A DNA stretch of 64,000 bases from NCBI GenBank assembly GCA_015494395.1, contig WGBG01000167.1, positions 1 to 64,000 of the forward strand, read 5' to 3'. This DNA comes from Deltaproteobacteria bacterium. GTDB lineage: Bacteria > Desulfobacterota > Dissulfuribacteria > Dissulfuribacterales > QOAL01. Numbering within the stretch: the first letter of the stretch is position 1; each line of letters opens with the position of its first letter. The translations under genes were made by a program, and so were the position numbers. Positions 1 to 64,000 of this stretch are shown piece by piece. The notes beneath the pieces were generated by a model. That model searched no databases and was not told the origin of the DNA. It saw nothing but the letters and a program-made list of their open reading frames with translations.

Positions 1-18
1 GATGTGTATAAGAGACAG
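1..18. other. Sequencing-adapter remnant (Tn5/Nextera mosaic end) at contig edge
   Basis: Bases 1-18 GATGTGTATAAGAGACAG equal the 19-nt mosaic end AGATGTGTATAAGAGACAG minus its first A. CRISPR sequence follows immediately. Confidence 0.9.
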
Positions 19-21
19 ACT

Positions 22-355
22 GGAAACACCCCCACGGGCGTGGGGAAGAATTTCGGAGACAGAAAACAGAGCGGGATAAAGAGGAAACACCCCCACGGGC
101 GTGGGGAAGAATATAGCAGGCGGGTTATCTGGTAATGCGCAAATGAAACACCCCCACGGGCGTGGGGAAGAACGGTTCAGGTATCAACTCGGCCTTTTCT
201 TGTTAGAAACACCCCCACGGGCGTGGGGAAGAATTTGAGAGGAAAAAAAGTAACTGCCGCGACTTGGAAACACCCCCACGGGCGTGGGGAAGAATGTCTC
301 AAGATTTTATTCCGTACTGCAAGCAGGGAAACACCCCCACGGGCGTGGGGAAGAA
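22..355 (-). CRISPR. Type I-E CRISPR array, 6 repeats and 5 complete 32-nt spacers, truncated by the contig end
   Basis: The 28-nt core GAAACACCCCCACGGGCGTGGGGAAGAA (plus strand) starts at 23, 84, 145, 206, 267 and 328, an exact 61-bp period (29+32). On the minus strand it reads TTCTTCCCCACGCCCGTGGGGGTGTTTC(N) with a CCCCAC/GTGGGG stem, matching the E. coli I-E repeat layout. It lies directly downstream of cas2 on the same strand. Confidence 0.95.
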
Positions 356-400
356 AGCAACATCTTGTCAAAGAGCCAGGCAAGACCACTATATAAAGTA

Positions 401-691
401 TTATTTTTTAGCCAATTTTTTTTCTATAACAAGTTGAAGGCCGGAAATCGAGGTCAATTCTTTAGTTGGCGTTCCAATAATACGTATTTCATAACCTGGT
501 GGTTTGGGTAGTGACCTGAAAATAATGACTCCGGATTCTTCTGGACAATGTTGATAAAGATATTCAATAACTTTTGTGGCAACGGAATCCTTAATGCCAG
601 ACACAAAAATGTTTGCCTTTGCTTCCACAAACCATAACTTCATGCGGCCTCTAACCGCTGGGGGGAGATTATTTGCTATTACGACCAGCAC
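401..691 (-). CDS. cas2: CRISPR-associated endoribonuclease Cas2 (I-E type)
   Basis: 96 aa. MLVVIANNLPPAVRGRMKLWFVE parallels E. coli Cas2 [23 protein letters not shown]. Overlaps cas1 by 23 nt and is the last gene before the array. Confidence 0.9.
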   Translation of the reverse strand: MLVVIANNLPPAVRGRMKLWFVEAKANIFVSGIKDSVATKVIEYLYQHCPEESGVIIFRSLPKPPGYEIRIIGTPTKELTSISGLQLVIEKKLAKK

Positions 692-1544
692 TTTTTTGGC
701 CTAGCAGTTTATCAATGTCATTTGTTACACGGTCCAGAAGATTCATCGAAAGTACCCTTTCACGAAAGGCATTTGACACCACAGCACTCCGGTACACTCC
801 CGCCATCTCGCGTGTGAGGGAAAAAGCAAGATCTATGCAAAGGTGTTCCTTATACAGATCTGCAAGATCATACACAAACGGCAAAGGGCTGCCTGAATGG
901 ATAAAACCTATATGTGGAGAATATCCCATGCTGTGAATGGCCGAACATAGAATCCCGTAGAGTGCGGTATTGCATACAGTAAGTACTTGATTTGTGACAT
1001 CACTCAACTCAAACTTTCCAGGGGTAAATCTGCGCCCCTTCCAGCCCACACCATATTCTTCTGCCTTTTCCTTATAGAGAGCCCTGACCCTCTGTCCTTC
1101 CATGCCCATCATTTCTTTGAGAGTTTTCCCTTTCAGGTCTGCATCAGGGAATCGATAGGCGAACATCTTCCGGGCAACTTTCAATGCCTTTTCTTTGTCT
1201 GCTGCGAGACGCATTTGTTTCAGCATGTTGCGGGTTGTTGAAGTAGGCGTAAAGCCCGCTGCATAAAACAGCAGACTGTCTTCCCCAACCCAGCAAATAG
1301 AACAGTTAGCAGCCGTGGCAGTTTTAACAGCTTCATGAGTAATGGCAGTGCCAGGCCCAAGAAGCAATGTATTTATGGTAGCCACTGGAAGCCGTACCAC
1401 ATTACAGTCAGAATCTATCCATTTAAGGCTGCTGTCATCAATTTCAAGCCTTCCCCTCTCGAGGTATAAAAATGGATATTTGTCTTTAACCCTGGGTAAG
1501 GATTCACGAGTTATCTTGACAAAAAGGCGTTTTTTCTCTGACAT
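669..1544 (-). CDS. cas1: CRISPR-associated integrase Cas1 (I-E type)
   Basis: 291 aa. GMEGQRVRALYKEKAEEYGVGWKGRRF and GFIHSGSPLPFVYDLADLYK parallel E. coli Cas1 GIEGSRVRATYALLAKQYGVTWNGRRY and GFVHTGKPLSFVYDIADIIK. Confidence 0.93.
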   Translation of the reverse strand: MSEKKRLFVKITRESLPRVKDKYPFLYLERGRLEIDDSSLKWIDSDCNVVRLPVATINTLLLGPGTAITHEAVKTATAANCSICWVGEDSLLFYAAGFTPTSTTRNMLKQMRLAADKEKALKVARKMFAYRFPDADLKGKTLKEMMGMEGQRVRALYKEKAEEYGVGWKGRRFTPGKFELSDVTNQVLTVCNTALYGILCSAIHSMGYSPHIGFIHSGSPLPFVYDLADLYKEHLCIDLAFSLTREMAGVYRSAVVSNAFRERVLSMNLLDRVTNDIDKLLGQKSAGRNSK

Positions 1545-1548
1545 GGAA

Positions 1549-2268
1549 TTAAACTGGCCAGTCCTGTACTGTAATCATGCGATCGCGGTATCGCTTCATA
1601 GGCCCGAACTGCAAGGGAACATCGTTTACTGAATAGACTTCTCCTTCATGTTCACCCTGTAATACACTGAAAATTCCAGTTCTATGTTTCTGTTTTGCTA
1701 ACTCCTGGGCCCTTTGCATGGCTTGGTCAGCATCGCTGAATATTCCCTGAAAAATAAATTCAGTGGGCACACAGGTTTTGCGACCTAGATAAATATCCCA
1801 AACCGGATTACGTAAATAATAACATAACTCGTCAGAGCGTTTTTCAGGTATCTGAAGCATTACAGCAAACGCCATATCCTGTATATAAAAACGATATGTC
1901 AATTTTGTGCCGCCACCGACGGCTTTTTTACCCTGACTTGTTTTTGGAATCAGTAATGTCTGCCAGGGATCCTTGGCATCATAGCCGCTTCCTACCATGT
2001 GAAAATCACGTAGAAGAGGTAAATGTCTGGGCGCGCCCTTGATTTTGTCTTTACGTGCGTAAGCTGCAATCTGCATATCAAGTTCAGCAAATTCAGCCAG
2101 TAGTTTTCGCTGTTTTCCTCCAGCACCAAGGGCGCAACACAGCAGTCCAAGAACCCCTGACTTGGTGGGGAAAGGAAGAGTATCTCTTCGTCCGAATCTG
2201 GAATCATGCCCCCATGACTGTAATGGAGCTTCCAGCCACAACAGGATATAAGGATCAGGCATATGCAA
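1549..2268 (-). CDS. cas5: Cascade subunit Cas5e (CasD)
   Basis: 239 aa. The N-terminus LLWLEAPLQSWGHDSRFGRRDTLPFPTKSGVLGLLCCALG matches the CasD pattern (LRLAGPMQAWG...FPTRSGLLGLLGACLG). Overlaps the cas7 stop. Confidence 0.9.
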   Translation of the reverse strand: MHMPDPYILLWLEAPLQSWGHDSRFGRRDTLPFPTKSGVLGLLCCALGAGGKQRKLLAEFAELDMQIAAYARKDKIKGAPRHLPLLRDFHMVGSGYDAKDPWQTLLIPKTSQGKKAVGGGTKLTYRFYIQDMAFAVMLQIPEKRSDELCYYLRNPVWDIYLGRKTCVPTEFIFQGIFSDADQAMQRAQELAKQKHRTGIFSVLQGEHEGEVYSVNDVPLQFGPMKRYRDRMITVQDWPV

Positions 2269-3298
2269 GTTCCCTTACCTTTGTTTGAAGGTCCGTAACA
2301 AGGTTGTCGATGGAATAATTTTCTTTTTCACCCCATTCATACTCATCAATTTTGCCAAAAAGAGAGCCTGATAATTTTTCTTTTTTAGAAATGTATGATT
2401 TCAACTCTTCTATGCTGGAAGCAAGATAACCGCCGTCCTTTTGTTTTACAGGTGTTTCAAAAGGCACCTGGAGTCTCTGCCCTTTTCTTATAAGTACTTT
2501 GGCATATTCCCAGGGACTTGCTCCTGACTGGGTTGTTTGCCTTGCCGTTGGGATTGCTACATACAGGGCCTTGGTGAAAAGAGAGACTGCCTGCCCTATA
2601 TTTTCCAAGTCTAATGTTTGAGCAAGCTGTCCCAGGTCAAGACTGATATACCGGTAATATGTCGCAGAATTAAATTCAAGGCTTCCCATGTGAGCCGAGC
2701 CTGGTTCGTCCTGCATATCATCAAGGGCTGTAAAAAACTCCACCTCATTACTGACCCTGTGGGTGGAAATGGCATGTGCAAAGGAGCATGCAGCTTCAAT
2801 GTTCAGGTCAGCGGCTTTTGCCACCATGCGTCCAAACAGGGCGATGTCCAGTGCATTCAATGCCTTGTTAGATACTTTTTTTAATGCTTTGACCATTTCT
2901 TTGTCTTTTAATTTGTCAGGGGCAAATTCTTTGCCTGCTGCATATTTTGCAATGGCCTTAGCCTCGGTTTCACTCATAAAGAGTAGAGTGTCGTCACTTA
3001 TGAAACCGGCAAGTTTTTCAGCGCATTGCTTTGCAGCATTTTCTTCGGCACCAAGCTTGATACACTGATCTTCAATAAGTTGAGCGACCTTTTTGGTCCT
3101 GATTCCAAGTTTTACGCCAAAATCGGCCAGTGCAAGCCGTACCTGGCGCTTCCAGCACTGGGAACTTACCCTGGCCCTTGTAACCCCTCCTACCACTGCT
3201 GTTTTCGGAGCACCTACATCATCTCTGTTCAAACATGTCACAGGGAATGATTGCAGGATGTGGTATTCAATTCGTAAATTTTTAAGATTTTCAGACAT
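2255..3298 (-). CDS. cas7: Cascade backbone subunit Cas7e (CasC/Cse4)
   Basis: 347 aa with motifs CLNRDD, RARVSSQCWKR, DIALFGRM, AHAISTH and GSAHMGSLEFNSATYYRY, all shared with E. coli CasC. Confidence 0.92.
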   Translation of the reverse strand: MSENLKNLRIEYHILQSFPVTCLNRDDVGAPKTAVVGGVTRARVSSQCWKRQVRLALADFGVKLGIRTKKVAQLIEDQCIKLGAEENAAKQCAEKLAGFISDDTLLFMSETEAKAIAKYAAGKEFAPDKLKDKEMVKALKKVSNKALNALDIALFGRMVAKAADLNIEAACSFAHAISTHRVSNEVEFFTALDDMQDEPGSAHMGSLEFNSATYYRYISLDLGQLAQTLDLENIGQAVSLFTKALYVAIPTARQTTQSGASPWEYAKVLIRKGQRLQVPFETPVKQKDGGYLASSIEELKSYISKKEKLSGSLFGKIDEYEWGEKENYSIDNLVTDLQTKVRELAYA

Positions 3299-3391
3299 AA
3301 CTTTTTCCTCATCTATGGTGCTTTTTTATTGGGAAATCACCTTGAATAATTTAATGAGCTGTATTGTCCAAGAAGTACAGACAACAAAATA

Positions 3392-4027
3392 TCAGGGGAT
3401 AGGTACTATTTTCAGAAGACCGCACCCGAATGCCTTGCCTCTACCTATTCCGTGGGAGAAACTATTGTTGAACTGCCGTTTATCAGTTACCTCCAATGTT
3501 CCTTTGATGTTAGCCCTCTGAATTGTTATCTGACGTTTATTTTTGCCCCTGAAACGCATTACCTCAATAGCGCCAGTTTCCAGTTTATGGCGCTGAACCT
3601 TAAAGCCCCACACAGCCTCTGCACGGTCGCAGAACCAGTCTGCAATTGCAGAGCGGCCCTTAACCGGCACAAGCTTGCCTGTAGCATTGTTACGTATGCA
3701 GGGATTGACAACGGTTTCGAAACTGTATTTGGAGTGTTCCAGGAACAATTCAGGTATATCTTTACAGATAACCTCTCCATACATTCCGTTCACCGCAGAT
3801 TCAGGCAAACGGTCTGACAAGATCAGAATCTGCCTGAAGAAGAAGTCACCACCCTCGTCACGATATAATATTCCGCTGGATTTGCCTGAAATCTTGTCAT
3901 GCTCACTGCGAACATCTTCAAACAGACTGTAAACAACTCTGTGCAAGGCATAAGGGTCGGTTATCCTCAGGGCTTTCACAGCATGACGATCCAGCTTGAG
4001 CAGGCTTGCATATAAATTTTTGTTCAT
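3392..4027 (-). CDS. cas6e: Cas6e (CasE/Cse3) crRNA endoribonuclease
   Basis: Start chosen at MNKNLYASLLKLD (ATG 4027), which gives an ATGA overlap with the cse2 stop. DPYALHRVVYSLF and the C-terminal GIGRGKAFGCGLL are Cas6e hallmarks. Confidence 0.88.
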   Translation of the reverse strand: MNKNLYASLLKLDRHAVKALRITDPYALHRVVYSLFEDVRSEHDKISGKSSGILYRDEGGDFFFRQILILSDRLPESAVNGMYGEVICKDIPELFLEHSKYSFETVVNPCIRNNATGKLVPVKGRSAIADWFCDRAEAVWGFKVQRHKLETGAIEVMRFRGKNKRQITIQRANIKGTLEVTDKRQFNNSFSHGIGRGKAFGCGLLKIVPIP

Positions 4028-4557
4028 TTCTCCTCCCCAGCCGTGCCTCTGGAATAGAAATCCTGTGCCCATTGAACCTGAACCCGTTTTCTGTCCCAGT
4101 TAAATCTCAGTAATTGTTGAAGCAGCATAATATAATCTATAGGCTGCTCCGTCTTGCTGTGCACAAGAGATAAAATGGAACGAAGTACCCGGCACACTTC
4201 GGATAGTTCTTCGCAGGCAAGCAGTCTTCTTATCCTTGCACGCGCAGGACTGCTCTCGCTACCATCTTCGTAACATCTGGCAATTGCCATACCAATTTTA
4301 ACCTTGCCGTTTTGGGTTACCTTGGCTTTGGCTATGGCAGCACCAACTAAGGCAAAAGGCAGACGTTGATATTCCTTCTCTATGTCCACTCCATAATAGG
4401 CAAGTATCTCCCAGCTTTGATATTCAGTTGCTGGATTGTCTGCCCGTCTTAGGTGTGCAGCGAATCCCTTGTCGCCAGAACATTTTTCTATAACATCATT
4501 AACAAATCGTGTTGCCTTGTCATAAGATGAGTTGTTTTTTTCAGAAATCTGGCTCAT
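4024..4557 (-). CDS. cse2: Cascade small subunit Cse2 (CasB/Cas11e)
   Basis: 177 aa helical protein between cse1 and cas6e. Has a LRRADNP-type motif and a C-terminal WAQDFY. 4-nt overlaps on both sides. Confidence 0.85.
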   Translation of the reverse strand: MSQISEKNNSSYDKATRFVNDVIEKCSGDKGFAAHLRRADNPATEYQSWEILAYYGVDIEKEYQRLPFALVGAAIAKAKVTQNGKVKIGMAIARCYEDGSESSPARARIRRLLACEELSEVCRVLRSILSLVHSKTEQPIDYIMLLQQLLRFNWDRKRVQVQWAQDFYSRGTAGEEK

Positions 4558-6026
4558 GCACCCTCCTGAAAGAGATATTTCCCCAAATTGGGGCGGTTCA
4601 TTGCCCAGGCCTCAAGTTGCCTTGCCGTATCGGAAGGGCAGAACCTGTTGTACACGTCAAATCCCATACCCACAAATTGTGACCTTAATACTTGCAATTT
4701 TGCAGAGTCACCCGCAGTATTACATGCGTCCACCAGTGTTTGAAATAACGGTTCACATAACTGCCAGAATGTGCTGCTGGCCTGTGATGCAATGCCACTG
4801 CCTTCGGCTTTTTGGCTGGAATAGTAGCGCGTCACACATCCATAAATTATCCTGGCTATCCCCTCCAGAGCCTCCATCTCTTGCTGTAATTGATTCAACC
4901 AGACCTCTCCAACAGAACCAGCATCCATCCATACTTCTGACTCAACAAAATCATCATCACCAGCTACATACTGTTCTCCGGCATTGCTGCTGACTTTCAA
5001 TCCACCTGACCACACTCCGAAACAAGCTTCGGAAGTAATTGCTTTTGGAAGCGCTGTCCTGAGCTGAAAGCAGTCGAAAACTCCCCTGTCCTGTTTAATA
5101 AAACTAAGAAGGGCGGGCAGTTGACGCCACGGGCGTTTTTCAGGGTCAGCCCATAGTACCTTTGTTTTCTTTTTACTGGCATCTGCTGCAACTGTAGGGT
5201 CGTAAATTCCTTCGAGATAATTCAGGTGTTGAATTCCCTCTGAATAGTGAAAGCCATCCTGTTCAAAAAGCACAAATCGGCATACCGGCACCAGACGACC
5301 AATAAGTGACTGTTTCAGTTCTTCGGCTACAGGGCAACCCTCACCAAGCGGCATTTTCTCCCATGGCGGTGTTCCCACTCCCAATGACATCATGCCATAC
5401 TCCTGAAGCTCTTCGGTTGTGATAAGGTTGACCCAGACAGTTTTAACTATGGAGTCGCAGAGGACAAAACTATGAAGCAGCCCACGTGAAGCTACCGCAG
5501 GCCCGGGCTTTGCCGACTTTTTCTTACCTTTGTAACCAGGTGTCAAAACAATACTGTTGTCAACTTTTTTACCACCAAGTGCAAAAGCCATCAGACATAC
5601 AAGCAGTAATGCTTTTTCAGCATCATCAAGAGGCTGTTCCCTTTGCAAATCAAGAAGCAAGGTTGTATTTCCTGTGGCAACATCAGGTTTTACTGCGCCA
5701 TAACGCTGAAGAGCAGCCTTTTCAATCGCTGGCATCTGCAGAAACGGTTTTTCCCCATAAAGGAAAAAACTGTCATACCAATTTTCAAGATATTGTATGC
5801 ACTGATCTGCTAGGCCATCTGCTCCAAGTATCTTCCATTCATTCATATTGCTCACAGGAGCTGCAACCTGACCTATTGCCTGAAGTAATTTCATTACGGC
5901 TACTTTCTGCACGGGATTTCCACCCAGGGTTCTGTAACTGCCATTTTCAAAAACCTGCCTGAGGCTTGCAAGCCCTGCGTCAACTACAGGAATCCACGGA
6001 TTGTCAACAAGGTTAAAATTGGTCAT
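4554..6026 (-). CDS. cse1: Cascade large subunit Cse1 (CasA/Cas8e)
   Basis: 490 aa. The N-terminus NLVDNPWIPV matches the CasA NLLIDNWIPV motif. Position after cas3 and ATGA overlap with cas3. Confidence 0.88.
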   Translation of the reverse strand: MTNFNLVDNPWIPVVDAGLASLRQVFENGSYRTLGGNPVQKVAVMKLLQAIGQVAAPVSNMNEWKILGADGLADQCIQYLENWYDSFFLYGEKPFLQMPAIEKAALQRYGAVKPDVATGNTTLLLDLQREQPLDDAEKALLLVCLMAFALGGKKVDNSIVLTPGYKGKKKSAKPGPAVASRGLLHSFVLCDSIVKTVWVNLITTEELQEYGMMSLGVGTPPWEKMPLGEGCPVAEELKQSLIGRLVPVCRFVLFEQDGFHYSEGIQHLNYLEGIYDPTVAADASKKKTKVLWADPEKRPWRQLPALLSFIKQDRGVFDCFQLRTALPKAITSEACFGVWSGGLKVSSNAGEQYVAGDDDFVESEVWMDAGSVGEVWLNQLQQEMEALEGIARIIYGCVTRYYSSQKAEGSGIASQASSTFWQLCEPLFQTLVDACNTAGDSAKLQVLRSQFVGMGFDVYNRFCPSDTARQLEAWAMNRPNLGKYLFQEGA

Positions 6027-8647
6027 TTTTTCTGTTCCATCTTTACCGTTCTGTAACCAATATCATCGCGGTACATCAAACGGTAATGTTCATGTAACGG
6101 CGCATCCTGATAAGCCTTTATCATTCCATCTTTTTCCACAATGGCAAGCCGTAAAAGGGCTTCTTCCATTGCGGGGTTGCCCAGGTATAGGCAATTTTCC
6201 AGATGCAGTTTTCTCAAAACATCCATGGAAAGAGGTAAGGGTGCTTCGTGAGTTCTAACATTAACCACCTGGGCCATCAGTACAGCACTGATCTCTTTCC
6301 ATTGGGTCCTGTTAAGAACGGATTTATCCCAGGGGATTGTTACTTGTGAATGATTCAGGAGTGTTATTGAAGTCTCGCGGGTTTCTGGATTCATCCGGAT
6401 ATTGCTAACCATAAGAACTTCACAATGTGGTTCCTGGCCATATCGTGTCTGTGCCTTTGCTTCAGGCAACGTCTTGCCGCTTCTTGATAACGTAATTCTA
6501 GCCAGCTGCCTCAAGGCTCTGCGGCCAATACGATGAGAAGTGCCGTTTTCAAGTTCATAGAGCCACTGCTCCATCTTGCCCTTTTCTTTACGTTTTGCAT
6601 ATGTCCAATCCATAATCTGGCGTATTTCACTAGGAAGATTGATGTGTCTCAACTTACTCCACACTTCCAGACTACGGCACAATATGTATGGATCATAAAC
6701 AAAGGCGGTGGGACCAAATTCTTTAAGAGGCTTCTCCACTGCTCTGTCAAGTTCAGGCGCAAGGATCATTACAGACGGTTCAGCACTTTGCGCCCGTGGC
6801 GTATCAGCATGTCTCCATACACGCCCTATTCGTTGCAGCAACATATCTGAGGGGCAAAAACGGGTCACAAGAAAATCGGCGTCAATATCCAGTGATTGTT
6901 CAAGCACCTGAGTCCCTACCAAGATACGTCCCTGAATCCCACGCAGCTGCCATCCTTCACGGCCATAAAGCGAAACCCAATGCTGTTCGATGTTTCTGCG
7001 GTGTTCCATAATAAACCTGGAATGGAGAAGACCACATTCAATATTGAGTTCTGCACACCGGGCAGCAATATCAAGATATCTCTCCTGGGCTTCGGATACT
7101 GTATTTTCTATCCACAGTACCTGTTCACCCAGGCATGCACGGTCAAGCACCTCTGTTACTGCAGTTTGATCATTTTCTTCAATGGTTACGTAAAATTGTC
7201 GATGTGCATTTGTGGGTATAGCCGCGGGTATTTCAAGGGTTCGCCCATTCTTGTGTTGTGCGGTTATCAGCGGGAATGCATTTTGTTCAAGCTCTGCTGC
7301 TATTAAGTCAGTTCGACGTTCACGAGTAAGGGTGGCGCTAAGTATAAAAACAGTGGTATTTAATTTGGTGAGCAGTGCTATTAATGCGTCTATGATTATG
7401 CCGGTATACGCATCGTATGAATGTACTTCATCGAGGATTACCACCTTTCCTGCCAGGCCAAATGCCCGCACAAAGCCGTGTTTAACATTCATGGCTGCCA
7501 TAAGAGCCTGATCCAGGGTTCCAACAGCAAAAGGTGCGAGAAGGCCGCGTTTTCGAGTATTGAACCATGAACTACCAGGTCCGCCATCGGCACCAAGTTC
7601 GGTAGCCTTCAGCCATGCCCTGCCATGCAGTAGCAATATATTATTGCCAGGGCTGTCAGTCTCTAAAATGCGAGCCAGAAATTTTTTGAATCTGACATAT
7701 ATGCGGTTGGAAGTAAGCTGGGTAGGTAGAGCAAAATAGATACCGTGGGCAAAACCGTTGCTGATAAGCTGATATGCTGCGAAAAGCGCTGCCTCTGTCT
7801 TGCCCATTCCCATAGGTGCTTCAAGCACGTAAACACCCGGGGTGTTGGCAGCCTCTATGAACTGTTGCTGAACAGGATAGGGAACATATTCTTTCCCGAA
7901 TACGTCTGAAAAACTGAGGCCTTGCCTTACCCTGACAGGTAGAAAACCTGCCATGTCAACCGCCCTGGAGATAACATCCTTCCAGGGAGACTCCGGGTCG
8001 TCAAACAGCTCGCCAGAGCCTATCCAGTCTGCTACAGATGTCAGACCGGCAAGGAGTCTGGCATTTTCGGGACCGTCGACATCAGGCCAGTCAGAATTAA
8101 ATGTTGAGCGCAGCTCAGTCAGCAAACGGATTCTTTCCTTCTGCCAGGCAGGCCCTCCAAAGACTTCATGGTCTGCCCTGTAAAGCTGCACAGGTGGGCT
8201 GTAGCCATGATGTTGGCCCACTATTTCAGGAATAAATTTACCAGCTCCTGCTGCATCAAGGGTAAGCTGGCTGACACCGGCATGCCCACCCCAGTTCTTT
8301 TCAAGAGATGGATTGGCATCAACCAGCCACGGATAGTCAGCAGGTCGATAATCAGAGGTGTTGGCAAGGATTTTTTTCTGAAAGGTTGGACATATCTTGC
8401 CAGTATCATGTGCTGCTGCAACCAGTGCCGCTGATTCAGGGGGGTCCAGGCAGGAAAGGAGACATGGAATGCGTCTGATTAATTCGCGCGCCACCTCGCC
8501 TACAATTTGACAGTGGCTCAAAACGGTTCTTCCACATTCTGTTTTGTGATCTGCCTGGTATGTTTTGGCGTAGTAGGGACCACGGGGAATATGAGCTGCA
8601 CTATTCCCGTTAGTTGTCTGCCGTTTTGGGGTTTGAGGGCCTATCAT
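6023..8647 (-). CDS. cas3: Cas3 HD nuclease / SF2 helicase (I-E)
   Basis: 874 aa. N-terminal HD region (SHCQIVGEV...AAAHDTGK), Walker A LEAPMGMGKTEAAL, DEAH-like VILDEVH. First gene of the operon. Confidence 0.93.
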   Translation of the reverse strand: MIGPQTPKRQTTNGNSAAHIPRGPYYAKTYQADHKTECGRTVLSHCQIVGEVARELIRRIPCLLSCLDPPESAALVAAAHDTGKICPTFQKKILANTSDYRPADYPWLVDANPSLEKNWGGHAGVSQLTLDAAGAGKFIPEIVGQHHGYSPPVQLYRADHEVFGGPAWQKERIRLLTELRSTFNSDWPDVDGPENARLLAGLTSVADWIGSGELFDDPESPWKDVISRAVDMAGFLPVRVRQGLSFSDVFGKEYVPYPVQQQFIEAANTPGVYVLEAPMGMGKTEAALFAAYQLISNGFAHGIYFALPTQLTSNRIYVRFKKFLARILETDSPGNNILLLHGRAWLKATELGADGGPGSSWFNTRKRGLLAPFAVGTLDQALMAAMNVKHGFVRAFGLAGKVVILDEVHSYDAYTGIIIDALIALLTKLNTTVFILSATLTRERRTDLIAAELEQNAFPLITAQHKNGRTLEIPAAIPTNAHRQFYVTIEENDQTAVTEVLDRACLGEQVLWIENTVSEAQERYLDIAARCAELNIECGLLHSRFIMEHRRNIEQHWVSLYGREGWQLRGIQGRILVGTQVLEQSLDIDADFLVTRFCPSDMLLQRIGRVWRHADTPRAQSAEPSVMILAPELDRAVEKPLKEFGPTAFVYDPYILCRSLEVWSKLRHINLPSEIRQIMDWTYAKRKEKGKMEQWLYELENGTSHRIGRRALRQLARITLSRSGKTLPEAKAQTRYGQEPHCEVLMVSNIRMNPETRETSITLLNHSQVTIPWDKSVLNRTQWKEISAVLMAQVVNVRTHEAPLPLSMDVLRKLHLENCLYLGNPAMEEALLRLAIVEKDGMIKAYQDAPLHEHYRLMYRDDIGYRTVKMEQKK

Positions 8648-8947
8648 GCGAAAATTGAGACCTGTACCGGATAATATCAGTGATGCAACATGGGAGTCAG
8701 TGTTATTACAACTTACTGATGAAAAATGGTTTTGTACAGACCAAGCAGGTACAAGCTTGAGATAATATGAAAATCTTTGACAGGTATTATGAATGCAAAG
8801 CTTGGTTCTTAGATGTCTAATAGGTGCATGGCGACCATCTCAGATTATTATTCATTAGAGTATTAAGAGCTTGTTTTGACTTGATGCCTGCATGTTTGTT
8901 ATTGTAACAACGATGCTGGAGCAGGGCGTATGCCATTTCAGGAAATA

Positions 8948-8984
8948 CCATATAAGACGTGTATCTTTTTGCCATCTTATATGG
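8948..8984 (+). promoter_or_regulatory. 10-bp inverted repeat, candidate TA operator upstream of the antitoxin gene
   Basis: CCATATAAGA (8948-8957) and TCTTATATGG (8975-8984) are perfect reverse complements, 60 bp upstream of the ATG at 9044. Confidence 0.4.
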
Positions 8985-9043
8985 GAGTCGGCGGATTGTT
9001 TGATTTCACAAGCCATTCATAAACTGTCCTGCGGAGGAATATT

Positions 9044-9271
9044 ATGGAAAGGGTTCAGTTACCTTTATCAGAACTAAACTTTGAACAGAAACTTGATCTG
9101 CTGGAGCAACTCTGGGGAAATCTTATGAATGATGAAGAGAGGATCAAGGCTCAGGAATGGCATGAAAACGTTTTACGAGAGCGCGAGGCGGCCTTTAAGG
9201 CAGGCAGGATTAAGCCGTCTGACTGGGAAGAGGCCAAGAAACGTATTTATGAGAATGTTTCATGCAGGTAA
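9044..9271 (+). CDS. Addiction-module antitoxin component (TIGR02574-like 'putative addiction module component')
   Basis: 75 aa. LSELNFEQKLDLLEQLWGNL...WHENVLREREAAFKAGRIKPSDWEEAKKRI fits my recollection of this family pattern. GGAGG lies 8 nt upstream of the ATG. Confidence 0.7.
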   Translation: MERVQLPLSELNFEQKLDLLEQLWGNLMNDEERIKAQEWHENVLREREAAFKAGRIKPSDWEEAKKRIYENVSCR

Positions 9272-9341
9272 AAATCCTTTTCCTGCTGAAGACAGCTTGG
9301 AAACTGCCTATTTTTTAACTGAATCGATTGTTTGTAAATAA
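9262..9341 (+). pseudogene. Decayed RelE/ParE-type toxin remnant (frameshifted and truncated)
   Basis: An ATG at 9262 overlaps the antitoxin 3' end and reads MQVKILF... then stops at 9316. The adjacent frame continues PAEDSLETAYFLTES... and stops at 9339-9341. Together they mimic the ParE/RelE N-terminus (M.vk..F.p.A..dL.ea..y), but only about 27 codons remain. Confidence 0.45.
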
Positions 9342-9414
9342 AAATGTTGGTCGTACTAACATATTCTTCAACCTTTTGAACGCATAGAAAAAACTGCAAC
9401 CCCACTTTCCTGCC

Positions 9415-10227
9415 ATGCTGACATTCCTGGAAAATCTCGATCCTGACCTGAGCAAGGCGTTAATGGTTCAGATTCGCAATTTGTGGACCCATGCCTCAAC
9501 GGCCATAGAGGGAAACAGTCTTACCCTTGGGGAAACAGCCTTTGTACTTGAAGAGGGCTTGACGGTTGCGGGAAAACCCCTGCGGGATCATGAGGAGGTA
9601 GTGGGGTATGCAAGGGCCATTGATCTGATTTATCAGATTCTGCAGGAGGGGGGAAACCTGACAGAGGAAGCCCTCTTTGCCCTGCACAGGGCAGTGCAAA
9701 CCGAGGCTGTTTTTGATGTGTACAAGCCAATTGGTAAATGGAAAAATCAGCCCAATTCCACTGCTGCGGTGGTCAACGGCAGGCAGGTTATCTTTGAATA
9801 TGCCCTGCCCGTGGATGTCCCGGAACTGATGGGAAGGTGGTTTAACCTTTTTAATGAACTTGAAGATTCAATAAAACCGCAGGACTGGAACCAGGCACTT
9901 GAAGCTTACGTGTGCCTACATGTCTCTTTTGTCCGCATACACCCGTTTTTTGATGGTAATGGCAGGCTTGCAAGGCTTGTGGCAAATATTCCTGTTCTTA
10001 AGGCAGGGCTTCCTCCACTGATTATTCCAAGGGAACAGCGCCAGCAATATATTGAAGCCCTTTCACACTATCACTATGAAGTTGGGCAGGTGAAGGCAGG
10101 AGATGAACTTCTCCCGCAAAAGGAAAAACTGCTACACTTCACTGATTTCTGTAGGCAGGCATGGCACGCTACACGGGAACTGGTGGAAGCAGCCTATGAA
10201 AAACAAAGATTCAGGGAAAAACAGTGA
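9415..10227 (+). CDS. Fic-domain protein (AMPylase family) with intramolecular inhibitory motif
   Basis: 270 aa. Canonical Fic motif HPFFDGNGRLAR, plus an N-terminal STAIEGN that fits the (S/T)xxxE(G/N) inhibitory helix. Confidence 0.9.
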   Translation: MLTFLENLDPDLSKALMVQIRNLWTHASTAIEGNSLTLGETAFVLEEGLTVAGKPLRDHEEVVGYARAIDLIYQILQEGGNLTEEALFALHRAVQTEAVFDVYKPIGKWKNQPNSTAAVVNGRQVIFEYALPVDVPELMGRWFNLFNELEDSIKPQDWNQALEAYVCLHVSFVRIHPFFDGNGRLARLVANIPVLKAGLPPLIIPREQRQQYIEALSHYHYEVGQVKAGDELLPQKEKLLHFTDFCRQAWHATRELVEAAYEKQRFREKQ

Positions 10228-10297
10228 GCCAGGGTTGCAACATATAAACATTTAAATTGAGCGATTGTCAGATTTGCTGCATATCCGCGAAATAGGT

Positions 10298-10546
10298 TCA
10301 ATCTTTTTCACCAGTGAAATATGCCAGGATCTCGTCCGGCAGCGGTTCGTGGATATCATCAGGTATTTTGAAGTCGGGATTTTTTTTCATTAATCCCAGT
10401 GGACGTTTTTTTATGTTGCTGCCTGATAGGTTTTCTTTCAGCAATGGGCTTGTTGCGTCTGCATATAACCACGGTTTCGCCTTTTTCACCTGAGCGAGGA
10501 TGCCGGAAAGGTGGGTCTTAACTTCATTGATATTTAATTGCTGCAT
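10298..10546 (-). CDS. Phd/YefM-like antitoxin, apparently orphan
   Basis: 82 aa. The N-terminus MQQLNINEVKTHLSGILAQV and the C-terminal PDDIHEPLPDEILAYFTG resemble Phd/YefM-type antitoxins. No toxin ORF lies downstream. Confidence 0.55.
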   Translation of the reverse strand: MQQLNINEVKTHLSGILAQVKKAKPWLYADATSPLLKENLSGSNIKKRPLGLMKKNPDFKIPDDIHEPLPDEILAYFTGEKD

Positions 10547-10641
10547 GGTTCTCCTCTTGTTCTGTTTCTGGTTTATCTAAGTTCTCAATATGGTCAGATC
10601 AACAACCAACTTAAAAAATATGTACAGCGAAGACGATCCGC

Positions 10642-11046
10642 TCATGATTTAGGCCCTGCAACATTTCCCGTACTGTCCACTTCATTTACATTCCAGTTTT
10701 CATCCACCCACAGTCCTATTGTTTCGATTTCCGGGTACTGTTTCCGGATAAATTCAACAGCCTTTTTTATGTGTTCAATCTGCGTATCCTTTGGAGCCGG
10801 ATTTCCGGCGCAGTCATGGTGTCCTGTAATGGCTATCCCGGAAGAACAATGTTTTTCAATTGAAATCCTGAGTCGTGCCATAATGGATTGGAGCAGAGGG
10901 GTGTTGCCCTGTTCTGCCAGAATCAGATTTGGCCCAGGTTCAGTAATGGTGTCCACATATTGTGCACCGAATCTGTTTTTAAGGTATTCAATTACAGGTA
11001 ATTGAATTCGTCCATCCATGCAGTTGATAACTGTGCAAAATTTCAT
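10642..11046 (-). CDS. Small protein with beta-carbonic-anhydrase-type zinc motifs (function unknown)
   Basis: Start taken at MKFCTVINCMDGR (ATG 11046), giving an ATGA overlap with the upstream gene. Contains CMDGR (CxDxR) and HHDC (HxxC). Confidence 0.6.
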   Translation of the reverse strand: MKFCTVINCMDGRIQLPVIEYLKNRFGAQYVDTITEPGPNLILAEQGNTPLLQSIMARLRISIEKHCSSGIAITGHHDCAGNPAPKDTQIEHIKKAVEFIRKQYPEIETIGLWVDENWNVNEVDSTGNVAGPKS

Positions 11047-11642
11047 TTTATTTTCTCTTGTTTCCTCTTGTAGGTTGTGGGCTGAGAGCTCAGGCTGTCT
11101 AAATGACAAAGTCTTGCCGCTCCTCCAGGAGCCTTTATTGTCCTGGTCACAGCCGCAGGCACAAGGTGTTCCCAGGGCTTTCCGGCTATGATTAATTTTC
11201 GAATGTTTCCTGCACTGAGTCCTTTTTCTTCAAGCGGTCTTCGCCACATGACCTCTGTTTTCAGCCCGAGGGACTGAAAGATGTTAAGTTTTTTCTCTCC
11301 CCATGCGTCGTAAATTGTCAGAAAGAACGTGGCATCCATGGGGACATAGTTGGAGTAGAGTTCCGGGAAGTTGATGGGAAAGGGGACAATGGAGATCTCG
11401 TCAAGCCGTCCAATTTCGCAAAAACTTTCTCGTATCATGGAGTAGCGCTCATAAAAGGTGAATGGATTGGCATCCGGACTGCTCCTCTCAGGGTCTGCAG
11501 GGTCTTGTTGAGTAAGGGACGGGTCCGGGTTGGTAATGCCAATTACAAGGTGCTGGCAGCGCTCCTTTCCTGCCAGCAGGTATTTCATGTGGTCATTGTG
11601 AAGCAGTTGAAAACGTCCGTGTATCACACCGGTTTTTATCAT
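11043..11642 (-). CDS. NadM-type nucleotidyltransferase (NMN adenylyltransferase-like, cytidylyltransferase superfamily)
   Basis: 199 aa. GRFQLLHNDH corresponds to the GRFQPFHxGH (HxGH) motif, and NPFTFYERYSMI to the NadM NPFTxxER..MI motif. Confidence 0.7.
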   Translation of the reverse strand: MIKTGVIHGRFQLLHNDHMKYLLAGKERCQHLVIGITNPDPSLTQQDPADPERSSPDANPFTFYERYSMIRESFCEIGRLDEISIVPFPINFPELYSNYVPMDATFFLTIYDAWGEKKLNIFQSLGLKTEVMWRRPLEEKGLSAGNIRKLIIAGKPWEHLVPAAVTRTIKAPGGAARLCHLDSLSSQPTTYKRKQEKIK

Positions 11643-12961
11643 TTGTCACTCCTGTTAATAGTGAGATGTTTTCTTTTGCCTGGCCAGAATGGCTGATTAA
11701 CCCGGCAGTCCATAAGCCCCTGGAGCTTTGCCATATCAAGCCAGTTAAGCACCATGTACATCAGGTCCGGGCCGTAAAATGTCCCCAGCCCACCGGAAGC
11801 GCTGGAGATTTCATCAAAGGTGTTTACTCTGTCCTGTCTTATGCCTGGGCCGGTAACCATAAAAGGCACTGACTCTCCAGAGTGGATCAGGGTGCCAGAG
11901 CTTGGCGTTGAGTGGTCGGCCGTGACTGCCACTACAAGTTCGTTTGCAATAAGCCTGTTGATGACACTGCCCAGGCCACGGTCCAGGGATTCTATTACCC
12001 TGACCTTGTTTCCGGGATTCTTGCTGTGGGCGGCTGCATCCGGAGCTTTGGTGTGTACATGGATGAACTGATATTGATTTGAAAGCCTTATTACCTGGTC
12101 AAGTCTATCTGCCAGGTCCCTGCCCGGATCAGTGCTGTCTGTAACCTTCAGTGTATTCATTCCTAAAAACGATGACAGCCCCCAGTAAACCAGTCCGGAT
12201 GAGATTGAAAGTGCATGAAGCCCCCAGCGTTCCTGGAATTTTTCAATATCAAGAAACTTTCCTGCCCGCTGCGTAACAATGCCGTTGACAGGATGTTTTC
12301 CATCACGTTTCCGTTTGACATTCAGGTCATGTGCTGAAAGTATCCTGTAGCACCAGACAAGGTACGAGTTCAGAGCATTGGCTGTATTTATTGTTGCCCT
12401 GTCTTCAGAATATGAGCGCCAGGGTTCAACTTTTATTATAGAACTTTTGGGGATGAAAGGATCAGAGTCGGTCACTTGTCTGCTTACATTTCCTCTGAGC
12501 CTTATTATTCCGTTGGGGCCGTGGGTCTGGTGATAGGTGATATTTATCCCGTTCTGGGTGTATTCCGAGATGGCCCTTGAGAGCACGGCATACTCTTCCT
12601 CGCTTGCCTCCGGCCTGTGTTTTTCAAGGCGCAGGGTGTTATCATCCTGTTCCTTGAGTGCAGCAAAATGTGCAAGAATGGCTACGTCTTCCCGAAGAAG
12701 GGGGATGTCTGCTCCCAGTGCCTCAAGACAGCCGCGGCCAGGGAATTCCTCCTGGTTGTAACCAAACATGGCAAAATGGGCGTTTTCGCTGGGAAGACAA
12801 AGCCCCGGACGTATTGCATAAAAGAACCCATTACATCCCAGGGCTGAAAGCCGGTCAAGGTGAGGCGTGTTGGCTGCCTGCAGCGGAGTCCTGCCCTGCA
12901 GCTCTGGATGTGCCCTGTCACCGAGGCCGTCAAGAAGAATCAGTATAAAGCAGCGTGGCAT
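11639..12961 (-). CDS. Cofactor-independent phosphoglycerate mutase family protein (ApgM / 'proposed homoserine kinase' clade, alkaline-phosphatase superfamily)
   Basis: 440 aa. The N-terminus ILLDGLGDRAHPELQGRTPLQAANTPHLDRLSALG is typical of archaeal-type iPGM homologues. ADHSTP metal-site motif near the C-terminus. Confidence 0.75.
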   Translation of the reverse strand: MPRCFILILLDGLGDRAHPELQGRTPLQAANTPHLDRLSALGCNGFFYAIRPGLCLPSENAHFAMFGYNQEEFPGRGCLEALGADIPLLREDVAILAHFAALKEQDDNTLRLEKHRPEASEEEYAVLSRAISEYTQNGINITYHQTHGPNGIIRLRGNVSRQVTDSDPFIPKSSIIKVEPWRSYSEDRATINTANALNSYLVWCYRILSAHDLNVKRKRDGKHPVNGIVTQRAGKFLDIEKFQERWGLHALSISSGLVYWGLSSFLGMNTLKVTDSTDPGRDLADRLDQVIRLSNQYQFIHVHTKAPDAAAHSKNPGNKVRVIESLDRGLGSVINRLIANELVVAVTADHSTPSSGTLIHSGESVPFMVTGPGIRQDRVNTFDEISSASGGLGTFYGPDLMYMVLNWLDMAKLQGLMDCRVNQPFWPGKRKHLTINRSDK

Positions 12962-13075
12962 GGGAGCTTGTTTGTAATAAAAAATTTTGAAGTTATCGAA
13001 AAATACAATACGAAAGCTTATCTGTATACATATCGTCTATTGGACTTTAGTAAATGTGGGTTTTATAGTCCCGGC

Positions 13076-13675
13076 ATGAAATTTGATCTTCATGTCCATA
13101 CATCGATCTCACCGTGCAGCAGGCTGGGTTTGCAGGAACTCCTTGACAATGCTGGCCGAAGCGGACTTGATGGAGTCTGTATTACTGATCACAATACCAT
13201 GGCAATGCGTAATTACCTGCGGGAAGGCATTCAGGAAAACGGACTGTGCATTATTCTGGGCATGGAGTATAGCACGAGCAAGGGAGATTTCCTAATTTTC
13301 GGACCCTTTGAGGAGCTGAGGCCAGATCTTGGAGCAGAGGAGCTTCTTTCTCATGTAAATAGAACCGGCGGAGTGGCCATAGCAGCCCACCCGTTCCGAA
13401 GCGGAAGATCAACAGATGAGTCCGTTGTCAGGCACAGGCTGTGCACCATTGTCGAGGGTGTAAATGGCCGTAACAATAATTACGAGAATGGCCTTGTTAC
13501 CCGCTGGCAAAGCAGGTACGGCGTTAAAACCGTAGGGGGCTCTGATGCACACTCCCTTGAAGAACTGGGCAGGGTTACCACCTGTTTCAGAGAACCGGTC
13601 CGTGACAGGGCAACATTTGTGAACGCGCTGTTAAAGGGCAGATGGAGCATCGCTGCCCAACAGAATTACTCATGA
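13076..13675 (+). CDS. PHP-domain metal-dependent phosphoesterase
   Basis: Start at ATG 13076 (MKFDLHVHTSISPCS). DLHVHT and ITDHNT are PHP motifs. The upstream part of the listed ORF overlaps the convergent gene and is unlikely to be coding. Confidence 0.8.
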   Translation: MKFDLHVHTSISPCSRLGLQELLDNAGRSGLDGVCITDHNTMAMRNYLREGIQENGLCIILGMEYSTSKGDFLIFGPFEELRPDLGAEELLSHVNRTGGVAIAAHPFRSGRSTDESVVRHRLCTIVEGVNGRNNNYENGLVTRWQSRYGVKTVGGSDAHSLEELGRVTTCFREPVRDRATFVNALLKGRWSIAAQQNYS

Positions 13676-13693
13676 AACATAACGCCAGCAATA

Positions 13694-14617
13694 TTATTCC
13701 ATGCCGCTTGCTGAAACGCCGCACAGCCTCTCCATAATCTCCGCTGCCTCGGGATGTATCAAACCCGCCATTGCCGCAAGGGCTTTAACGAAAGTTACAG
13801 GAGACGGGCTGCAAATAATATCAGGGTTTACCGTATGAACCCTGCCTGCCTTTACTGCCTTCATCTGCCTGAAGCGCATCCATCGTTTACGTTCCCGGGC
13901 GGCAATCCCGGTTTCCGTACCCATAATTGCAATGATGATTACATCAGGGTCCATGGCAAGTACCTTCTCAAGGCTGGCATGACCGGTAAGCTGGTCTGCG
14001 ACTATGTTTTTTCCACCTCCAAGCCTTATGTAATCATCAGTAAATGAGTCATTCACAGAGGCAAAAAGCGGATTTGCCCCAACCTGAAGAAACACGCTCT
14101 GTCTGGAAAAACCGGAGCATGCATCGCTGATGCACTGGACCTTGCGTCTTACCTGTTTAACTATTGTCCGGGCCTCCTTGCCGCATCCCAGAAGCTCGCC
14201 CAGCCGTAACAGGTGGCTGCACAGGGCGTTAAATGAATCAGGTTTTTCAAACCTCACCACCCTTAAGCCCAGGCGCTTTAGTCCATACAGATCCCGTGGC
14301 TGTGTCAATCCGGTGGCAAGCACAATATCCGGCTTAAGCGCCACGATCTTCTCGAGGTTGATCTCCATGAGCGTACCCACCTTTTCCCGATTACGGGCCT
14401 CAGGGGGGCGCACGCAGTAAATGGTGTCCCCAACAAGCCGGCCTCCTGCGCCAAGGAGAAATACATTTTCCGTATTCAGTGGGCCAAGGGAAACAATGCG
14501 GTGCGGGTAGTCTGAAGAAGATGCGCTGGCCGGGACAGAGAGGAAAATGGCGGCAGCAATGAGGAAAACTGCCACCACTCCAGGGATGTTATGTACCACC
14601 CTGATCAGTAATCCCAC
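13694..14617 (-). CDS. Periplasmic substrate-binding protein, BtuF/FecB (cobalamin/siderophore) class
   Basis: 307 aa with a signal peptide (VVAVFLIAAAIFLSVPASA). RIVSLGPLNTENVFLLG...LKPDIVLA is typical of class III binding proteins. GTG start at 14617. Confidence 0.8.
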   Translation of the reverse strand: MGLLIRVVHNIPGVVAVFLIAAAIFLSVPASASSSDYPHRIVSLGPLNTENVFLLGAGGRLVGDTIYCVRPPEARNREKVGTLMEINLEKIVALKPDIVLATGLTQPRDLYGLKRLGLRVVRFEKPDSFNALCSHLLRLGELLGCGKEARTIVKQVRRKVQCISDACSGFSRQSVFLQVGANPLFASVNDSFTDDYIRLGGGKNIVADQLTGHASLEKVLAMDPDVIIIAIMGTETGIAARERKRWMRFRQMKAVKAGRVHTVNPDIICSPSPVTFVKALAAMAGLIHPEAAEIMERLCGVSASGME

Positions 14618-14730
14618 CGTAACCCCATGTAAAAGTTGATGCCCGGCATGGGATAACCCTTTACATAGGCATAGTTTTCGTCAAACAGGTTTCGTATCTC
14701 GGTCATCACCGATACGTCGCTATATGACCA
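14605..14730 (-). pseudogene. C-terminal stump of a TonB-dependent receptor
   Basis: The minus-strand frame reads WSYSDVSVMTEIRNLFDENYAYVKGYPMPGINFYMGLRWDY*. This aligns with the C-terminus of the intact receptor in this window (MLRVDNLFDKYYYEKKGFPKPGIAAYLSYRFEF*). An in-frame stop lies just upstream, at 14767-14769, and no receptor body precedes it. Confidence 0.7.
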
Positions 14731-14787
14731 TTTGTTAATCCTCATTGCCGTTAATGCGCTTAACAGTTAGCAAGTTTTTCTTGGAAC

Positions 14788-14895
14788 GTATCTGCTCAGG
14801 GGCGCTGCAGATGCAAGGCTGGTGTGGCTAAGTTGGAGTTTCAGTAATTCTGGCCTCGGACAATGAAGCAGATGCGGTACACCCTGAGCAGATAC
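14788..14895. repeat. 108-bp element bounded by 14-bp perfect inverted repeats, with termini related to MITE family 1
   Basis: GTATCTGCTCAGGG (14788-14801) and CCCTGAGCAGATAC (14882-14895). The termini resemble the GTATCTATTCAGCG end of the 225-bp family. Confidence 0.6.
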
Positions 14896-15146
14896 ACATC
14901 AACCTAAATTCTGCACTTCAAAAATGAAGAAAAAGTATTTATTTCGTCTAAACACACAATTATGGCTTTATCGCTCCGGTTAATCTGTTCACCTTGTGAG
15001 TAAGTTGATTTTTTCTTCATTTTCTTGCTCTTCGGGATTGGTAATTTTACCGAATCTGCTGCGTTATCAAGGACGTGATATAATAATACGTCTGCACCCT
15101 TGATACCTTGAATCTACGTAAAGCTTTCAAATTGCAGGATTTATGA

Positions 15147-16019
15147 TCAATAATATTTCATAAGCTCCAGTACGCGTTCCAGCCGTTCCGCAAACATGTC
15201 ACTGACCTCAGGATACCAGCAAAGGCCCCTGTAGCACTTCTTGACGTGGCACTCCTGGCCGTGATGCTCAACAACAGGTATGTCAACCTGGCCGAAACCC
15301 ATCTCTTCAAGCCTTTTCCTCCAGCTATCCTCCTCTCCCATAAGGTCATCCATCACATGCAGCCCGGCTGTAAACATCACAGGGATTATACGCACTCCGG
15401 CACCTGACTCGCCCTGATGCTTCCTTGAAAGCATGGCAAACAGCGCGTCTGCATCGGGCACGCCCTCAACAGAGGCGGCATAAACGTTAGGGTAGAGGCC
15501 ACGGACCATCTGTTCAAGCCCAAGGTAAAGGGTATTTACAGGTTCGGCAGCAAGCGGAGAGCCGTGAAGCGCAAGGATGTTTATTCCCTGCTGATCCGGG
15601 AGGAACTCCGGTTCAATTATGGTGAGTACCTGCTTTACGAACTGCCAGCGGTGCATGAGTGTTTCGCCGACTATAATCCTAAGGCCGGGGAAAGATGCGC
15701 AGGTCTCAACAAGCTGTGTGTACTCGGTGCCAGGGAATATATGAAGCGGCTGGACCACTGCCTTTCTGTATCCCCTGCTCTCGAGACTGGAGAGTATCTC
15801 CCTTAGCCCTGGAAGATTCATCTTCCTCCTGATTATATCAGAGGTGTATGCCAGGAAGAGCTCGTATTCACTGAACCGCTCCTGCAGGCGCTGGTTGAAT
15901 TTTTCAATGCCCGCACCTGCCCTGGTGCTGGTTCCAAAGGCTGCAATGACTATTGCCGGTCTTTCTTCAAGGCTGGGCAGCCGCATTTTTCGCCCAATGT
16001 ATCCGAACTTGTCTATCAT
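15147..16019 (-). CDS. cbiK: Sirohydrochlorin cobaltochelatase CbiK-type (class II anaerobic chelatase)
   Basis: 290 aa. PAIVIAAFGTS...IEKF, LHIFPGTEY and a second His-containing half (LALHGSP, IPVMFTAGLHV) fit the CbiK/CbiX fold pattern. No evident signal peptide. Confidence 0.8.
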   Translation of the reverse strand: MIDKFGYIGRKMRLPSLEERPAIVIAAFGTSTRAGAGIEKFNQRLQERFSEYELFLAYTSDIIRRKMNLPGLREILSSLESRGYRKAVVQPLHIFPGTEYTQLVETCASFPGLRIIVGETLMHRWQFVKQVLTIIEPEFLPDQQGINILALHGSPLAAEPVNTLYLGLEQMVRGLYPNVYAASVEGVPDADALFAMLSRKHQGESGAGVRIIPVMFTAGLHVMDDLMGEEDSWRKRLEEMGFGQVDIPVVEHHGQECHVKKCYRGLCWYPEVSDMFAERLERVLELMKYY

Positions 16020-16091
16020 GGTTGATTCACCAGAAAATTCCGTATCTATTTAGCATCCTAAATGGTCCTGTTCTGGAGTGACTCCGCCTCA

Positions 16092-19000
16092 CTACACCTT
16101 CCGTGACATGCCGTAACCCGCAGCGCACACAAGGAGAAGCACAAACAAACCCGCAAGCCAGTCAACACCGGATGATGACATCTTGGCGTCATCCTGCTGC
16201 TCCTGCTCTATCTTTTCCATGCGGTATCCTTCAACTTCTCTTGATTCAACAGCCTTTTTACTGCTGATATCCTGCTGTTTTGTACCCCTGCCCTGCGCCT
16301 TTGGCACATCAGCGGTCCTGGCAGCGTCCCGGCCAGGGGCCTTTGCACTCCGGGCGCTCTGCCTTCCGGCGCTGGAAAGCTCTTCAAGCAGTCTCTTCCT
16401 GTCAAGCACCTGGTCTTCAAGGCTCTTTTTTGCCGCCTGTTCAACAGCCACCCTGAATTTTTCCGCTATTTCCGGAGACAACACGCCCGGCAGGGATATA
16501 AGGGCAGCTACCATCTGGTTCAGCATGGGATTATTGCAGGTATGGTCACAGCACGCCACCCCGTTTTCAACCACGTTTACCGCATACTGTGCTGCCAGCC
16601 GTTGTTTTATCCTGTCGTCAGCCTTCCAGTATCCCTTGCGTATCGCCTCCAGCATTCGGGCCGTTATTGACTGATATGCCCAGGGACTGGCACGCCTGAA
16701 GAAGTCATCCGTCTTGAGCCCGTACTTATCCTCCACGTAAACCTGGTACGATTCGTTCCACTTTGCCTGGTCCACCTTGTCAGGCGTGGTCACCTGCCAT
16801 CCCCAGAGGTACTCAAAGTAGTGGGCCATCTCCCTTGCCCCTGCATAATCTTCCTCCTGCATCGCCTTTATCCACTGGGGATTGAGATACCTGCTCCTGA
16901 TCTCGCGGCCAAGGGTCTTGGCCATGTCTTCCACCTTTACCTGTCCGGGTTTCTGCTGCTGCGTGACAAGAGTTTCCGGCGTATACCCGCTTTCATACCT
17001 GATTGCCATTGCAAGGCCGCCCAGGTACTGAAACATGTCATCGTTATCCAGCAGGCCGTAAACATTGGAGGAGCGTGAATGGAGAGCCACCTCAACGCCT
17101 GCAAGGTTCTCCCGCAGAAGTCCCCTTGCAGGAACTCCCCACCTGCCCTGACCAAATGCGTACCCAACACGGTTTTCGTAAACACCCACCACCTTGGCCT
17201 CATCCTCCCAGAGGCCCGAAGCCCCGGTCATTTCAGAGACACCTGTGCCATAAGCCCCGGGTTTTTCCGAAAATATGCGAAGCCTGCTCAGGGCCTCGGC
17301 CTCTTTTTCATCCAACCCCTTCCGGATCAGGCTGGCCCTGATCCGCCGGGTATTTAGCGCAATGAGATTTTCAATGTCGGTCTGTTTCATGGCAAGTTGC
17401 AGGGCCTGGTCGAGATATTCCAGCTTGTCAGGAAAAAGGTCGCGGTAGAGTCCGGAGGCATTGATCATTACGTCTATTCTGGGCCTTCCAAGCCTTGCCC
17501 CTGGTATTACCTCAAGGCCATCCACCCTTCCGGACGGAGACCACCTTGGCCTGACACCCATCAGGCTCAGTATTGTACATTCATTAACCCCCTCATTTCT
17601 CATGGTCTCTGTTGCCCACAGCACCACTGCCACCTTTGCCGGGTACCTGCCATGCTTCTTCACATAATCATCCACCATCTGGTCCGCTGCCCTGGCGCCA
17701 AGTTTCCATGCGGCAGCAGTGGGTATCCTGGAGGGATTAAAGCCATAAAAGTTGCGGCCAGTGGGTATTGCTCCGGGATTTCTCACAGGATCGTTTCCCT
17801 GTCCAGGCTCCACATACAGGCCGTTGAACCCTGCCAGCAGGGAATTAATCTCCGCAGGGCCCGAGGCCATCAGGCCATCTGTAATCCGTTTCCTGCTCTC
17901 CCCCGGGTTCCTTTTTACTATTGCTCCCGCCATCTCACTGGCATCATCCAGATCAGGACTCTTCCCGAAGGTGTGCAGCCCATCCGGCCTGAGATTTTCA
18001 TTTATCTCCTCCAGGTAGTGGCCAAGCACCCTTACTGCCTCATCATCTGCATTACCCACGCCCCTGTCAGGAAGCTCAGAGGCAATATCCGCCAGTATGC
18101 CGGTTTTCGTGGCAAGTTCCATAAGTTCCCTGAATTTTTCAGGGGCGGTAATGCTGGCCCTGGCCCGTGCACGCTCATACTCATCAACCAGCTCTGCCAT
18201 GCGGGCATACTCCTGGTAAAGCTCCACATCCTTGAGCATGGGCGTGAGGTGGGAAACAATAACCGCCCTGCCGCGCCTCTTTGCCTGTATCCCTTCACCC
18301 ACATCATCCACAATGTATGGATAGATATTTGGTATGTCTCCAATAAGCACCTCAGGGGGACATGAAGGTGAAAGCCCGGCCTGTTTTCCAGGATTCCATT
18401 CGTATGTGGCATGGGTGCCCAGGTGAACCATGACATCGGCCCTGAACTCCTTCTGGAGCCACAGGTAGGCGGCCAGGTACTGGTGATGGGGATATATGGA
18501 CGGGTCGTGATAGAGCTTCATGGGATCGTCTAACCAGCCCCTTGAAGGTTCCGGAAGAAGTACGCAGTTACCGCATAAAACCGCAGGGACAATAATATCA
18601 TTGCCGTCCCTCATTATGAACTGCTCCTCAGGCTCTCCCCACTGTTTTACAACTTCTTTCCTGAATGCCCGGGGAAGGGTGGCAAACCACTTCCGGTATG
18701 TGGAGACTGGTATCCTCACCACGTCAGGAGAACGCATGAGTTTCTCAAGTTCGCCCGGCGCCCATGAACCCACGTTTCTTGCAGAACTCAGGATAAGCTC
18801 CTTTATCTTTTGCCCTGACGGCAGCATGCCAACGTCATATCCCTGCCTGGAAAGGGCCTGCATTATGCTGGCAAGGCTTTCAAACACGTTCAGGTAGCTT
18901 GCCCCCACGTTCTGCTTTCCCTGGCTGTGGTTGTAGAACATCAGGGCAACGCGCCGGTTTTCAGGCGGTTTTTTGCCAAGCGCTATCCATTTGTGAAGCC

Positions 19001-20060
19001 TGGGTATGAGGTGGTCGAGGTTTTCATCAATGGTGACATTCAGGAAATATTCGCTGCCGCTCCGGCTGTCTGTCACTTCCTTTTTCCCTGAAAGTGGCGT
19101 TGGCTCAACAAGACCTGATATCTCCGGAGTGGCAATTGCCCAGGCGACTTCGCTTCCTGCGATACCAACCGGGCTTTTTCTCCACTCATCAACCGTGCCG
19201 TTAAATATGCTTATGGCATTAATAACTGGCACTCCCAGAGCATTCAGTTTTTTGGAAAGCTCAGGGGGCAGGGCAGAGTAGAACTTGAAGGTAAAGGCAA
19301 GGACCAGATCAACCCCTGGCCTTCCGGCGCTGTCAATTAGAAATCTCTCCAGCGTCTCCCTGTCACGCCCGAAACAGGGAATCACGTTAAATCCCTCATC
19401 TTCAAGCCTCTTTACTATCTTTTCAAGGGGTGCATCCTGCCCCGGCGTCATGAAGGAGGAGAAGAAGAGAAGGCCCACAAAGGGAGAATCCCTGTTGAAG
19501 CCAGGCCTTGATTCCAGCCAGGCCATGTATCTGTTAATATCCTGAAATACCCGTCCGGCCGCAGGATGAAATATGCCGGTTTGCGGCATCTTTACCACCG
19601 GGTCGTACTTTATCCCCTTGTCAAAATGACGATGGGCAACCAGCCTTAGCATGTTCCGTATGTTTTTCCTGCCGAGATTCGCATAGTATTCCGAGACCTC
19701 AGGGTCAAACAGGAAGCCCAGCTGTTCAAGCCTCTGGTCATCGGTTGAGCCCCTCAGGGCGTAAACCGTCTTGTCCAACGGGTTTACCGTGTTTTCAACA
19801 AATTCCTCAAGGCTGCTGCCCATTACATCAACCACGATGACCCGTGCTTTTTTGATCGCCTTTGAACACTGGTCCCTGCGCCTTTTTATGTCATTTGCAG
19901 AAATTACCTGCACCGTCACGCCCTGCATATCAAGGCCCTGCACGCTCCCCTGGACAAGAAAGGAGTTGTTGTCAATGACCAGCAGGGCAATATCCGCTCC
20001 GAAGGCTGCGGAAAACAGGCAGGGGAACAGCACTGCAAGTATGGCAACGGTCCTTTTCAC
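16092..20060 (-). CDS. CobN/Mg-chelatase-H family protein with N-terminal signal peptide and C-terminal membrane anchor
   Basis: 1322 aa with CobN-family similarity throughout (e.g. YLNVFESL, GTHATYEWNPGK, VLWATETMRNEG, INASGLYRD). N-terminus MKRTVAILAVLFPCLFSAAFGAD. C-terminus WLAGLFVLLLVCAAGYGMSRKV after a charged low-complexity linker. Confidence 0.88.
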   Translation of the reverse strand: MKRTVAILAVLFPCLFSAAFGADIALLVIDNNSFLVQGSVQGLDMQGVTVQVISANDIKRRRDQCSKAIKKARVIVVDVMGSSLEEFVENTVNPLDKTVYALRGSTDDQRLEQLGFLFDPEVSEYYANLGRKNIRNMLRLVAHRHFDKGIKYDPVVKMPQTGIFHPAAGRVFQDINRYMAWLESRPGFNRDSPFVGLLFFSSFMTPGQDAPLEKIVKRLEDEGFNVIPCFGRDRETLERFLIDSAGRPGVDLVLAFTFKFYSALPPELSKKLNALGVPVINAISIFNGTVDEWRKSPVGIAGSEVAWAIATPEISGLVEPTPLSGKKEVTDSRSGSEYFLNVTIDENLDHLIPRLHKWIALGKKPPENRRVALMFYNHSQGKQNVGASYLNVFESLASIMQALSRQGYDVGMLPSGQKIKELILSSARNVGSWAPGELEKLMRSPDVVRIPVSTYRKWFATLPRAFRKEVVKQWGEPEEQFIMRDGNDIIVPAVLCGNCVLLPEPSRGWLDDPMKLYHDPSIYPHHQYLAAYLWLQKEFRADVMVHLGTHATYEWNPGKQAGLSPSCPPEVLIGDIPNIYPYIVDDVGEGIQAKRRGRAVIVSHLTPMLKDVELYQEYARMAELVDEYERARARASITAPEKFRELMELATKTGILADIASELPDRGVGNADDEAVRVLGHYLEEINENLRPDGLHTFGKSPDLDDASEMAGAIVKRNPGESRKRITDGLMASGPAEINSLLAGFNGLYVEPGQGNDPVRNPGAIPTGRNFYGFNPSRIPTAAAWKLGARAADQMVDDYVKKHGRYPAKVAVVLWATETMRNEGVNECTILSLMGVRPRWSPSGRVDGLEVIPGARLGRPRIDVMINASGLYRDLFPDKLEYLDQALQLAMKQTDIENLIALNTRRIRASLIRKGLDEKEAEALSRLRIFSEKPGAYGTGVSEMTGASGLWEDEAKVVGVYENRVGYAFGQGRWGVPARGLLRENLAGVEVALHSRSSNVYGLLDNDDMFQYLGGLAMAIRYESGYTPETLVTQQQKPGQVKVEDMAKTLGREIRSRYLNPQWIKAMQEEDYAGAREMAHYFEYLWGWQVTTPDKVDQAKWNESYQVYVEDKYGLKTDDFFRRASPWAYQSITARMLEAIRKGYWKADDRIKQRLAAQYAVNVVENGVACCDHTCNNPMLNQMVAALISLPGVLSPEIAEKFRVAVEQAAKKSLEDQVLDRKRLLEELSSAGRQSARSAKAPGRDAARTADVPKAQGRGTKQQDISSKKAVESREVEGYRMEKIEQEQQDDAKMSSSGVDWLAGLFVLLLVCAAGYGMSRKV

Positions 20061-22165
20061 TGCTGCTCTCCCTGCTTAACCGGACTGGTAATGGCTGACA
20101 CCGGGACTGTGTACCCCTTATGCTCCATCCGATACATTGCCCCTGCCATAATGGCAGAGAGACCAGAGGCCACAAGCGGTGGCAACCCGCTTAAAAAAGG
20201 GATATTCAAACTCCGGAAGCCGCTCCCCTTTCCGCTGGCGATACGCTTATATACCGCATGCGACCATGTACTCATTGAAGCAATGTCACATACAAGGCCG
20301 CGCTGGAACGCATCGCCTGCAGCCATCAGGGCTTCCAGGTACCCGGCATAGAACGGATCAAGGAGCAGGCTTTCAACCTCCTGGAAAAGCACTGTGCCCT
20401 CATCCCTGTCTCCTGCCGCCTCCATACAGGCCTGCCACAGGTCAATCTTCCGTTCCCGGAGACGCTGGAACACATTGCGGTTTCCGGTAAAACCGTTCTG
20501 CATGTGGACAGCCTCCTGAACTCCCTGATAAACCGCGCGGGCTATTAGGGTGCCAAGGCGGGAATGACCGCCGGACGAATCAACGCGCGGACCGCCCCCC
20601 TGAACCACAATAATATTATCTGTGCCGGTGCCTGTGGCCTGGTTTTCAAGCGGGGTGTAGCTTGAGCGTATGTCAAGGTCCTGCAAGGCTGCGCTCTTTG
20701 CCTCGGTTGCGGTTATAATGGCCCTGGTCATGGCCCTTTCGGTAAGTTTGAGGTTTGTAAGAATAAGTATGTTTATTGTGCCGGGCTTGCTGCCGGAATG
20801 CCCGGACTGTGATCCTGCCCCGGCAAGCTCATAGAATTTGCCAGTATCCGCTGACATTCGAACCGCATTGCTGGATACCCCTGCGGTAACCAGGGCCACC
20901 ACCTGCATTTCCTTGAATCTGCGGGTTGTTACAGCCAGATTATCCATGTTCGCGCCTGTAAACAGCAGGGAGGTTGAGGCAGGATCAAGCCCAAGCACGC
21001 GCATGGTATCGCGCCGCAGGGCGTCAAGACCCTGTCTGTGGCCAAGTCCCCAGGCAGGAGGGGGAAAGTAGTTGTTGCCTATGACACTTATGTTTTCACG
21101 CATCCCCTCCAGGGTTGAAACAACCTTCATGGGGCGGCTCAAGTGCACCACCACGGCCTTGTTCCTGAAATCCTTGATGTCAGCAGAGACCACCTCGGCC
21201 TTCTTTACGCACGGAAGCCCTGCAGACAACTCCTTTCTGCCAACAACCTGCTCTGGCAGTACAAAATTTTCAGGGTTTGAAAATTCATCCCTGTAGAGGC
21301 GCGAGGAGAGCCATGCCACGAAATAGCCGGTATGGGCAGCTGCCCTGCATGTAAGCTCGCAGGGAAAGAAATATATCCGGTTGTTTTTTACCGCATCCAC
21401 ATTCTTCCAGCCCGGCCTGTGCAGCAGCCTGAGGATGGCCCGGTCGCCCCCGCACCCATATAGCACCTGGGGATTGAACTCCTGCCACTCCTCAAGCGAC
21501 ACCGGCACCACAGCCCCCTTTTCGCCCAGGTCCGGAGCAATGCCACCGGCAGCCTCCACGTACTCTTTCTGGAAGGAATCATCCCCCGGCGTCATGACTT
21601 GCCCCCGTCCCATGAGTCTCATGACCCGCACCCTTTTTTCCCTGGGAATCAGCGCGGTTTTGCGTCTTATGAGGTCAAGGAGCCGCTTCTGTTCTGCAAC
21701 AACCTCACCTGCCCTTGCCTGGCATCCGAATATCCTTCCCAGCAGGTTGATGTGCCTGAAGCTGTCCCCTATTGACCGTGGAGAAAGATTAACCAGTACA
21801 CAGCGGCCCCTGAACTGGCTCACCACCTCTCTTTGCAGGTCGGTATAAAAGATAAGATCAGGGTTGATGCCCGCGATTTTCTCCGTATCAGGATAAAAAA
21901 ATCCGCCTGTAATCACCTTGTCTGCCGCCTGTGGAGGCAGAATCGAGTGGTATGTAATTCCGACCACGGCATCTCCGGCCCCTATTGTCAGAAGAATCTC
22001 GGTAACACCCGGAACCAGTGAGACCACCCGTCTTGGCTGGCGCTCAAGGCAGATGGTCTTTCCTGCCGAATCCGTGAATGTCAATGGAAATGCCCCAAGA
22101 GCAAAAGATGGGATAAACAAGAACAACAGCGATACCACTGCCACAAAATGATTTGTTTTTTTCAT
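20057..22165 (-). CDS. Fusion protein: BtuF-like periplasmic binding domain + CbiZ-like adenosylcobinamide amidohydrolase domain
   Basis: Start taken at MKKTNHFVAVVSLLFLFIPSFALGA (signal peptide). About aa 30-300 look like a class III binding protein (RRVVSLVPGVTEILL...INPDLIF). The C-terminal half has GTINILILTN...ITATEAKSAALQDLDI...ATGTGTDNIIVV, typical of CbiZ. ATGA overlap with the CobN-like gene. Confidence 0.75.
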   Translation of the reverse strand: MKKTNHFVAVVSLLFLFIPSFALGAFPLTFTDSAGKTICLERQPRRVVSLVPGVTEILLTIGAGDAVVGITYHSILPPQAADKVITGGFFYPDTEKIAGINPDLIFYTDLQREVVSQFRGRCVLVNLSPRSIGDSFRHINLLGRIFGCQARAGEVVAEQKRLLDLIRRKTALIPREKRVRVMRLMGRGQVMTPGDDSFQKEYVEAAGGIAPDLGEKGAVVPVSLEEWQEFNPQVLYGCGGDRAILRLLHRPGWKNVDAVKNNRIYFFPCELTCRAAAHTGYFVAWLSSRLYRDEFSNPENFVLPEQVVGRKELSAGLPCVKKAEVVSADIKDFRNKAVVVHLSRPMKVVSTLEGMRENISVIGNNYFPPPAWGLGHRQGLDALRRDTMRVLGLDPASTSLLFTGANMDNLAVTTRRFKEMQVVALVTAGVSSNAVRMSADTGKFYELAGAGSQSGHSGSKPGTINILILTNLKLTERAMTRAIITATEAKSAALQDLDIRSSYTPLENQATGTGTDNIIVVQGGGPRVDSSGGHSRLGTLIARAVYQGVQEAVHMQNGFTGNRNVFQRLRERKIDLWQACMEAAGDRDEGTVLFQEVESLLLDPFYAGYLEALMAAGDAFQRGLVCDIASMSTWSHAVYKRIASGKGSGFRSLNIPFLSGLPPLVASGLSAIMAGAMYRMEHKGYTVPVSAITSPVKQGEQQ

Positions 22166-22254
22166 ACCTAAGTTCCTAACTTCTCCTGGCTTCTCAATAA
22201 GCCCGCACAAAGATGCCTGTATCTGCTTACAGGAGGCCGCAGATACCTCAGGTC

Positions 22255-22590
22255 CTATTCCGGCACGTACACCATGGTGCCGTCTCCAAGGCGGTAGGCA
22301 GTTCCAAGCCTCTGGCCCCTGCCACTGGTTTTGGCCCTGGAGACACGCATGGCCTCTATCTTCCTGCCTTTTTTTACTATAATTTCCATGTCTCCTTCCC
22401 CTGTCTGCCTGGTAATTGTCACGGTGGAGTCCTCTTTTAAAAGGTCCTCCAGGTGATACGTGGCAAAGAGGACAAGGAGCAGCCCTACGATAAAGACAAG
22501 CCCGATATCAAAGAGATTGGCCAGGCCGGTCATGGGATCATTATCGGAAAATCCGGTGCCCCGGTCCTGTTTACGCCTGAGATATTTCAT
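22255..22590 (-). CDS. Small bitopic membrane protein (DUF2149-like by recollection; ExbD-like topology)
   Basis: 111 aa. DPMTGLANLFDIGLVFIVGLLLVLF is a single TM segment followed by a soluble domain. ATGA overlap with the upstream MotA/ExbB gene. Confidence 0.65.
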   Translation of the reverse strand: MKYLRRKQDRGTGFSDNDPMTGLANLFDIGLVFIVGLLLVLFATYHLEDLLKEDSTVTITRQTGEGDMEIIVKKGRKIEAMRVSRAKTSGRGQRLGTAYRLGDGTMVYVPE

Positions 22591-23180
22591 TCATCCTGCC
22601 TCCCGTGTCCATGCTCAATTATCTCAGCCACAAGCTCCATGTTCTTTATGTCCTCTTCAATCCATCTGCGCCGGACAGTGAAAAAACAGTAAGCTGCAAG
22701 GCCAAGCGCCATTCCGACCACAGTTGTGGTAAAAGCTATGACAAGGTCTCCGGAGAGCCTGCTTATGTCACCCTGGCCAAGAGAGGCCAGCCCTGTACCC
22801 ATGGGTATCAGCGTACCTATGAGACCCAGGCCCGGTCCTATACGGATCAGCATTTTAAGCCCGTCCAGGGACTTCCACATGCGGTGTTCCATCTCCCGCA
22901 ACAGGTTCAGTACCGCGATTTCCCTGTGGTCATCATGGGCGATAGCAAGGAGTTTGTCTGCAAAGGCCCGGACATCGGCGGGAAATGCCGAAAATCCCTT
23001 CTCGGATGCAGTGGCCAGCGGGTCTGGTTTGAGCCGCCGCCTCGAAAGCCACATGCTGAAAAAATGCCCGCTGTACACAACTGTCCATAACGTAAGCAGG
23101 CACAGCAGGAGCAGCACAGGAAAAAGTAGAGATGAAGAAACCAGGTAAATAAACGATTTAAGAAATGCCGTCAGTTCCAT
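22587..23180 (-). CDS. MotA/TolQ/ExbB-family proton-channel protein
   Basis: 197 aa. IGPGLGLIGTLIPMGTGLASLG...LVIAFTTTVVGMALGLAAYCFF matches the ExbB/TolQ signature region. Confidence 0.8.
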   Translation of the reverse strand: MELTAFLKSFIYLVSSSLLFPVLLLLCLLTLWTVVYSGHFFSMWLSRRRLKPDPLATASEKGFSAFPADVRAFADKLLAIAHDDHREIAVLNLLREMEHRMWKSLDGLKMLIRIGPGLGLIGTLIPMGTGLASLGQGDISRLSGDLVIAFTTTVVGMALGLAAYCFFTVRRRWIEEDIKNMELVAEIIEHGHGRQDE

Positions 23181-23938
23181 TCCACTTTCTCCCTTGCTCT
23201 GCGGTTCTGCCGCTCCATGATTATCCCGATGCCAAAGGCCGCCGCTGCCCCGGCAACCAGCCAGGCAAGCTGATCTGCCCCAGGGCCACTGACAACACCA
23301 CCCTTGCTCAACCTGTAAATCCTCTTTGCATCATCAAAATGGGGAACAATGGCAATGGTCAGAAGAAAGTAGAGAGACAGCATTATCATGACAGTGCCGA
23401 GGCGGCGTTCCGCCCCGGCCCCATTGTTGAAAAACGCAAAAAATGCAGCGGATGCCAGCCCCATCACCACGAAAAGCACTGAGAGCAGAGGGAAAAGCAG
23501 GGCTGGTCCGGGCGAAAGTTTATCCAGCAGTGCGCCTGATAAAAAGATCACCGCAAGGCAGCCCGGGCATGGCGCAACCAGCGCCATCCATGCCCTGGTT
23601 TTTCCTGCTCCACTGCCATCCTTACAACGGTTGGGGAAGAGCAGGGCAGCACCCCAGGCAAACAGGATGGCCACCATGATAAAATGGAAGGCCATTATTC
23701 CCCTGAAGATAGAATCCAGGCTTTCAAGCCATGCAAGGGGATTAAACTTCTTAATTCCAAGCCATGCCACTGCAAATACCAGCAGGTAGAGCACAGCCCA
23801 GGCCAACGCCACACCGGCCTTCTGCAGCACGGTTTTTCTGCTGGAGAGCAGGTACGAAAGCCCTGCTCCGCTCTTTGCCGCAAATACTCCAAATGAAAAC
23901 AGCAATCCCAGTATCAGTGTTTTTGTTTCCATGATCAA
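23171..23938 (-). CDS. Polytopic inner-membrane protein (DUF2162-like predicted transporter by recollection)
   Basis: 255 aa with about 7 hydrophobic segments and a PCPGC motif. Overlaps both neighbours (4 nt and 10 nt). Confidence 0.65.
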   Translation of the reverse strand: MIMETKTLILGLLFSFGVFAAKSGAGLSYLLSSRKTVLQKAGVALAWAVLYLLVFAVAWLGIKKFNPLAWLESLDSIFRGIMAFHFIMVAILFAWGAALLFPNRCKDGSGAGKTRAWMALVAPCPGCLAVIFLSGALLDKLSPGPALLFPLLSVLFVVMGLASAAFFAFFNNGAGAERRLGTVMIMLSLYFLLTIAIVPHFDDAKRIYRLSKGGVVSGPGADQLAWLVAGAAAAFGIGIIMERQNRRAREKVEWN

Positions 23939-26040
23939 AACTCGAAACGGTAACTGAGATATGCGGCTATGCCCGGTTTTGGAAAGCCCTTTTTCTCGTA
24001 ATAGTACTTATCAAACAGGTTATCCACCCGGAGCATTACCCGGTGGTGATCCAGGAATGTAGCCCCCATCACCAGGTCGGCCACTGTAAAGCACGGGTAA
24101 CAGATAACCGGGTATCCGACCGCATTCCAGTCATAATCCTTCATGGTGCCCTGGCTTCTGAAATGGAGCCTTGCGTCGAACATTCCATCGTCGTACATGA
24201 GACCGTAGTTCACGGTGTATGTCGCCACATTGTGTATGTCTTCCCAGTTATCCCTGCTGTTCTCCTCCTCGGCACGTATCATCCAGGTGGCATTTGTAAA
24301 AAGGCTTATTGACCGGTTCCAGTCCAGGTACTTCCCAAAGTCCCACTGCAGCTCCCACTCCATGCCATCCATCCTTGCGCTGAGGCTGTTCTCGTAGGTG
24401 GTGACATTTCCGTTTTTCAGCCTGGTTATCTTGTCATCAACCTCGGTGTGGAAATAGGTCATGTCGAAATTCAGGGCCAGAGCCGGATTTTCATACCCGA
24501 GGCCAAAATCAAATGTAAGTGAGGTTTCAGGGTCCAGATCAGGATTTCCCTTTGTGATCATGGTAACTCCGCCTACCACCCTTTCGGAGTAGCCGGCGAG
24601 CTGCGCTGCGGCAGGAGGGACAAAGGCCTGTCCCAGGGTAGTATGCACGCGCAAACCGTTATCGAACAGGTAATTTACGCCTCCCCTTGGGCTGAACTGG
24701 GAGAAATCGTCTGAACCAGGGATGAAATCCGTTTTGTACGGCGTCTTTCTGGTCTCAACATCAAAGGTGTCGTAGCGTCCGCCTGCAGTTACTGTCAGCC
24801 GCTCATCCATGAAGCGCCAGATGGTTTCTACATAGCCCGCCCAGTTTTCCCTGCTCTCATCGGGGGAATAGGGTGCCTTGCGGCTGCCGTCCAGATTATA
24901 GCTCCTGCTTGTCCGGTCAATATCCTGCCAGTCAAAACCCGCTACTATACGGTGTATCCCCCAGTCATACTGGTTCTTCACCTGAACCCCGGTCCAGTAG
25001 ATGTCATAGTCATAACTGCGGTACGGGCTTACCTCCACTGGAGAGGACCAGCCATAGTAGCGCTTGTAATATTCCGATGATTCTCCGGTGTGGTAGGCTG
25101 TGATATCCAGGCGGTAGTCACGGGTAACCTGGCCGCCAAGCCGGAAGTCAACCCCGTAACGGTCAATATCCTTGTATCCGCTCCTGGCATCTCCATCAAA
25201 GGTGTCGCCTGGCGTTTCAATGTCCCTGCCCTGGTAACCATCAACTGTCAGATCCGTGCGCCAGTGGCTTCCTATGTCCATTCCGAGATGGAAGGAACCG
25301 TCACGTGTAATAAAACCCGTGTGTTTCCTCTCTTCACCATTGCCCATCTCGATATCACCGGCCTGTTCGTACCGCCTTGCTGCAATATCAAGGTCCAGAT
25401 TTTTCCATATCCTTCCCCCAATACCTCCTTTCTGAAAGTTGGTGCGGAAAGATCCGAAACCTGCCTCGGCCCTTCCGGCAAGTGTGCCGGTATTCCTGCG
25501 GGTGATCACGTTGATCACGCCCCCCATTGCCTCGCCGCCGTAAAGTGATGAGGCAGGCCCTTTGAGCACTTCAATACGCTCAATATTGTCTGACGTTATG
25601 GTGGCAAGGTTGGTTGCGCCAGCAGGCCTGCCATTAATCAGGATCAGTGAATGTTTGGTGATCCCGGAAAATTCAGGTCTGAAGCCCCTTATTCCGATAC
25701 CTGCCAGGGCACCCGGGTATTCAATTACCCCGATTGATGAATTTTTCTTGAGCTGTTCGGTTATGGTCTCACCTGAGGTAAGCTCAATTTCCTGACGGTC
25801 AATTACCTCAACCTTGGCAGGAATTTCCCGAATTTCCTCAGGGCTCCTGGTGGCAGTGACAACCATCTCTTCCAGTTGCTCTACCTTGGCAGACTCAGAG
25901 GCAGATTCAGAATAGGGCCGACCATCTTCTGACGCAGACGCATGGACAGGATTCAGAATGAACAGTAAGGCAAAAACAGCAAGGCAGGTGCGGCTGCACC
26001 CGCGTTTCAGAAGGGAAAGACTGGATGGGTGATGTGACAT
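23935..26040 (-). CDS. TonB-dependent outer-membrane receptor (BtuB-like, riboswitch-controlled)
   Basis: 701 aa. Signal peptide, plug start EEMVVTATR, GGVINVITR, and the C-terminal barrel motif DNLFDKYYYEKKGFPKPG...YRFEF. AAGGAGG RBS. Confidence 0.9.
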   Translation of the reverse strand: MSHHPSSLSLLKRGCSRTCLAVFALLFILNPVHASASEDGRPYSESASESAKVEQLEEMVVTATRSPEEIREIPAKVEVIDRQEIELTSGETITEQLKKNSSIGVIEYPGALAGIGIRGFRPEFSGITKHSLILINGRPAGATNLATITSDNIERIEVLKGPASSLYGGEAMGGVINVITRRNTGTLAGRAEAGFGSFRTNFQKGGIGGRIWKNLDLDIAARRYEQAGDIEMGNGEERKHTGFITRDGSFHLGMDIGSHWRTDLTVDGYQGRDIETPGDTFDGDARSGYKDIDRYGVDFRLGGQVTRDYRLDITAYHTGESSEYYKRYYGWSSPVEVSPYRSYDYDIYWTGVQVKNQYDWGIHRIVAGFDWQDIDRTSRSYNLDGSRKAPYSPDESRENWAGYVETIWRFMDERLTVTAGGRYDTFDVETRKTPYKTDFIPGSDDFSQFSPRGGVNYLFDNGLRVHTTLGQAFVPPAAAQLAGYSERVVGGVTMITKGNPDLDPETSLTFDFGLGYENPALALNFDMTYFHTEVDDKITRLKNGNVTTYENSLSARMDGMEWELQWDFGKYLDWNRSISLFTNATWMIRAEEENSRDNWEDIHNVATYTVNYGLMYDDGMFDARLHFRSQGTMKDYDWNAVGYPVICYPCFTVADLVMGATFLDHHRVMLRVDNLFDKYYYEKKGFPKPGIAAYLSYRFEF

Positions 26041-26164
26041 TTAGGCATTCCTCCTTAGCTCCTCGTAATGGTTTCCACGGTACGGAGATAAGTGCGCACC
26101 GTCCCTGACAGAGGAAATAAAGTCGGAATACCGGAGCACGTTATCCCGATCCGCGGGGATATGC

Positions 26165-26345
26165 TCTTGCCTTCAGACAGGTCTTCTGACTTCCGGATCG
26201 TCCACAGTGGCTGCCGCCTTCCCACAGTTCACATAAAACTGCAGTGGCGTATTGGCAGCCCGTGTCCCCGGTTACAGCGGCGGGCCCGTCCCGGATTCTC
26301 ACCGGGTTCCCTTTAAGGAGCTGTCCCAAAAACAGGCTGGACAGC
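26165..26345 (-). promoter_or_regulatory. Cobalamin (B12) riboswitch
   Basis: The minus strand reads ...TTAAAGGGAACCCGGTGAGAATCCGGGACGGGCCCGCCGCTGTAACCGGGGAC...CGCCACTGCAG...CTGTGGGAAGGCGG...AAGTCAGAAGACCTGTCTG (B12 box at 26174-26191). These blocks match the conserved Cbl-riboswitch core (compare E. coli btuB AGGGAATCCAGTGCGAATCTGG...GCAGCGGTAAGG...CACTGCC...GGGAAG...GAAGACCTGCC). Confidence 0.88.
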
Positions 26346-26922
26346 CCTTAAGCTCATAATGAGCATCTGAAGACTTTTATATGTGCTGATTGTCGCGTCT
26401 CTTTAACATGCCTCCTTTTGGTTTTCAAGTCTGTTACAGAAATCGGGCATAAATGTTTCAGATACAGAATGTAAAAAGCTGTAATAACAAACTTGTTTTA
26501 ACCAAATTTGATCGATTGTAGGATTTGCTGCATCTCTTCGAAAAATAAATTCCCAATATAATCGTTTGGCTGAGAATTCTTCAAAACCATGGAAAGAGCC
26601 ACGCATATTGCATTGAGATTATTAGAAGCTCAAGAAGAGAAGCTTAAAAAGAAAGACTACAAGTATTGGTTGAGCAATTGTTGGTTTTGCTACTTTTCCT
26701 TTGTCAGTAGGCGCTGCTTGAGTTTGGAAATTTCGTATGAGTGTACGGTAATTTTCCTGCCCTGTATTTCATAATCAGCTCATGCCAATCGGAACAGAAC
26801 TTGATACCGCGCTCCCCTCCTTTTCCGGAATGGTGAGGGGCCCTGGTATCCTGGGATTTACATTGATAACAGGATAGTTGATAAGGCATGGAAAGGTTTT
26901 ATAGTGAGATTCGATTAGTGAC

Positions 26923-27915
26923 ATGGCCATGGACTTAGTGGAAGGTGTGCTCATTATGTATAGCTCCGGGAATTTAAGTGGTATAATTAGGATTGGCGTT
27001 ATGTTGTTTTTTTTCTTTCTCTGTGTGGAGAACGGTATTTGTGGCGATACAGGCTGGTGGCAGCCTAAGGCCTCAGCGCACCTAAGCTGGCAGTGGCAGT
27101 TAAATACCGGAGATGTCGATACCTCATTTGCAGTAGATGTGTATGATATAGACCTTTTTGATGCCCCCGAATCTTTAATCCATGAGCTTCATGCCTTTTC
27201 AAGGAGGGTTATCTGCTACTTTTCCGCAGGGACATGGGAAGAGTGGCGAGACGATGCTGAGCGGTTTCCGGCCTTGGTCAAGGGTAATGAACTGGATGAC
27301 TGGCCCGGGGAGAGATGGCTTGATATAAGGAGACTGGATGTGATAGGGCCTGTTATGAAGTCCAGGCTGGATCTTGCGGTGAGCAAGGGGTGTGACGGGG
27401 TGGAACCTGACAATGTGGATGCCTATGCCAATGATTCGGGATTTTCAATCAGTTACGAAGATCAGTTACACTACAACAGGTGGATTGCCCAGGAGGCACA
27501 TAGACGCGGACTCTCAGTGGGCCTTAAAAACGATATCGAGCAGGTGGGGGAGCTGGTTGGAGATTTTGACTGGGCAATTAACGAGCAATGTTTCCAGTAC
27601 ATGGAATGTGATCTCTATGAGGCGTTTGTACAAAGAGACAAGGCAGTCTTCGGTGTTGAGTACAGCGGGGACCCCATAGTGTTTTGTCCTGCTGCAAATA
27701 CAGCCGGGTATTCGTGGCTCAAGAAACACGTTGAACTTGATGAATGGCGCATTGGCTGTGAAGAGTATTTGCCAGACCTTCCGGGAGATGAAGATAAAGA
27801 TCATGATAACGACGGGATGGATCTTTATCTCTTCATTCAGGGAGGCAGGGTAGCAGGTATTGCAGGTTACGCACCTACGTATGGAAAAAGCGCATATGAC
27901 CTGCTTTCCAACTGA
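26923..27915 (+). CDS. GH114-family endo-alpha-1,4-polygalactosaminidase-like glycoside hydrolase, secreted
   Basis: 330 aa. WQWQL, VYDIDLFD, VICYFSAGTWEEWRDD, WPGERWLDIR, KGCDGVEPDNVDAY, GLKND and NEQCFQYMEC fit the GH114 pattern. Hydrophobic N-terminus, exact start uncertain. C-terminal DKDHDNDGMDLYLF calcium-loop-like motif. Confidence 0.8.
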   Translation: MAMDLVEGVLIMYSSGNLSGIIRIGVMLFFFFLCVENGICGDTGWWQPKASAHLSWQWQLNTGDVDTSFAVDVYDIDLFDAPESLIHELHAFSRRVICYFSAGTWEEWRDDAERFPALVKGNELDDWPGERWLDIRRLDVIGPVMKSRLDLAVSKGCDGVEPDNVDAYANDSGFSISYEDQLHYNRWIAQEAHRRGLSVGLKNDIEQVGELVGDFDWAINEQCFQYMECDLYEAFVQRDKAVFGVEYSGDPIVFCPAANTAGYSWLKKHVELDEWRIGCEEYLPDLPGDEDKDHDNDGMDLYLFIQGGRVAGIAGYAPTYGKSAYDLLSN

Positions 27916-28032
27916 TCGAGGTTTTTCAGGCTCACTGCCAAAAATCGGGCCCCCTATGCCCGAATAGATACACTTGGCTTTAAAGGCCTCATGGAGTGAC
28001 CCTTTCCCATACTGGGTGTTTCACTGCAGGCG

Positions 28033-28068
28033 CGGCTATCCCCGGCAATAGGGCCAGGGATAGCCTTT
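28033..28068 (+). terminator. Rho-independent terminator candidate downstream of the GH114 gene
   Basis: GGCTATCCC (28033-28041) pairs with GGGATAGCC (28056-28064) around a 14-nt loop, followed by TTTT. Confidence 0.5.
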
Positions 28069-28082
28069 TCAGGCAAGACTTT

Positions 28083-29900
28083 TTAGCCGCTGGTGTAAAC
28101 CACGGCTATCAGGTAAGCCTTTACACTCCTGCCATTATAATCCACTGTCTCTGTAACATTTTCCCAGTCAACCTTTTCAATGGCCTTGCCCAGTGTGTAG
28201 GAGTGAAGGATATCGTCATCCTGCCTTTGGCCATAACCAGGAATTGGAGAAGTGGTGATGTAGTCGCCGGGTTCAATTGGCCCGTTAACATCCGTAACCA
28301 GGACCCTCCCCTCGCCAAGGGCGTTTACCACTCCAAAGCGTTCACCTTCTTTTGCCTTGTACCAGTGCCCTTCAGGAAGCGGACCCTGGGATACCAGGAC
28401 ACCGAATACCGCCCTGTCCTGTGGGGTCCGGGCAAGTGTCACTGTGGGGAGGGTGGATGAAAGGGATATTTCTCCATTTTCTTTTCTTCTGATCAAGGTC
28501 TTGCCGGTAACAGAAACTATCAGGCCAGGACGGGTATTTTCTGGGAAGTCCCCTGCAAAACGTACCTCGTGGGCACCTGTGAAAGGGCCGTAGTTGGTGC
28601 CCGAACCGTTTGCATAAAAGTCCCAGTTGGCACCTTCACCCCAGATGCCGGTGCTGTTTGCGCGCACGGCCTTGCCGAAAATGCCGATGCTGTTTGTCTC
28701 CTGGGCCTCGGCATACACAGCACGACCGATGGAGTCTGAGGATATAAAATATCCTCCATATTTTGGAGCCAGTCCGGAGACCCCCTTTCCCTGGGAACCT
28801 GTGCTTATGCCATAGGCCCCTACTCCGTTTTGGCCTGCGGCCTCGAACCTTCCTCCATAGTGTACTGAATCTTGTGTGCTTGCAGCTTCCCCGTATACTC
28901 CAGTCCCACTTGAGCCACGGCTTACAAAATATCCGCCATAGATCTGGCCAAAGGCTCCATTGGAACCCTCACCATATACGCCAATGCCCCCAAAGGACGA
29001 GGAGCTAAAATATCCTCCAATATTCCAGGTTGAAAAGATGGATGAGTTGTTGTTAACAGCAGATATGACAGCAGCGTCGGGCCCGAATGTTATGTCGCCG
29101 GCCTGCCCGGTCAGGGAAAGGGGAACAGCCACATTAAGGGTTACCGGGCCGCTGCTCCCCCCTCCGGTAAGCCCAACGCCTGCATTTACTGCGGTAATGT
29201 CTCCCCCTGAATCGTTATCAATGCCGTCAGCAAAGCCGGAAGGAATTGAGCCTATCTCATCCCACGATACCCCATCCTTCAGGCTGTCCGGAACAGTGGG
29301 ATCGGTTTCCGTGGTGATGCCCAGGTCATCCCCGTCTGCGATGTCTGCGGGGATACCCGAGAGGTTACTCCAGGTGATCTCGGAGTCCCTTGCTATCTCC
29401 GGGGCTATGCGCTCTTCGGCAATGGTGCCGGTTGTGATGTCTTCACCGGCATGATGATGGTTAAGAGGGGCAAAATCGTCACTTTCATGGCCATTCAGGG
29501 TCATTGAGTTTTCTGCCTGAAACGCGAAGGCTGTACTTGTCAGTTTTTGCCTGGGGGATAGTGTTTCCCAGGTGGCGCTGTCAGTATTGTAAATTGATAC
29601 CTCGAGAAAGACCTCATCTTCTGAAAATACCGATGCATCCAGGGGCGTGGCGGCCCCCAGCTGGCAACTGTATATGCCGTCTGTAACTGTAACGCCCTGT
29701 TCCTCCTCCCAAAGCAGTGTTCCCCCAATGAGGGAGTTGAAAAGGGAGAAATGTACGGTGAATGTACCGTCCAGCGCCTCGCCTGCGTTGTTGGTGAGCC
29801 TTCCCTGGAAATTTATTGTGCCAGGCGCCCCAAGGGCAGCGTCACAAATGATCAAAGTGCATATTGTCAGTACTAAAAGAAAGAATTTTTTCAATATCAT
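28083..29900 (-). CDS. Secreted tail-fibre-like repeat protein
   Basis: 605 aa with a signal peptide. The N-terminal module INFQGRLTNNAGEALDGTFTVHFSLF...LLWEEEQGVTVTDGIYSCQLG is typical of 'tail fiber domain' proteins. Central iterated GGYF-S...G-GVYGE beta-helix-like repeats. C-terminal domain not recognised. Confidence 0.7.
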   Translation of the reverse strand: MILKKFFLLVLTICTLIICDAALGAPGTINFQGRLTNNAGEALDGTFTVHFSLFNSLIGGTLLWEEEQGVTVTDGIYSCQLGAATPLDASVFSEDEVFLEVSIYNTDSATWETLSPRQKLTSTAFAFQAENSMTLNGHESDDFAPLNHHHAGEDITTGTIAEERIAPEIARDSEITWSNLSGIPADIADGDDLGITTETDPTVPDSLKDGVSWDEIGSIPSGFADGIDNDSGGDITAVNAGVGLTGGGSSGPVTLNVAVPLSLTGQAGDITFGPDAAVISAVNNNSSIFSTWNIGGYFSSSSFGGIGVYGEGSNGAFGQIYGGYFVSRGSSGTGVYGEAASTQDSVHYGGRFEAAGQNGVGAYGISTGSQGKGVSGLAPKYGGYFISSDSIGRAVYAEAQETNSIGIFGKAVRANSTGIWGEGANWDFYANGSGTNYGPFTGAHEVRFAGDFPENTRPGLIVSVTGKTLIRRKENGEISLSSTLPTVTLARTPQDRAVFGVLVSQGPLPEGHWYKAKEGERFGVVNALGEGRVLVTDVNGPIEPGDYITTSPIPGYGQRQDDDILHSYTLGKAIEKVDWENVTETVDYNGRSVKAYLIAVVYTSG

Positions 29901-29958
29901 GATTCCCTCCTTTTAAGGTGTCATTCATGCCGGAGGCAGCTATAAGCTAAAGCATAGC

Positions 29959-30185
29959 GTAACTGTTCAGCGTATTGATGGTAATTGAGGTTAGTGAATG
30001 GCCTTGTTTTTCCGTTCCGGTGAACAATTTCTTGTTTTTCTAAGGCTCGCTACGCCAAAATCGCGAAACTCGCTCGTACCTTGCTCAGACAGACGCGATT
30101 TTTATGGCTGCGTTTCGCCAAGAAAAACTACGAAAGTCTTCATAGTCACTCCAAAACAAGACCATTTACTACGCTGAATAGATAC
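29959..30185 (+). mobile_element. MITE-like palindromic element, family 1, copy A
   Basis: 227 bp with termini GTAACTGTTCAGCG / CGCTGAATAGATAC. Aligns end to end with 61672-61899. Flanks AGCATAGC / AGATAGC(A) form a near-perfect duplication. Confidence 0.85.
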
Positions 30186-30384
30186 AGATAGCAAACTTTA
30201 TGCCAGTAAAATGTGTATTTTCCCCAAAGTGGTCTGGTTGTGTATGGAGGTTATTTGAAAATTCGGCAAAGGAGCGAACAAAAATTCCCTGATAGGAAAA
30301 GAATTTCTTTTCCTACGGCACAAGTCTAACTAAATCATGCATGAGTTTTTGGTTTAAATTGCAGGCTTTTCTGACAACATACGA

Positions 30385-30591
30385 CTAAAACGGCTTTTTA
30401 CAAGCAGCATAATCCACGATTCTGACGGGCTGAATCCTAATGAGGGATTCCTTGCCCGTCTTGGGGGGATACTTCAAAAGTAGTACACAGGCCATCTCCA
30501 TCGCAAAGTGCATAACCGTAACCTTTACTACAAGGCAGAGAGAAAGGGCCGGACTGTACAGTTTCCGGGCGATGAACTGGGAGGAAAACAT
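30385..30591 (-). CDS. Hypothetical small protein (third gene of the XRE operon?)
   Basis: 68-aa ORF whose ATG lies 1 nt after the TAA of the upstream gene (TAATATG). No recognisable motifs. Confidence 0.3.
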   Translation of the reverse strand: MFSSQFIARKLYSPALSLCLVVKVTVMHFAMEMACVLLLKYPPKTGKESLIRIQPVRIVDYAACKKPF

Positions 30592-30592
30592 A

Positions 30593-30895
30593 TTATCTGT
30601 CTTGTGTTACGACTTTAAGATGTACCTTCCTGCTTCTTGGAAATTCTCTTTTAATCAGTGTTTTTATGGCCTTTTTCAGTTGTTTTTCTTCAATTTCGAA
30701 CTCTCGCTGTTCAAATCCCCTCTCTTCTATTTGAAGCCTTGTGTCATCAATGCGCCTTATGCTCACATGTCTGTCCTTCTTATACGTGAGGATTTTTATG
30801 CCGGATCCAGGTTCACTTTTATTAATGCGCTGTACAGTGGTGATGATTACAGAAGAGATATCAATCACTTTCTTTTTCCTTTTCGCTATGTGCAT
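30593..30895 (-). CDS. Hypothetical basic protein
   Basis: Start taken at MHIAKRKKKVID. 100 aa, Lys/Arg/Glu-rich, no recognised domain. Overlaps the 3' end of the regulator gene. Confidence 0.45.
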   Translation of the reverse strand: MHIAKRKKKVIDISSVIITTVQRINKSEPGSGIKILTYKKDRHVSIRRIDDTRLQIEERGFEQREFEIEEKQLKKAIKTLIKREFPRSRKVHLKVVTQDR

Positions 30896-31286
30896 CCTGG
30901 TATTCAAGCAGTTCGGCAATGGGCCGAAATGCCTCGCACCCTCGGCAGATAGAGAGTTTTTCAACAGGTGAATCGGTTCTGCACTGGTTGCAGAATGTTC
31001 CACTTATAAACCAGCACATGTGTCCAAGGTCAAATTCCATGGCGGGGCATTTGGCCCTGATTTTTTCATTGCAATGTTTAACCTCCCAGCACGCCTTGAT
31101 TTTACTGGCAATATTTTTTCTGCGTGAAATCAGGAAGTATATTTGGCGTTCCACATAAATGGGAATATTACGGTATCCCTGTTCATAGCTGGATATGGTT
31201 TTTTTTGAAGTTCCAAGTAGTTCTGCCATCTGTTTCTGTGTTCTTTTTAAAATTTTTCTAGCAAATGTAAATTCTTTGTTCGTCAT
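30861..31286 (-). CDS. XRE-family HTH regulator fused to a Cys-rich domain with two CW dipeptides
   Basis: 141 aa. The N-terminus RKILKRTQKQMAELLGTSKKTISSYEQG is an XRE HTH. The C-terminus CWEVKHCNEKIRAKCPAMEFDLGHMCWFISGTFCNQCRTDSPVEKLSICRGC carries 8 Cys. Confidence 0.8.
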   Translation of the reverse strand: MTNKEFTFARKILKRTQKQMAELLGTSKKTISSYEQGYRNIPIYVERQIYFLISRRKNIASKIKACWEVKHCNEKIRAKCPAMEFDLGHMCWFISGTFCNQCRTDSPVEKLSICRGCEAFRPIAELLEYQDAHSEKEKESD

Positions 31287-31364
31287 GAGTAAAAAATTAA
31301 AAGTTGTGTCTCGAGATAATTAATGAATATTTGTTAAATAATTAAATGTTTGTATAAAAAATAG

Positions 31365-31393
31365 TTGACAGTGAATTTATCGTTATATATTAT
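31365..31393 (+). promoter_or_regulatory. Near-consensus sigma70-type promoter facing the OMP gene
   Basis: TTGACA (31365-31370), 17-nt spacer, TATTAT (31388-31393). On the opposite strand TATAAT (31394-31389) with GTGACT 16 nt upstream gives a face-to-face divergent promoter. Confidence 0.5.
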
Positions 31394-31408
31394 ACCACAT
31401 TGTGGTAT
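31392..31408. promoter_or_regulatory. Perfect 8+1+8 palindrome, candidate operator for the XRE regulator
   Basis: ATACCACA-T-TGTGGTAT abuts or overlaps both -10 hexamers. Confidence 0.45.
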
Positions 31409-31652
31409 TAAGTCACGAGTTCTTGTTCAAAAATCCATGCTGTTTTTCGGATTTTTTTAAGAAGGTATAAAGCCATGCCTTCGGTTTGACTATGAATGGG
31501 GGAAGTCAACCGCTTTGGTAGAATGATGCTCGGGCTGATGATGAGTCCGGGGTTGTACTGATGAGCAGGCAAGACCTTCAACTCTGGAAGAAATACCGTT
31601 GGGATGATTATGAAAGTTAATCAACGGGGCAACTTATCAAAGGGAGGAAGAT

Positions 31653-32540
31653 ATGAACAGGATGTATGTAACTTGGGTTACGATTGTTACGGCGGTGTTT
31701 TTAATGTCAATTTCTGCAGCACATGCAGGCCCGCCACTTACAAATGCCGAAGGTGTTGGAGGTGTTGCCCTTAATCCAATGGCATATGTGGCAAATCCTC
31801 TTAAAGAGGGTGATAAGGGGTTGTTCGGGGCCGGGATAGTCTCTAAACCCCAGTTCGCTGTATGGTACATTGGGCTCAATGAGAGCCATATTAACTGGTT
31901 CCCCATAGGTGCTAACATCTCTTTCTTTAATAGGCTCGAGCTTGGATACTCACATGAGTTTGTGGATATTGAAGATTTTGGTAACGGTGATGGCCAGAAT
32001 GTCAATAAGGACAACTTCAGTGTTAAGCTTAATCTTGTAAGGGAAAATGAGTTTGATCTTAAGTTTATGCCTGCCTTTTCTTTCGGTGCCATATACATGC
32101 ACACTGATGCCGATGATAGTCTGGAACTTAAGGATAATTCTGACTGGGATTTTTACTTTGTTGCCACAAAGATGATAAAGGAACTGCCGCTTCCAGTGAT
32201 CTTGAATGCTGGAACACGGGCAACCAAGGGGTTTGTGCGCGGTGTTTTAGGATTCGGCGATGACAGGCAGTGGACCTTTTTTGGTAATATTGATACGGTC
32301 CTTTTTGACAAGTTCATTGTTGGCTGGGAGTATCAGCAGGACATTGATGTGGGTGATGTTTTCAAGGGGGAAAGTGGAGCGGATCATTCCACCCATTCCA
32401 TGTGGGAGGCCCATATTGCCTTTATGTATGATGAACATCTTACACTGGTTGGCTCTTATGCATATACGGGAGATAAGGACAGTGTAAGTCAGGCATCCTT
32501 TGGAAATGCGCTGGTGCTCTCAATGCATTATGCATTCTAG
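31653..32540 (+). CDS. Outer-membrane beta-barrel protein (function unknown)
   Basis: 295 aa. Signal peptide ending AAHA-GP, alternating amphipathic strands, aromatic C-terminus ...LSMHYAF. Confidence 0.7.
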   Translation: MNRMYVTWVTIVTAVFLMSISAAHAGPPLTNAEGVGGVALNPMAYVANPLKEGDKGLFGAGIVSKPQFAVWYIGLNESHINWFPIGANISFFNRLELGYSHEFVDIEDFGNGDGQNVNKDNFSVKLNLVRENEFDLKFMPAFSFGAIYMHTDADDSLELKDNSDWDFYFVATKMIKELPLPVILNAGTRATKGFVRGVLGFGDDRQWTFFGNIDTVLFDKFIVGWEYQQDIDVGDVFKGESGADHSTHSMWEAHIAFMYDEHLTLVGSYAYTGDKDSVSQASFGNALVLSMHYAF

Positions 32541-32641
32541 GTTGTGAGCCTTGATTTCTGGTCAATTTGATGGCCAGGAAAGGCATTGGTAATTAAATCC
32601 GGTGCGGCTCATGCCCCGGTCGTACCCATATTAAGTCTAAA

Positions 32642-32665
32642 GGGCGGGTGATTCCCGCCCTTTTT
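32642..32665. terminator. Rho-independent terminator between convergent genes
   Basis: GGGCGGG (32642-32648), 5-nt loop, CCCGCCC (32654-32660), then TTTTT. An A-run precedes it, so it may work in both directions. Confidence 0.75.
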
Positions 32666-32695
32666 AGTGCATCAAACTGAGAGGACCATACCTTT

Positions 32696-35221
32696 TTACT
32701 CTACTCGTAGTCCCATGCGCGATATGGAAAGTATCATCCTGTAAAGATCAATACCGTCGGTATCATAATCATTGTCAAGGTCACTGGTAGATTGTTTCTG
32801 GAAGCCAAAAGATGTCCCAAAGTCCTCCATATCCTCACTGCCAAATGAGCCATTATGGTCAAGGTCGCACAGGAAGCCTGGAATGGAGAGGTTTATGTCA
32901 GTTATGTCAGTGCCATTAGATAGGTAGATATGGTCGGCGTCATTCAATTCTGTCTTGTTGTCATAGTATGAAAATTGCCATTCTCCGTTTATCTTGTAAT
33001 TGGTGAACATGACAATATATTCACCAGGTCTTAGACCACCTGCCTTGTAGTATCCTGACCCATCAGAGTAAACCCGGCTAACCCAGTAATAGGTATCCAC
33101 TGCATAAATATCAATACATACATTTGCTGCAGGCAGTCCATCAGAGTAAGTGGTGTAGCCAGATATTGAATCCCCCTGAGCTAGGTAGAAAACTATTCCA
33201 TTTATATCAGTACCTGGTGGAGCAGCTATTGTATCTGCGCTGGCAATGTCAGGTTTATTGTTGTAGTAAACTGGCATAAGGTCAGAGTCACATGGTCCCT
33301 GAGCCTGCATTTTTATCTGGTTTGAAGGGGCATTGTGAAAGTAGAAGTTATAATTGCCATACTCATCTGTTGTGCTCCCTCCAAGCTGTTCATTGCTGAC
33401 CGCATCATAAATGTAAACGCTGGCCAGCACCAATGGAGTGCCATCAGTGTCCATGACGCTCCCGCTGATATGAGATGCCCCTTGAAGTGTTATATTTATG
33501 TTTGCTGCCTTGCTGCCCTCTGCAAAAAAGGATTGGGCGTCGCCACAGTAGGATACTGGTCCAGAGCTTGTCCAGTATCCGTCTTCAAATCCTTGCCATA
33601 ATGCATGGATCTTTATTTTAATTTCCATACCGGCAGGGATATTATTTAGGGCAAATGTCCCGTCCTGGTTAGTAGTTGCCCAGATGTTAAGATAATTACA
33701 CCAATTGCCGTCCTGCTCTGGTATAATAGCATTCACATAAATTCCGGGTATTGGATTCCCCTGACTGTCTGAAACACGCCCTTTTATTCCGGTCATCTCT
33801 GTTTCAAGCACAATATCAACATTGTCATGGACACAATTTGCAGAGGTTACCTCAACAGGATTCTGTTCAGGCTCACCGTAAAGGTCTCCCGGGCTTAAAA
33901 TACCGTTGTTGTCCTCATCGCTCCATGCCCTTATATAAACAAAACTGCCTGTCTCATTTTGCAGGGTGTAAGGGCCAGGGGCTGAAATGGTCGTGCTGTC
34001 CCGTGGGTCATTGAAATATCCATTCCAGTAGTTACCAAAACTCTCTACGTGAATTGTACCAGTTGAAGGTAGCACAGTACTGACAGCACCCTGGACTGGA
34101 ATGAAAAGCCCCAGCAGTGCGTTCCAGTCATCATTGCTATAACCAACCACCGTGCCATTTATGGTAGGGTCAGTAAAAGAGCAGCTTACGATGTGATTGT
34201 CTTCATCAAATTCAGGGAGCAATGCCCTGATATCGATCTGGGCATCAAAAAACGGTTCCAGAAAAAGGGTGAATGGTGTGTCAGATTCAATGTTTCTGAT
34301 CACCGTGGGTTCAGATATGGAAGCCAGAAGATCAGAGATCAGGTCACTGTACTCCTGCTCTTCTTCCAGGCTGTCAGGATCAAAAGATATAAGGTCATCA
34401 TCCTGGGGGTCTGTCTCTGCCCTGATAAAGTCAGATGCCTGGAGGTAGGTATTCAGGCTGAGCTCAAGGCTGTTTCCTGCTGAAGCCAACTGGTTGGGTG
34501 TAAGTAGTTTCAGAAAGTCCGGATAGACAGCAAGTAGCTCATCATTTATGGAAAAATGATATCCGTTTAGGATGGGGGTAAATACTTCATCAACATCCAC
34601 GTCAAGGTCATAGGACTTCAAGATGCTGGTAATGGTCTGGATTGCATACAGGCTGTACTCGAACATCAGCACGTCACCGTAGTCCACTTCAACTTCATCA
34701 CTGGTATTCAGTTCCTCTGGTTGAAGGATTACTGAAATTGTGGACGAGAGCCTGGAAAGGTTTATTAAAGCTGCGTCAATCTCAGGTACAAGAGTGTTTG
34801 CGAGAAAGTTGATGTATTCTGTGGAACGGGGCGTGTCTTCAGGCATTATGACATCCCCGTCTGCATCTTCCGGCAGTGTGGCCTTCCAGTCATAAAGATT
34901 CCTGCCTTCAATGCTTACCCCTGTTCTGTCAAGGAGCTGGTTTGCCTCAGGGCTGTGGGCCACATTAAGAACCCTGGTGACACCGTAAAAGAGATTGGCA
35001 AGTTCATACGATGCGTCAGTCGGCTCTGCTGCTTCAGCCGCCTGACGGAATGCCTCTGTTGCCGAGGGTAGGTCGTGTTGTGCGAGAAATGCCCTGCCTT
35101 GTTCAATTTTTGCCTGGGCAATGGTTTCATCAGCACTACCTGTGCAAGGTAAAAAAAGGGCAAACAACAAAATTAATAAGCAGTGTTTCAGAAATATGCT
35201 CTTAAGAATGCGGCTCATCAT
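32696..35221 (-). CDS. Large secreted protein: helical N-terminal region, three carboxypeptidase-regulatory-like beta-sandwich repeats, C-terminal dockerin-like module
   Basis: 841 aa with a signal peptide. Repeats GRVSDSQGNPIPGIYVNAI, GSVMDTDGTPLVLASVYIYDA and GYTTYSDGLPAANVCIDIYAV. C-terminal DLDHNGSFGSEDMEDF...DLDNDYDTDGIDLYRMI. Confidence 0.75.
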   Translation of the reverse strand: MMSRILKSIFLKHCLLILLFALFLPCTGSADETIAQAKIEQGRAFLAQHDLPSATEAFRQAAEAAEPTDASYELANLFYGVTRVLNVAHSPEANQLLDRTGVSIEGRNLYDWKATLPEDADGDVIMPEDTPRSTEYINFLANTLVPEIDAALINLSRLSSTISVILQPEELNTSDEVEVDYGDVLMFEYSLYAIQTITSILKSYDLDVDVDEVFTPILNGYHFSINDELLAVYPDFLKLLTPNQLASAGNSLELSLNTYLQASDFIRAETDPQDDDLISFDPDSLEEEQEYSDLISDLLASISEPTVIRNIESDTPFTLFLEPFFDAQIDIRALLPEFDEDNHIVSCSFTDPTINGTVVGYSNDDWNALLGLFIPVQGAVSTVLPSTGTIHVESFGNYWNGYFNDPRDSTTISAPGPYTLQNETGSFVYIRAWSDEDNNGILSPGDLYGEPEQNPVEVTSANCVHDNVDIVLETEMTGIKGRVSDSQGNPIPGIYVNAIIPEQDGNWCNYLNIWATTNQDGTFALNNIPAGMEIKIKIHALWQGFEDGYWTSSGPVSYCGDAQSFFAEGSKAANINITLQGASHISGSVMDTDGTPLVLASVYIYDAVSNEQLGGSTTDEYGNYNFYFHNAPSNQIKMQAQGPCDSDLMPVYYNNKPDIASADTIAAPPGTDINGIVFYLAQGDSISGYTTYSDGLPAANVCIDIYAVDTYYWVSRVYSDGSGYYKAGGLRPGEYIVMFTNYKINGEWQFSYYDNKTELNDADHIYLSNGTDITDINLSIPGFLCDLDHNGSFGSEDMEDFGTSFGFQKQSTSDLDNDYDTDGIDLYRMILSISRMGLRVE

Positions 35222-35356
35222 GATAAAAGTATCCCCTTTGTCATCGCAATTTCCATATAAGTGACGGGTATGGAAATTTCCCGGTTGTGGATTTGCAGCA
35301 AATCCTGCAATGGTTCAATCCATGTGGGTGTAGGATCACGTATTACTGATAAATTT

Positions 35357-35580
35357 GTAACTATTCAGTGTGATAATTGGTCTTGTTTCGGAGTGACTCT
35401 GAAGAATTTCGTGGTTTTTCTTGGCGAAGCGCAGCCAGAAAATTGCGTCTGTTTGAGTGAGGCATGAGCGAGTTTCGCGATTTTGGCGTAGCGAGCCTTA
35501 GAAAAACAAGAAATTGTTCTCTGGAACGGAAAAACAAGACCAATCATCAACCTTATAACATCAATACACTGAACAGTTAC
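35357..35580 (-). mobile_element. MITE-like palindromic element, family 1, copy B
   Basis: 224 bp, reverse orientation relative to copy A. Perfect 8-bp direct repeat ATAAATTT at 35349-35356 and 35581-35588. Confidence 0.88.
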
Positions 35581-35815
35581 ATAAATTTTAACTAACTTGT
35601 CAAATTGGTAAGGTGAAAAAAACGGAAAGAGAAATTTTTTTCCTGGAAATCTTCTTTATAGATTGATTTTATTTGCTCCAAAAAGTAATTTAAAAGCAAT
35701 TTAATGGTCATGTTTGCGTCTTTTTGAAGAGATCAAGAGGGCATGGTGATTGCTTTTTTAGTTAATATCGAATGGGAATTAAGCTATCTGTTTCTGTAAT
35801 TGATTAACCGGCATG

Positions 35816-35993
35816 GTATCGATTCAGCATGAGTGAGTGGTCTTGTTTTGGAGTGACTCTGAAGAATTTCGTGGTTTTTCTTGGCGAAGCGCAGCCAAAA
35901 ACGCCTCTCTCTTAGCAAGGCACCAGCGAGTTTCGCGGTTTTGGCGAAGTAATCCTCAGAAAAACAAGAAAATATTCACTGCTGAACAGTTAC
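35816..35993 (-). mobile_element. MITE-like palindromic element, family 1, copy C (internally deleted)
   Basis: 178 bp in the same orientation as copy B. Lacks about 45 bp near one end. Ends 40 bp before the ATG at 36033. Confidence 0.8.
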
Positions 35994-36032
35994 TAGGCAG
36001 GGTTTATTCAAAAACATAGCGGGGAGCAACTT

Positions 36033-39000
36033 ATGAAGGAGGAGAGGAAGTTGCTGCTTGTTAAAGCAGTATTTTGTATTGCATTGGTTGTTATTGCAGC
36101 CATTCTACCAATATCCAATAATGGTGCTTCACGTGCTGAAGACCATCAAACAATTACTGCAAAGGGTCTGACCGGGCCGTGCCTCGGTGATCTTGATTTA
36201 GACCAGGACGTTGACGGCAGGGACCTTCAGCTCTTTCAGGATTACATACTGAATTTCCAAGCCCTTGCTGATATAAACAGCAGCGGGGCGTATGACCAGG
36301 AAGACGTTCAAGAGTTTGCCTTGGAGTTTGGAAGAACCGATTGTCCCGTCCTTGTCTTTGGCATAACTCCTGTTGCTATTCCATCTTCAGGCGCTGTGCC
36401 CCTTGAGGTAAGGTTTTCAGCAAATGTAGCAGGTGGCACACCTCCATACACTTTTTCATGGGACATCGATGGAGACGGGACCGCGGACGAGTCCCGTGAG
36501 ACCTTTTCTTATCTTTTCCTTGAGCCCGGGACATACAATATCCACGTTACCGCTTCTGACAGCGCGGATGGTAATGCCTCCGGCGACCTCACTGTCATAG
36601 CAATGCTCCCTCCTGAGGTCAGGGCATGGGCCTCTCCGCTTCGTGGCGCCTCTCCCCCCATGAATGTCTCCTTCTCCTGTTCCGCATCGGATCCCGACGG
36701 CGAAATCTCACTCTATGAATGGGATTTTGATGGAGACGGTGTGTTTGACTGGAGCAGTCACGAGACCTGCGAAGTGTCCCGTTCCTACAATACAAAGGGC
36801 GCCTTTGATGCAACAGTGAGGGTGACTGATGACCAGGGCCTATGGGTTACGGACACGGTTCACCTGTTCGTTGGCTCAAGGCCTTCCGTTTTTGCCTCGG
36901 CTGCCCCTATGTCCGGTTCAGCCCCCCTCAGGGTTGTTTTTTCAGCCAGGGCATCAGATGAGGATGGCGCTGTTACGCTCTATGAATGGGATTTTGATGG
37001 AGACGGTGTGTTTGACTGGAGCAGTAACCAGTCTGCTGATACTACCTATACTTTTGAGCAGGGTGGGGTGTTCAATGTCACGCTCCGGGTCACTGATGAT
37101 GACGGTATCACCTCGGAGGATACTGTTATAATATCCATTGCAGGGCCCCCTGTTCCCCTTCCATCTGCCTATCCCATTTCCGGTTCTGCCCCGTTACCAG
37201 TGACCTTTTTTGCAGATGGGGAGGATTATGACGGCAGCCCGAATACATTCCAGTGGGATTTTAATGGAGATGGTGTATTTGACTGGAGCAGTACAGATAC
37301 CTCCATTGCCACTTATACCTATGACCAGCCCGGAACATATTCTCCGGTGTTAAGGGTTACGGATAACCAGGGGGTTTTTGCCGACAAGGCCCTGGAGATA
37401 ACCGTTAATGCCCCAGGCCCGGAATCAGTGCTTACAGCCGTTCCTTTTGTCAGTCCTCCAAATGGCGCTGTTCCCCTGAGTGTGCATCTTATTGGCGGAG
37501 TAAACGCCCCTGATGGCCCGGTGTGTGAATATCAGTGGGACTTTCAGGGTGATGGCGTCTATGACTGGAGTGAAAATGTAAAATCTGCCGCCTCGCCTGG
37601 GCAGCCGACAATCAGAACAAGGGCTGCGGCAAGCCCGGTTTTTGCCGATCTTGACGGCGATGGTGATTATGACATGGTCCTGGGCGGGGATGATGGCAAG
37701 CTGAATCTTTATGAAAACCAGGGAACCAGATATGTCCCTGCTTTCCGCACAGCAGGCCAGGTGCGTGACTCTGAAGGCGACATAATAGATGTAGGCTTTC
37801 ACAGCCGACCAGCCTTTGGGGATATTGACGGTGATGGAGACCTTGATCTTGTCATTGGCAGTGAGGAGGGAACATTTATCCTCTACGAAAACAGGGGAGA
37901 TTCTGCACACGCATCCTGGGTGCTCTCCGGTCAGTTGATGAACTGCGTGAACGAACCGGTGGTAACAGATTATTACAGCTTCTCTGAGCTTGCTGATATT
38001 GATGCGGACGGTGACCTGGACCTTGTTTCAGGGGATTACTTTGGACAGGTGATCATCTTCCAAAACAGGGGGGATGCACATTCACCAAGATGGGCGTCTG
38101 GGGAGCCGGCTGTTGATGTCTGGGGCGATGTTATTGATGCCGGCTACTACAGTGCCCCAAGGCTTGTGGATATTGATGGAGATGGTGACCTGGACCTGCT
38201 CCTTGGTTGTGACAGTGGCAACATACGGCTTTACCTCAACCAGGGTGATTCCCACACGCCGGTCTGGGAGGAACAGGGTGAGCTTTCAGACATCCATGGT
38301 CAAACCATTGATGTTGGATATTACAGCAGGCCATTTTTTGTTGATATAGATGCAGACCGTGATCTTGACCTTTTTGGAGGCACAGGAGATGGTGGCATTG
38401 TTTACTTTGCCAACACAGGCAGCATGAGCCATGCGGTGTGGAGGCTTCTTTCCCTTCACTACAATGCAATAGGCACGGATTACAACTCTGCACCTTTTGC
38501 TGTTGATTTTGACCATGATGGTGATCTGGACCTCGTTACAGGGGATGAGGACGGCACCGTCTATTACTTTACCAATGAGGGAAACTCCACCGCTCCCGTC
38601 TGGGCGCCCCAGGGACGGATCATTGATGTTCAAGGGGATACTTTAAGTGTTGGTGGCAGAAGCCGTCCGGTGCTTGCAGACATTGATGGTGATGGTGATT
38701 ATGACCTCTTCGTTGGGTCTTCGTCAGGTGAGATCTTTTGGTCCAGAAATCTAGCAACAGGAGATGATGCGGCATGGCATGAGCCGGAACTGATGCATGA
38801 CAGTGCAAACAGTACGATTAATCCCGGTGCAAACAGCAAGCCCTTCCTGGCAGATATTGACTCTGACAATGACCTGGACCTCATTATCGGGACCCAGCAG
38901 GGCGCTGTCCTGCTTTACAGGAATGACGGGTCAGCCGCAGAACCATCGTTTGTAAATGCAGGAAGTATCTTGGACATCGACGGTCACGAGATAAACGTGG

Positions 39001-40595
39001 GCTCAGGCAGCAGCCCTTCCCTTTATGATATTGATTTTGATGGTGACCTTGATCTTTTCATCGGTGCAGATTCCGGCAAAATATTCCTGTTCAGAAATTC
39101 TGGAAGCCCGGAGGCTTACCTTTTTCAGCAGGAAGGCCAGTTCAGGGATTCTGCAGGCCAGCCTGTTTCTGTCAGTGGCAATGCTGTGCCAGCTATGGCA
39201 GACATGGACGGGGATGGTGATGGTGACCTGGTCACAGGGGACAGTTTTGGAAATATCACCCTGTTTGAAACGACCGGTACCATAACCCATGTGTACCTTC
39301 AGCCAGGTACATATCATCCCACCCTCAAGGTCAGGGAGTGTGGTGGCCGCACGGATTCTGATTCCATAACCGTTGAGGCAGGTCCTGATGGCGCGCCTTC
39401 TGCCATGTGTTCAGCAGAGCCTGAAAGCGGAACAGGCCCGCTTGATGTCAGTTTTACAGCCACTGCAACTGATACAGATGGAAACGTAACCCTGTTTGAA
39501 TGGGATTTTGATGGTGATGGCATCTATGACTGGAGCAGCAGTGAAACCGGTGACGTCATCCATACCTACAACAGGGTAGGGGTGTTTGAACCTGTCCTTC
39601 GTGTAACTGATAATGAAGGAAATTCCATTAAACAGGCGTTGAGCATAAGGGTAGAGCCAAGTATCACTGCCTCTGCAAGTGGTGCGGTGAACATTGCCCA
39701 CGGAGTTGCCGGGACCATTACCAGCAATCTTGGGGCCGGAGCCGTAGTGACCCTCCGCATAGTTGACCAGGCAGGAAATACAGTACGTACCATACTCCAT
39801 GACGTAGAGAGGGAGGCAGGGCAGTTTACAGATTCCTGGGACGGGCTTGATGACCAGGGCGCCCCTGTGCGTGACGGTGTGTATTTCTTCATACTTGAAG
39901 TCAATATAGATGGAAAGACCTGGACGTATGATAGGAGAATGGGTGCACCTTATCCTCGGGTAGTACCGAACAGGTCGTTTCCGTCAAGCTTCGCCCAGTA
40001 CGATGATCAATTTTTCCCAATAAGTTACAGCCTGTCACGTCCATCAGCAGTAAGCCTTTACATCAGGACAAACGGCACCAATGGGAATGCATTTGACCGG
40101 GTAAAGACCCTGCTCTCATGGGAGTACAGGTCAGCAGGCAGTCACGTGGAGATCTGGGATGGTACGGATGACAGAGGGGTTGCCGTGCCAGGCACCCTCC
40201 CTACTGGTGTTACCCTATGGGCATGGGAGCTTCCTGAAAGTGCCCTGGTGGTTACAGGGTCATCCCCCGAGATTACAGACCTGGGCGCTGATCCAAATTA
40301 CTTTAGCCCAGCGTATAATCCCTACGCAAGTGATCCAAACGACCATACTGCTGTATCCTTCACCATATCTGAGCCGTGTGATGTCCATGTCCATGTGAAG
40401 GATTCAGAGGGGCTTGTCATAAGACAGTTCACCCTTTCTTCCCTCCCTGAAGGCAGGGCAAATGTTGTGTGGGATGGCAGGAATGACGCAGGAAGCCTTG
40501 TCCCTGCAGGGCAGTACACCATTGGGATCACGGCAATAGACAGGGATGGAAATCGTTCGCCTACAAGGTACGCATCCGTAGTTCTGTTTTATTGA
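36033..40595 (+). CDS. Giant secreted protein: N-terminal dockerin-like module, PKD domains, about 12 FG-GAP/VCBS repeats, C-terminal FlgD-Ig-like domains
   Basis: 1520 aa with a signal/anchor sequence. DLDLDQDVDGRDLQLFQDYI...DINSSGAYDQEDVQEFALEFG. PKD signature (Y/F)EWDFDGDG(V/I)(F/Y)DWSS three times, plus divergent variants (FSWDIDGDGTADES, FQWDFNGDGVFDWSS, YQWDFQGDGVYDWSE). Iterated (A/G)D(L/I)DGDGD(Y/L)D(L/M)(V/L). C-terminal WDGxDDxGxxVxxGxY motifs. Confidence 0.85.
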   Translation: MKEERKLLLVKAVFCIALVVIAAILPISNNGASRAEDHQTITAKGLTGPCLGDLDLDQDVDGRDLQLFQDYILNFQALADINSSGAYDQEDVQEFALEFGRTDCPVLVFGITPVAIPSSGAVPLEVRFSANVAGGTPPYTFSWDIDGDGTADESRETFSYLFLEPGTYNIHVTASDSADGNASGDLTVIAMLPPEVRAWASPLRGASPPMNVSFSCSASDPDGEISLYEWDFDGDGVFDWSSHETCEVSRSYNTKGAFDATVRVTDDQGLWVTDTVHLFVGSRPSVFASAAPMSGSAPLRVVFSARASDEDGAVTLYEWDFDGDGVFDWSSNQSADTTYTFEQGGVFNVTLRVTDDDGITSEDTVIISIAGPPVPLPSAYPISGSAPLPVTFFADGEDYDGSPNTFQWDFNGDGVFDWSSTDTSIATYTYDQPGTYSPVLRVTDNQGVFADKALEITVNAPGPESVLTAVPFVSPPNGAVPLSVHLIGGVNAPDGPVCEYQWDFQGDGVYDWSENVKSAASPGQPTIRTRAAASPVFADLDGDGDYDMVLGGDDGKLNLYENQGTRYVPAFRTAGQVRDSEGDIIDVGFHSRPAFGDIDGDGDLDLVIGSEEGTFILYENRGDSAHASWVLSGQLMNCVNEPVVTDYYSFSELADIDADGDLDLVSGDYFGQVIIFQNRGDAHSPRWASGEPAVDVWGDVIDAGYYSAPRLVDIDGDGDLDLLLGCDSGNIRLYLNQGDSHTPVWEEQGELSDIHGQTIDVGYYSRPFFVDIDADRDLDLFGGTGDGGIVYFANTGSMSHAVWRLLSLHYNAIGTDYNSAPFAVDFDHDGDLDLVTGDEDGTVYYFTNEGNSTAPVWAPQGRIIDVQGDTLSVGGRSRPVLADIDGDGDYDLFVGSSSGEIFWSRNLATGDDAAWHEPELMHDSANSTINPGANSKPFLADIDSDNDLDLIIGTQQGAVLLYRNDGSAAEPSFVNAGSILDIDGHEINVGSGSSPSLYDIDFDGDLDLFIGADSGKIFLFRNSGSPEAYLFQQEGQFRDSAGQPVSVSGNAVPAMADMDGDGDGDLVTGDSFGNITLFETTGTITHVYLQPGTYHPTLKVRECGGRTDSDSITVEAGPDGAPSAMCSAEPESGTGPLDVSFTATATDTDGNVTLFEWDFDGDGIYDWSSSETGDVIHTYNRVGVFEPVLRVTDNEGNSIKQALSIRVEPSITASASGAVNIAHGVAGTITSNLGAGAVVTLRIVDQAGNTVRTILHDVEREAGQFTDSWDGLDDQGAPVRDGVYFFILEVNIDGKTWTYDRRMGAPYPRVVPNRSFPSSFAQYDDQFFPISYSLSRPSAVSLYIRTNGTNGNAFDRVKTLLSWEYRSAGSHVEIWDGTDDRGVAVPGTLPTGVTLWAWELPESALVVTGSSPEITDLGADPNYFSPAYNPYASDPNDHTAVSFTISEPCDVHVHVKDSEGLVIRQFTLSSLPEGRANVVWDGRNDAGSLVPAGQYTIGITAIDRDGNRSPTRYASVVLFY

Positions 40596-40650
40596 TGAAG
40601 GTATAAGTTTGAGAAATCAGGCTGTTTTATTGAGTAGCAGGAGGCATTAA

Positions 40651-43600
40651 GTGTCACGTTTTCCTTACAGACAGCAAGTTTCATTGATTGTTCTTGTAAC
40701 TTTCTGTTTCAGTATATTTACCACCGGTTTTGTTTTGCCGCACAGTGCAAGTGCTTATGATGTTTCAGGTGATCATGGCTCCACGACACCTAAGGGAAAT
40801 GATCCAAATAATCCTAATCCTGCCAATAAACCTGGACAAACTGGTGCTGCAGAGCCAGTTAATATAGCTAATGGTAATTTTTATTACGAACACAGGGATA
40901 CGTATATTGCTGGACGCATGCCGCTTGAAGTTACCAGAAAATACAATTCTCAGGATATGCGTGAGGGGCCTTTTGGGTATGGCTGGACATTTAATTATGA
41001 CTTTTTCCTCATGCCTTATTCGCATCAGGAGAGTGGGACAATTGCCACGGCTGAGGGATGGAAACTCTTTGGGCTGCAGCCAGGAGTCCGGCTGGATTTT
41101 AAGATATCCCCGGATCTACAAACTGTTATTCCACCCAAGGGCTACCATATAAGTTTGCAACCGTCATCAGATGGAGCAACTGTCAGGAAGAAAGACGGAA
41201 AGACCTACAGGTTTGACAATTCGGGCAGGCTGACGACAATTTCAGACAGGAACGGTAACAAGCTCTTATTTACTTATGACAATGCCGGGCGTCTCATCAC
41301 TGTTTCTGATGAATACGGTAGGCGCCTTAATTTCGAATATGGTGTCAATAACAAGATAACATCCATAACGGATCCAGCGGGCCGTGTATTCCGCTACCAT
41401 TACGATTCTAATAATAATCTTGTTACATATACTAATCCAGCCGGCTATAGCACCAGGTATTCATATGACCACCAGCACAGGCTGATCAGTATTACTAATG
41501 CCAAGGGTGTAACTTATCTGTCAAATACTTACGATTCCAAGAATAGGGTAACAGAACAGGTCTATAATGGTAACTCTTTCATATTTGAATATCACCCGGA
41601 TCAGAAATATACAAAAATGAGAGACCGAAGGGGTTTTTGGACAACTTATTACTACAATGATAATGGTAATGTTGAAAAAAAGATCGATCCATTAGGCAAT
41701 ACCACTCTTACTTCATGGGATGAAAATATCAATCCTGTCAGTGCTACGGATGCTAAGGGAAACGTCACCCAAAATGAATACGACAAAAATGGGAACCTGG
41801 TTTCTGTGACAGATCCTCTTGGCAATATAACCAGATTTACCTACGACTTACAGTATAACCATATAAAGACCATTACTGATGCTTTAGGTAATGTTACTAC
41901 CTATGATTATGATGAAATGGGAAATCTTGTTAAGATTACCGACGCATCAGGTAATATTACCACTTTTACCTATAATGAGAAGGGGGATTTACTTACCATA
42001 ACGGATACTCTTGGCAATACCACCTCCTTTTTATACGATGAATATGGAAGGTTGGTTTCAAAGACAGACCCGCTTGGTTATTCTGCTGCCTTTGAATACG
42101 ATGCTGTTGGCAACATAACATACTTTACAGACCAGGCCGGTCACGTAACACTCTTCTCTTATGATGTATCAGGCCATCAAACATCAGTTACCAATGCATT
42201 GGGAAATATTACAAGCTATGCCTATGACGAAAATGGAAACAGGATAGCATTAACTGACGCAGCTGGTCATGTAACAGAATTTCATTATGATGACTACAAT
42301 CAACTGGTTAAGAGAACAGACGCGCTTGGTAATAATGCAACCTTCACATACGATGAAAATGAAAACAGGATATCTGAAACTGATCCCCTAGGTAATGTAA
42401 CTACCTACCAATACGATGCCTTAGACAGGATAGTCCAGGTAACCGATGCCAGGGGGGTATCCACTCACTTTGAATATGATGAAAATGGTAATCTGATTAG
42501 CATAACAGACGGGAATGGCAATCAAACATCTTACCAATATGATGCCCTTAACAGAAAGATAAAGATAACTTATGCAAACGGTTCGACTGAAATATTTCGT
42601 TATGATGCTGTAGGAAATATCACGGAGAAAATTAATAGAAGGGCAGACAAGATTCGGTATCAATATGATTCCGTGCATCATCTAATCAAAAAAACATATC
42701 CTGATTCTACTGAGGTCACATTTTCCTATGATGCCCTTGGCAGATTAACCTCATTATCACAGCCTGGATGGAATATTTCATATACTTACGATGCCACAGG
42801 ACATGTAATTGATGAAAACCAGAATGGAAATGTTGTTTCCTATGAGTACGATGCCGTTGGTAACAGGATAAAGCTCATTTATCCTGACAATTCCTGGTTG
42901 ACCTATGCCTATGATGAACTTAACAGGCCGAACCAAATCAAGAATCAGACCGACATCGTGGTTGTGAGTTATGCCTATGATAGTCTGGGGAGAAGGACAG
43001 GGGTCGATTATCCCAATGGAACAGGTACGACCTACAGTTATGACGCTCTTAACAGGGTTACCTCTGTCAACAACAGCATCGTAAGCCCTGCATCTCTCAT
43101 ATCACGTTATACATACGGCTATAATTCGGCAGGCAACAGGAAATATGTTGTTTATGGTCATCGTGATAATCATGGTGATGTCTATACTTATGATTCCATT
43201 TATCAGTTGACAAATGTCAAGTATGACGTTGCTGACCCTGGTGCCGAATCACAGAGCCCCGGTTCGTCGAGTTTTGAGAGGCAAGTAACCTACAATTTTG
43301 ATAATGTATGGAATCGGACTTTCGTTACCCATGCAGACAATTCTACTGTTACCTACAGCTCAAATTCAGTGAACCAGTACACTGCTATTGATGGTTCAGT
43401 TCTTTCTTATGATTCCAGCGGAAACCTAGTTAGCGATGGCATTAATACCTATAAGTACGATTCTGAAAACAAGCTTATTCATGTCATCACCCCTGATAAT
43501 GACATAACCTACAAGTATGATCCTCTTGGAAGACGTGTTGAAAAGGATATCTCTGGCCATGTAGTCAGGTTTATTTATGACGGTCCCAGAGTAATCATGG

Positions 43601-44445
43601 AAACTGATCAGTCCGGTGAAGTGCAAGCCAAATATGTCTATGGAGCCGGTATTGATGAGGTAATTTCCATGACACGTACTTATCATGATTACTATTATCA
43701 TTTTGACGGCCTGGGCAGTGTCTCAGATATCACTGATGCAAATGGGACCACGGTCGAGTCGTACCAGTATGATGTTTACGGCAGGGCAACTATTCTTGAT
43801 GCGTATGGTCATCAGATAGTCGAAAGTTCTGTTGGCAATCCATATATGTTTACTGGCAGGAGGTACGATGCTGAAAGTGGCCTTTATAATTATCGTGCCC
43901 GTTATTATGATTCTGGATTTGGAAGATTCTTGCAGACAGATCCGATTGGGTATGTCGGGGGGCTTAATCTTTATACCTATGTTAAGAATAATCCGGTTAA
44001 TTGGGTGGATCCGTATGGATTGTGGACGATCCAAATCGGTGTTAGCGGTAGTGGAGGTGCTGGTGCTGGAGGGACTGCTGGTGGTGGTATAGTTTTTGGT
44101 TTTAGTTGGGAAAACGGTTTTCAGTTTGGAACCTATGAAGTCATTGGAGGAGGGGGGTATGGTGGAGTTGCTGCCTCTGGAACAATTGATATAACATTTT
44201 CAACTAATACTGACATTAATGATTTATCGGGAGGGGCGGGTACTGTTGGAGGCTCCGGAGGAGAAGGACTTTCCTTTGGTGGTGAGGTTAATATTCCGGA
44301 AGGTGACGCTGCTCCGTCATGGACTATTAGCGGTGGAATAGGCGCAGGCACTCCTATTGAGGAGCACGGTTTTTATACTTACACCTGGATTCAAGAGTGG
44401 ACTAACAAAAATAAAACAAAATCATGCAGCAACACTTCGAAATGA
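40651..44445 (+). CDS. Rhs/YD-repeat polymorphic toxin with Sec-type signal peptide and glycine-rich C-terminal domain
   Basis: 1264 aa. GTG start 6 nt after AGGAGG. N-terminus LIVLVTFCFSIFTTGFVLPHSASA. Dozens of YD repeats (YxYDxxGNL). Core-end motif YRARYYDSGFGRFLQTDPIGYVGGLNLYTYVKNNPVNWVDPYGL. The 140 aa from 44023 are 30% Gly. Confidence 0.92.
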   Translation: MSRFPYRQQVSLIVLVTFCFSIFTTGFVLPHSASAYDVSGDHGSTTPKGNDPNNPNPANKPGQTGAAEPVNIANGNFYYEHRDTYIAGRMPLEVTRKYNSQDMREGPFGYGWTFNYDFFLMPYSHQESGTIATAEGWKLFGLQPGVRLDFKISPDLQTVIPPKGYHISLQPSSDGATVRKKDGKTYRFDNSGRLTTISDRNGNKLLFTYDNAGRLITVSDEYGRRLNFEYGVNNKITSITDPAGRVFRYHYDSNNNLVTYTNPAGYSTRYSYDHQHRLISITNAKGVTYLSNTYDSKNRVTEQVYNGNSFIFEYHPDQKYTKMRDRRGFWTTYYYNDNGNVEKKIDPLGNTTLTSWDENINPVSATDAKGNVTQNEYDKNGNLVSVTDPLGNITRFTYDLQYNHIKTITDALGNVTTYDYDEMGNLVKITDASGNITTFTYNEKGDLLTITDTLGNTTSFLYDEYGRLVSKTDPLGYSAAFEYDAVGNITYFTDQAGHVTLFSYDVSGHQTSVTNALGNITSYAYDENGNRIALTDAAGHVTEFHYDDYNQLVKRTDALGNNATFTYDENENRISETDPLGNVTTYQYDALDRIVQVTDARGVSTHFEYDENGNLISITDGNGNQTSYQYDALNRKIKITYANGSTEIFRYDAVGNITEKINRRADKIRYQYDSVHHLIKKTYPDSTEVTFSYDALGRLTSLSQPGWNISYTYDATGHVIDENQNGNVVSYEYDAVGNRIKLIYPDNSWLTYAYDELNRPNQIKNQTDIVVVSYAYDSLGRRTGVDYPNGTGTTYSYDALNRVTSVNNSIVSPASLISRYTYGYNSAGNRKYVVYGHRDNHGDVYTYDSIYQLTNVKYDVADPGAESQSPGSSSFERQVTYNFDNVWNRTFVTHADNSTVTYSSNSVNQYTAIDGSVLSYDSSGNLVSDGINTYKYDSENKLIHVITPDNDITYKYDPLGRRVEKDISGHVVRFIYDGPRVIMETDQSGEVQAKYVYGAGIDEVISMTRTYHDYYYHFDGLGSVSDITDANGTTVESYQYDVYGRATILDAYGHQIVESSVGNPYMFTGRRYDAESGLYNYRARYYDSGFGRFLQTDPIGYVGGLNLYTYVKNNPVNWVDPYGLWTIQIGVSGSGGAGAGGTAGGGIVFGFSWENGFQFGTYEVIGGGGYGGVAASGTIDITFSTNTDINDLSGGAGTVGGSGGEGLSFGGEVNIPEGDAAPSWTISGGIGAGTPIEEHGFYTYTWIQEWTNKNKTKSCSNTSK

Positions 44446-44774
44446 TAATTAGTGTAATTGTACTTATTGTATCTTTATTTGTTGTCCTGGTAGGTATAGT
44501 TACTTTTGTTTATAATCTTAAGCTATATTTTTATCTCAAGAAAACTAACATAGAAAGATGGGAGGAGTTAACAACGATTGATAAATTTGGTCCAGGATTA
44601 TCGAATCCTTCTCGTTGGATTCCTTATTTATATAATGATGTTGATGAAAATGATCGCCAGATTCTTTTTTATAAAAAGACAATTCGTTTTTTGCTTTTCT
44701 GTTTTTTGGCAGGATTGTTATTTATTTTTATAATTCCGATTATACTATTTATGGTTACGAAATTAATTTTATAA
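44442..44774 (+). CDS. Candidate Rhs immunity protein (small membrane protein)
   Basis: The ATG at 44442 forms an ATGA overlap with the Rhs stop (alternative ATG at 44424). Two strongly hydrophobic segments (IISVIVLIVSLFVVLVGIVTFVY; FLLFCFLAGLLFIFIIPIILFMV). Very AT-rich. Confidence 0.6.
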   Translation: MIISVIVLIVSLFVVLVGIVTFVYNLKLYFYLKKTNIERWEELTTIDKFGPGLSNPSRWIPYLYNDVDENDRQILFYKKTIRFLLFCFLAGLLFIFIIPIILFMVTKLIL

Positions 44775-44885
44775 TCATTAATAAGTTGTATCTGCTATTT
44801 TTAGTAATTTATGGCTGGCTGCTAAATTTAGATAAATTGTTAATGATATAGAATAGCACAGATTAAGTAATATTAGAAAAATAAT

Positions 44886-45290
44886 ATGAAAGCTATGAAA
44901 TATATATTTATGTCTTGTGTTTTTCTTATGTCTTTTTTTGTTCAAATTTCTTCTGGTGATCAGTCGATAGTAAATAATTCTGGTAATATTACAATTAATG
45001 TCCATAATGGCTATGTTACCATTGGATATTTTCCCCCAGTTACTGAAATAGAATTAATAGAACGTTTAGCGCTTGATGCTGATTTCGGCCAAACCATCGT
45101 AGGGATTCCCCAGCTTTACGACGACGGAACCCATGGTGATAAAGTAGCTGATGACGGCACGTACTCCATAGAGATCAATATTCCGAAAGGGGCTAAACAG
45201 ATAAAGTTGCTGTTTTATGTACTCGATACTGATGGTAACGAAGTAGAAATTGGACCCGTGGTTAGAGAAATACCTTCTACTACTGAATAG
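44886..45290 (+). CDS. Small secreted protein of unknown function
   Basis: 134 aa. Signal peptide MKYIFMSCVFLMSFFVQISSG. DDGTHGDKVADDGTYS motif. Lies in the AT-rich islet. Confidence 0.55.
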   Translation: MKAMKYIFMSCVFLMSFFVQISSGDQSIVNNSGNITINVHNGYVTIGYFPPVTEIELIERLALDADFGQTIVGIPQLYDDGTHGDKVADDGTYSIEINIPKGAKQIKLLFYVLDTDGNEVEIGPVVREIPSTTE

Positions 45291-45459
45291 AGTATATCTA
45301 TATCTGCAGTAATAATTATCAAGAATAGATAATGAATATAAGTAACATATACTGAGATTTACATAAGATTAAGATGTATATCTTATGCAAATATATAATA
45401 GTTCCGTAAATAGATAACTTGTGCTTTTCTTTTGATTTTAAGAAGTTAGGAGAGGAGAG

Positions 45460-48400
45460 ATGAGAAGGGCTGTTTTATATTCTACTGTTTGTATTCTTGT
45501 TTCATTCATTTTGCCTTTAATGGTTAATGCCGCACCGTTTCCATTTGCAGACGACATGGAAGGCGGTGATTCCAACTGGGTGACAGACACCCCCTGGGCT
45601 GTTTCTGACACTGCGTCACACAGTGGTACCAGTGCGTTATGTGATAGCCCGGATGGATATTACCAAAATAATGCGGATGTTTCGGTTACCCTGAGTTCTC
45701 CTGTGGACCTCAGTGCCAGTGAAAACCCCATGCTCAAATTTTGGCACAGGTACCAGTTTGAAAATGACTATGACTTTGGCTACATGGAGGTCTCTGCGGA
45801 TAATGGCACTTCATGGACTACTGTTGCCACGTTTACAGGTACTTCCGGCGGAGGGACCCAGCCCGAATGGGTAATGGAGACCCTTCATCTCGATGCGTTC
45901 AAGAGTGAAACTGTATTAATCCGCTTCCGCCTCGTTTCGGACAAGACCGAAACCATGGACGGATGGTGCATTGATGATGTTGCCATTGCTGAGCAACCCC
46001 ATTCAGTAAGCCTTTCTGTTGACAATCCGTCTTCAACCTCCCTGGATTTAACATGGACCCGGAATCTTGATGATGCCACTACATTTGGGGCTTATAAAAT
46101 TTATCGCAGTGAAACCCCTCAGGTAGATTTTAACAGCACACTTGTGGCCAAGATAACAGATCAGGCAACCACCACGTTTACGGATACCACCCTGAAGCCG
46201 GAGCATACATATTTTTACAAGATTTATGTGGTAAATGCCTTTGAAATGTATCAGGCCAGCAAGGTTGCGTCTGGCACAACTGACACGGCTGATTATGAAC
46301 ATGGATATAAATGGGATTTTGAGAATGGTGCGTCCGGCTGGACATTCAGCGGAGACTGGTCTGTAACAGACGAAGATTCACATGGAGACTCAGGGAGCTG
46401 CATTACAGACAGTCCTTCAGGTGAGAGCTACAATAACAGCATTGATTATTCAGCCATTGTTACAGTTGATCTTGGGGCCTTTGTACGTCCACTCTTGTCA
46501 TTCTGGAATCGTTACAGTCTTGAGTCCTATCATGATTATGGCTGGGTGGAGGTATCCAGCGATGGTGGCAGTCACTGGAAAAGGCTCTTTTTCGTTACCG
46601 GTGCATCCTATGGTAGATGGCTCAAGGAGGAGATAGACCTTTCTGAATACGCCGGGTTTGAAATCTTGATCAGGTTCAGAATAACCTCTGATAATAATGG
46701 TGTTACCAACGATGGCTGGTATATAGATGATGTTGAGATAAGTGAGAATAACGCGGTAACTGCATATCCATTTTTTGATAACTTTGAGGAAGAAACTTCA
46801 AACTGGATATTTTCTTCATGGGGTCGGATAGCTAATGGTGGCAATACAGGACTGTGGTCAGTCACCGATAGTCCTTCTGGTTCCATTGGTTCGAGGGTAT
46901 ATTCTTCCATGACCCTTCGGGGGACTTTCGACCTTTTGGCTGCCTCAAATCCTAAGTTGAGTTTTTGGTACAAGTTTGACGCATATTCATCTGATTATTT
47001 GGGTGTGTATGTATCTATAAATTGGGGTCATACCTGGAATAAAATCTGGGAACGTGGTGGTGATACGAACAATTGGACCAATGTTACCTTGGACCTCTCT
47101 CCATATCGTTCGGCGCATGTACTTATCAGGTTTCAAGTTGATGATAGAGGAAATGGGAATGGTAACGGTGCATGGATAGATGATATTCTCATTGATGATG
47201 CGCCTTTGGACGTTTTGTTAAATGAACCTGACCACATAACGGAACACAGCATTACCCTGAGCTGGACAGAATCGCCTGATTCGGATTTTGAGGAGTACAG
47301 GCTTTACAGGAGTACCAGCACAGGAATAACAGGCAATCGCCCAGAGGATGTCTTAGTTGCTGAAATTGACTCTCTGAATCAAACGTCATTTACTGACAAC
47401 CTGGACTATCCTGATAGGACCTACTATTACCGGGTTTTCATAGGGGATATCCAGGGGTTAGTCAGTGCTGGCAGTAATGAAATCAGTGCAGCAACCCTGA
47501 GTGGTACAGAATTGGAAAGCTTTCCGTTTTCAGATGACATGGAAAGTGGAGACAGGTGGGGCAATGTGCTTCCCTGGGCTTTGACCGACGAAGATGCCCA
47601 CAGTGGCACTCATTCGTTTACTGACAGTCCTTACGGGAATTATGAAAATAATATAGACAAATCCATTGTTGCTCATATTGACCTTGGCAATTCAGTACGT
47701 CCTCTCTTGTCATTCTGGCATCGTTACAGCTTTGAATCTTACCATGATTTTGGCTGGCTGGAGGTATCTCGTGATGGTGGTAGTAATTGGAAAAGGGTCT
47801 TTTTTGTTACTGGTGCATCATATGCTGAATGGTTTAAGGACGAGGTAGATCTTTCCGAATATGCCGGCTCTGATATTTTGATCAGGTTCAGAATAACCTC
47901 TGATAATAATGGTGTTACCAACGATGGCTGGTACATAGATGACGTAGAAATAGTCGAAAATACAGAGGTGGCTCCGTATCCGTTTTTTGATGGATTTGAA
48001 GGAGATGGATCAAACTGGATTCTTTCTTCCTGGAAGTCTTATTCCTCAGATTCTTACCAGGGTATCTGGTCGGTTACCGACAGTCCTGTGGGGGTTATGG
48101 GGAGCTGGGTAAATTCAGCCATGACTCTCAGGGGATTGATCGATTTGATAGATGTGTCAAATCCCAAGTTGAGTTTCTGGTACAAGTTTGATGCAAACTC
48201 TGGGGATTATTTATGCGTGTATATCTCAACTAATAGAGGCAACACATGGACAAGAATATGGCAGTTTGGTAACACTTCTGATCGTACTGATTGGACCAAT
48301 GTCCAGTTGGATCTTTCGCCATACCGTTCCTCACGTGTAAGTATTAAGTTCCAGGTAGAGGATCGGGGTGGTGGAAATGGCGGGGGAGCATGGATAGACA

Positions 48401-51258
48401 ATGTTCTGATAGATGATGCCCCGGTAGATGTGTTGATGAATGTTCCAGAAAATATCGGGGAACATGGCATGACAGTAAGCTGGAGTGAGTTCCCTTATAC
48501 CGATTTTTTGATGTACAGATTATATAGAAGTACAAGTCCCGGAATTACTGGTCAACGTACTGAAGATGTGCTGATTGCCGAGATTACTAATCGTTCGCAG
48601 GTTACTTTTACCGATACTTTGGATGATCCAGGTACTACCTATTATTACAGGATTTTCGTTGATGATGCCCAGGGTTTTACAAGTAAAGGCAGTAATGAGG
48701 TAAGTGCTACCACACTTTTGGGGATTTCTGATCAAGGGTATCCCATGTCAGATGACATGGAAAGCGGTGACAACTGGGCCAACAGTTTCCCTTGGCAGTT
48801 GACTGCAGAAGATGCCCACAGTGGCACTCATGCATTTTCGGACAGTCCAGACGGCAATTATGAAAATAATATTGATAGGTCTTTGATGACTGTTGTTGAC
48901 CTTAGTAGAGCAAACCGTCCTCTTTTATCTTTCTGGCACCGTTACAGTTTTGAAACTTACCATGATTTTGGCTGGGTAGAGGTGTCCAGTGATGGCGGAA
49001 GTAATTGGACAAGGCTCTTTTTTGTGACCGGTGCATCATACGGTGAATGGCTGAAGGAGGAGATAGACCTTTCTGAATATGCCGGGTCTGAAATCCTGAT
49101 CAGGTTCAGAATAACCTCTGATAATAACGGTATTACCAACGATGGTTGGTACATAGATGATGTACAGGTTACAGAGAATACCGCTACAACAGTATTTCCA
49201 TTCGTGGAGAATTTTGAGCAGGGAGCCAGGGCAAACTGGATCCTGGCAAGTTGGCGTGATGAGTTGTCAGATAATGCGCATGAAGGTCGTTATGCCGTTA
49301 CAGACAGCGCTCTTGGTAATATGGGCGATGGGGTCCATAACCGTATTACTCTCAGAGGCTCAATTGACTTGTTGAATGCTGTAAATCCAAAGCTCAGTTT
49401 CTGGTATAAATTTAATGGTGGCAGGTATGACCATTTATTTGTTGATATATCTACTGATGGAGGGCATCACTGGACACAAATTTGGAATCTGGATGCGGGA
49501 TGGAATGGTCTGAACCGGCCTGACTGGTCCCGTGTAGAGCTGGACTTGTCCCCATATCGTTCCCGGAATGTAGTTATAAGGTTTAACGTATGTGACTGTG
49601 GAGACTGGGATGGTAATGGTGCCTGGCTTGACGACATTTCAATCTCAGGCGCTGAGGGCCTGTTTGAAAGCATCTCCATTGATCCAGGTGAGCAGAGTGT
49701 GCTTATAGGTGATACCATACAGTTTTCAGCAACAGGCATAGATCATGAGGGCAATTCTGCTCCGGTTGATCCGCGGCTCGTTACATGGGGAGTGCGCGGG
49801 GATATAGGCATAATCAACGAGGATGGTTTGTTTACCGCTGTAAATCCAGGCATAGGTGCAGTAACAGCCACATACGGTAATGGTATTTCAGACATAACCG
49901 GCATAATAGAGGTCGTACAGCCGGCCGGAGGAACCCCGCAGATAGAGGGCGGCAACGTGACCCTTTCTGACGCATCGGTTCCGGCAGACCGTAGCCTCTA
50001 TTTTAAGGCATATATCGCAGAGCGGCCTGATGAAATACTGAGCCAGTCCTCAGCGGGATGCGCTTATGGCAGTGGGCATTGGCAGGTGAACCTGGCCAAC
50101 TTCCCCACCGCATGGATTCCTGGTGAACACCTGCACCTGGATTTTATTGATTCGGTAAATGGAGAAACTGCCTCTCTTGAGTATGCGCTTACCTATGGAG
50201 GCCAGGCTCATGATGTTGTTCTTGCACCTGTGAGCTATCAGTTAATTACAACGCCTGTCACAGATCTTAATGCAATAACACTGTTTAAGGACAGCGGGGT
50301 CTCCAATGCCGAGGAGCTTGCGCAGGCAATCCCCAATGCCCTGGAGATATACTACTGGGATGCGGTGCACCAGGCGTATATTGGCCACAGCAAGGGCTCT
50401 CCCCTCATGAACTTCCAGGTAAAGCCAGGGTATCCGTACCTTGTTTCAGTAAGCGCTCCAGGCACCTGGACACCAACGGGCAGCATGCCTGTCCCGTGGC
50501 CTGAATTTGGTCTGATTACCACCGGGGCCACGGATGTAAACATGATAACCATTCCTCCAAGGATGCAGCGTATTACCAATGCAGAGGAGTTGGGAAACCT
50601 TGTTCCAGAGTGCACGGAGGTTACCGTATGGGATGCTGAGAACCAGGGATACGTGGGACACAGCTACGGAACGCCACTTTATAACTTTGACCTGGATATT
50701 CTCAGGCCTGTCTTCATTACTGTAACTGATGAGAGTACACTGCAGATGAAGGAGACTGTTTCCAAGGGCGCTGGCAGTGGTATTCCCCAGAACGAAGGTG
50801 GATATGTCTATGCAAGTGACGGCACAGTGCTCTCAACAGGTGATGTAACATTCCGTGCCTGGATTGTTGGAAGGGAAGATGATGTTCTCACCAATGATAG
50901 TGTAGGGTGCGGCTTCATGGATGGTTACTGGCAGATCAATGTCGGTAACTTTGCCACACCGTGGCGTGCCGGTGACCTGGTGCGTGTTGAATGCAGTGCC
51001 GGTGACCAGTCAGGCAGCCTTGAATTCTACCTGGACTGGAATGGCAGCACCCATCGGGATATTCACCTTGGTGAGAGTATAATGCCTGCCGGAGCCGACC
51101 TGGATGGTGATATTGATGGTGAAGATATTGCTATTCTCGCTAAGTCCTATGGCAGCAAGCCCGGTGATGCCTGTTACAACTCCTTCTGTGATGTGAACGG
51201 TAATGATGCTGTAGATGCCCAGGATCTGGAGGCATTCGCAGAAGGCTTTGGGAAGTAG
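45460..51258 (+). CDS. Giant secreted protein: iterated MAM/jelly-roll-like + FN3 modules, Big_2-like domain, paired unknown modules, C-terminal dockerin-like module
   Basis: 1932 aa with a signal peptide. Three tandem ~405-aa units, each with two jelly-roll-like domains (DDMESGD.W...SFWHRYSFE.YHDFGW.EVS.DGGSNW...IRFRITSDNNG.TNDGWYIDDV) and one FN3 (YRLYRSTS.GITG). Big_2-like IQFSATGIDHEGN. C-terminal DLDGDIDGEDIAILAKSYG...DVNGNDAVDAQDLEAFAEGFG. Confidence 0.88.
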   Translation: MRRAVLYSTVCILVSFILPLMVNAAPFPFADDMEGGDSNWVTDTPWAVSDTASHSGTSALCDSPDGYYQNNADVSVTLSSPVDLSASENPMLKFWHRYQFENDYDFGYMEVSADNGTSWTTVATFTGTSGGGTQPEWVMETLHLDAFKSETVLIRFRLVSDKTETMDGWCIDDVAIAEQPHSVSLSVDNPSSTSLDLTWTRNLDDATTFGAYKIYRSETPQVDFNSTLVAKITDQATTTFTDTTLKPEHTYFYKIYVVNAFEMYQASKVASGTTDTADYEHGYKWDFENGASGWTFSGDWSVTDEDSHGDSGSCITDSPSGESYNNSIDYSAIVTVDLGAFVRPLLSFWNRYSLESYHDYGWVEVSSDGGSHWKRLFFVTGASYGRWLKEEIDLSEYAGFEILIRFRITSDNNGVTNDGWYIDDVEISENNAVTAYPFFDNFEEETSNWIFSSWGRIANGGNTGLWSVTDSPSGSIGSRVYSSMTLRGTFDLLAASNPKLSFWYKFDAYSSDYLGVYVSINWGHTWNKIWERGGDTNNWTNVTLDLSPYRSAHVLIRFQVDDRGNGNGNGAWIDDILIDDAPLDVLLNEPDHITEHSITLSWTESPDSDFEEYRLYRSTSTGITGNRPEDVLVAEIDSLNQTSFTDNLDYPDRTYYYRVFIGDIQGLVSAGSNEISAATLSGTELESFPFSDDMESGDRWGNVLPWALTDEDAHSGTHSFTDSPYGNYENNIDKSIVAHIDLGNSVRPLLSFWHRYSFESYHDFGWLEVSRDGGSNWKRVFFVTGASYAEWFKDEVDLSEYAGSDILIRFRITSDNNGVTNDGWYIDDVEIVENTEVAPYPFFDGFEGDGSNWILSSWKSYSSDSYQGIWSVTDSPVGVMGSWVNSAMTLRGLIDLIDVSNPKLSFWYKFDANSGDYLCVYISTNRGNTWTRIWQFGNTSDRTDWTNVQLDLSPYRSSRVSIKFQVEDRGGGNGGGAWIDNVLIDDAPVDVLMNVPENIGEHGMTVSWSEFPYTDFLMYRLYRSTSPGITGQRTEDVLIAEITNRSQVTFTDTLDDPGTTYYYRIFVDDAQGFTSKGSNEVSATTLLGISDQGYPMSDDMESGDNWANSFPWQLTAEDAHSGTHAFSDSPDGNYENNIDRSLMTVVDLSRANRPLLSFWHRYSFETYHDFGWVEVSSDGGSNWTRLFFVTGASYGEWLKEEIDLSEYAGSEILIRFRITSDNNGITNDGWYIDDVQVTENTATTVFPFVENFEQGARANWILASWRDELSDNAHEGRYAVTDSALGNMGDGVHNRITLRGSIDLLNAVNPKLSFWYKFNGGRYDHLFVDISTDGGHHWTQIWNLDAGWNGLNRPDWSRVELDLSPYRSRNVVIRFNVCDCGDWDGNGAWLDDISISGAEGLFESISIDPGEQSVLIGDTIQFSATGIDHEGNSAPVDPRLVTWGVRGDIGIINEDGLFTAVNPGIGAVTATYGNGISDITGIIEVVQPAGGTPQIEGGNVTLSDASVPADRSLYFKAYIAERPDEILSQSSAGCAYGSGHWQVNLANFPTAWIPGEHLHLDFIDSVNGETASLEYALTYGGQAHDVVLAPVSYQLITTPVTDLNAITLFKDSGVSNAEELAQAIPNALEIYYWDAVHQAYIGHSKGSPLMNFQVKPGYPYLVSVSAPGTWTPTGSMPVPWPEFGLITTGATDVNMITIPPRMQRITNAEELGNLVPECTEVTVWDAENQGYVGHSYGTPLYNFDLDILRPVFITVTDESTLQMKETVSKGAGSGIPQNEGGYVYASDGTVLSTGDVTFRAWIVGREDDVLTNDSVGCGFMDGYWQINVGNFATPWRAGDLVRVECSAGDQSGSLEFYLDWNGSTHRDIHLGESIMPAGADLDGDIDGEDIAILAKSYGSKPGDACYNSFCDVNGNDAVDAQDLEAFAEGFGK

Positions 51259-51286
51259 GGGATAAGCTCAAAGCTCAAGGCTCAAA

Positions 51287-51495
51287 GTAACAACATGATC
51301 GTCTGTTTACCTTTGGGCCTTGGGTTAACCTTCATTGTTTTTCCCCATTGGTTGCCCAATTGGGGAAACATAATTCCCTTTGCGTCTTTAGCGTTTTGCG
51401 GTCCATGTCTAAAACCGCCTGCTTCGCCGATAAAAACAACGAAATTATTCAAAGTCACTCCAAAACAAGACCATTTACCGCGCTGAATAGATATC
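51287..51495 (+). mobile_element. MITE-like element, family 1, copy D (5' half diverged)
   Basis: 51419-51495 aligns clearly with the 3' third of copies A and E (...GTCACTCCAAAACAAGACCATTTACCGCGCTGAATAGATATC). The 5' boundary is uncertain. Ends 10 bp before the ATG at 51506. Confidence 0.65.
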
Positions 51496-51505
51496 AATTT
51501 ATAGC

Positions 51506-52450
51506 ATGCGCCAGTCATCATATCATACAATTTGGTGCTGTATGTTTTTTTTCATGGTGCATTTTTCTTCAATCGTCACAGCAGGGGATAATCATGATGC
51601 CCTAGCGGAGGTAATTGTCTTCAGCTCATACCAGGACGGCAACTGGGACGTCTGGCTGTTGAAACCGGATGACCAGCGGTTCTTCAGGTTGACAAGGGGG
51701 GGAGATGAAAAACACAGGCCTGCAATTTCTCCTGATCATGAAACCCTGGCATGGGCAACGAACCGGGGGGAAATCTGGCTATGGAAAGAGGGGCATTTAG
51801 AACGGCTTGAGGGACTGCCGGGGCATTGCAACTTTCCGGCGTGGAGCCCTGATGCAACAGAGGTTGCATGCGCCTGCTTTTCATTCAATCATGGTATTGA
51901 GGATAGTAACCTGTGGTTGGCTAATGTTGAAAGGGGAGCTGGCTCCGTATTTTTAATCCAGCCTGGAATCATCAAATACCCGGCTTTCAGTCCAGATGGT
52001 TCCTTCCTGTTCTACAGCCTTGCCATTGTGGGGAGTCGAACAGTTGTGCATGAAGACATCTGGCAGGTATCTTCTGATGGCAAGCACTCTAAATGCCTTA
52101 TAGCAAAGCAGGGGGACTGTATCCATCCGGTAATCTCTCATGATGGAAGGTGGCTGCTTTATGCGTCTGATATAAGTGGAAACATGGAGATATGGAAGGC
52201 CTCGAGGGATGGTCACAGGCGCTATCGCATCACCAGTAGTCCTGCCCTTGATACCTCGCCAAGATGGTCACCTGATGACAGGGAGGTAGTTTTTGTATCA
52301 ACCCGCAGTGGACGATATGATCTCTGGGTTATGGAGGCAGATGGTAATAGGCCAAGGAACCTGACTGGTGCCATGCAGGGTGATTGCGTGGATCCAGACT
52401 GGGGTTTCATGAAGACGGACGTTTTTATGCATGAAAAAAGAAGAGAGTAA
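51506..52450 (+). CDS. TolB-like beta-propeller (PD40 repeat) protein, secreted
   Basis: 314 aa with repeated P(A/V)(I/W/F)SPD(G/H/A)...(L/V)(A/F/L)(W/Y/F) blades (PAISPDHETLAW, PAWSPDATEVA, PAFSPDGSFLFY, PVISHDGRWLLY, PRWSPDDREVVF). Confidence 0.8.
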   Translation: MRQSSYHTIWCCMFFFMVHFSSIVTAGDNHDALAEVIVFSSYQDGNWDVWLLKPDDQRFFRLTRGGDEKHRPAISPDHETLAWATNRGEIWLWKEGHLERLEGLPGHCNFPAWSPDATEVACACFSFNHGIEDSNLWLANVERGAGSVFLIQPGIIKYPAFSPDGSFLFYSLAIVGSRTVVHEDIWQVSSDGKHSKCLIAKQGDCIHPVISHDGRWLLYASDISGNMEIWKASRDGHRRYRITSSPALDTSPRWSPDDREVVFVSTRSGRYDLWVMEADGNRPRNLTGAMQGDCVDPDWGFMKTDVFMHEKRRE

Positions 52451-52471
52451 GGTGTATGGTTCGCACCCTGT

Positions 52472-53662
52472 ATGATTATGCTGAGACTGTTAAAAAAATA
52501 TTTTTTCCTGCTGCTGGCAGTCTTTTTGGTACCTATTGATCAAGGGTACTCTGCTGCACAATCGACGCCGGGTTCTGAGGGTACCGTATCTCCAGAGGTA
52601 GGCCTAAAAATTTATGATGTCCAGGTTAGACCTGTTATTTTCAACCCTTCGGTAGGAGAGTCTGTAACAATATCTTACTCACTGACGCATCGCGCAAAAT
52701 CCAGGGTTCGCATAATGTCACCGGATATGTTTCCGGTGGCAGAGCTGATAAACAGGGATTATACAACTGAAACTGCTGTTTCCTTGAGTTGGGATGGCAG
52801 GGATTTTTCAGGGCGCGTGGTCCCGAACCAGGCCTGTATTATTCAGATTGAGGCTGAGGATTTACGTGGTGGCAAGGCTTTTTATAACCCTGTTGAAACC
52901 AACCGCTGGGAGATAAAGAGGCTGGGTATCAGCCGTGAGGGGCATGATGGCAGGATAACCTATGTTTTGCCCTGTAATGCCTGGGTGCAGATAAATACTG
53001 GTGTTGCCAACGGTGGCCCGCTTCTTGGGAGCATTACCCGGTGGCAGCCGTCACTTTGCGGGGAGCATTCCATTGACCTTGAAGAGCTGGACCCGTTTTC
53101 AGCCAGTGCAGTTATTTCAGGTGACAAGGATATAAGAATTATTGGGAGCTACCTGAAAATTCCTGATAACAGTCTTGTAACTACTGGTAACGGGGAACTC
53201 TCCTACCAGGAGTACAGTGCTGCTGTAGCCACCCAGGGTGTTCCAGGTATCAGGGTGAAGCACCTCCCCGATTTGTCAGGCAGAAATATAGATCGTAAAA
53301 TTCGTTTTGGATCCTTTGCACCCATTTTTAACATCTCTCTGCGCACAGTTGGCGCTGGGGATAAAAAGGAGCTGCCTGTGTTAAAGGGAATTGTACCGTT
53401 AAAAATATCCCTGGATAAAAGGGTGAGAAAGTACATAATTGGGCAACGTCTTGAGATGCTGGGCTTTGTTGATTTTAATTTTGCCGAAGAGAACGAGGAA
53501 GGATATTCACCTTTTACATGGATGCTTGATACCCGTAACTGGCCTGATGGTGAGCATGTCATTACCGTAAATGTTGTAACATTACGGGGAGAGATTGCGG
53601 CCAGGAGTATGAAAGTTATCTTCAGGAACCATGCGGGTAATGGGCCTGGCAGTCAGGAGTGA
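52472..53662 (+). CDS. Secreted protein with N-terminal FlgD-Ig-like domain
   Basis: 396 aa with a signal peptide. VRPVIFNPSVGESVTISYSL...SLSWDGRDFSGRVVPNQACIIQIEA resembles the FlgD-Ig fold also present at the C-terminus of the 1520-aa protein. Confidence 0.65.
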   Translation: MIMLRLLKKYFFLLLAVFLVPIDQGYSAAQSTPGSEGTVSPEVGLKIYDVQVRPVIFNPSVGESVTISYSLTHRAKSRVRIMSPDMFPVAELINRDYTTETAVSLSWDGRDFSGRVVPNQACIIQIEAEDLRGGKAFYNPVETNRWEIKRLGISREGHDGRITYVLPCNAWVQINTGVANGGPLLGSITRWQPSLCGEHSIDLEELDPFSASAVISGDKDIRIIGSYLKIPDNSLVTTGNGELSYQEYSAAVATQGVPGIRVKHLPDLSGRNIDRKIRFGSFAPIFNISLRTVGAGDKKELPVLKGIVPLKISLDKRVRKYIIGQRLEMLGFVDFNFAEENEEGYSPFTWMLDTRNWPDGEHVITVNVVTLRGEIAARSMKVIFRNHAGNGPGSQE

Positions 53663-53801
53663 TGCTCTCGTAAAAAGTCTTAGTTTTGAGCTGAGGTGCA
53701 AAATATACACAATATATGCTTCACATAATCGCGATAATATACTCTATATTGTATGAGTCATGTTCGGTTCTGACTTTTTACGGGTCCATCAGGAGTAAAC
53801 A

Positions 53802-54872
53802 GTGCGTTTTGGGGTATTGATGGAATTTGTATGGAAAACGTGCAGGAGGTTTCCGGTTTTTTTGTTTCCTGGGGCCATTCTTGCACTATTCTGGGGATGT
53901 AGCGATTCTGCCGGGCCTGAAGTCGTTGTTTATACCTCTGTGGACCAGGTATATTCAGAGCCCATCCTGAAGACCTTTGAAAAAAAATATGGTATCAGGG
54001 TAAGGGCTGTTTATGATGTAGAGGCATCCAAGACTACAGGGCTTATAAACCGACTGATTGCTGAACGTAACGCACCGCACTGTGATGTTTTCTGGAATTC
54101 TGAATTTGCAGGAACAGTACTGCTTAAGAATAAGGGAGTGCTTGCCCCATATTTCTCTCCGGCTGCCCGTGATATCCCTGCAAGATTCAGGGATAGTGAT
54201 GGATATTGGACAGGCTGTTCTGCCCGGGCCCATGTAATTATTTATAATACCAGCCTGGTAAAAAAGGATGATGTCCCTGAATCGATTTTTGACCTTGCGG
54301 CGCCTGAATGGAGAGGCCGTTTTGCAATGGCCTATCCACTATTTGGCACTACTGCCACCTTCATGGCAGTGCTTCACGTGGTGTTGGGCATGGAACAGGC
54401 CAGGGATTTTATAGTGTCCCTGCGTGATAATGGCGTGGTTATAGTAAATGGCAACGCTGTTTCCAGAGATTATGTTGTGGATGGGAAGGTGCCTGTGGCC
54501 CTGACTGACACAGATGATGTAAATGTTGCAAGGCTTTCCGGCAGACCCGTTGATATGGTTTATCCTGACCAGCACGGCATTGGGACCTTTTTAATACCAT
54601 CCACAGTAGCGCTTGTAAGAGGTGGTCCTAATGAAGCATATGGGAAAAAGCTCATGGATTACCTGCTTAGCCGGGATGTGGAGGAGAGGCTTGCGTTCTG
54701 TGAGGCAGGCCAGATGCCCCTGAGGCACCATGTCAAAAAACCTGATTATGTACCTGATTATACTTCCCTTAAAACCATTGATGTAGATTATTCCCGTGTA
54801 GCCCAGGTTATGCAGGAATCGGCACGTTTTTGCCAGGGGCTTTTTTCTAAGCCGCCATATGACCGGGAATGA
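53802..54872 (+). CDS. ABC transporter substrate-binding protein, Fe(III)/FbpA-AfuA class
   Basis: 356 aa. GTG start 7 nt after AGGAG. Lipobox-like LALFWGC. VVVYTSVDQVYSEPILKTFEKKYGIRV...DVFWNSEF is typical of ferric-type SBPs. Confidence 0.8.
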   Translation: MRFGVLMEFVWKTCRRFPVFLFPGAILALFWGCSDSAGPEVVVYTSVDQVYSEPILKTFEKKYGIRVRAVYDVEASKTTGLINRLIAERNAPHCDVFWNSEFAGTVLLKNKGVLAPYFSPAARDIPARFRDSDGYWTGCSARAHVIIYNTSLVKKDDVPESIFDLAAPEWRGRFAMAYPLFGTTATFMAVLHVVLGMEQARDFIVSLRDNGVVIVNGNAVSRDYVVDGKVPVALTDTDDVNVARLSGRPVDMVYPDQHGIGTFLIPSTVALVRGGPNEAYGKKLMDYLLSRDVEERLAFCEAGQMPLRHHVKKPDYVPDYTSLKTIDVDYSRVAQVMQESARFCQGLFSKPPYDRE

Positions 54873-54887
54873 TTTGGGCATTCCTCA

Positions 54888-56456
54888 ATGAATCTTTCCT
54901 TGCGATACGGGCCTGTAACGCTACTTGCCATGCTGGCAGCATCTGTGGTGCTGCTTCCCCCATTTGCATATATTCTTAAAATCCTGTTATTCTCTTCCGG
55001 TCCTGGGATGTATGAAGTTTTTTCACTCTTTGAACACAGGCAGGTGAACCTGCTAATTAACTCCCTTGCCGTTGGCCTTGGAAGTACCCTGTTCTGTCTT
55101 TTTATAGGTGTGCCTCTTGGTGTAGTGGTGAGCAAGACCGATTTGCCGTGCAGGAAGGCGTGGCAGTTCATGTTTTTACTCCCTGCCCTCATCCCCCCTG
55201 TGATTCAGGCAGTTACGTGGACAACCCTTTCCTCATGGTTAAAGAGTAGTTTCCATTTTGATATTTACACCATTCCCGGGTGCATAATTGTGTTGGGTAT
55301 CTGCTATTTCCCATTTACAGTGCTTTTGACCAGCAGTGGCCTCAGGTCTGTTGACAGTAGCCTGGAGGAGGCAGCCCTTCAGTTTGGAGGCAGTATTAAG
55401 GCCCTGTTTCGTGTTTCCCTTCCCTTGGCCATGCCCCATATTATGACAGGTGCAGCCCTTGTATTTATGTTGTGCACAATGAATTTTTGTGTCCCTGACA
55501 TGCTTAGAGTAAGGGTATATCCTGTGGAAATATTTGTTCAGTACAGCGCTTTTTACAATGAACACGGGGCCATTATCCTTGCCGTGCCCCTGTTTTTGAT
55601 ACTGATGCTGGTGCTGGTGGTTGTTCAGTATTTGATGAAGGGGAAATCGTTTGTGCAAATTGGTACCGGCAGGGGGGTAGGTTACAGGTACGTTCTGGGC
55701 ATGGCAAGATGGCCTGTGGCATGCCTTTGTGTTGTGGTGCTATCTATGGCACTGTTGCTTCCTGTCATGGTGCTGGCACAGGAGACCGGGTCAATACAGA
55801 ACTTTGTGAATGCAGTAAAGATGAGCCTCAACGAAACATTTTATACCCTTATCCTTGCCATTTTCAGTGGAGGATTGACTGCAATCGCCGTTATTCCAGC
55901 GTCATATCTGGCACAAAGAGTGCGAACCAATGGCCTGTCATTTTTGATTATTTTTTTTCATCTTCTACCTTTGGCAATTCCTGCCACGGCCTTTGGGCTT
56001 GCACTAATAGGCGCATGGAACAGGTCCTGGTTAAATAATAGTGTTTATGGTTCGTCCTTCATGGTAGTGCTGGCATATACAGGGAGGTTCCTGCCCTACG
56101 CATTTGCAGCGGTTGTTTCCGGAATGCATCATGTTGCAGAGGAGCTTGAGGACGTGGCAAGACTATGTACAGCATCTGAAATGAAAATAATCAGGCGCAT
56201 TGTGCTGCCCTTGCTGGTACCTTCCATAAGTGTTGGGTTCCTTATTACCTTTATACTGTCCCTGGGAGAGTTGGGGGCCACGCTGCTGGTACTGCCCGCT
56301 GGACGAGAAACACTTCTTCTGAAAATGTATAATCTTATGCATTACGGGGCCCATAAGCAGGTTGCAGCCCTCAGCCTCTTCTTAATGGCGGTGACTGGAT
56401 GTCTTTTTATCCTGGCAGTGTTTTTATTCCGGCCAGCCACATGGAGTTCCAATTGA
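54888..56456 (+). CDS. ABC transporter permease, duplicated (FbpB/AfuB-type)
   Basis: 522 aa with about 12 TM segments and two EAA-like loops (LEEAALQFGGS; LEDVARLCTAS). Confidence 0.85.
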   Translation: MNLSLRYGPVTLLAMLAASVVLLPPFAYILKILLFSSGPGMYEVFSLFEHRQVNLLINSLAVGLGSTLFCLFIGVPLGVVVSKTDLPCRKAWQFMFLLPALIPPVIQAVTWTTLSSWLKSSFHFDIYTIPGCIIVLGICYFPFTVLLTSSGLRSVDSSLEEAALQFGGSIKALFRVSLPLAMPHIMTGAALVFMLCTMNFCVPDMLRVRVYPVEIFVQYSAFYNEHGAIILAVPLFLILMLVLVVVQYLMKGKSFVQIGTGRGVGYRYVLGMARWPVACLCVVVLSMALLLPVMVLAQETGSIQNFVNAVKMSLNETFYTLILAIFSGGLTAIAVIPASYLAQRVRTNGLSFLIIFFHLLPLAIPATAFGLALIGAWNRSWLNNSVYGSSFMVVLAYTGRFLPYAFAAVVSGMHHVAEELEDVARLCTASEMKIIRRIVLPLLVPSISVGFLITFILSLGELGATLLVLPAGRETLLLKMYNLMHYGAHKQVAALSLFLMAVTGCLFILAVFLFRPATWSSN

Positions 56457-57145
56457 AAGGCCATTCCCAAATAGTTGTAAAAGATGTTTTTAAAGAAATG
56501 GGTGGTGTAGCCGTGCTGAATAGTATCTCCCTTAATGTAAGGCAGGGAGAGATTGTATCGCTCTGCGGCCCATCTGGAAGTGGTAAAACCACCCTGCTTC
56601 GTATTATTTCAGGCTTTGAGATGCCGGACAGGGGGCAGATTATAATTGATGGTGTGGAGGTAAGCAGCCCTGAGCGTGTGGTTCATCCAAGCACGCGTAA
56701 CTGTTCAATGATATTTCAGAACCTCGCCCTATGGCCACATATGACCGTAAGGCAGCACCTGGAGTTTGCAATAAAGAAAGATGGCACACAAGGGACTGGT
56801 GAGGCAAGGGCCGAAACAATAGATTGCTGGCTGGATATCGTGAAGATGAAGGGAATGGAAAGGCGCCTTCCTGGTGAACTTTCCGGTGGTGAGTGTCAGA
56901 GGCTTGCCCTAGCAAGGGCATTTATCAGTAAGCCTGCATATCTCCTTCTGGATGAGCCATTTTCAAATCTTGATCCGGGACTGCGGAAAGATATGTGGGA
57001 TATTGTCATGCAGTTACGGGGAGAGAGTACAGGCATTCTCCATGTAAGCCATAATCTGGAAGAATCCCAGCACTTTTCAGACAGGATGCTGTTTATGAAA
57101 AACGGGCAGGTCCGCCCTTTCCGGGATGGTTCAGGTGAGATATGA
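56441..57145 (+). CDS. ABC transporter ATP-binding protein
   Basis: Start taken at MEFQLKG. Walker A GPSGSGKTT, signature LSGGECQRLALARA, Walker B LLLDEP. Confidence 0.9.
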   Translation: MEFQLKGHSQIVVKDVFKEMGGVAVLNSISLNVRQGEIVSLCGPSGSGKTTLLRIISGFEMPDRGQIIIDGVEVSSPERVVHPSTRNCSMIFQNLALWPHMTVRQHLEFAIKKDGTQGTGEARAETIDCWLDIVKMKGMERRLPGELSGGECQRLALARAFISKPAYLLLDEPFSNLDPGLRKDMWDIVMQLRGESTGILHVSHNLEESQHFSDRMLFMKNGQVRPFRDGSGEI

Positions 57146-57687
57146 ATCCAGTGATTTTACTGAATATGTTCCGGTGCATTGCTGGAGCAGCATTATGTTT
57201 TTTTACTGTTTTCATGCACGAAGGTTACTGCCAGCAGGGAAATCAGGCCCAATCAGTGGAGTCGGGGACTGTATTTTCCACATGGGACAGGTTTGAGATT
57301 GATAAACTTGCCTCAATATGGCTTTTAAAGAGATTTGTGGTGGGAAAAGGTGTTCAGATTTATCTGTATCCACCGGGTACTGAAAAGATGAAGGGTACTC
57401 CATTTGATGTGCCATATGCCAAGTTGAGGCGTTATCAAAATGCTTCAACATTTGAGACAATTCTGAAGTATTACAATATTCATGACAGTCGGCTTGAATA
57501 TATTGGACAGATTATCCATGATATAGAGATCAACATCTGGCAGGAAAAACGGCTCCCGCAAACTCACACGGTGCAGCAGGCAGTAGCAGATATTATTGAG
57601 AAGGGAAAGAGTAACGATGAAATAATAGACAGGTCCTGTAAATATTTTGATGAACTTTATAAAGCGTCCATACAAATGCGTAGGTAG
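57142..57687 (+). CDS. ChrB C-terminal-domain-like ('chromate resistance exported') protein
   Basis: 181 aa. TWDRFEIDKLASIWLLKRFV...TPFDVPYA...STFETILKYYNIHDSRLEYIGQIIHDIE fits my recollection of the Chrome_Resist domain. ATGA overlap with the ATPase gene. Confidence 0.55.
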   Translation: MNPVILLNMFRCIAGAALCFFTVFMHEGYCQQGNQAQSVESGTVFSTWDRFEIDKLASIWLLKRFVVGKGVQIYLYPPGTEKMKGTPFDVPYAKLRRYQNASTFETILKYYNIHDSRLEYIGQIIHDIEINIWQEKRLPQTHTVQQAVADIIEKGKSNDEIIDRSCKYFDELYKASIQMRR

Positions 57688-57768
57688 AGCAATTTCCCTT
57701 TCTATAAATGTTATTGTGGCAACTTAAAGATTATTCGTTGGAACGCCAAAAAAATGAAAGGGGGCCTG

Positions 57769-58560
57769 TTATCCAGCAGCAACCACATTCAATTTTAGGT
57801 CAGTCGTTAAGCCTGTGCCGTGGCGTACGTTGCCATTTGCCTCTAAGGTGTACCTTCCTGGTATTTCAAGAATTCCTCTGGCCATATCCCAAATTGCTTT
57901 TTCTGCGTGGAGTGTTCGATTGTTGCAGATTGCCAGTACCTTGCCGTTTAGGATGAGCTTCTTACCACCCGAGGTTATTTCACCAAAATTTCCCTTTAAC
58001 ACAAACTCACTGCCCTGATTGTGGAAAACTTTAAGGGTAAAATTATGAAATTCAAGCCCTTGTACAGAAAGGCTCTGCCTTCCGGAAAGGGTTTCGATGC
58101 TTTTAATCAGGGATTTTGAAATAGGACGTGTTTCTCTGACGGTGTTATTGCCTCCAGACTCTGTGGAATTTGATGAAATGGCCTGAACAAAATCTTCTCC
58201 TGCAAGCATGCGTTCTGAGGCAGGAGGGTAGATGCTGATGGTTATATTGTCGCATCTCAGGATCTTTATGAAATTAAGTCTCAAAAAACCATTTTTCTTC
58301 CCGGTAAGTTGGACAGAATCAATATGAATAGATGCTATCCTGCCTTCACTACTAAAACTTGTAAAGTTAATCCCCTCCAAGAGCAATTTGTCCGGGTATT
58401 TTTTCTGAGGTGTTTGGGGTGAACCATTATATAATCCAGGTGATAAGCCTATAATGGCAATTATTAAAATCAGTAGCAGTCCTGCAATATGAAAGAGCCT
58501 GATGTTTTTAAAGATAGTCATGGTATGGAAAAACAATTTTACATATTTTGAAACGCTCAA
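57769..58560 (-). CDS. Membrane-anchored hypothetical protein (possible LptC/OstA-like fold)
   Basis: 263 aa. N-terminal TM segment LFHIAGLLLILIIAIIGL followed by a beta-rich region. The functional call is weak. Confidence 0.5.
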   Translation of the reverse strand: MSVSKYVKLFFHTMTIFKNIRLFHIAGLLLILIIAIIGLSPGLYNGSPQTPQKKYPDKLLLEGINFTSFSSEGRIASIHIDSVQLTGKKNGFLRLNFIKILRCDNITISIYPPASERMLAGEDFVQAISSNSTESGGNNTVRETRPISKSLIKSIETLSGRQSLSVQGLEFHNFTLKVFHNQGSEFVLKGNFGEITSGGKKLILNGKVLAICNNRTLHAEKAIWDMARGILEIPGRYTLEANGNVRHGTGLTTDLKLNVVAAG

Positions 58561-58625
58561 ACTGGGTTATATTTGGCTTCAGCAAATATTGCACGGTTCA
58601 AGGCAGGTGTTACATTGTAGCGGTC

Positions 58626-59774
58626 ATGAAAAGTACCCTGCTTTTTTTAACCTTCATCTTTTATCTTAACTTTCTCTCCCGGGTAATAGTAGGGCCTCTC
58701 CTGCCAAGCCTGGAACAGGGCATGGGACTTACACACTCACAGTCCTCATCCCTGTTCATGCTCCTTAGCACCGGGTATTTTATAGCCATTGTTGGCTCAG
58801 GCTTTGTGTCTTCCCTGATAGGTCACAGGAGTACAATTGCACTCTCTGCAGTATTGATAGCATGCGGCCTTTTCTTTACTTCCTTTGCCAGCACCCTTGG
58901 TCAGTTACAGATAGGCCTTCTTGGAATGGGCATGGCTGCAGGTCTTTATCTCCCGTCTGCCATTGCAGTCATTTCGTCCGAGTTTCATAAAGATGCATGG
59001 GGCAGGGCATTTTCTGTACATGAGCTTGCCCCAAACCTGGCCTTTGTCAGTGCACCTTTTGTTGTGGCACTTCTGCTTGAGAGCTATCCCTGGCAGTTAA
59101 TGTTCAGGATCCAGGCCCTTTTGTTGGGGACAGCAGGCTTCCTGTTTTTTATCTTCAGCAGGGGCCGACGGGAAAGGGGAACTGCCCCTGACCTTGTGTC
59201 ACTGGGAAAGGTGTTCAGGGCCAGGGGAATATTTATGCTGATATTCATGTTCAGCATGGGGATCCTGGGAACCCTTGGTATTTTTAATCTCCTTCCCCTG
59301 TTCCTGGTAAATGTTCATAACATGAGTGAGGCATCGGCAAATGCACTCACCGGTTTTTCAAGAATCGCAACTGTTGCAGCTGCCATTGCAGGGGGCTGGA
59401 TGGCAGACCGTCTGGGCCCGTTTCGGACCATGGGCCTGGTGCTTTTTTCAAGCGGTATGCTGGTAATCGGGATGGCATTTTCATCAGGTTTGGTGCTTAA
59501 AGTCTGCATCTTCCTGCAGCCGGTGATGGCAGTCTGTTTTTTCCCCGCTGCTTTCGCCGGGCTTTCCTCACTGGTTAAGGAGGAGCTTAGGAACCTTGTT
59601 ATATCCGTTGTGGTGCCCCTTGCCTATGTTGCTGGAGGGGGGGGCATTCCCTGGTTTATAGGCTTTATGGCAGATATGCACAGGTTTCGCCTTGGGGTTG
59701 CCATAGCCGGGGTCTTTATGGTGGCATCAAGTGTGCTCTCACTTCGGGTGAATGCCGTGTCTTCCAGGGGTTAG
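58626..59774 (+). CDS. MFS transporter
   Basis: Start taken at MKSTLLFLTFIF. About 12 TM segments. The upstream part of the ORF overlaps the divergent gene. Confidence 0.8.
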   Translation: MKSTLLFLTFIFYLNFLSRVIVGPLLPSLEQGMGLTHSQSSSLFMLLSTGYFIAIVGSGFVSSLIGHRSTIALSAVLIACGLFFTSFASTLGQLQIGLLGMGMAAGLYLPSAIAVISSEFHKDAWGRAFSVHELAPNLAFVSAPFVVALLLESYPWQLMFRIQALLLGTAGFLFFIFSRGRRERGTAPDLVSLGKVFRARGIFMLIFMFSMGILGTLGIFNLLPLFLVNVHNMSEASANALTGFSRIATVAAAIAGGWMADRLGPFRTMGLVLFSSGMLVIGMAFSSGLVLKVCIFLQPVMAVCFFPAAFAGLSSLVKEELRNLVISVVVPLAYVAGGGGIPWFIGFMADMHRFRLGVAIAGVFMVASSVLSLRVNAVSSRG

Positions 59775-61627
59775 CGGGGATATAGCGGCGGAAGTGGTGA
59801 GTTGCCATTTTTGTTGTTGGTGTTTTCAACCTCCGGGAGTTCTTTTAGCAGGGCAGAAAGCTCTCTTCCCCTTTGCCACGCGCCTTGCGTTTCTGAATAA
59901 AGCGCCCTGTTAAGCTCCATTATCTCTTTTGAGACGGCAGGATCAGGGATTCGGTGGGCAATGTCTGAAAGACCTGCTGGTGGAGAGTTGTGCCATTTTG
60001 CCTGGGCCCATTTCAAAAGTGCATTTTTGGCTGCCCTTGCACGGTTTTGTTCGCATGCCCTGTGAAACTCTTTCTTTAGCTCCCTTATCCGTCTTTTGTC
60101 CTGGAAATCTTTGCCTTTTTTGTCCTGATATCCGTCATTTTCAACGGTTTTCCGATGCCTTCTTTCCCTGATAAGTAATCCAAGGGTAATAAGCCACATG
60201 GCACTCATTGAAAGGGCAAGCCATTTCCAGGTTTCTGGCAATATCGTCGGATTATCTTCATGCTTTGGTATGCGGGATGCAGTAGCCTGATCAGATTTAA
60301 TCCCCTGTTTTTTAGGGGAAAACACAGGTTGTGTGGGTTCAATCCCCTGTTTGCTCTTACCGGCGTTTAGCCCCGCATCTTTTTTCGTTTTTCCATGCCC
60401 TGCCACATCTATTGTTCGTGAAGGCAGGGATGCGGTTTCAACCTTTTGGGTGACTGTATTGAACCATGGGAAGCGTATTGCAGGGATAGTAACCTTTCCT
60501 GATTTTTGAGGTATGTAAACAATTTTAATGATCTTTTTCCCAATAATGCCCTGTCTGTTTTCCTGGTTGTCCAATGATGGCCGGTCTGTGTAAATACTAA
60601 GCTCATCGCTGGATGCAGGGTCAAGGTCAGGCAGTTGTTCTGCCCGTAAGCCCCTGGCTGTAATGGTGATGGTGCGGGTTACAGGGTCTCCAACCGTGCA
60701 CTTTTCATTTTCTGGCTCCCACTGCTGAGAAATTTCAAGTGATTTTGCCGGAAGCCAGAATTTCCCGTTCCAGTTTGAGGGTACGGGTTTTACATGCAGC
60801 GTAACAGCCTCTCCTGCCTTTCTCACATGCCTTGTTGCGGTTCCTGCACCTGGAAGCAACTGGTTAAAGAAGGGATCTCCTGGAAAGATATTTGAGCCAT
60901 GCGGTATAAGTTTTCCCTTTCTTGGAACAGTAACTTCACCATCAAACACCGGGGCTGGCAATGCAAGTTCTCCGGATTTCTGCGGGAAAATGGCATAGCG
61001 CCTCACCAGGACGCTGTAGCGCCTGCTGTCTCTCCTGCGGCTAAGGTGTTCATCCTTGCCCAGGCGTTTAATTATCGCATCCGGTGATGAAGGCTCAGAG
61101 AGGCTTCCCTCTGTGATCTCATTGGCATGAAAAAGCCTTATTGTGCAGATTACCTCTTGCTGTATGAAGGGGTCCGGTGGTTCACACGAGGTTTCAAGAA
61201 ATATATCACCTGATGCATGTCCCTGCTGTATGCCTGAAGCCGCAACTACAAGGACAAGTTCAGGTGTGAGCTCATTACCTACTTTTATGGGATGGATCCT
61301 GAGCCTGCCCTCTTTTTTGGGAAGCAGGGTGTAGTGCCACAGGGTGGTTGTGGACATGCTTCCGTTTACTATGCTGACGTTGGTGCTGCTGGAAGTAGCC
61401 AGTATCTCAAAGTCTTTTTTGATGGGACTGATGTCAGGCTCTTTCCTTATTCCCCCTGGTGCCTTTATGGTAAGCTCAACACTTTCTCCAGGATTTACGC
61501 GGTTGATATCAAGCCATGCATCCACCGTTGAGCCCGCAGAGGCATACCCTGTGCTCATAAACAAAAAAAGTACAAGGCAGAATATGCCAGGGTTTATCAA
61601 CTGTTTGAAGTAAGTGTTCAAAGGCAT
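59771..61627 (-). CDS. BatD-like ('oxygen tolerance') protein
   Basis: 618 aa. Signal peptide, then VDAWLDINRVNPGESVELTI...FEILATSSSTNVSIVNGSMSTTTLWHYTLLPKKEGRLRIHPIKV, typical of BatD. One late TM segment (WKWLALSMSAMWLITLGLLI) and a basic cytoplasmic tail. Confidence 0.6.
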   Translation of the reverse strand: MPLNTYFKQLINPGIFCLVLFLFMSTGYASAGSTVDAWLDINRVNPGESVELTIKAPGGIRKEPDISPIKKDFEILATSSSTNVSIVNGSMSTTTLWHYTLLPKKEGRLRIHPIKVGNELTPELVLVVAASGIQQGHASGDIFLETSCEPPDPFIQQEVICTIRLFHANEITEGSLSEPSSPDAIIKRLGKDEHLSRRRDSRRYSVLVRRYAIFPQKSGELALPAPVFDGEVTVPRKGKLIPHGSNIFPGDPFFNQLLPGAGTATRHVRKAGEAVTLHVKPVPSNWNGKFWLPAKSLEISQQWEPENEKCTVGDPVTRTITITARGLRAEQLPDLDPASSDELSIYTDRPSLDNQENRQGIIGKKIIKIVYIPQKSGKVTIPAIRFPWFNTVTQKVETASLPSRTIDVAGHGKTKKDAGLNAGKSKQGIEPTQPVFSPKKQGIKSDQATASRIPKHEDNPTILPETWKWLALSMSAMWLITLGLLIRERRHRKTVENDGYQDKKGKDFQDKRRIRELKKEFHRACEQNRARAAKNALLKWAQAKWHNSPPAGLSDIAHRIPDPAVSKEIMELNRALYSETQGAWQRGRELSALLKELPEVENTNNKNGNSPLPPLYPR

Positions 61628-61671
61628 AAGGGTAATTGTTCATGGCGCGCAATGTGCACCCTACAATTTGT

Positions 61672-61899
61672 GTAACTGTTCAGCGTATTAATGATAATTG
61701 AGGTTAGTGAATGGCCTTGTTTTTCCGTTCCGATGAATAATTTCTTGTTTTTCTAAGGCTTGCTCCGCCAAAATCGCGAAACTCGCTCGTGCCTCGCTCA
61801 GACAGGCGCGATTTTTGTGGCTACGCTTCGCCAAGAAAAAACTACGAAATTCTTCAGAGCCACTCCAAAACAAGATCATTCACTACACTGAATAGATAC
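61672..61899 (+). mobile_element. MITE-like palindromic element, family 1, copy E
   Basis: 228 bp. Perfect 8-bp direct repeat CAATTTGT at 61664-61671 and 61900-61907. Lies 45 bp upstream of the BatD-like start. Confidence 0.9.
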
Positions 61900-61923
61900 C
61901 AATTTGTACCTATTCCCCATGGT

Positions 61924-62937
61924 TTATTCAAAAAGTGCGTTTACAAACTCCTCTGCATTGAAGCTGCGAAGGTCGGTCATCTTTTCTCCAATGCCTATAA
62001 AGTAGATGGGGATTTTCATTTCGTGGACAACTGCAGCAGCAATACCGCCCTTGGCTGTACCGTCAAGTTTGGTAAGAACAATGCCGGTTACATCAGTTGC
62101 CTCCATGAAGAGGCGTGCCTGACTGACGGCGTTTTGTCCTGTGGTTGCATCCAGAACCAGGATGGTTTCATGGGGTGCTTCAGACAGTTTGCGTCCCATC
62201 ACCCGCCTTATCTTCTTTAGCTCCTCCATGAGATTCTTCTGGGTGTGGAGCCTTCCAGCGGTATCCACTATGACAATATCCATCTTGCGGCTTCGGCCCG
62301 CCTCTATGGCGTCAAAGGCAACTGCCGACGGATCAGAGCCGGGCTGGTGGCTGATTACCGGTATGTCAAGCCGTTTTCCCCACTGCTGAAGCTGATCAAT
62401 GGCTGCTGCTCTGAAGGTGTCAGCAGCGGCGATAAGGACCTTTTTGCCCTGCTCCTTGAAGAGGTGGGCCATTTTCGCAATGGTAGTAGTTTTCCCAACA
62501 CCGTTCACCCCAACCACAAGGATTACAAATGGAGGCGATGCCGCACCTATCTTTTCTTCAAGAGAAACGGTGTCAGTAACCGTGAGCATGTCTTTTAAGT
62601 ATGATTTAATGCGCTGGCGCAGGGCCTGAGGGTCTTTAAGTTCGTTTCGTTTTACATCAGAGCGCAGCCGGTCAAACAGGTGCTGTACAGTGCCTACACC
62701 CATGTCCGCCATGACCATGGCCTCTTCAAGCTCATCAAGTAGATCAGGATCGATCTCCTTCCTGAAGGTCAGAAGGGAGTCCATGCGTGCGATAAAGCCG
62801 CTGCGTGATTTCTCAAGCCCTTCCCGGAGCTCCTTTTCTTCCCCATCTGCCGGTTGTTCTGTGCGGCTGTCTGCAATCTCCGCACTTTTATTCTCTTCCC
62901 TGTCTTTCTTTTTTCCAAACCAGTTTGTTAATTTCAT
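61924..62937 (-). CDS. ftsY: Signal-recognition-particle receptor FtsY
   Basis: 337 aa. Acidic N-terminal region, then the NG domain with VILVVGVNGVGKTTTIAK, AADTFRAAAIDQL, DTAGRL and TKLDGTAKGG. Confidence 0.93.
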   Translation of the reverse strand: MKLTNWFGKKKDREENKSAEIADSRTEQPADGEEKELREGLEKSRSGFIARMDSLLTFRKEIDPDLLDELEEAMVMADMGVGTVQHLFDRLRSDVKRNELKDPQALRQRIKSYLKDMLTVTDTVSLEEKIGAASPPFVILVVGVNGVGKTTTIAKMAHLFKEQGKKVLIAAADTFRAAAIDQLQQWGKRLDIPVISHQPGSDPSAVAFDAIEAGRSRKMDIVIVDTAGRLHTQKNLMEELKKIRRVMGRKLSEAPHETILVLDATTGQNAVSQARLFMEATDVTGIVLTKLDGTAKGGIAAAVVHEMKIPIYFIGIGEKMTDLRSFNAEEFVNALFE

Positions 62938-63186
62938 TTTTTATGGTGTTTAGTCTGTTTCCATCGCTCTTCCATGTCTTGTGGGGGTAGCCTTGATAAT
63001 AACATGAAAGATTTGGAAATAGGTCTTGTCAAAGTGTTATATTATCTGATAATTTAAATGTTCAATCTAGGTGAATATCTTATGCAAAATTTAGTTGAGT
63101 CATGTTTATGGCAGAAAACGCCGTGACCGTTACTGTAACCTAAAATAATGTCCGGTACCTGTTTGTAAATAATCAAGAGAGGAAAA

Positions 63187-63474
63187 ATGAACAAGTCTGA
63201 ACTTATTCTGGAGCTGGCCAAAACTGCCCCCCTGCATAAGCAGGTTGCTGAAACCGTGGTTAAAGAAATTTTTCAGGCCATGACAGAGGCACTGGTTAAT
63301 AATGAGGGAATTGAAATTCGAGGATTCGGGAGTTTTACAGTCAGGGAATATGAATCTTACGTTGGGCGGAACCCCAAAAGTGGAGAGGAGATCAAGGTTG
63401 CTCCCAAAAAGCTTCCCTTCTTCAAGGTGGGCAAGGAACTCAAGGAGCGGGTTATGAAGGGAGCCGCTCAGTAG
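63187..63474 (+). CDS. ihfB: Integration host factor beta-subunit-like (HU/IHF family)
   Basis: 95 aa. MNKSELILELA...IEIRGFGSFTVRE...GRNPKSGEEIKV...FFKVGKELKERV parallels E. coli IHF-beta (MTKSELIERLA...IEIRGFGSFSL...GRNPKTGDKVEL...HFKPGKELRDRA). Confidence 0.8.
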   Translation: MNKSELILELAKTAPLHKQVAETVVKEIFQAMTEALVNNEGIEIRGFGSFTVREYESYVGRNPKSGEEIKVAPKKLPFFKVGKELKERVMKGAAQ

Positions 63475-63614
63475 CAAGCAACTTCATCGGCAGTACCAAG
63501 GTTCTGTAACGAACCGCTATTAAACTGGTAACCAAATATTTGGGAACTGGAAACCGCCTGTTTTAGGTTATGAAAGTCTGGACATGAGCTTGCCTATATC
63601 TTTCAGACAATTTC

Positions 63615-63824
63615 ACCTAGATTGAGCGTTTCAAAATCTGGAAAAATGTTTTTTTAACGAAATTAAAAGGAGTTATATCGATTATAGCTTTCCAGCTTTG
63701 AAACCCTTCGGGATTGCCGTATTTACTGCATCTCCTTTGTCAGAGGAATCCCCATATAGCCGACTATTATGGGAATTCCTCTTTCGCGGATCTGTAGCAA
63801 ATCCGACAATCGCTCAATCTAGGT
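63615..63824. repeat. 210-bp element bounded by 14-bp perfect inverted repeats (repeat family 2)
   Basis: ACCTAGATTGAGCG (63615-63628) and CGCTCAATCTAGGT (63811-63824). Internal hairpin GAGGAATCCCCATATAG...CTATTATGGGAATTCCTC. One arm recurs at 10256-10296 and 26506-26564. Confidence 0.7.
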
Positions 63825-63831
63825 TTCAATA

Positions 63832-64000
63832 ATTTCAATGCCCATGAGCATAAGTTTTGCCGCTGCAACCCCGGTTATTGGTGTCAGCCCGCATGATGGG
63901 CTTTTTGCCTTCAGGTAGCATCTTCTTGCGTTAAACTGCGCTGCAATAAAAGCGCACTGTTCAGCCCCTCTCAAAAATTTCTGGGTCACTTCCCGAGTGC
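63832..64000 (-). CDS. 3' end of an unidentified ORF running off the window
   Basis: The minus-strand frame is open from the window edge to a TAG at 63834-63832 (...FIAAQFNARRCYLKAKSPSCGLTPITGVAAAKLMLMGIEIIET*). No family recognised. Confidence 0.3.

Follow-up and report, generated by a model that had tools for sequence, protein, structure and literature searches.

A related, previously described system is the hmuRSTUV locus of Porphyromonas gingivalis, which encodes a TonB-dependent receptor, a CobN-like protein, a membrane protein, a MotA/ExbB protein and a DUF2149 protein (PMC11681262). HmuS, the CobN-like member, was shown experimentally in 2025 to be a heme dechelatase (PMC12583661), and the published assignment of HmuU and HmuV is that of energisers of the receptor (PMC10100974, PMC12583661). 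The HmuV family extends to Methanomicrobia, organisms without an outer membrane (PMC10100974, Table 3). B12-regulated CobN-like genes were named 'BtuS' by Rodionov in 2003, as cited in PMC6460266, a cluster on the Trichlorobacter lovleyi plasmid pSZ77 was described in 2012 (PMC3403914), and hmu-like operons bearing riboswitches were noted in 2023 (PMC10100974). The CobN-like protein of T. lovleyi is not the biosynthetic chelatase, as this organism synthesises B12 de novo while lacking CobS/CobT (PMC3403914). Growth of B. fragilis on heme-iron is poorer in a btuS1 btuS2 double mutant than in each of the single mutants (PMC6460266), a hint that BtuS1, the second paralogue, also contributes. To judge from its cbiK neighbour, BtuS1 may be a member of the B12-type branch.

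The operon studied here lies in a 64-kb window (the whole stretch of DNA that was analysed) and is a B12-regulated, 'BtuS'-type relative of the hmu system of Bacteroidota, and not a new kind of system. Kinship with the Porphyromonas locus, as suggested in a first-pass annotation made from the sequence alone, is real, since the gene types match (PMC11681262). The novelty claimed there stands for the small membrane proteins, the roles of which are indeed uncharacterised in the literature (PMC12583661, PMC13227078), but not for the operon type, known from 2003, 2012 and 2023. All described elements, a riboswitch and seven co-directional genes, were recovered using Rfam and Pfam, on the minus strand, as are all operon features given below. 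The genes encode the receptor, a DUF2162 protein, a MotA/ExbB-like protein, a DUF2149 protein, a BtuF-CbiZ fusion, a CobN-like protein and a CbiK-like chelatase. Most are joined by short overlaps, as first described, of 4 nt (genes 1-2), 10 nt (2-3), 4 nt (3-4) and 4 nt (5-6), with gaps of approximately 45-90 nt between genes 4 and 5 and 72 nt between genes 6 and 7.

The cobalamin riboswitch ahead of this single operon is genuine. The aptamer (26159..26365) matches the full-length RF00174 model from 26365 to 26159 with 95.2 bits in cmscan (gathering score 31.5, E = 2e-22), is the only Rfam match across the window, and scores 143 bits with our own covariance model R1. Homologous clusters are preceded 5' by RF00174 in all eight loci analysed with Rfam, and, among the 58 loci that retain an intact upstream sequence, R1 detects a riboswitch immediately 5' of the cluster in at least 39. 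In the minimum-free-energy fold of the expression platform (26041..26158; -53.5 kcal/mol, z = -2.46), UAUUCCGACUUUAUUUCCUC pairs with GAGGAGCUAAGGAGGAAUGCC in a hairpin sequestering the Shine-Dalgarno sequence AAGGAGGA, therefore pointing to translational OFF control, and no intrinsic terminator was found between aptamer and start codon. That the riboswitch permits translation of the operon at low cobalamin is well supported.

The receptor (23935..26040, 701 residues, with a signal peptide) was initially termed non-canonical, a label that does not fit a protein with plug (Pfam Plug, 1.5e-21), barrel (TonB_dep_Rec_b-barrel, 1.3e-43) and TonB box (EEMVVTATR) all in place. Among NCBIfam profiles, that of the heme/hemoglobin subfamily is nearest (TonB-hemin, 240 bits, under the cut-off of 317), the BtuB profile TIGR01779 yields 153 bits against a cut-off of 600, and its PDB sequence matches are CirA, FhuA, PhuR and BtuB. 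There is good support for a canonical TonB-dependent transporter, which needs a TonB/ExbB/ExbD set as its energiser, so that this genome must encode such a set elsewhere. Among the 37 large ORFs scanned in the window, no TonB_C, ExbD or FecCD domain was detected, in agreement with the reported lack of TonB, recognisable ExbD and a BtuCD-type permease, and the sole ABC importer (53802-57145) belongs to an unrelated type.

The BtuF-CbiZ fusion (20057..22210) combines a BtuF-like domain (Peripla_BP_2, 9e-21, residues 62-283) with a CbiZ domain (3e-53, 181 bits, residues 357-564), and scores 75 bits against NCBIfam CbiS. Its likely start is M16 (~22165), yielding the signal peptide MKKTNHFVAVVSLLFLFIPSFALGA, as compared to 22138 according to gene callers. 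In three related loci (L030, 2045 aa; L058, 1982 aa; L066) and in the database protein P0094, BtuF-CbiZ and the CobN-like protein form a single in-frame fusion, indicating that they act together in one compartment. The CobN-like protein (16092..20060, 1322 aa; CobN-Mg_chel, 1080 bits) is a 'BtuS-type' member of the CobN/HmuS superfamily that is equidistant from HmuS (478 bits), CobN (470 and 460 bits) and ChlH (421 bits) in the PDB, and that falls below every NCBIfam equivalog cut-off. It possesses a signal peptide at its N-terminus and a transmembrane helix at its C-terminus, the C-terminus being hydrophobic in 116 of 118 full-length homologues, and a clade-specific CCDHTCNN motif (CCDHxCNN in 101 of the 118). 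The exported location with a C-terminal anchor is as in HmuS and BtuS (PMC6460266, PMC12583661), and topology and MotA/DUF2149 neighbours are the same as for HmuS (PMC12583661). However, His-1209, Glu-1212 and His-254 of HmuS are replaced by Asp, Gln and Tyr, respectively, and the Met-rich insertion of HmuS is absent. The motif at the HmuS-defining site reads LLDNDDMFQYLGG in the window, LDNDDFFQYLGG in T. lovleyi and LLDSDDYYQFEGG in solved CobN, as opposed to LSLDHVYEFMGG in heme-type HmuS; with these CobN-type residues, the pocket differs exactly where this would be expected for a non-heme substrate. A periplasmic CobN-like protein, tethered to the inner membrane via its C-terminal helix, is well supported, as is export of BtuF-CbiZ and of a second BtuF-like protein, BtuF2.

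The CbiK-like protein (15147..16019, 290 aa) is a divergent class II chelatase (Pfam CbiK, 120 bits, 1e-34; NCBIfam SiroCoChCbiK, 82 bits, cut-off 400) with a conserved N-terminal motif, HGYIGRKMR, and is predicted to be cytoplasmic as it lacks a signal peptide. BtuF2, a stand-alone periplasmic binding protein (13694..14617, 307 aa, with a signal peptide; Peripla_BP_2, 5.6e-27; NCBIfam BtuF, 108 bits, cut-off 234), directly follows CbiK in eight related loci (L003, L013, L015, L032, L040, L042, L050 and L055), and its gene is very probably the eighth, and probably the last, of the operon. Between the two, the ORF listing and blastx reveal the last ~40 residues (NLFDENYAYVKGYPMPGINFYMGLRWDY; 14605..14745) of a second TonB-dependent receptor, aligned at the C-terminal ends of related-locus receptors (E = 2e-15, 67% identity), i.e. 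a product of gene decay. This decay is situated where relatives carry energiser genes.

The first-pass recall of two DUF families was right, as confirmed by Pfam. The DUF2162 protein (23171..23938, 253-255 aa; PF09930, 7.7e-31) is a polytopic inner-membrane protein with seven predicted helices, the fourth of which opens with a PCPxC motif (P123-C124-P125-G-C127), found in 138 of the 144 representatives of the family and conserved to at least 95% across 66 locus homologues. This is a small family, with 340 clusters at the 50% identity level among 1.84e9 representatives; the AF2 model (pLDDT 88, pTM 0.76) matches no PDB fold (best E = 0.28), and no common family with heme-type HmuT was detectable. 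The membrane side of the motif was tentatively assigned by our positive-inside reading of this model. The MotA/ExbB-like protein (22587..23180, 197 aa; PF01618, 47.6 bits, 1.7e-12) is an HmuU-like stator subunit, Prevotella HmuU scoring 39 bits; canonical ExbB proteins of the same clusters in other loci score 95 bits and form a separate group. The DUF2149 protein (22255..22590, 111 aa; PF09919, 9e-30) belongs to the HmuV family, as Prevotella HmuV is DUF2149 too (2e-34), and consists of a single transmembrane helix with an invariant Asp28 (ANLFDxGLVF; alignment A3) and a small beta-rich periplasmic domain (AF2 model of low confidence, pLDDT 64). Homology to ExbD was not detected in a PDB profile search, and hhalign against ExbD of the same loci gave a probability of 0.5%, aligning only ANLFDI on APLIDM.

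In 81 related Desulfobacterota loci, the DUF2162-MotA-DUF2149 trio adjoins the CobN-like gene in 64 and all seven gene types occur together in 21, hence the arrangement is not due to chance. CbiZ-domain genes are found in 54 loci (absent from 27) and CbiK-like genes inside 35 (absent from 46), so neither is obligatory to the core cluster. FecCD permeases are present in six clusters, ExbB in 24, ExbD in 20, TonB in 13 and all three of the latter in 12. These canonical components share the cluster with MotA-like, DUF2149 and DUF2162 genes: in loci with the exact gene order of the window they are encoded after BtuF2, on its strand, in six loci ExbB/ExbD/TonB stand under their own B12 riboswitch, and pSZ77 has the order riboswitch-TBDR-DUF2162-MotA-DUF2149-CobN-ExbB-ExbD-TonB-TBDR. 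Their absence here is therefore a trait of this lineage, and the proposal that DUF2162 and DUF2149 replace TonB, ExbD and BtuCD is not borne out. The coexistence rather argues that the MotA-like/DUF2149 pair is a second stator that is not the TonB energiser and that, as judged from sequence and gene context, probably serves the periplasmic CobN-like protein.

The initially suggested role in scavenging and remodelling of corrinoids or metalloporphyrins is reasonable, and we consider it likely that this is a corrinoid-directed Hmu/BtuS-type scavenging system in which the second stator serves the CobN-like protein and not the receptor. Imported corrinoids would be captured by the BtuF domain and lose their nucleotide loop to the fused CbiZ domain in the periplasm. 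The incomplete corrinoid would then be handed to the CobN-like enzyme, which may pull cobalt from the ring, mirroring iron extraction from heme by HmuS. As there is neither ATP nor CobS/CobT in the periplasm, the enzyme would use the proton-driven stator, possibly with a thiol or metal relay via the PCPxC motif of DUF2162. Co(II) would subsequently enter the cytoplasm, where the CbiK-like chelatase may insert it into the cell's own sirohydrochlorin, while intact usable cobamides may alternatively pass via BtuF2 to a BtuCD-type importer. Cobalt removal, drawn by analogy to HmuS, is a possible but somewhat doubtful step. Corrin-bound cobalt is kinetically very inert, and no enzyme is known to take it out; a salvager of cobyric acid would gain more by import than by destruction, and the CobN-like pocket could just as well reflect insertion, or no more than the binding of corrins. 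For Co(II), T. lovleyi already has CbiMNQO, encoded on pSZ77 as well (PMC3403914).

Salvage without metal chemistry is a serious if rather unlikely alternative: corrinoids would be trimmed to cobyric acid by BtuF-CbiZ, held and handed off in the periplasm by the CobN-like protein, and moved by DUF2162 and MotA-like/DUF2149 as a BtuCD-independent, proton-driven translocon for incomplete corrinoids. Corrin binding is inherent to the CobN subunit, the CobN-type motif is retained in the window protein, FecCD permeases are nearby in only 6 of the 81 loci, DUF2162 bears the Pfam label 'predicted transporter', de novo synthesis is far costlier than salvage, and R. sphaeroides is an established case of CbiZ-based remodelling beside btu genes, as cited in PMC8620254. 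However, HmuS, the sole relative to have been characterised, acts as an enzyme rather than as a carrier (PMC12583661), a 1,300-residue chelatase fold with strictly conserved catalytic-cavity motifs (alignment A1) is excessive for binding, a role already filled twice by BtuF in the operon, the linked cytoplasmic chelatase is left unexplained, and in some relatives the cluster does include BtuC-type permeases. It is improbable, too, that the MotA-like/DUF2149 pair represents a dedicated ExbB/ExbD that energises the receptor with TonB encoded elsewhere and DUF2162 as an accessory, despite agreement with the assignment in Bacteroides (PMC10100974, PMC12583661), the MotA_ExbB match, the ExbD-like size and topology of DUF2149, the alignment of its invariant transmembrane Asp motif with that of ExbD, and a receptor that has a TonB box with no other ExbBD within 64 kb. 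At least 12 loci (24 with ExbB), as well as pSZ77, carry canonical ExbB-ExbD-TonB genes in the cluster that contains the pair, and these genes frequently share its transcription unit or have a B12 riboswitch to themselves. Two complete energisers for a single receptor would be redundant, the pair follows the CobN-like gene and not the receptor where gene order shifts, the HmuV family extends to organisms without outer membranes (PMC10100974), and homology of DUF2149 to ExbD is not detectable.

Uptake of inorganic cobalt or a small chelate, with the CobN-like protein as a periplasmic metallochaperone, DUF2162 as a Co(II) channel and CbiK as the first consumer, has a small probability. Intramembrane CPxC motifs are typical of soft-metal sites, and PCPxC is conserved in DUF2162; the core cluster lacks CbiZ in 27 of 81 loci, sulfidic habitats are poor in free cobalt, and a B12 riboswitch linked to cbiK is the classic signature for predicting cobalt transporters (PMC7689651). 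On the other hand, BtuF-CbiZ is present in two thirds of the loci and physically fused to the CobN-like protein, which links this enzyme with corrinoids, tetrapyrrole (heme) receptors are the nearest to the receptor, the CobN fold binds a macrocycle, and a cobalt-specific TonB-dependent receptor has never been confirmed (PMC7689651). Ordinary heme-iron acquisition with an incidental riboswitch is very improbable: gene kinship with hmuRSTUV, the best receptor profile and the B. fragilis phenotype (PMC6460266) point that way, but the HmuS-defining residues, the Met-rich insertion and HmuY are absent, DUF2162 takes the place of HmuT as membrane partner, the CbiZ and BtuF domains are corrinoid-specific, and control is by B12 and not iron, no riboswitch being found in the heme-type operons examined.

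In conclusion, we favour the corrinoid-directed scavenging system, in which the second stator would power the CobN-like protein. B12-repressed operons of this type are common in sulfate-reducing bacteria. Taken as a whole, and tentatively, they may constitute a B12-repressed envelope system for cobalt tetrapyrroles, the cobalt-side counterpart of the Hmu heme-iron system of Bacteroidota.

The operon, which lies on the minus strand throughout, is headed by a full-length cobalamin riboswitch (RF00174, 26365..26159) that covers model positions 1-189 of 189, B12 box included, reaches 95.2 bits against a gathering threshold of 31.5 (E = 2e-22) and is the single Rfam family in the whole 64-kb window. 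The covariance search thereby bears out the switch that the first-pass annotation had placed ahead of seven co-directional genes, and Pfam assignments match the gene list given there, including DUF2162 and DUF2149. Following a spacing of 118 nt, these genes encode a TonB-dependent receptor (TBDR; 26040..23935, Plug and barrel domains), a DUF2162 protein (23938..23171), a MotA/ExbB-family protein (23180..22587, PF01618), a DUF2149 protein (22590..22255), a fusion of Peripla_BP_2 and CbiZ domains (BtuF-CbiZ; 22210..20057), a CobN/Mg-chelatase-family protein of 1322 residues (CobN-like; 20060..16092) and a CbiK-family protein (16019..15147), most of them joined by overlaps of 4, 10, 4 and 4 nt. 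A terminator-type expression platform was dropped, as no intrinsic terminator was found in the leader and sequestration of the Shine-Dalgarno sequence, which the leader fold buries in a hairpin, is the better fit. The predicted fold hence suggests that B12 represses the operon at the level of translation.

The operon almost certainly extends to BtuF2, a second, stand-alone BtuF-like gene with a signal peptide downstream of the CbiK gene (14617..13694), since its counterpart directly follows CbiK in eight related loci. The gap of about 530 nt upstream of BtuF2 retains the final 40 codons of a second receptor gene, now decayed (blastx E = 2e-15), within a 46-codon minus-strand ORF at 14605-14745 that matches the C-terminal end of TBDRs (NLFDENYAYVKGYPMPGINFYMGLRWDY). 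The remnant, which sits at the spot where relatives have further transport genes, suggests a lost receptor gene and recent decay or rearrangement. Further downstream, apgM, which reaches its NCBIfam subfamily cut-off, and an NMN-adenylyltransferase gene were rejected as operon members, as they have the look of housekeeping genes and a PHP-domain gene in opposite orientation lies between them and BtuF2. The remainder of the window holds housekeeping genes and several unrelated systems. A type I-E CRISPR-Cas set (669-8647, minus strand: Cas3, Cse1, Cse2, Cas7, Cas5, Cas6e-like and Cas1) is adjoined by a Fic/DOC-family protein (9415-10227, plus strand); no tandem repeat array was found within the window, and the array presumably lies beyond its start. 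Three giant proteins, secreted or surface-located, are encoded one after another on the plus strand at 36033-51258, namely a 1520-residue PKD/FG-GAP/FlgD-Ig protein, a 1264-residue RHS-repeat protein with DUF6531 and a 1932-residue MAM/reelin-repeat protein, and one unrelated ABC importer (substrate-binding protein, fused permease and ATPase) precedes a ChrB_C-domain protein at 53802-57687 on the same strand.

Hundreds of CobN-like relatives at 50-62% identity are found, nearly all in Desulfobacterota, with 335 in one scan of species-representative genomes. Eighty of these 335 and Desulfobacula toluolica were examined as 81 loci, with gene content called by phmmer using the proteins of the window. 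The trio of DUF2162, MotA-like and DUF2149 genes adjoins the CobN-like gene in 64 of the 81, the exceptions being mostly on truncated contigs, so that the gene set singled out in the first-pass annotation is both real and conserved. Receptor genes occur in 50 loci and CbiZ-domain genes in 54, in most cases as part of a BtuF-CbiZ fusion; CbiK is found in 35, the full set of seven gene types is seen in 21, and several loci have the exact gene order of the window. An upstream riboswitch was detected in all eight loci tested with Rfam, and a covariance model built from Rfam-found riboswitches gave 80 matches in 82 sources, placing the element directly 5' of the first gene in at least 39 of 58 loci with intact upstream sequence (about 50 by eye). 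B12 control is thus a defining trait of the clade. Tandem cobalamin riboswitches occur 5' of one cluster in L048 (2500-2755 and 2872-3033), L081 (3245-3493 and 3610-3771), L064 (1033-1220 and 1339-1525) and, weakly, L086 (8014-8206 and 8307-8479). The system also occurs in cultured isolates, namely Trichlorobacter (Geobacter) lovleyi SZ, Desulfobacula toluolica and Desulfosarcina variabilis.

The CobN-like protein is equidistant from the HmuS, CobN and ChlH structures (478, 470, 460 and 421 bits against the PDB sequences, the first being HmuS 9D26), and falls under all CobN/BchH equivalog cut-offs (at best 986 versus 1619 bits for NF004645; 683 versus 822 for TIGR02257). It carries a signal peptide (MKRTVAILAVLFPCLFSAAFGA) and a C-terminal TM helix, in agreement with hydrophobic C-termini in 116 of 118 homologues. 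The superfamily motif HFG(T/A)HG, which contains His-538 of HmuS, is kept as HLGTHA at residue 546, and a C-terminal Cys-containing region aligns with HmuS and is located past the end of solved CobN proteins. At other positions the protein departs from HmuS. The motif LSLDHxxEFMGG, present as LSLDHVYEFMGG in the Prevotella and B. finegoldii HmuS proteins, is absent, and the window reads GLLDNDDMFQYLGG, with His-1209 replaced by Asp and Glu-1212 by Gln; this site (LLDNDDMFQYLGG) follows the CobN pattern, as found in 9UK9 (LLDSDDYYQFEGG) and M. tuberculosis CobN 7C6O (ADSDDYFQYHGG), and the cavity motif LLD(S/N)DDxxQ(F/Y)xGG is common to the window protein and the CobN structures. The Met-rich domain IV insertion of HmuS is missing, as the alignment passes from 682 to 922 in HmuS and only from 699 to 725 in the query, with a Met content of 2.7% versus 4.1-4.6%; of the two head/neck heme ligands, His-254 is a Tyr (FKFYSAL), and the Met-79 region lies outside the alignment. 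The LDNDD and CCDHTCNN motifs are shared with the T. lovleyi protein, and the two HmuS proteins have LSLDH without a CCDHTCNN-type Cys motif. The protein is a hybrid of HmuS-like topology and a CobN-type motif.

CobN itself is cytoplasmic and depends on an AAA+ CobS/CobT motor and ATP. Unlike CobN, with which it shares fold family and cavity motif at a similarity as high as that to HmuS, the window protein is exported, C-terminally anchored and extended by the CCDHTCNN region, and no CobS/CobT-like gene was found among the scanned ORFs of the window; the T. lovleyi genome is likewise reported to be without CobS/CobT (PMC3403914). Topology prediction and gene neighborhood strongly support a membrane-anchored periplasmic chelatase-fold protein that has a stator-like module of its own. 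The gene for a small DUF4019 protein, whose N-terminus is signal-like, lies directly 3' of the CobN-like gene in D. toluolica (L001, 13949-14386) and in L016 (14037-14552), the two loci in which its position was checked; the family occurs in seven loci in all and is absent from the window. A further arrangement is found on a plasmid of the betaproteobacterium Diaphorobacter sp. HDW4A (L089, 147-10324), where TBDR, CobN-like, TBDR, hypothetical, MotA, an unannotated DUF2149 and an ABC transporter follow one another without a riboswitch; the cavity motif reads LTTDDPFQYLGG, a third variant, and the module thus reaches beyond the heme and B12 branches.

The CbiZ domain is well above the Pfam threshold (PF01955, 181 bits, residues 357-564) and is preceded by a signal peptide and a domain of the periplasmic-binding-protein type, unlike characterised CbiZ, which is cytoplasmic and acts on adenosylated corrinoids. 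In three related loci (L030, L058, L066) and in the single database protein P0094, BtuF-CbiZ and the CobN-like protein form one continuous reading frame, with a single N-terminal signal peptide retained and that of the CobN-like protein lost; the enzyme is thereby linked to periplasmic corrinoid handling. A DUF2149-BtuF-CbiZ fusion that seemed present in L053 was discarded as an artefact of a masked N/X run. The CbiK-like protein matches Pfam CbiK (120 bits) and misses the equivalog score (NF047852, 82 bits versus a cut-off of 400), which identifies it as a divergent class II chelatase; as no signal peptide is present, a cytoplasmic location is strongly supported by prediction. Homologues of the window gene at 15147-16019 are found in L003, L005, L010, L011, L013, L015, L026, L028, L032, L033, L040, L055 and L059.

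The receptor, which the first-pass annotation had called non-canonical, turns out to be canonical, with all three features of a TBDR, namely a Plug domain (PF07715, 1.5e-21), a 22-strand barrel domain (PF00593, 1.3e-43) and a TonB box read from the sequence (EEMVVTATR). Its closest profile is TonB-hemin of the heme/hemoglobin subfamily (240 bits), and it meets no curated profile cut-off, falling short of the BtuB equivalogs (153 versus 599.7 bits for TIGR01779; 110 versus 836 for NF007926). No TonB, ExbD or FecCD domain was found among the large ORFs scanned in the window, and uncharacterised membrane proteins had been thought to stand in for TonB, ExbD and BtuCD. This view gives way once the other ORFs of the 81 loci are clustered into co-located families, as ExbB (PF01618), ExbD (PF02472), TonB_C, DUF3450 and TPR proteins occur in the same gene clusters as the trio, with ExbB in 24 loci, ExbD in 20 and TonB in 13; 12 loci have the three together, and six have FecCD permeases. 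Where the gene order is that of the window, ExbB, ExbD and TonB genes follow BtuF2 on the same strand (e.g. in L032 and L050). In six loci a separate B12 riboswitch precedes a DUF3450-ExbB-ExbB-ExbD-TonB(-TPR) operon beside the CobN-like cluster (L059 1969-2167, L060 6686-6870, L067 6652-6836, L070 6759-6943, L071 724-906 and L074 5279-5460); these are B12-regulated TonB energiser systems. Plasmid pSZ77 of T. lovleyi SZ has, by NCBI annotation, the order riboswitch-TBDR-DUF2162-MotA-DUF2149-CobN-ExbB-ExbD-TonB-TBDR amid cobalamin biosynthesis genes. The trio therefore does not replace the TonB system. When gene order changes, the MotA-like/DUF2149 pair remains beside the CobN-like gene.

The membrane proteins themselves are distinctive. 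The DUF2162 family is small (340 clusters), and nearly all of its members carry a PCPxC motif where helix 4 begins (138 of 144 representatives). The window's DUF2162 protein gave a confident model (pLDDT 88), for whose fold the PDB holds no match; taxon names recovered for distant relatives were Lentisphaeria and Victivallales. Prevotella HmuT has no DUF2162 match in Pfam at E <= 1 and lacks PCPxC, and hhalign relates the two with a probability of 33% over the C-terminal half only, so that heme-type HmuT would at best be a remote relative. The MotA-like protein carries a MotA_ExbB domain (PF01618, 47.6 bits); canonical ExbB proteins of the related loci are separate and match more strongly (95 bits). 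A TM Asp within ANLFDxGLVF is invariant in DUF2149 and recalls ExbD/TolR. Homology to ExbD was rejected as not demonstrable, since the sole Pfam match is DUF2149 and not ExbD/TolR PF02472, a PDB profile search returned neither ExbD nor TolR, and hhalign against canonical ExbD of the same loci gave a probability of 0.5%. Foldseek gave no matches, a result of little weight given the poor AF2 model (pLDDT 64). The likeness appears to be confined to topology and the TM Asp motif.

This kind of system is already known from comparative genomics. In P. gingivalis, the hmuYRSTUV operon codes for a hemophore and a receptor, followed by CobN-like, membrane, MotA/ExbB and DUF2149 proteins (PMC11681262, PMC10434189). 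Work of 2025 established B. thetaiotaomicron HmuS as a membrane-bound dechelatase that extracts the iron of heme (PMC12583661); HmuT, HmuU and HmuV are described as uncharacterised (PMC13227078). As in the hmu operons of B. thetaiotaomicron, P. gingivalis and Prevotella, the window combines a TBDR, an exported membrane-anchored CobN-superfamily protein, MotA/ExbB and DUF2149 in one operon, and the Prevotella nigrescens and B. finegoldii operons have the same receptor, CobN-like, MotA-ExbB and DUF2149 families. The window differs in its control by a B12 riboswitch rather than iron, in its order (R-T-U-V-...-S versus R-S-T-U-V), in a polytopic DUF2162 partner with PCPxC, apparently in place of HmuT, and in the added BtuF-CbiZ, CbiK-like and BtuF2 genes; no gene lies between riboswitch and receptor, and no HmuY family member was found among the scanned ORFs. 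HmuY-less hmu-like operons with a cobalamin riboswitch, possibly cobalamin-related, were noted by Mesle et al. 2023 (PMC10100974). B12-regulated CobN-like genes had been named BtuS by Rodionov et al. 2003, with metalloporphyrin salvage predicted, as cited in PMC6460266, which also describes cbiK within the B. fragilis BtuS1 operon. By the definition relayed there, the window's system is filed under the BtuS type, as it has a CobN homologue distinct from CobN/ChlH, a cobalamin element, a co-located TBDR and cbiK close by; periplasmic, membrane-attached location and salvage of metalloporphyrins or cobalamin-related compounds are likewise proposed for that type, and the window's CobN-like protein is presumably orthologous to BtuS1. 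On pSZ77, which shares the riboswitch, TBDR, trio and CobN-like protein, Wagner et al. 2012 described a cobN-exbB-exbD-tonB transport cluster whose role was called unknown and distinct from CobNST (PMC3403914); it differs from the window in its canonical ExbB-ExbD-TonB and second receptor and in having no BtuF-CbiZ, CbiK-like gene or BtuF2. New here is the Desulfobacterota version with a periplasmic BtuF-CbiZ and DUF2162, which do not figure in the accounts of such systems in PMC6460266 and PMC10100974.

B12-repressed expression, a TonB-dependent receptor and three exported corrinoid-related proteins are strongly supported, and we propose the following mechanism. Corrinoids would be imported and bound by the BtuF domain, and their nucleotide loop would be cut by CbiZ. 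The trimmed corrinoid would then be handed to the CobN-like enzyme, where cobalt may be removed with the stator, and perhaps a relay through DUF2162, assisting, prior to re-use of the freed cobalt by CbiK; usable cobamides would pass via BtuF2 to an ABC importer. The general picture of a corrinoid-directed system is very probably correct, and this part of the first-pass interpretation stands; the puzzle of missing and replaced TonB, ExbD and BtuCD is resolved by the relatives. The cobalt-removal step is a tentative possibility by analogy: it is favored by the HmuS precedent, a CobN-type pocket, the gene fusions, the linkage to CbiK and the ecology of sulfidic sediments poor in cobalt, and the chemical inertness of cobalt in corrins, with salvage as the cheaper option, speaks against it. 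Corrinoid salvage without metal chemistry, the first of the rival readings, is only slightly less likely than cobalt removal. Canonical B12 import and remodelling by BtuB, TonB-ExbB-ExbD, BtuFCD and cytoplasmic CbiZ, as in E. coli and Rhodobacter sphaeroides, shares with the window's system a riboswitch-controlled receptor, BtuF-like proteins and a CbiZ domain, and relatives also have TonB-ExbBD and FecCD permeases. Unlike in canonical B12 import, the receptor falls under the BtuB model, CbiZ is exported and fused to BtuF, and the CobN-like, MotA-like, DUF2149 and DUF2162 proteins have no place in that pathway.

That the stator is an ordinary ExbBD pair, as its MotA_ExbB domain and ExbD-like topology might indicate, is unlikely. 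The complete canonical set in relatives argues against MotA-like/DUF2149 energising the receptor via TonB, and the simpler reading of the gene neighborhoods is that the second stator is dedicated to something else; HmuV-family proteins reported in Methanomicrobia, which have no outer membrane (PMC10100974), also point to a non-receptor stator, an archaeal argument that rests on PMC10100974 and PMC12583661. Uptake of inorganic cobalt, compatible with a CbiK-type chelatase, is improbable beside the exported corrinoid-related proteins, and a heme-iron function, to which the closest receptor profile and the hmu-like gene content might point, is highly improbable and was rejected on motif, partner-gene and regulatory grounds. 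Returning to the corrinoid-directed reading, its boldest form is that the operon may encode the first known corrinoid cobalt-removal machinery, in which a CobN-type, membrane-anchored periplasmic reverse cobaltochelatase acts on CbiZ-trimmed corrinoids, powered by a proton-driven MotA/DUF2149 stator instead of an AAA+ ATPase, with DUF2162 (PCPxC) as electron or metal conduit; as a whole, this proposal is speculative and rather unlikely.

Even if cobalt harvest proves false, the coexistence of TonB-ExbB-ExbD and MotA-like/DUF2149/DUF2162 in one operon stands. It calls into question the published views that the role of HmuU/HmuV is simply to energise HmuR and that HmuT/HmuV can be taken as diagnostic of heme transport (PMC10100974), and provides the field of Bacteroides heme uptake with a testable alternative, with tractable organisms and a sharp hypothesis on corrinoid demetalation and HmuU/HmuV-type stators. 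If the proposal is true, a MotA/ExbB proton motor would drive a periplasmic enzyme, a new use compared to the flagellum or an outer-membrane receptor, and by extension HmuU/HmuV would drive the heme dechelatase rather than the receptor. Cobalt harvest would likewise represent a new fate of vitamin B12 analogues in nature, in which B12-producing anaerobes of sulfidic habitats use corrinoids as a cobalt ore, and a new cobalt source where sulfide removes the free ion.

Follow-up and report, generated by a model that had tools for sequence, protein, structure and literature searches.

Several relatives of the protein analyzed here have been described. HmuS of B. thetaiotaomicron (PDB 9D26; Nath et al., EMBO J 2025) is an ATP-independent haem dechelatase (PMC12583661), and in an E. 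coli model P. gingivalis HmuS was assigned to the inner membrane, with proteinase K digestion serving to assess its topology (PMC13227078). The name of the CobN-like family 'BtuS' goes back to Rodionov et al. 2003, as described in PMC6460266, and B. fragilis BtuS1 and BtuS2 were predicted in 2018 to be periplasmic and membrane-anchored (PMC6460266); the SEED label is 'CobN-like chelatase BtuS for metalloporphyrine salvage' (PMC10846266). Wagner et al. (2012) described the cluster of the 'CobN' Glov_3671 on plasmid pSZ77 of Geobacter (Trichlorobacter) lovleyi and attributed to this protein a 'distinct function, exact biochemical role unknown' (PMC3403914); the complete G. lovleyi SZ genome has no cobS/cobT (PMC3403914). 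Exported CobN-like proteins are thus already known as a class (BtuS 2003; predictions 2018; HmuS 2025), and the protein reported here is not novel at that level. It is encoded in a 64-kb stretch of DNA (the window, that is, all of the DNA analyzed), and its sequence and surroundings suggest that it acts in the periplasm, most likely by processing imported corrinoids.

The gene belongs to a cluster in the order TonB-dependent receptor, DUF2162, MotA/ExbB-like protein, DUF2149, periplasmic binding protein (PBP)-CbiZ, CobN-like protein, CbiK and BtuF-like PBP, and the same operon layout recurs across Desulfobacterota. Its elements are:

26159..26365, minus strand: cobalamin riboswitch aptamer RF00174 in the operon leader (Rfam 95.2 bits, E 2e-22, full-length model match)
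23935..26040, minus strand: TonB-dependent outer-membrane receptor, 701 aa, with a signal peptide, HmuR/BtuB-like (Pfam Plug and TonB_dep_Rec_b-barrel)
23171..23938, minus strand: DUF2162 polytopic membrane protein with about 7 hydrophobic segments by hydropathy, HmuT-like (Pfam PF09930, 7.7e-31)
22587..23180, minus strand: MotA/TolQ/ExbB-family proton-channel protein, 197 aa, HmuU-like (Pfam PF01618, 1.7e-12)
22255..22590, minus strand: DUF2149 protein, 111 aa, HmuV-like (Pfam PF09919, 9e-30)
20057..22165, minus strand: exported fusion of Peripla_BP_2 and CbiZ (adenosylcobinamide amidohydrolase family; Pfam CbiZ 3.2e-53, Peripla_BP_2 9.2e-21)
16092..20060, minus strand: CobN-like protein, 1322 aa, GTG start at 20060 and stop at 16092-16094 (sequence searches)
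15147..16019, minus strand: CbiK-type (class II) cobaltochelatase, 290 aa (Pfam CbiK 1.1e-34)
13694..14617, minus strand: BtuF-like periplasmic binding protein, 307 aa, with a signal peptide, the last gene of the cluster (Pfam Peripla_BP_2 5.6e-27)

The earlier note on this DNA lacked this context, namely the riboswitch, the receptor, PBP-CbiZ, CbiK and the MotA/DUF2149/DUF2162 module. A homologous riboswitch immediately precedes the cluster in 41 of the 58 related loci that could be assessed. The top NCBIfam matches of the receptor, TonB-hemin (240 bits) and TonB-B12 (153 bits), are both under the cut-off, as is the BtuF match of the last gene (108 bits). PBP-CbiZ probably starts at MKKTNHF... 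with a signal peptide; hydropathy places an N-terminal hydrophobic segment at residues 7-25. Of 81 related loci, 54 have the fusion in their cluster and the other 27 are without CbiZ; the fusion is joined in-frame to the CobN-like protein in P0094/L083, L030 and L058. CbiK occurs in the cluster of 26/81 loci. By hydropathy the 290-aa CbiK has neither a signal peptide nor a hydrophobic segment, and its orthologues downstream of CobN-like genes likewise have no signal peptides; CbiK is therefore taken to be cytoplasmic.

One correction to the earlier note concerns the strand: the CobN-like gene is on the minus strand, and the plus-strand frame over 16092..20060 is riddled with stops. The GTG start shares GTGA with the TGA of the upstream gene and has GGGAG, which resembles a Shine-Dalgarno box, about 7 nt 5' of it, and independent gene callers gave the same 1322-aa product on near-identical metagenome contigs. 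The next methionine is residue 45, within the conserved domain. The product matches Pfam CobN-Mg_chel (E=0, 1080 bits) and scores under the cut-off of every NCBIfam CobN/BchH model, and databases call it 'cobaltochelatase subunit CobN'. Among PDB sequences HmuS 9d26 matches it best (5.9e-142), with CobN practically equal (1.4e-139).

Topology was derived from hydropathy, the positive-inside rule, conservation and natural fusions, and the features of the protein are:

19998..20060, minus strand: Sec-type signal peptide, aa 1-21 (MKRTVAILAVLFPCLFSAAFG, followed by AD; hydropathy, conservation)
18411..18413, minus strand: His550 of the superfamily-wide HxGTH motif, invariant in the clade (alignment to 9d26)
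17037..17048, minus strand: DNDD, aa 1005-1008, invariant (alignment)
16536..16553, minus strand: CCDHTC Cys/His motif, aa 1170-1175, in the C-terminal extension (alignment)
16173..16448, minus strand: charged low-complexity linker, aa 1205-1296 (92 aa), 39% K/R/E/D (composition)
16110..16172, minus strand: C-terminal transmembrane helix, aa 1297-1317, then the basic tail SRKV (hydropathy, conservation)

Hydropathy found two hydrophobic segments only, at residues 4-22 and 1297-1315. In a set of 121 sequences (the window protein and 120 homologues), 111 have a tripartite n-h-c signal peptide with a median length of 22 aa, 100 of these 111 carry A/G/S at position -1, and the mature N-terminus is conserved as A(D/E)hxLLVhDNNSYL. 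The linker holds a conserved V(E/K)G(Y/F)xM 19 aa ahead of SSGxEW, a transmembrane helix followed by basic residues closes 116 of the 120 homologues, and about 110 of 120 orthologues keep signal peptide, linker and C-terminal helix together. Moreover, in the natural PBP-CbiZ-CobN fusions P0094 (2024 aa) and the L058 ORF, hydropathy detected no hydrophobic segment between Peripla_BP_2 and the CobN body; because Peripla_BP_2 is obligately extracytoplasmic, this places the CobN body in the periplasm. The protein is thus predicted to be exported by Sec with loss of its signal peptide of about 21 aa, and to be tethered to the inner membrane via one C-terminal helix that follows the long charged linker. 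The claims of the earlier note that this CobN homologue is exported, and that it ends in a charged linker and a single hydrophobic helix, are borne out by the signal peptides, fusions and start evidence and by the composition and conservation of the C-terminus, and the downstream start that it had allowed for is disfavoured by the Shine-Dalgarno-like box, the GTGA overlap, the position of Met45 and the conserved signal peptide.

HmuS His538, the equivalent of His550, is essential for haem turnover (PMC12583661). The DNDD motif takes the place of LSLDH (His1209) of HmuS and resembles DSDD of CobN. By alignment, then, the protein keeps the catalytic histidine of the superfamily, and its second catalytic motif is the CobN-type DNDD, not the HmuS histidine. 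The C-terminal extension with CCDHTC is common to exported CobN-likes and absent in cytoplasmic CobN/ChlH. In NJ trees the protein falls in the same exported super-clade as HmuS, with HmuS as a distant branch, which assigns it to an ancient clade of predicted exported CobN-likes that includes HmuS.

No ChlI/ChlD/CobS/CobT-like AAA+/VWA gene was found among the sizeable ORFs of the 64-kb window, so the earlier note was right that no such partner is encoded here; its argument that the cytoplasmic AAA+ mechanism is impossible for this protein fits the periplasmic topology evidence and the ATP independence of HmuS (PMC12583661). Cytoplasmic CobNs (Haloferax, Deinococcus) have a VWA neighbour and no signal peptide or transmembrane helix. 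MotA-like and DUF2149 genes are present in the cluster of 69/81 loci and stand next to exported CobN-likes in Desulfobacterota, Bacteroidota, Alpha- and Gammaproteobacteria, including loci that have no TonB-dependent receptor; a separate canonical ExbB-ExbD-TonB set is also present in 23/84 related loci. No MotA/DUF2149 was found within 8 kb of the Methanosarcina arrays of CobN-likes. The MotA-like protein matches canonical ExbB from the same loci (hhalign probability 96.3%, E 1.6e-9) and has the conserved motifs GLIGTLIPMGTGLA and AFTTTVVG. DUF2149 has one transmembrane helix with an invariant Asp28 (ANLFDxGLVFIVGL) and a small beta domain; its AF2 model (pLDDT 73) consists of helix 19-46 and 5 strands, hhalign detected no homology to ExbD, and Foldseek returned no match for the model. 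In DUF2162, a membrane-embedded PCPxC, H85 and W95 are at least 95% conserved across 63 orthologues. It is plausible that the MotA/ExbB-like and DUF2149 (and DUF2162) module is a non-ATP energy source. In Runella, the receptor/MotA/DUF2149/CobN-like module sits inside a hyp/[NiFe]-hydrogenase cluster, and the position of DUF2162 is taken by a nickel permease of the NicO/UreH-like type with the motif HAFEADH; hhalign detected no homology between this permease and DUF2162. Another relative has two cobW (COG0523) genes in front of it.

We give roughly even credence to a model in which the CobN-like protein forms the periplasmic part of an Hmu-like acquisition machine that is repressed through the cobalamin riboswitch and processes corrinoids without ATP; such a machine would probably be cobalt-releasing and possibly driven by the proton motive force. 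At low B12, the receptor would take up corrinoids, and exported PBP-CbiZ would capture them and remove the aminopropanol/nucleotide arm, giving a cobyric-acid-like corrinoid whose free lower axial face would suit a CobN-type pocket. The CobN-like body would act on this trimmed corrinoid without ATP, most likely freeing cobalt as HmuS frees haem iron. The released metal would cross the inner membrane, with DUF2162 as candidate permease, and cytoplasmic CbiK would put it into sirohydrochlorin. MotA/ExbB-like protein and DUF2149 may couple proton flow to the CobN-like protein via its conserved C-terminal anchor, replacing the AAA+ motor. The corrinoid link is favoured by PBP-CbiZ, present in most loci and sometimes fused to the CobN-like protein, and the metal supply by CbiK directly downstream and by the Runella nickel permease and cobW contexts. 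The tetrapyrrole binding, hand-over or de-metallation proposed in the earlier note fits this evidence and the HmuS/BtuS work, of which de-metallation by the protein's own clade is the part that we infer by analogy. Several points count against the model. Corrin-bound cobalt is kinetically very inert, and no enzyme is known to remove it; a cobalt dechelatase would therefore be unprecedented. For a corrinoid-importing cell ring salvage would be cheaper than stripping, and salvage/remodelling is what CbiZ does. The characterised CbiZ is cytoplasmic and acts on adenosylated substrates, against the role of the exported putative CbiZ. Haem-derived iron enters B. fragilis via FeoAB (PMC6460266), which counts against DUF2162 as the permease. 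Also against the model are the 27/81 loci without CbiZ, the missing homology of DUF2162 to the Runella permease and of DUF2149 to ExbD, and the Methanosarcina arrays with no MotA/DUF2149 within 8 kb. In favour of the motor idea are the wide co-occurrence of MotA-like and DUF2149 genes with exported CobN-likes, the separate ExbB-ExbD-TonB sets, the VWA neighbours of cytoplasmic CobNs, and the behaviour of purified soluble HmuS, which comes to a halt after 1-2 turnovers (PMC12583661).

Corrinoid salvage without de-metallation is a rival reading that we consider possible but doubtful. The CobN-like protein would then be a high-affinity periplasmic acceptor or chaperone that receives corrinoids from the receptor and presents them to PBP-CbiZ to be trimmed, and the intact cobalt-corrinoid would be imported by DUF2162/MotA/DUF2149, or by BtuCD elsewhere fed by the BtuF-like PBP. 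Cytoplasmic CobN binds its corrinoid substrate tightly, the cobalt-corrin is inert, the operon holds CbiZ and two BtuF-type binding proteins under riboswitch control like that of btuB operons, and the P. gingivalis authors suggest that HmuS may hand haem to HmuTUV (PMC13227078). However, the catalytic-site histidine and DNDD are invariant across the clade, suggesting metal-site chemistry and not binding alone; the Runella nickel and cobW contexts point to free metal as the product, CbiK adjacency (26/81 loci) is less natural for ring salvage, and a chelatase scaffold of 1300 aa would be oversized for a chaperone.

That the protein is an HmuS orthologue, a periplasmic haem dechelatase harvesting iron, is highly improbable. 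It shares the topology and HmuR/T/U/V-type neighbours, HmuS is its top PDB match, and the receptor scores highest with TonB-hemin, though under the cut-off; but CobN scores practically equally, control is by a cobalamin riboswitch and not iron, the partners are CbiZ and CbiK, and in the trees HmuS branches at a distance within the exported clade. Identity as HmuS was rejected since the Met-rich insertion, His254 (aligned to Tyr) and LSLDH are missing and the CobN-like DNDD is present. A forward periplasmic chelatase, inserting cobalt or another metal into imported metal-free or wrong-metal corrinoids or tetrapyrroles with proton motive force via MotA/DUF2149, would agree with the CobN-type motif, the adjoining proton-channel pair (69/81 loci) and B12 regulation. 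Yet anoxic habitats, in which early cobalt insertion is the dominant route, should not contain metal-free corrinoids, the organism's own route uses CbiK, and the sole characterised exported relative runs in the de-metallating direction (PMC12583661); we regard it as very unlikely. Scarcely credible is an annotation artefact, with a downstream start and an ordinary cytoplasmic CobN served by CobS/T or ChlI/D elsewhere in the genome. The database name agrees with it, and the partner search covered the 64-kb window of the genome only. Against it stand the signal peptide and mature N-terminus kept in about 110 orthologues, Met45 inside the domain, the ribosome-binding box and GTGA coupling, the conserved C-terminal helix, the PBP fusions, the sub-cut-off NCBIfam CobN equivalog scores and the absence of cobS/cobT from G. 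lovleyi (PMC3403914).

Compared with known systems, the protein shares its Pfam family over the full body, and HxGTH, with CobN of CobNST (PDB 9UK9, 7C6O) and ChlH/BchH (4ZHJ), and a DxDD-type second motif with CobN. Those proteins are soluble and cytoplasmic; they stop about 150 aa sooner and depend on ATP and on AAA+/VWA partners, whereas the window protein has a signal peptide, a C-terminal extension with an anchor, and no partners in the window. The membrane module resembles ExbB-ExbD-TonB, TolQ-TolR and MotA-MotB: the MotA-like protein is a homologue of ExbB (hhalign 96%), DUF2149, whose gene comes next downstream, is a small N-in partner with a single helix that carries an invariant acidic residue, and the CobN-like anchor with its long charged spacer looks like a mirror-image TonB. 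It differs in that DUF2149 has no profile or fold similarity to ExbD/TolR, the CobN-like protein has no TonB-like C-terminal domain, and canonical ExbBD-TonB is often encoded in addition. Glov_3671 (41.5% identity) has the same signal peptide and helix, DNDD and CCDHTC, and tandem cobalamin riboswitches precede receptor-DUF2162-MotA-DUF2149-CobN-like; the G. lovleyi cluster differs in having neither the CbiZ-PBP fusion nor CbiK, and canonical ExbB-ExbD-TonB and a second receptor lie directly downstream. The protein falls in the BtuS class, a third type of CobN relative beside biosynthetic CobN and ChlH, found in TonB-dependent uptake loci and predicted to be exported, membrane-attached and active in salvage. 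This family is defined by comparative genomics only, BtuS2 being HmuS (haem), and no characterised member combines DNDD, the riboswitch and the CbiZ fusion. With HmuS (about 34% identity over the body) it shares the CobN/ChlH fold family, the conserved HxGTH histidine, the lack of an AAA+ partner, an N-terminal signal/anchor, a C-terminal extension with a CxxxxC motif, linker and helix, and operon partners homologous to HmuR (receptor), HmuT (DUF2162), HmuU (MotA/ExbB) and HmuV (DUF2149). It differs from HmuS in lacking the Met-rich insertion, in having Tyr for His254 and Asp (DNDD) for His1209 (LSLDH), in its cobalamin riboswitch as against an iron/haem context, in exported PBP-CbiZ and CbiK with no HmuY hemophore, and in occurring in Desulfobacterota, HmuS being of Bacteroidota. 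The window protein is thus a vitamin-B12-regulated variant of a class known from the haem-iron-stripping HmuS of gut Bacteroides.

The earlier note had placed a CobN-family gene at 16092-20060; the ORF proved to be real, and it is read on the minus strand. Its start codon, a GTG at 20060, overlaps the stop codon of the gene upstream (GTGA) and has a GGGAG box ahead of it, and the 1322-aa product matched CobN-Mg_chel (PF02514) in Pfam at full length, in two stretches that cover its whole body (E=0, 1080 bits). The gene is the sixth of eight in a minus-strand operon, whose features are as follows.

Features of the operon that contains the CobN-like gene (window coordinates)
26365..26159, minus strand, cobalamin riboswitch (Rfam, 95 bits)
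26040..23935, minus strand, TonB-dependent receptor with signal peptide
23938..23171, minus strand, DUF2162 protein with about 7 TM segments
23180..22587, minus strand, MotA/ExbB-family protein (PF01618)
22590..22255, minus strand, DUF2149 protein with one TM helix
22165..20057, minus strand, Peripla_BP_2 + CbiZ fusion with signal peptide
20060..16092, minus strand, the CobN-like protein
16019..15147, minus strand, CbiK without signal peptide
14617..13694, minus strand, BtuF-like binding protein with signal peptide

Because the Peripla_BP_2-CbiZ fusion carries a signal peptide, it is exported; CbiK has none and is therefore cytoplasmic. The G+C content of the operon (16000-26000) is 52-55%, compared with 41-47% in most of its surroundings (1-12 kb, 30-36 kb), and given this contrast the riboswitch operon may have been acquired horizontally. 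The DUF2162 protein has a membrane-embedded PCPxC motif at residues 122-127, at least 95% conserved in 63 orthologues, which is reminiscent of CPC metal sites in P-type ATPases and of Cys pairs in CcdA/DsbD, and which could serve as a metal path or as a route for reducing equivalents.

Elsewhere in the window, the full gene set of a type I-E CRISPR-Cas system was found at 669-8647 on the minus strand (Cas3 at 6023-8647, Cse1, Cse2, Cas7/CT1975, Cas5, Cas6e-like and Cas1), and Tandem Repeats Finder detected no repeat array anywhere in the window. Three ORFs, at 28083-29900 (minus, 605 aa), 30440-30952 (plus, 170 aa) and 52472-53662 (plus, 396 aa), had no Pfam match. Three giant secreted or surface proteins are encoded consecutively on the plus strand.

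Giant proteins within 36033-51258
plus strand, 1520 aa, PKD/FG-GAP/FlgD-Ig
plus strand, 1264 aa, RHS-repeat protein (DUF6531 + 17 RHS repeats)
plus strand, 1932 aa, MAM/Reelin-subrepeat/fn3

The CobN-like protein has only two hydrophobic segments, at residues 4-22 and 1297-1315, which the earlier note had taken for an export signal and a single-helix C-terminal anchor. Both assignments were confirmed. Among 120 database homologues (50-96% identity, mostly metagenomic Desulfobacterota), the N-terminal segment was present in 108 and the C-terminal segment in 116, and those without one were truncated records or fusions. When the window protein was included, a classical n-h-c signal peptide with a median length of 22 aa was seen in 111 of the 121 sequences, with A, G or S at position -1 in 100 of these 111, followed by a conserved mature N-terminus, A(D/E)hxLLVhDNNSYL. 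At the other end, the charged linker was confirmed (92 aa, 39% charged residues); this end also has a V(E/K)G(Y/F)xM motif, conserved exactly 19 residues ahead of SSGxEW, and it finishes with the TM helix and basic residues.

Export was also borne out by three natural fusions that carry Peripla_BP_2, CbiZ and CobN on a single polypeptide (database homologue P0094, from related locus L083, and loci L030 and L058), in which no hydrophobic segment lies between the parts. Because the CobN body is fused here to an extracytoplasmic periplasmic binding protein domain, it is placed in the periplasm independently of any predictor. Two other homologues, P0118 (1926 aa) and P0115 (1508 aa), join the CobN-like protein to a TonB-dependent receptor (Plug + barrel) or an Slp lipoprotein domain, either as genuine fusions or through artefacts of gene calling. 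The further claim that no AAA+ partner is encoded here also stood: no ChlI/ChlD/CobS/CobT-like gene was found among the sizeable ORFs of the 64-kb window.

A genome scan of GTDB species genomes gave 487 relatives of the window clade. The GTDB representatives do not include the species of the window (best match 62%), and the nearest records were metagenome contigs. We examined the loci of the best 80 of the 487 together with that of Desulfobacula toluolica; going by their record titles, most belong to Desulfobacterota/Thermodesulfobacteriota. The cluster contained MotA-like and DUF2149 genes in 69 of these 81 loci, the PBP-CbiZ fusion in 54, a TonB-dependent receptor in 46 and CbiK in 26, many of the absences being due to contigs that are cut off. 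Rfam detected a cobalamin riboswitch in all 6 of the assessable loci checked, and a covariance model made from the Rfam-found riboswitches of related loci gave 83 matches in the 81 loci; a riboswitch lay directly 5' of the cluster in 41 of 58 assessable loci.

Several loci showed additional features. The G. lovleyi counterpart of the operon is plasmid-borne and has two tandem cobalamin riboswitches ahead of the receptor (L085 5218-5684), and multiple riboswitches, as many as three or four in a 24-kb locus, were seen in L051, L075, L020 and L007. Distinct paralogues of CbiK, each bearing a signal peptide and a His-rich N-terminus (e.g. HAHAHGDGHGHSHGHQEH), adjoin receptor genes (L016 5101-6060; L041 374-1312; L043 2475-3521; L068 251-1258); some have their own riboswitch ahead, and the group is reminiscent of CbiK(P), the periplasmic form in Desulfovibrio. 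In a Desulfobacteraceae MAG (L016 8368-9624), DUF2162 and the MotA-like protein form one uninterrupted 419-aa ORF. This single case looks real and may be a natural fusion, which would hint that the two proteins associate physically. What looked like a DUF2149-PBP-CbiZ fusion in L050 was an artefact of a masked N run.

The gene neighbourhood connects the CobN-like protein with both corrinoids and metals. Its usual upstream neighbour is the exported PBP-CbiZ fusion, sometimes covalently joined to it. CbiZ-family enzymes remove the aminopropanol/nucleotide arm of cobinamide or cobamides to yield cobyric acid, which is similar to the ligand of CobN and whose lower face is free. In the window, the gene for cytoplasmic CbiK follows, and in one relative, from a 7.4-Mb genome, two cobW genes precede the CobN-like gene. 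On plasmid pRUNSL01 of Runella slithyformis (L086 4977-13011), a module consisting of a TonB-dependent receptor, a membrane protein, MotA, DUF2149 and an exported CobN-like protein lies between hypABF and hypCDE + [NiFe] hydrogenase genes, with no riboswitch. The protein in the DUF2162 position there is a NicO/UreH-like nickel permease with a HAFEADH motif, its Pfam matches being below threshold, and the Runella module is a nickel-context sister system. Homology between DUF2162 and this permease was rejected (hhalign probability <1%), the analogy being positional only. The CbiK, Runella nickel and cobW contexts point to a metal ion as what the cell receives: iron for HmuS, the haem dechelatase of Bacteroides thetaiotaomicron, cobalt for the window clade and nickel for Runella.

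Two other loci were also inspected. On Azospirillum brasilense p4 (L087 2602-7333), an exported CobN-like protein has the HmuS-like His motif LSTDHPFEYLGG, and MotA-like and DUF2149 genes come after it; no TonB-dependent receptor, DUF2162, CxxxxC motif or upstream riboswitch was found at this locus, which may represent a haem/iron-type system outside Bacteroidota. In Methanosarcina sp. MTP4 (L091 1-20896) there are at least five tandem CobN-like genes (1485-1756 aa), named 'CobN-like chelatase BtuS' in SEED, one of them with CarboxypepD_reg/SdrD_B-type domains, together with a small DUF2162 gene (124 aa). No MotA/DUF2149 gene lies within 8 kb of the Methanosarcina arrays.

The question of energy centers on the MotA-like and DUF2149 proteins, which accompany exported CobN-like proteins in four phyla; the DUF2149 stop often overlaps the CobN-like start. 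The MotA-like protein is a homologue of canonical ExbB (hhalign 96.3%; PF01618). DUF2149 has a single TM helix with an invariant Asp28 (ANLFDxGLVFIVGL), but neither profile nor fold comparison supported homology to ExbD: the former gave an hhalign probability of 0.5%, and a Foldseek search of the PDB with its beta domain (AF2 model, pLDDT 73) gave no match better than E 0.28, leaving only the architecture and the TM Asp in common. The corresponding pair HmuU/HmuV has been drawn as an energiser of the TonB-dependent receptor (PMC12583661). We disfavour this as the pair's only role. A separate canonical ExbB-ExbD-TonB set is present in 23 of 84 related loci, including those of G. lovleyi, D. marinum and Dissulfuribacter thermophilus, often directly downstream, so that the pair is unlikely to be a mere receptor energiser; the pair also persists where there is no nearby receptor (Azospirillum; L094). 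The cytoplasmic CobNs of Haloferax and Deinococcus have neither signal peptide nor TM helix and adjoin a VWA (ChlD-like) gene. Soluble purified HmuS halts after 1-2 turnovers (PMC12583661). Taken together, the evidence allows the hypothesis, as yet unproven, that a proton-driven unit takes the place of the AAA+ motor.

We put forward a speculative scheme, to which we give a low probability, that exported CobN-like proteins are pmf-driven class I (de)chelatases working through a MotA/DUF2149 stator and that the window clade strips cobalt from CbiZ-trimmed corrinoids. The MotA/ExbB-like channel and DUF2149 would form a stator-like unit, which would grip the C-terminal anchor of the CobN-like protein (V(E/K)G(Y/F)xM...SSGxEW-TM) and perform the mechanical work done in the cytoplasm by the AAA+ proteins ChlI/ChlD or CobS/CobT. 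In the B12-riboswitch clade, such a machine would remove cobalt from corrinoids trimmed by the periplasmic CbiZ. Cobalt-corrin is extremely inert, and for this reason salvage or hand-off of the intact corrinoid, instead of de-metallation, stays a serious rival. If the stator-driven scheme is true, it would provide the first example of a corrin being de-metallated in biology, environmental corrinoids would be a cobalt source in sulfidic habitats, and the sister systems would be nickel-specific (Runella clade) and iron-specific (HmuS).

Exported CobN-like proteins are widespread, with sister clades in Bacteroidota, Proteobacteria, Planctomycetes and methanogens, and the haem-specific HmuS is the only one characterised. 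Nearly all carry the wrong annotation 'cobaltochelatase subunit CobN', and aerobic-type B12 synthesis is consequently over-predicted in anaerobes. The window clade offers a clean genetic handle: it is controlled by a riboswitch, has a CbiZ fusion and an active-site motif of the CobN type, and occurs in cultured hosts such as G. lovleyi, Desulfobacula toluolica, Desulfogranum marinum and Desulfonema magnum. It lets one ask whether periplasmic processing or de-metallation of corrinoids takes place, what the true function of the DUF2162/MotA/DUF2149 (HmuTUV) module is, and whether a proton-driven motor can stand in for AAA+ ATPases in chelatase chemistry. The clade also has a bearing on the cobalt and B12 economy of sulfidic sediments. 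A demonstration that cobalt is removed from corrinoids, or that the proton-motive force is coupled to the enzyme, would make it of high interest.

Much of this class has been described before. As described in PMC6460266, a third class of CobN relatives, the 'BtuS' family, was put forward in 2003, with metalloporphyrin salvage as its proposed role. Rocha et al. (2018) predicted export and membrane attachment for BtuS1 and BtuS2 of B. fragilis, connecting the two with the use of haem iron in the periplasm (PMC6460266). Nath et al. (2025) showed that B. thetaiotaomicron HmuS turns haem into PPIX without ATP, and solved its structure (9D26), describing helices at both its N- and C-termini (PMC12583661). 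When studied in an E. coli model, HmuS of P. gingivalis was located at the inner membrane, and proteinase K digestion served to determine its topology (PMC13227078). Wagner et al. (2012) noted that cobN is flanked by TonB genes on pSZ77 of G. lovleyi, that the SZ genome has no cobS/cobT, and that the role of cobN was unknown (PMC3403914). Thus, the earlier note's reading of an exported chelatase homologue that works without AAA+ partners is supported, but both the paradox and the proposed resolution were already established for the family.

We compared the window protein with these relatives. Its PDB matches to HmuS (5.9e-142), CobN (1.4e-139) and ChlH (6.8e-125) were nearly equal, and it scored below the NCBIfam CobN/BchH equivalog cut-offs (985.6 vs 1619, 900.4 vs 1248, 682.6 vs 822), the remaining scores all being lower still and none reaching its cut-off. 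In NJ trees of ~400 aligned columns, which are crude distance trees without support values, all exported forms (window clade, G. lovleyi, Runella clade, Azospirillum, Pseudoalteromonas, Methanosarcina 'BtuS', Rhodopirellula and HmuS) grouped together, apart from cytoplasmic CobN and ChlH-like proteins; BtuS and the window protein are thus alike in standing outside the CobN and ChlH clades. They also share, as do most relatives and as far as the account of BtuS in PMC6460266 goes, a B12 element and a TonB-dependent uptake locus. Biosynthetic CobN of CobNST is cytoplasmic and soluble, whereas the window protein has a signal peptide and a C-terminal TM helix. The exported forms have a C-terminal extension with CxxxxC (CCDHTC in the window protein), a linker and a TM helix, and the cytoplasmic forms stop earlier; CxxxxC is absent only from Azospirillum and Pseudoalteromonas among them. 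The idea that this motif tracks the permease gene was rejected, the motif being present without a permease neighbour in P0133, P0141 and P0158.

HmuS and the window protein are alike in their terminal-helix membrane anchoring and periplasmic body, and in having the TonB-dependent receptor, DUF2162, MotA_ExbB and DUF2149 in the same operon, the homologues of HmuR, HmuT, HmuU and HmuV, respectively (PMC13227078, PMC11681262). The superfamily motif HxG(T/A)H(G/A) of domain III reads HLGTHAT in the window protein, with His550 invariant in 23 clade members; its counterpart in HmuS, His538, is essential for haem turnover (PMC12583661). The two proteins differ at other sites. HmuS has a Met-rich insertion of about 120 aa in domain IV (PMC12583661) that the window protein lacks: between the aligned blocks there are ~240 residues in HmuS (682 to 922) vs ~26 in the window protein (699 to 725), and no 40-aa stretch of the window protein holds more than 3 Met. 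Met79 and His254 are head/neck haem ligands of HmuS (PMC12583661). HmuS His254 (HGR motif) aligns, in a gapped, low-confidence stretch, with Tyr261, which lies in a KFY with invariant K259 and F260 and no His nearby. The invariant D78-V79-M80 of the window clade is at a position similar to HmuS Met79, the HmuS head-domain alignment having returned ChlH only. At the second axial/acid residue, HmuS has the strictly conserved LSLDHxxEFMGG (His1209; PMC12583661), whereas the aligned window segment is LLDNDDMFQYLGG, and D1005, N1006, D1007 and D1008 (DNDD) are invariant in the clade. Orthology with HmuS was rejected on the Met-rich insertion and the His1209 motif, together with the low-confidence alignment at His254.

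The DNDD of the window clade matches the DSDD of solved cobaltochelatase CobNs. Within the exported group, HmuS and Azospirillum (STDH) are His-type, and the window clade, G. lovleyi, the Runella clade, Pseudoalteromonas and archaea are Asp-type. The His at the second motif of A. thaliana ChlH was not generalised because the retrieved cyanobacterial 'ChlH' proteins are ChlH-like paralogues with TDIQE there. We conclude that the window clade is a so far uncharacterised HmuS/BtuS-type variant, defined by its cobalamin riboswitch, CobN-type DNDD, coupling to an exported CbiZ, and adjacent MotA/DUF2149/DUF2162.

Follow-up and report, generated by a model that had tools for sequence, protein, structure and literature searches.

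Sequence evidence for divergent dockerin modules on giant secreted proteins of an uncultured Desulfobacterota bacterium

Gene content and module architecture

The stretch of DNA analysed here, which we call the window, comprises 64,000 nt from a Deltaproteobacteria bacterium (WGBG01000167.1:1-64000), and the region of interest covers about 27 kb of it (26923-53662). The host is an uncultured Desulfobacterota bacterium and is diderm. Pfam and NCBIfam bear out the genes that a first-pass annotation of this DNA had named, including the GH114 hydrolase, the DUF3034 putative outer-membrane protein, the fibre-like protein, the PD40/TolB-like propeller, and FlgD_ig domains in the 1520-aa protein and the 396-aa family (Table 1); it had left unnamed the 1264-aa Rhs/YD protein in mid-region. 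Searches of Pfam, PDB sequences, and PHROG with the 605-aa fibre-like protein gave no match.

Judged by its YD repeats, Rhs core, variable tail, and small downstream gene, the 1264-aa protein is probably an Rhs/YD polymorphic toxin. Its C-terminal tail differs from that of a homologue at locus L039, where the Rhs gene also adjoins a PKD/FG-GAP protein, and in both loci a membrane protein is encoded 3' of the Rhs gene (116 aa here, 139 aa in L039). The Rhs protein may act as a toxin, and the 116-aa membrane protein could confer immunity to it.

Table 1. Genes and modules of the 27-kb region, with positions counted along the window
Feature	Position	Strand	Evidence and details
Secreted GH114 glycoside hydrolase, 330 aa	26923..27915	+	Pfam Glyco_hydro_114 7.3e-85, residues 55-275; N-terminal hydrophobic signal from sequence
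GH114 tail, single alpha-flavour F-hand (half a dockerin module)	27787..27834	+	Regex match; residues 289-304 DEDKDHDNDGMDLYLF
605-aa secreted fibre-like protein, without dockerin-like module	28083..29900	-	Weak partial NCBIfam Bdello_MAT_N match, 2.7e-12, below cut-off
DUF3034 putative outer-membrane protein, 295 aa	31653..32540	+	Pfam DUF3034 5e-18
841-aa secreted protein: conserved unannotated N-terminal domain, CarboxypepD_reg x3, C-terminal dockerin	32696..35221	-	Pfam
841-aa module, residues ~781-841, beta then alpha	32699..32881	-	Segments 786-801 DLDHNGSFGSEDMEDF and 814-829 DLDNDYDTDGIDLYRM
1520-aa secreted protein: N-terminal dockerin, PKD x6, FG-GAP ~10, FlgD_ig x2	36033..40595	+	Pfam
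1520-aa module, residues 49-105, ends FGRTDCP, alpha then beta	36177..36347	+	Segments 53-68 DLDLDQDVDGRDLQLF and 80-95 DINSSGAYDQEDVQEF
1264-aa Rhs/YD-repeat protein (probable toxin), Gly-rich C-terminal tail, without dockerin	40651..44445	+	Pfam RHS_repeat 6.5e-138, DUF6531; NCBIfam Rhs_assc_core 3.6e-26
116-aa membrane protein, 3' of Rhs gene	44424..44774	+	Weak Pfam CD20-like match
1932-aa secreted protein: MAM/choice-of-anchor-J x7, fn3, Big_2, unannotated repeated domains, C-terminal dockerin	45460..51258	+	Pfam, NCBIfam
Beta-sandwich directly N-terminal to the 1932-aa dockerin, X-module-like in position	50791..51030	+	AlphaFold model residues 299-378
1932-aa module, residues 1878-1932, alpha then beta	51091..51255	+	Segments 1878-1893 GADLDGDIDGEDIAIL and 1911-1926 DVNGNDAVDAQDLEAF
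314-aa PD40/TolB-like beta-propeller	51506..52450	+	Pfam PD40 1e-25
396-aa secreted protein, tandem Ig-like domains, not cohesin-like	52472..53662	+	AlphaFold, Foldseek; FlgD_ig in homologues

The 841-aa, 1520-aa, and 1932-aa proteins each carry one module of ~57 residues, built of two tandem segments (~22 residues each, a 12-residue calcium loop followed by a helix, F-hand) that are spaced 28-33 residues apart, and the GH114 hydrolase carries one such segment. All loops keep the EF-hand/F-hand spacing, with acidic residues at positions 1, 3, 5, 7, 9, and 12, the helix-initial Asp being position 12. The segments come in two flavours, an all-Asp alpha segment (DLDxDxDxDGxD[LI]) and a beta segment (D[VIL]Nxx[GD]x[VYF]DxxD[LVM]ExF..FG); their order in the 841-aa module is reversed relative to the 1520-aa and 1932-aa modules, and GH114 keeps the alpha segment only. 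The modules sit at the termini of otherwise unrelated secreted proteins, that of the 1520-aa protein lying immediately C-terminal to the signal peptide.

Run against all six-frame ORFs of the window, a module HMM matched these four proteins only, and an HMM built without the window sequences still recovered the full modules (5e-15, 3.5e-5, and 5.9e-5), with GH114 marginal at 0.069. With the module HMM, the GH114 protein scores E 0.0027 over one matched segment (HMM positions 34-52), and of all the segments its loop-helix most resembles, by sequence, segment 2 in the 841-aa protein. The motif pairs quoted in the first-pass annotation were all found where it had placed them in three proteins; of the four module-bearing proteins that it counted, these three hold full modules and GH114 a half-module of marginal significance. 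It had also considered that the motifs might be generic loops scattered at random, and within the 64-kb window we find them confined to four signal-peptide proteins.

Membership of the dockerin family

In the Pfam search that had been proposed earlier (Dockerin_1, PF00404, gathering cut-off 22.9 bits, run on isolated segments), the 1932-aa module passed the cut-off with 24.6 bits (17.2 within the whole protein), the 1520-aa module fell just below it (21.0 bits, E 3.9e-4), and the window's 841-aa module and GH114 tail had no match. One member of a four-sequence alignment of 841-type modules, not the window copy, matches Dockerin_1 at 1e-5.

Searches of the PDB point the same way. As single sequences, the 1932-aa module found dockerins best (2y3n_B at 3.8e-4, then 4u3s_B and 4wi0_B), as did the 1520-aa module (6kgc_B and 6kg9_A, E 0.04). 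A profile of seven modules, which includes that of P0010, itself a PF00404 match in the precomputed Pfam list, returned dockerin-bearing chains in all of its top 16 places (best 4.3e-10); classical EF-hand proteins set in with CaBP 2jnx at 6e-4, calmodulin and troponin coming only at 0.04 or above. At E<=1e-3 this profile retrieved 32,759 cluster representatives, and Dockerin_1 was matched by 8 of the 10 that were sampled. The 841-type modules align by hhalign with the modules of the 1932-aa and 1520-aa proteins, P0010, and P0011 (96.6%, E 6e-10), while the 841-family profile alone matches the EF-hand CaBP 2jnx_A (1.7e-4) slightly better than the dockerin 2y3n_B (6e-3).

The 1932-aa tail, which holds the one module that was modelled, gave an AlphaFold model with a mean pLDDT of 66, in which the dockerin forms two helices (pLDDT 67-82). 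The best ten Foldseek matches in the PDB all contain an X-module-dockerin unit, with a probability of 1.00 and ~165 alignment columns to X-module plus dockerin chains of 153-157 residues, at a low TM-score of 0.35 on the target. The model thus predicts a dockerin fold for the 1932-aa module. Pfam, PDB profiles, hhalign, and the fold search support the earlier description of the segments as dockerin-like, and by their sequences, together with the fold search for the 1932-aa module, the three full modules are real but divergent members of the family.

Conservation, module exchange, and the search for a partner

Orthologues retain the modules down to ~43-55% identity. The module is present in P0001-P0003, full-length homologues of the 841-aa protein, and the relatives of this protein all come from Desulfobacterota MAGs, Eth-SRB1 among them. 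A 92% orthologue of the 1520-aa protein on L009 has the module, and the homologue at L039 has a different N-terminal domain and no module. The 1932-aa module is conserved in orthologues on L038, L040, and L041; other homologues of the 1932-aa body hold, in the dockerin's place, TSP3 repeats (P0012) or T9SS/FlgD_ig tails (P0014-P0016). Because the dockerin is swapped for such domains, the modules fit an exchangeable anchoring or targeting tag.

Gene neighbourhoods are conserved in pieces. The block of the 1932-aa protein, TolB-like protein, 396-aa protein, and ABC transporter recurs in three other assemblies, the 314-aa TolB-like gene being syntenic with the 1932-aa gene in L038, L040, and L041; the block of MAM/dockerin, PKD/FG-GAP, Rhs, and membrane proteins recurs in one metagenome; and an 841-aa orthologue occurs in a different neighbourhood. 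The 27 kb form a mosaic of surface-protein blocks, each conserved on its own, and a probable Rhs toxin, not one dedicated machine. The first-pass view of the 27 kb as one coherent system does not hold, since sub-blocks recur alone elsewhere, and no result supports the "adhesosome" that it suggested. Conserved, exchangeable terminal modules on unrelated secreted proteins do fit its idea of anchoring.

Cohesin (PF00963) had no match in the 39 window ORFs scanned across 64 kb (thresholds E 0.1, 0.01, and 0.001), in agreement with the earlier remark that no cohesin partner was visible, and the precomputed Pfam lists of related contigs contain none. Nothing came to support the possible receptors put forward then, namely the outer-membrane, TolB-like, and 396-aa proteins. 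Modelled with AlphaFold (pLDDT 60), the 396-aa protein has tandem Ig/macroglobulin-like domains, its top 50 Foldseek matches include complement MG and SiiE BIg domains and no cohesin, and it is not cohesin-like; its homologues P0022-P0024, and the weak homologue P0025, carry PF13860 (FlgD_ig). One dockerin-bearing homologue has neither a TolB-like nor a 396-like neighbour. In cellulosomal dockerins, loop positions 10 and 11 determine cohesin specificity; the residues at these positions differ among our modules, so that one shared partner is not implied.

Possible roles and comparison with known systems

On balance, with a probability of roughly 0.6, we read the modules as divergent non-cellulosomal dockerins that tether adhesin-like carriers through a partner encoded outside the window, in a region that is a mosaic. 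After Sec export, the module would fold on binding Ca2+ and would then tether its carrier, an adhesin-like array of MAM, PKD, FG-GAP, and CarboxypepD_reg domains, by non-covalent contact to a cell-surface or matrix partner. As partner we would expect a cohesin or a module resembling one. Among the points against docking are that the window has no cohesin and that the host is diderm, with no recognised surface route.

On one hand, the modules could be calcium-dependent structural elements, in which an EF-hand pair stabilises or rigidifies large extracellular proteins, or directly binds matrix polysaccharide, whether cationic or anionic, and needs no protein receptor of its own. The lack of cohesin in the window and related contigs, the preference of the 841-family profile for a classical EF-hand protein, the wealth of FG-GAP calcium-binding loops already in the carriers, and the single GH114 loop, which cannot alone form a dockerin fold, would all be consistent with this. 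However, the modules lie at protein termini without exception, homologues have known surface-sorting or anchoring domains in their stead, and the combined profile places dockerins well above EF-hand proteins while the fold search gives X-module-dockerin units, which makes the structural explanation unlikely.

By analogy with T9SS C-terminal domains, the modules could instead be export or sorting signals read by an outer-membrane translocation or attachment machinery, not docking elements. Por_Secre_tail/FlgD_ig tails hold the same position in P0014-P0016, and the FlgD_ig C-terminus of the 1520-aa protein has weak NCBIfam matches to C-terminal regions of T9SS proteins. Yet the 1520-aa module follows a signal peptide at the N-terminus, an unusual place for a C-terminal sorting signal, the window has no secretion-system genes, and we know of no dockerin that serves as a secretion signal; we hold this explanation to be quite improbable.

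A role between species, in which the dockerins would bind cohesins on another organism such as a syntrophic archaeon and the tagged adhesins would mediate partner-specific attachment, seems very improbable. The Desulfobacterota origin of the 841-aa relatives, Eth-SRB1 included, and the absence of cohesin in cis would suit it, and ANME-2c and its Seep-SRB2 partner both express cohesin/dockerin proteins for which a role in the partnership has been proposed (PMC10553843). Against this, there is no sign that the host is syntrophic, the samples, to judge by their name alone, may be metagenomes of hydrothermal deposits, and no cohesin-dockerin pair between species has been demonstrated. The proteins are acidic and rich in Asp, and the FG-GAP repeats of the 1520-aa protein contain many DxDxDG loops, but chance matches are refuted by residue shuffles (0.005-0.04 motif matches per protein), by the pairing of the segments and their retention in orthologues, and by their recognition in Pfam, PDB-profile, and fold searches.

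Turning back to dockerins as tethers, the modules share with cellulosomal dockerins (PF00404) the duplicated 12-residue calcium loop plus helix, a length of ~60 residues, and a terminal position on secreted proteins. Their best sequence and fold matches are the Pseudobacteroides cellulosolvens Cel48 dockerin (2y3n_B) and the type II X-module-dockerins of C. thermocellum CipA and A. cellulolyticus ScaA (2b59_B, 4u3s_B); as in those units, a predicted beta-sandwich precedes the 1932-aa dockerin. They differ in the diderm Desulfobacterota host, in having one all-Asp loop (D at 1, 3, 5, 7, 9, and 12; G at 10), and in Pfam scores at or below the cut-off except for the isolated 1932-aa module. Rather than on plant-cell-wall enzymes, the full modules are on adhesin-like proteins, the sole CAZyme, GH114, having the half-module, and among the 39 window ORFs scanned, no scaffoldin or anchor with a cohesin accompanies the dockerin genes.

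In homologues of the 1932-aa body, T9SS/FlgD_ig tails (PF18962, PF13860) stand at the C-terminus where the dockerin would be, which suggests an equivalent surface-targeting role. Their fold is unrelated, a beta-sandwich as opposed to a two-helix calcium-binding module, and T9SS tails are signals processed by the T9SS sortase, whereas dockerins bind non-covalently. No T9SS genes occur in the window; CHU_C and the C-terminal regions of T9SS proteins match the FlgD_ig end of the 1520-aa protein weakly, below threshold.

Tails of the form GDVDGDGxVDLxDAILALKV...ADVNGDGKIGLAEVIYILQ..AGLR in MAGs of related Desulfobacterales (L013, L016, L019, L025, L027, L029) are likewise C-terminal pairs of calcium loop and helix, borne by many unrelated secreted proteins (proteases, hydrolases, and adhesin-like proteins) whose genes are often neighbours. 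They are of another sequence flavour, Pfam mostly misses them (L013 only, 20.2 bits), and the window-module HMM did not retrieve them at E<=0.01. It is conceivable, if rather unlikely, that these tails and the alpha/beta dockerin tags form a lineage-wide surface-tethering code whose receptor is not a canonical cohesin (matrix polysaccharide, an outer-membrane component, or a partner organism's cohesin). Such a code would explain the frequent orphan dockerins of the lineage.

The closest parallel lies in non-cellulosomal systems, which are treated in Peer et al. 2009 as cited in PMC9012536. Both syntrophic Desulfobacterota and ANME archaea are reported to have dockerin/cohesin adhesins (PMC10553843 section 3.2, S10 Table; PMC9012536), among them the syntrophic SRB proteins "adhesin 8 dockerin I" and "adhesin 14 cohesin 2" (PMC10553843). 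As here, the dockerins belong to putative adhesins from anaerobes of sediments and seeps, Desulfobacterota among them, and domain content varies among close relatives. In HotSeep-1 and Seep-SRB2, cohesin and dockerin genes are reported together (PMC10553843 S10 Table), unlike in our window, which has no cohesin. If the modules dock, they would mark giant adhesin-like proteins fixed to the surface or matrix, possibly together with a Pel/GalN-type matrix hydrolase, would offer handles for finding the receptor, and would bear on how aggregates and biofilms form at hydrothermal sites and seeps, in whose communities a role in contact between cells has been proposed for dockerin/cohesin proteins. 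Orphan, non-cellulosomal dockerins are an already published phenomenon (PMC9012536, PMC10553843); this locus supplies further examples of it, does not found a new type of system, and in its present state opens no new question.

Identity and make-up of the modules

The paired calcium-loop and helix segments of the secreted 841-aa, 1520-aa, and 1932-aa proteins are very probably divergent members of the dockerin family. Applied to the modules as isolated segments, the Pfam Dockerin_1 model (cut-off 22.9 bits) scores the 1932-aa module above the cut-off (24.6 bits) and the 1520-aa module slightly below it (21.0 bits), and finds no match in the 841-aa module or in the tail of the glycoside hydrolase GH114; one member of the 841-type alignment is matched at 1e-5. 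Single-sequence PDB searches are led by dockerins for the 1932-aa module (2y3n_B at 3.8e-4, then 4u3s_B and 4wi0_B) and the 1520-aa module (6kgc_B at 0.04). A profile of the 841-aa module and three homologues does about as well against an EF-hand protein (1.7e-4) as against a dockerin (6e-3), and hhalign relates it to the other modules over both segments (96.6% probability, E 6e-10). With a combined seven-sequence profile, places 1–16 in the PDB are taken by dockerin-bearing chains (best 4.3e-10), a classical EF-hand protein first appears at 6e-4, and calmodulin and troponin only at ≥0.04; part of this signal comes from P0010, a homologous protein already positive for PF00404. Among 1.84 billion cluster representatives, the same profile retrieved 32,759 proteins (E ≤ 1e-3), and Dockerin_1 was present in 8 of 10 that were sampled. 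In an AlphaFold model covering the C-terminal 453 residues of the 1932-aa protein (mean pLDDT 66), the dockerin part (67–82) has two helices, and the best ten Foldseek matches in the PDB all contain X-module-dockerin units (probability 1.00, low TM-score). The model suggests that the beta-sandwich ahead of this dockerin sits where an X module would. Pfam, PDB profile, hhalign, and fold search agree on the dockerin-family assignment proposed in the first-pass annotation.

Every motif quoted in that annotation was found at its place, and EF-hand/F-hand spacing holds in 7/7 loops when the helix-initial Asp is taken as position 12 and the loop is counted backward. The segments come in two flavours. 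The all-Asp alpha segment, DLDxDxDxDGxD[LI]xx[FLM], accounts for the GH114 loop, comes first in the modules of the 1520-aa and 1932-aa proteins, and comes second in that of the 841-aa protein; the beta flavour, D[VIL]Nxx[GD]x[VYF]DxxD[LVM]ExF..FG, takes second place in the 1520-aa and 1932-aa modules and first place in the 841-aa module. Each full module has one alpha and one beta, with the order reversed in the 841-aa protein. MAFFT groups the segments by flavour, and a leave-out HMM, from which the window sequences were omitted, aligns them crosswise. The module HMM, run on every six-frame ORF of the window, matches only these four proteins, and the leave-out HMM still recovers the three full modules (5e-15, 3.5e-5, and 5.9e-5). 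Only one half of the module HMM matches GH114 (E 0.0027; leave-out HMM 0.069), which makes three full modules and a GH114 half-module. A metagenome scan for GH114 orthologues, which might indicate a full dockerin as the source of the half-module, gave no matches.

Gene content and mosaic structure of the region

Features of the surface-protein region and of the sequence to its left
Feature	Window position	Strand
CRISPR array, at least 6 repeats (GAAACACCCCCACGGGCGTGGGGAAGAA, 61-bp period)	23–400	-
Complete type I-E cas operon	669–8647	-
Cobalamin riboswitch	26159–26365	-
Secreted GH114 hydrolase	26923–27915	+
605-aa fibre-like protein, secreted	28083–29900	-
HTH regulator, small ORFs adjoining	30861–31286	-
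DUF3034 putative outer-membrane protein	31653–32540	+
841-aa protein, CarboxypepD_reg domains	32696–35221	-
1520-aa PKD/FG-GAP/FlgD_ig protein	36033–40595	+
1264-aa Rhs/YD toxin	40651–44445	+
Small ORF, membrane protein	44424–44774	+
Small ORF, second of two after Rhs gene	44886–45290	+
1932-aa MAM/choice-of-anchor-J/fn3/Big_2 protein	45460–51258	+
PD40/TolB-like propeller	51506–52450	+
396-aa protein	52472–53662	+

The region is bounded on the left by a cobalamin riboswitch (Rfam RF00174, 95 bits) and on the right by an ABC transporter. The riboswitch heads a TonB-dependent receptor/DUF2162/ExbB/CbiZ-BtuF operon, with CobN and CbiK further left. The cas operon (Cas1, Cas5, Cas7/CT1975, Cas6e, Cse2, Cse1, and Cas3) adjoins the CRISPR array. 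Contigs of the MAGs GCA_015489495.1 and GCA_027050195.1 carry identical proteins, as do one ENA assembly and one Logan assembly. Every relative found in the genome collection comes from a Desulfobacterota MAG, which points to an uncultured, Desulfobacterales-like host. No public names are recorded for the 841-aa, 1520-aa, 1932-aa, and GH114 proteins. The 605-aa protein had no match in PDB sequence or PHROG (phage) searches, and its similarity to the N-terminal region of Bdellovibrio mosaic adhesive trimer fibres is sub-threshold (NCBIfam NF053851, 46.8 bits, cut-off 60).

The region seems not to be a single dedicated apparatus, and is better described as a mosaic. One sub-block (1932-aa/TolB-like/396-aa/SBP-permease-ABC/ChrB_C) recurs at three related loci, L038, L040, and L041, and another (MAM-dockerin/PKD-FG-GAP-FlgD_ig/Rhs/small membrane protein) recurs at L039. 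The surroundings of the 58% orthologue of the 841-aa protein are different: on one side stands the LptC-like/MFS/BatD/FtsY block with which the window ends on the right, and on the other a cluster with a Baseplate_J gene. Against this separate recurrence, the first suggestion of a common anchoring or assembly system is not supported for the region as a whole. At this orthologue's locus (L042 13299–22514, MAG GCA_054035595.1), large unannotated genes lie beside it and the Baseplate_J gene comes last; the cluster could represent a contractile-injection-system or phage-tail-like locus.

GC content within the region spans 0.39–0.53. It is 0.39–0.44 over the Rhs gene and small ORFs (window 40000–46000), and 0.51–0.53 over the 1520-aa gene and flanking sequence; the drop is consistent with recent acquisition or exchange of the Rhs block. 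The Rhs/YD toxin has a Sec signal and ends in a Gly-rich tail, and a small membrane protein is encoded next (window 40651–45290). At L039 (7341–11810) the tail of the homologous Rhs protein is Cys/Gly-rich, and the membrane protein after it is a different one of 139 aa. At both loci the Rhs gene directly follows the giant PKD/FG-GAP/FlgD_ig gene, and this pairing is therefore conserved.

Role of the module and candidate partners

The module is retained in homologues of the 841-aa protein at 95%, 58%, and 43% identity, in orthologues of the 1932-aa protein on L038, L040, and L041, and in the 92% orthologue of the 1520-aa protein on L009. Elsewhere it is exchanged: the C-terminal body of the 1932-aa protein has more distant homologues that terminate in "VDGxDL...FGRTDC"-type dockerins (P0010, P0011, and P0013), TSP3 repeats (P0012), or Por_Secre_tail/FlgD_ig domains (P0014–16), and at L039 the homologue of the 1520-aa protein carries another N-terminal domain where the dockerin would be. 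Because of this terminal position and the exchange with known surface-sorting domains, which is the best available argument, we infer that the module serves to target or anchor the protein that carries it. Our preferred reading, at a probability of roughly 0.6, is that non-cellulosomal dockerin tags tether adhesin-like proteins to a partner. A purely structural, or polysaccharide-binding, calcium module is an unlikely account of segments so placed and exchanged, and a sorting signal, for all the Por_Secre_tail ends among the homologues, is decidedly improbable.

Several domains of the carriers are unannotated. Residues ~1495–1777 of the 1932-aa protein (window 49940–50790) hold repeated domains in the order A-B-B'-A', where A is a transthyretin-like beta-sandwich and B a small alpha/beta domain (YxLITTxxTxxNxI...AEEL...W...Q.Y...NF.V.PGxPYxV). 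Judged by eye, a domain resembling B takes the dockerin's N-terminal place in the PKD/FG-GAP homologue (L039 2432–2900). The 841-aa N-terminal domain (residues ~30–470, window 33800–35130, motif EVDYGDVL) found no match in Pfam, NCBIfam, or PDB sequence searches. Domains of this type head proteins of ~470–2670 aa at 33 loci (L005–L037) in Desulfobacterota, Planctomycetota, Omnitrophota, and other MAGs, several with dockerin-like tails at the end.

As first noted, no cohesin is visible: Pfam Cohesin matched none of the 39 window ORFs scanned, and the precomputed Pfam lists of related contigs hold none. Docking to cohesins of another organism would accommodate this, and we regard it as very doubtful. 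The 396-aa protein, whose family has FlgD_ig matches, was considered as a hidden cohesin; its model is tandem Ig/macroglobulin-like with no cohesin in the top 50 Foldseek matches, a soft rejection at pLDDT 60. Synteny between the 1932-aa gene and the genes for the TolB-like and 396-aa proteins extends to three other assemblies (L038, L040, and L041). The dockerin-bearing homologue P0011 has neither as a neighbour, and therefore neither of these suggested receptors gains support. Downstream of P0011 lies a diversity-generating retroelement (L043 4254–7740) with bAvd, RVT_1 reverse transcriptase, and Lcl_C target-type genes. With motif matches after shuffling at 0.005–0.04 per protein, a chance origin of the motifs can be practically discounted. 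Of the earlier interpretation, dockerin-family modules and the lack of a visible cohesin in the window are supported; a single coherent island is not.

Comparison with known dockerin systems

Non-cellulosomal dockerin tags have published counterparts. PMC9012536, summarising Peer et al. (2009), places non-cellulosomal dockerins and cohesins in all domains of life, often with no scaffoldin, and many are found in ANME archaea (PMC9012536). The syntrophic sulfate reducers HotSeep-1, Seep-SRB1g, and Seep-SRB2 have "dockerin I" and "cohesin 2" adhesins (PMC10553843 section 3.2, S10 Table), which are expressed in consortia (PMC10553843). In addition, related Desulfobacterales loci carry another flavour of two-segment calcium-loop tail, often on adjacent genes. 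The pattern of dockerin-tagged surface proteins with no cohesin in sight is therefore already known.

This other tail reads 'DVDGDGxVDLxDAILAL...DVNGDGKIGLAEVIYILQ..AGLR' in two segments and is mostly missed by Pfam Dockerin_1. It occurs at L029 (1635–15109) and L025 (6865–17116) and at C-termini in L013, L016, L019, and L027; its neighbouring secreted carriers include an S8 subtilase, a C10 peptidase, an alpha/beta-hydrolase, and CARDB/Ig adhesin-like proteins. Compared with known non-cellulosomal dockerins, what is particular to the window is the all-Asp alpha loop, the pairing of alpha with beta segments in an order reversed in one protein, and the MAM/PKD/FG-GAP carriers, one of which has its copy at the N-terminus.
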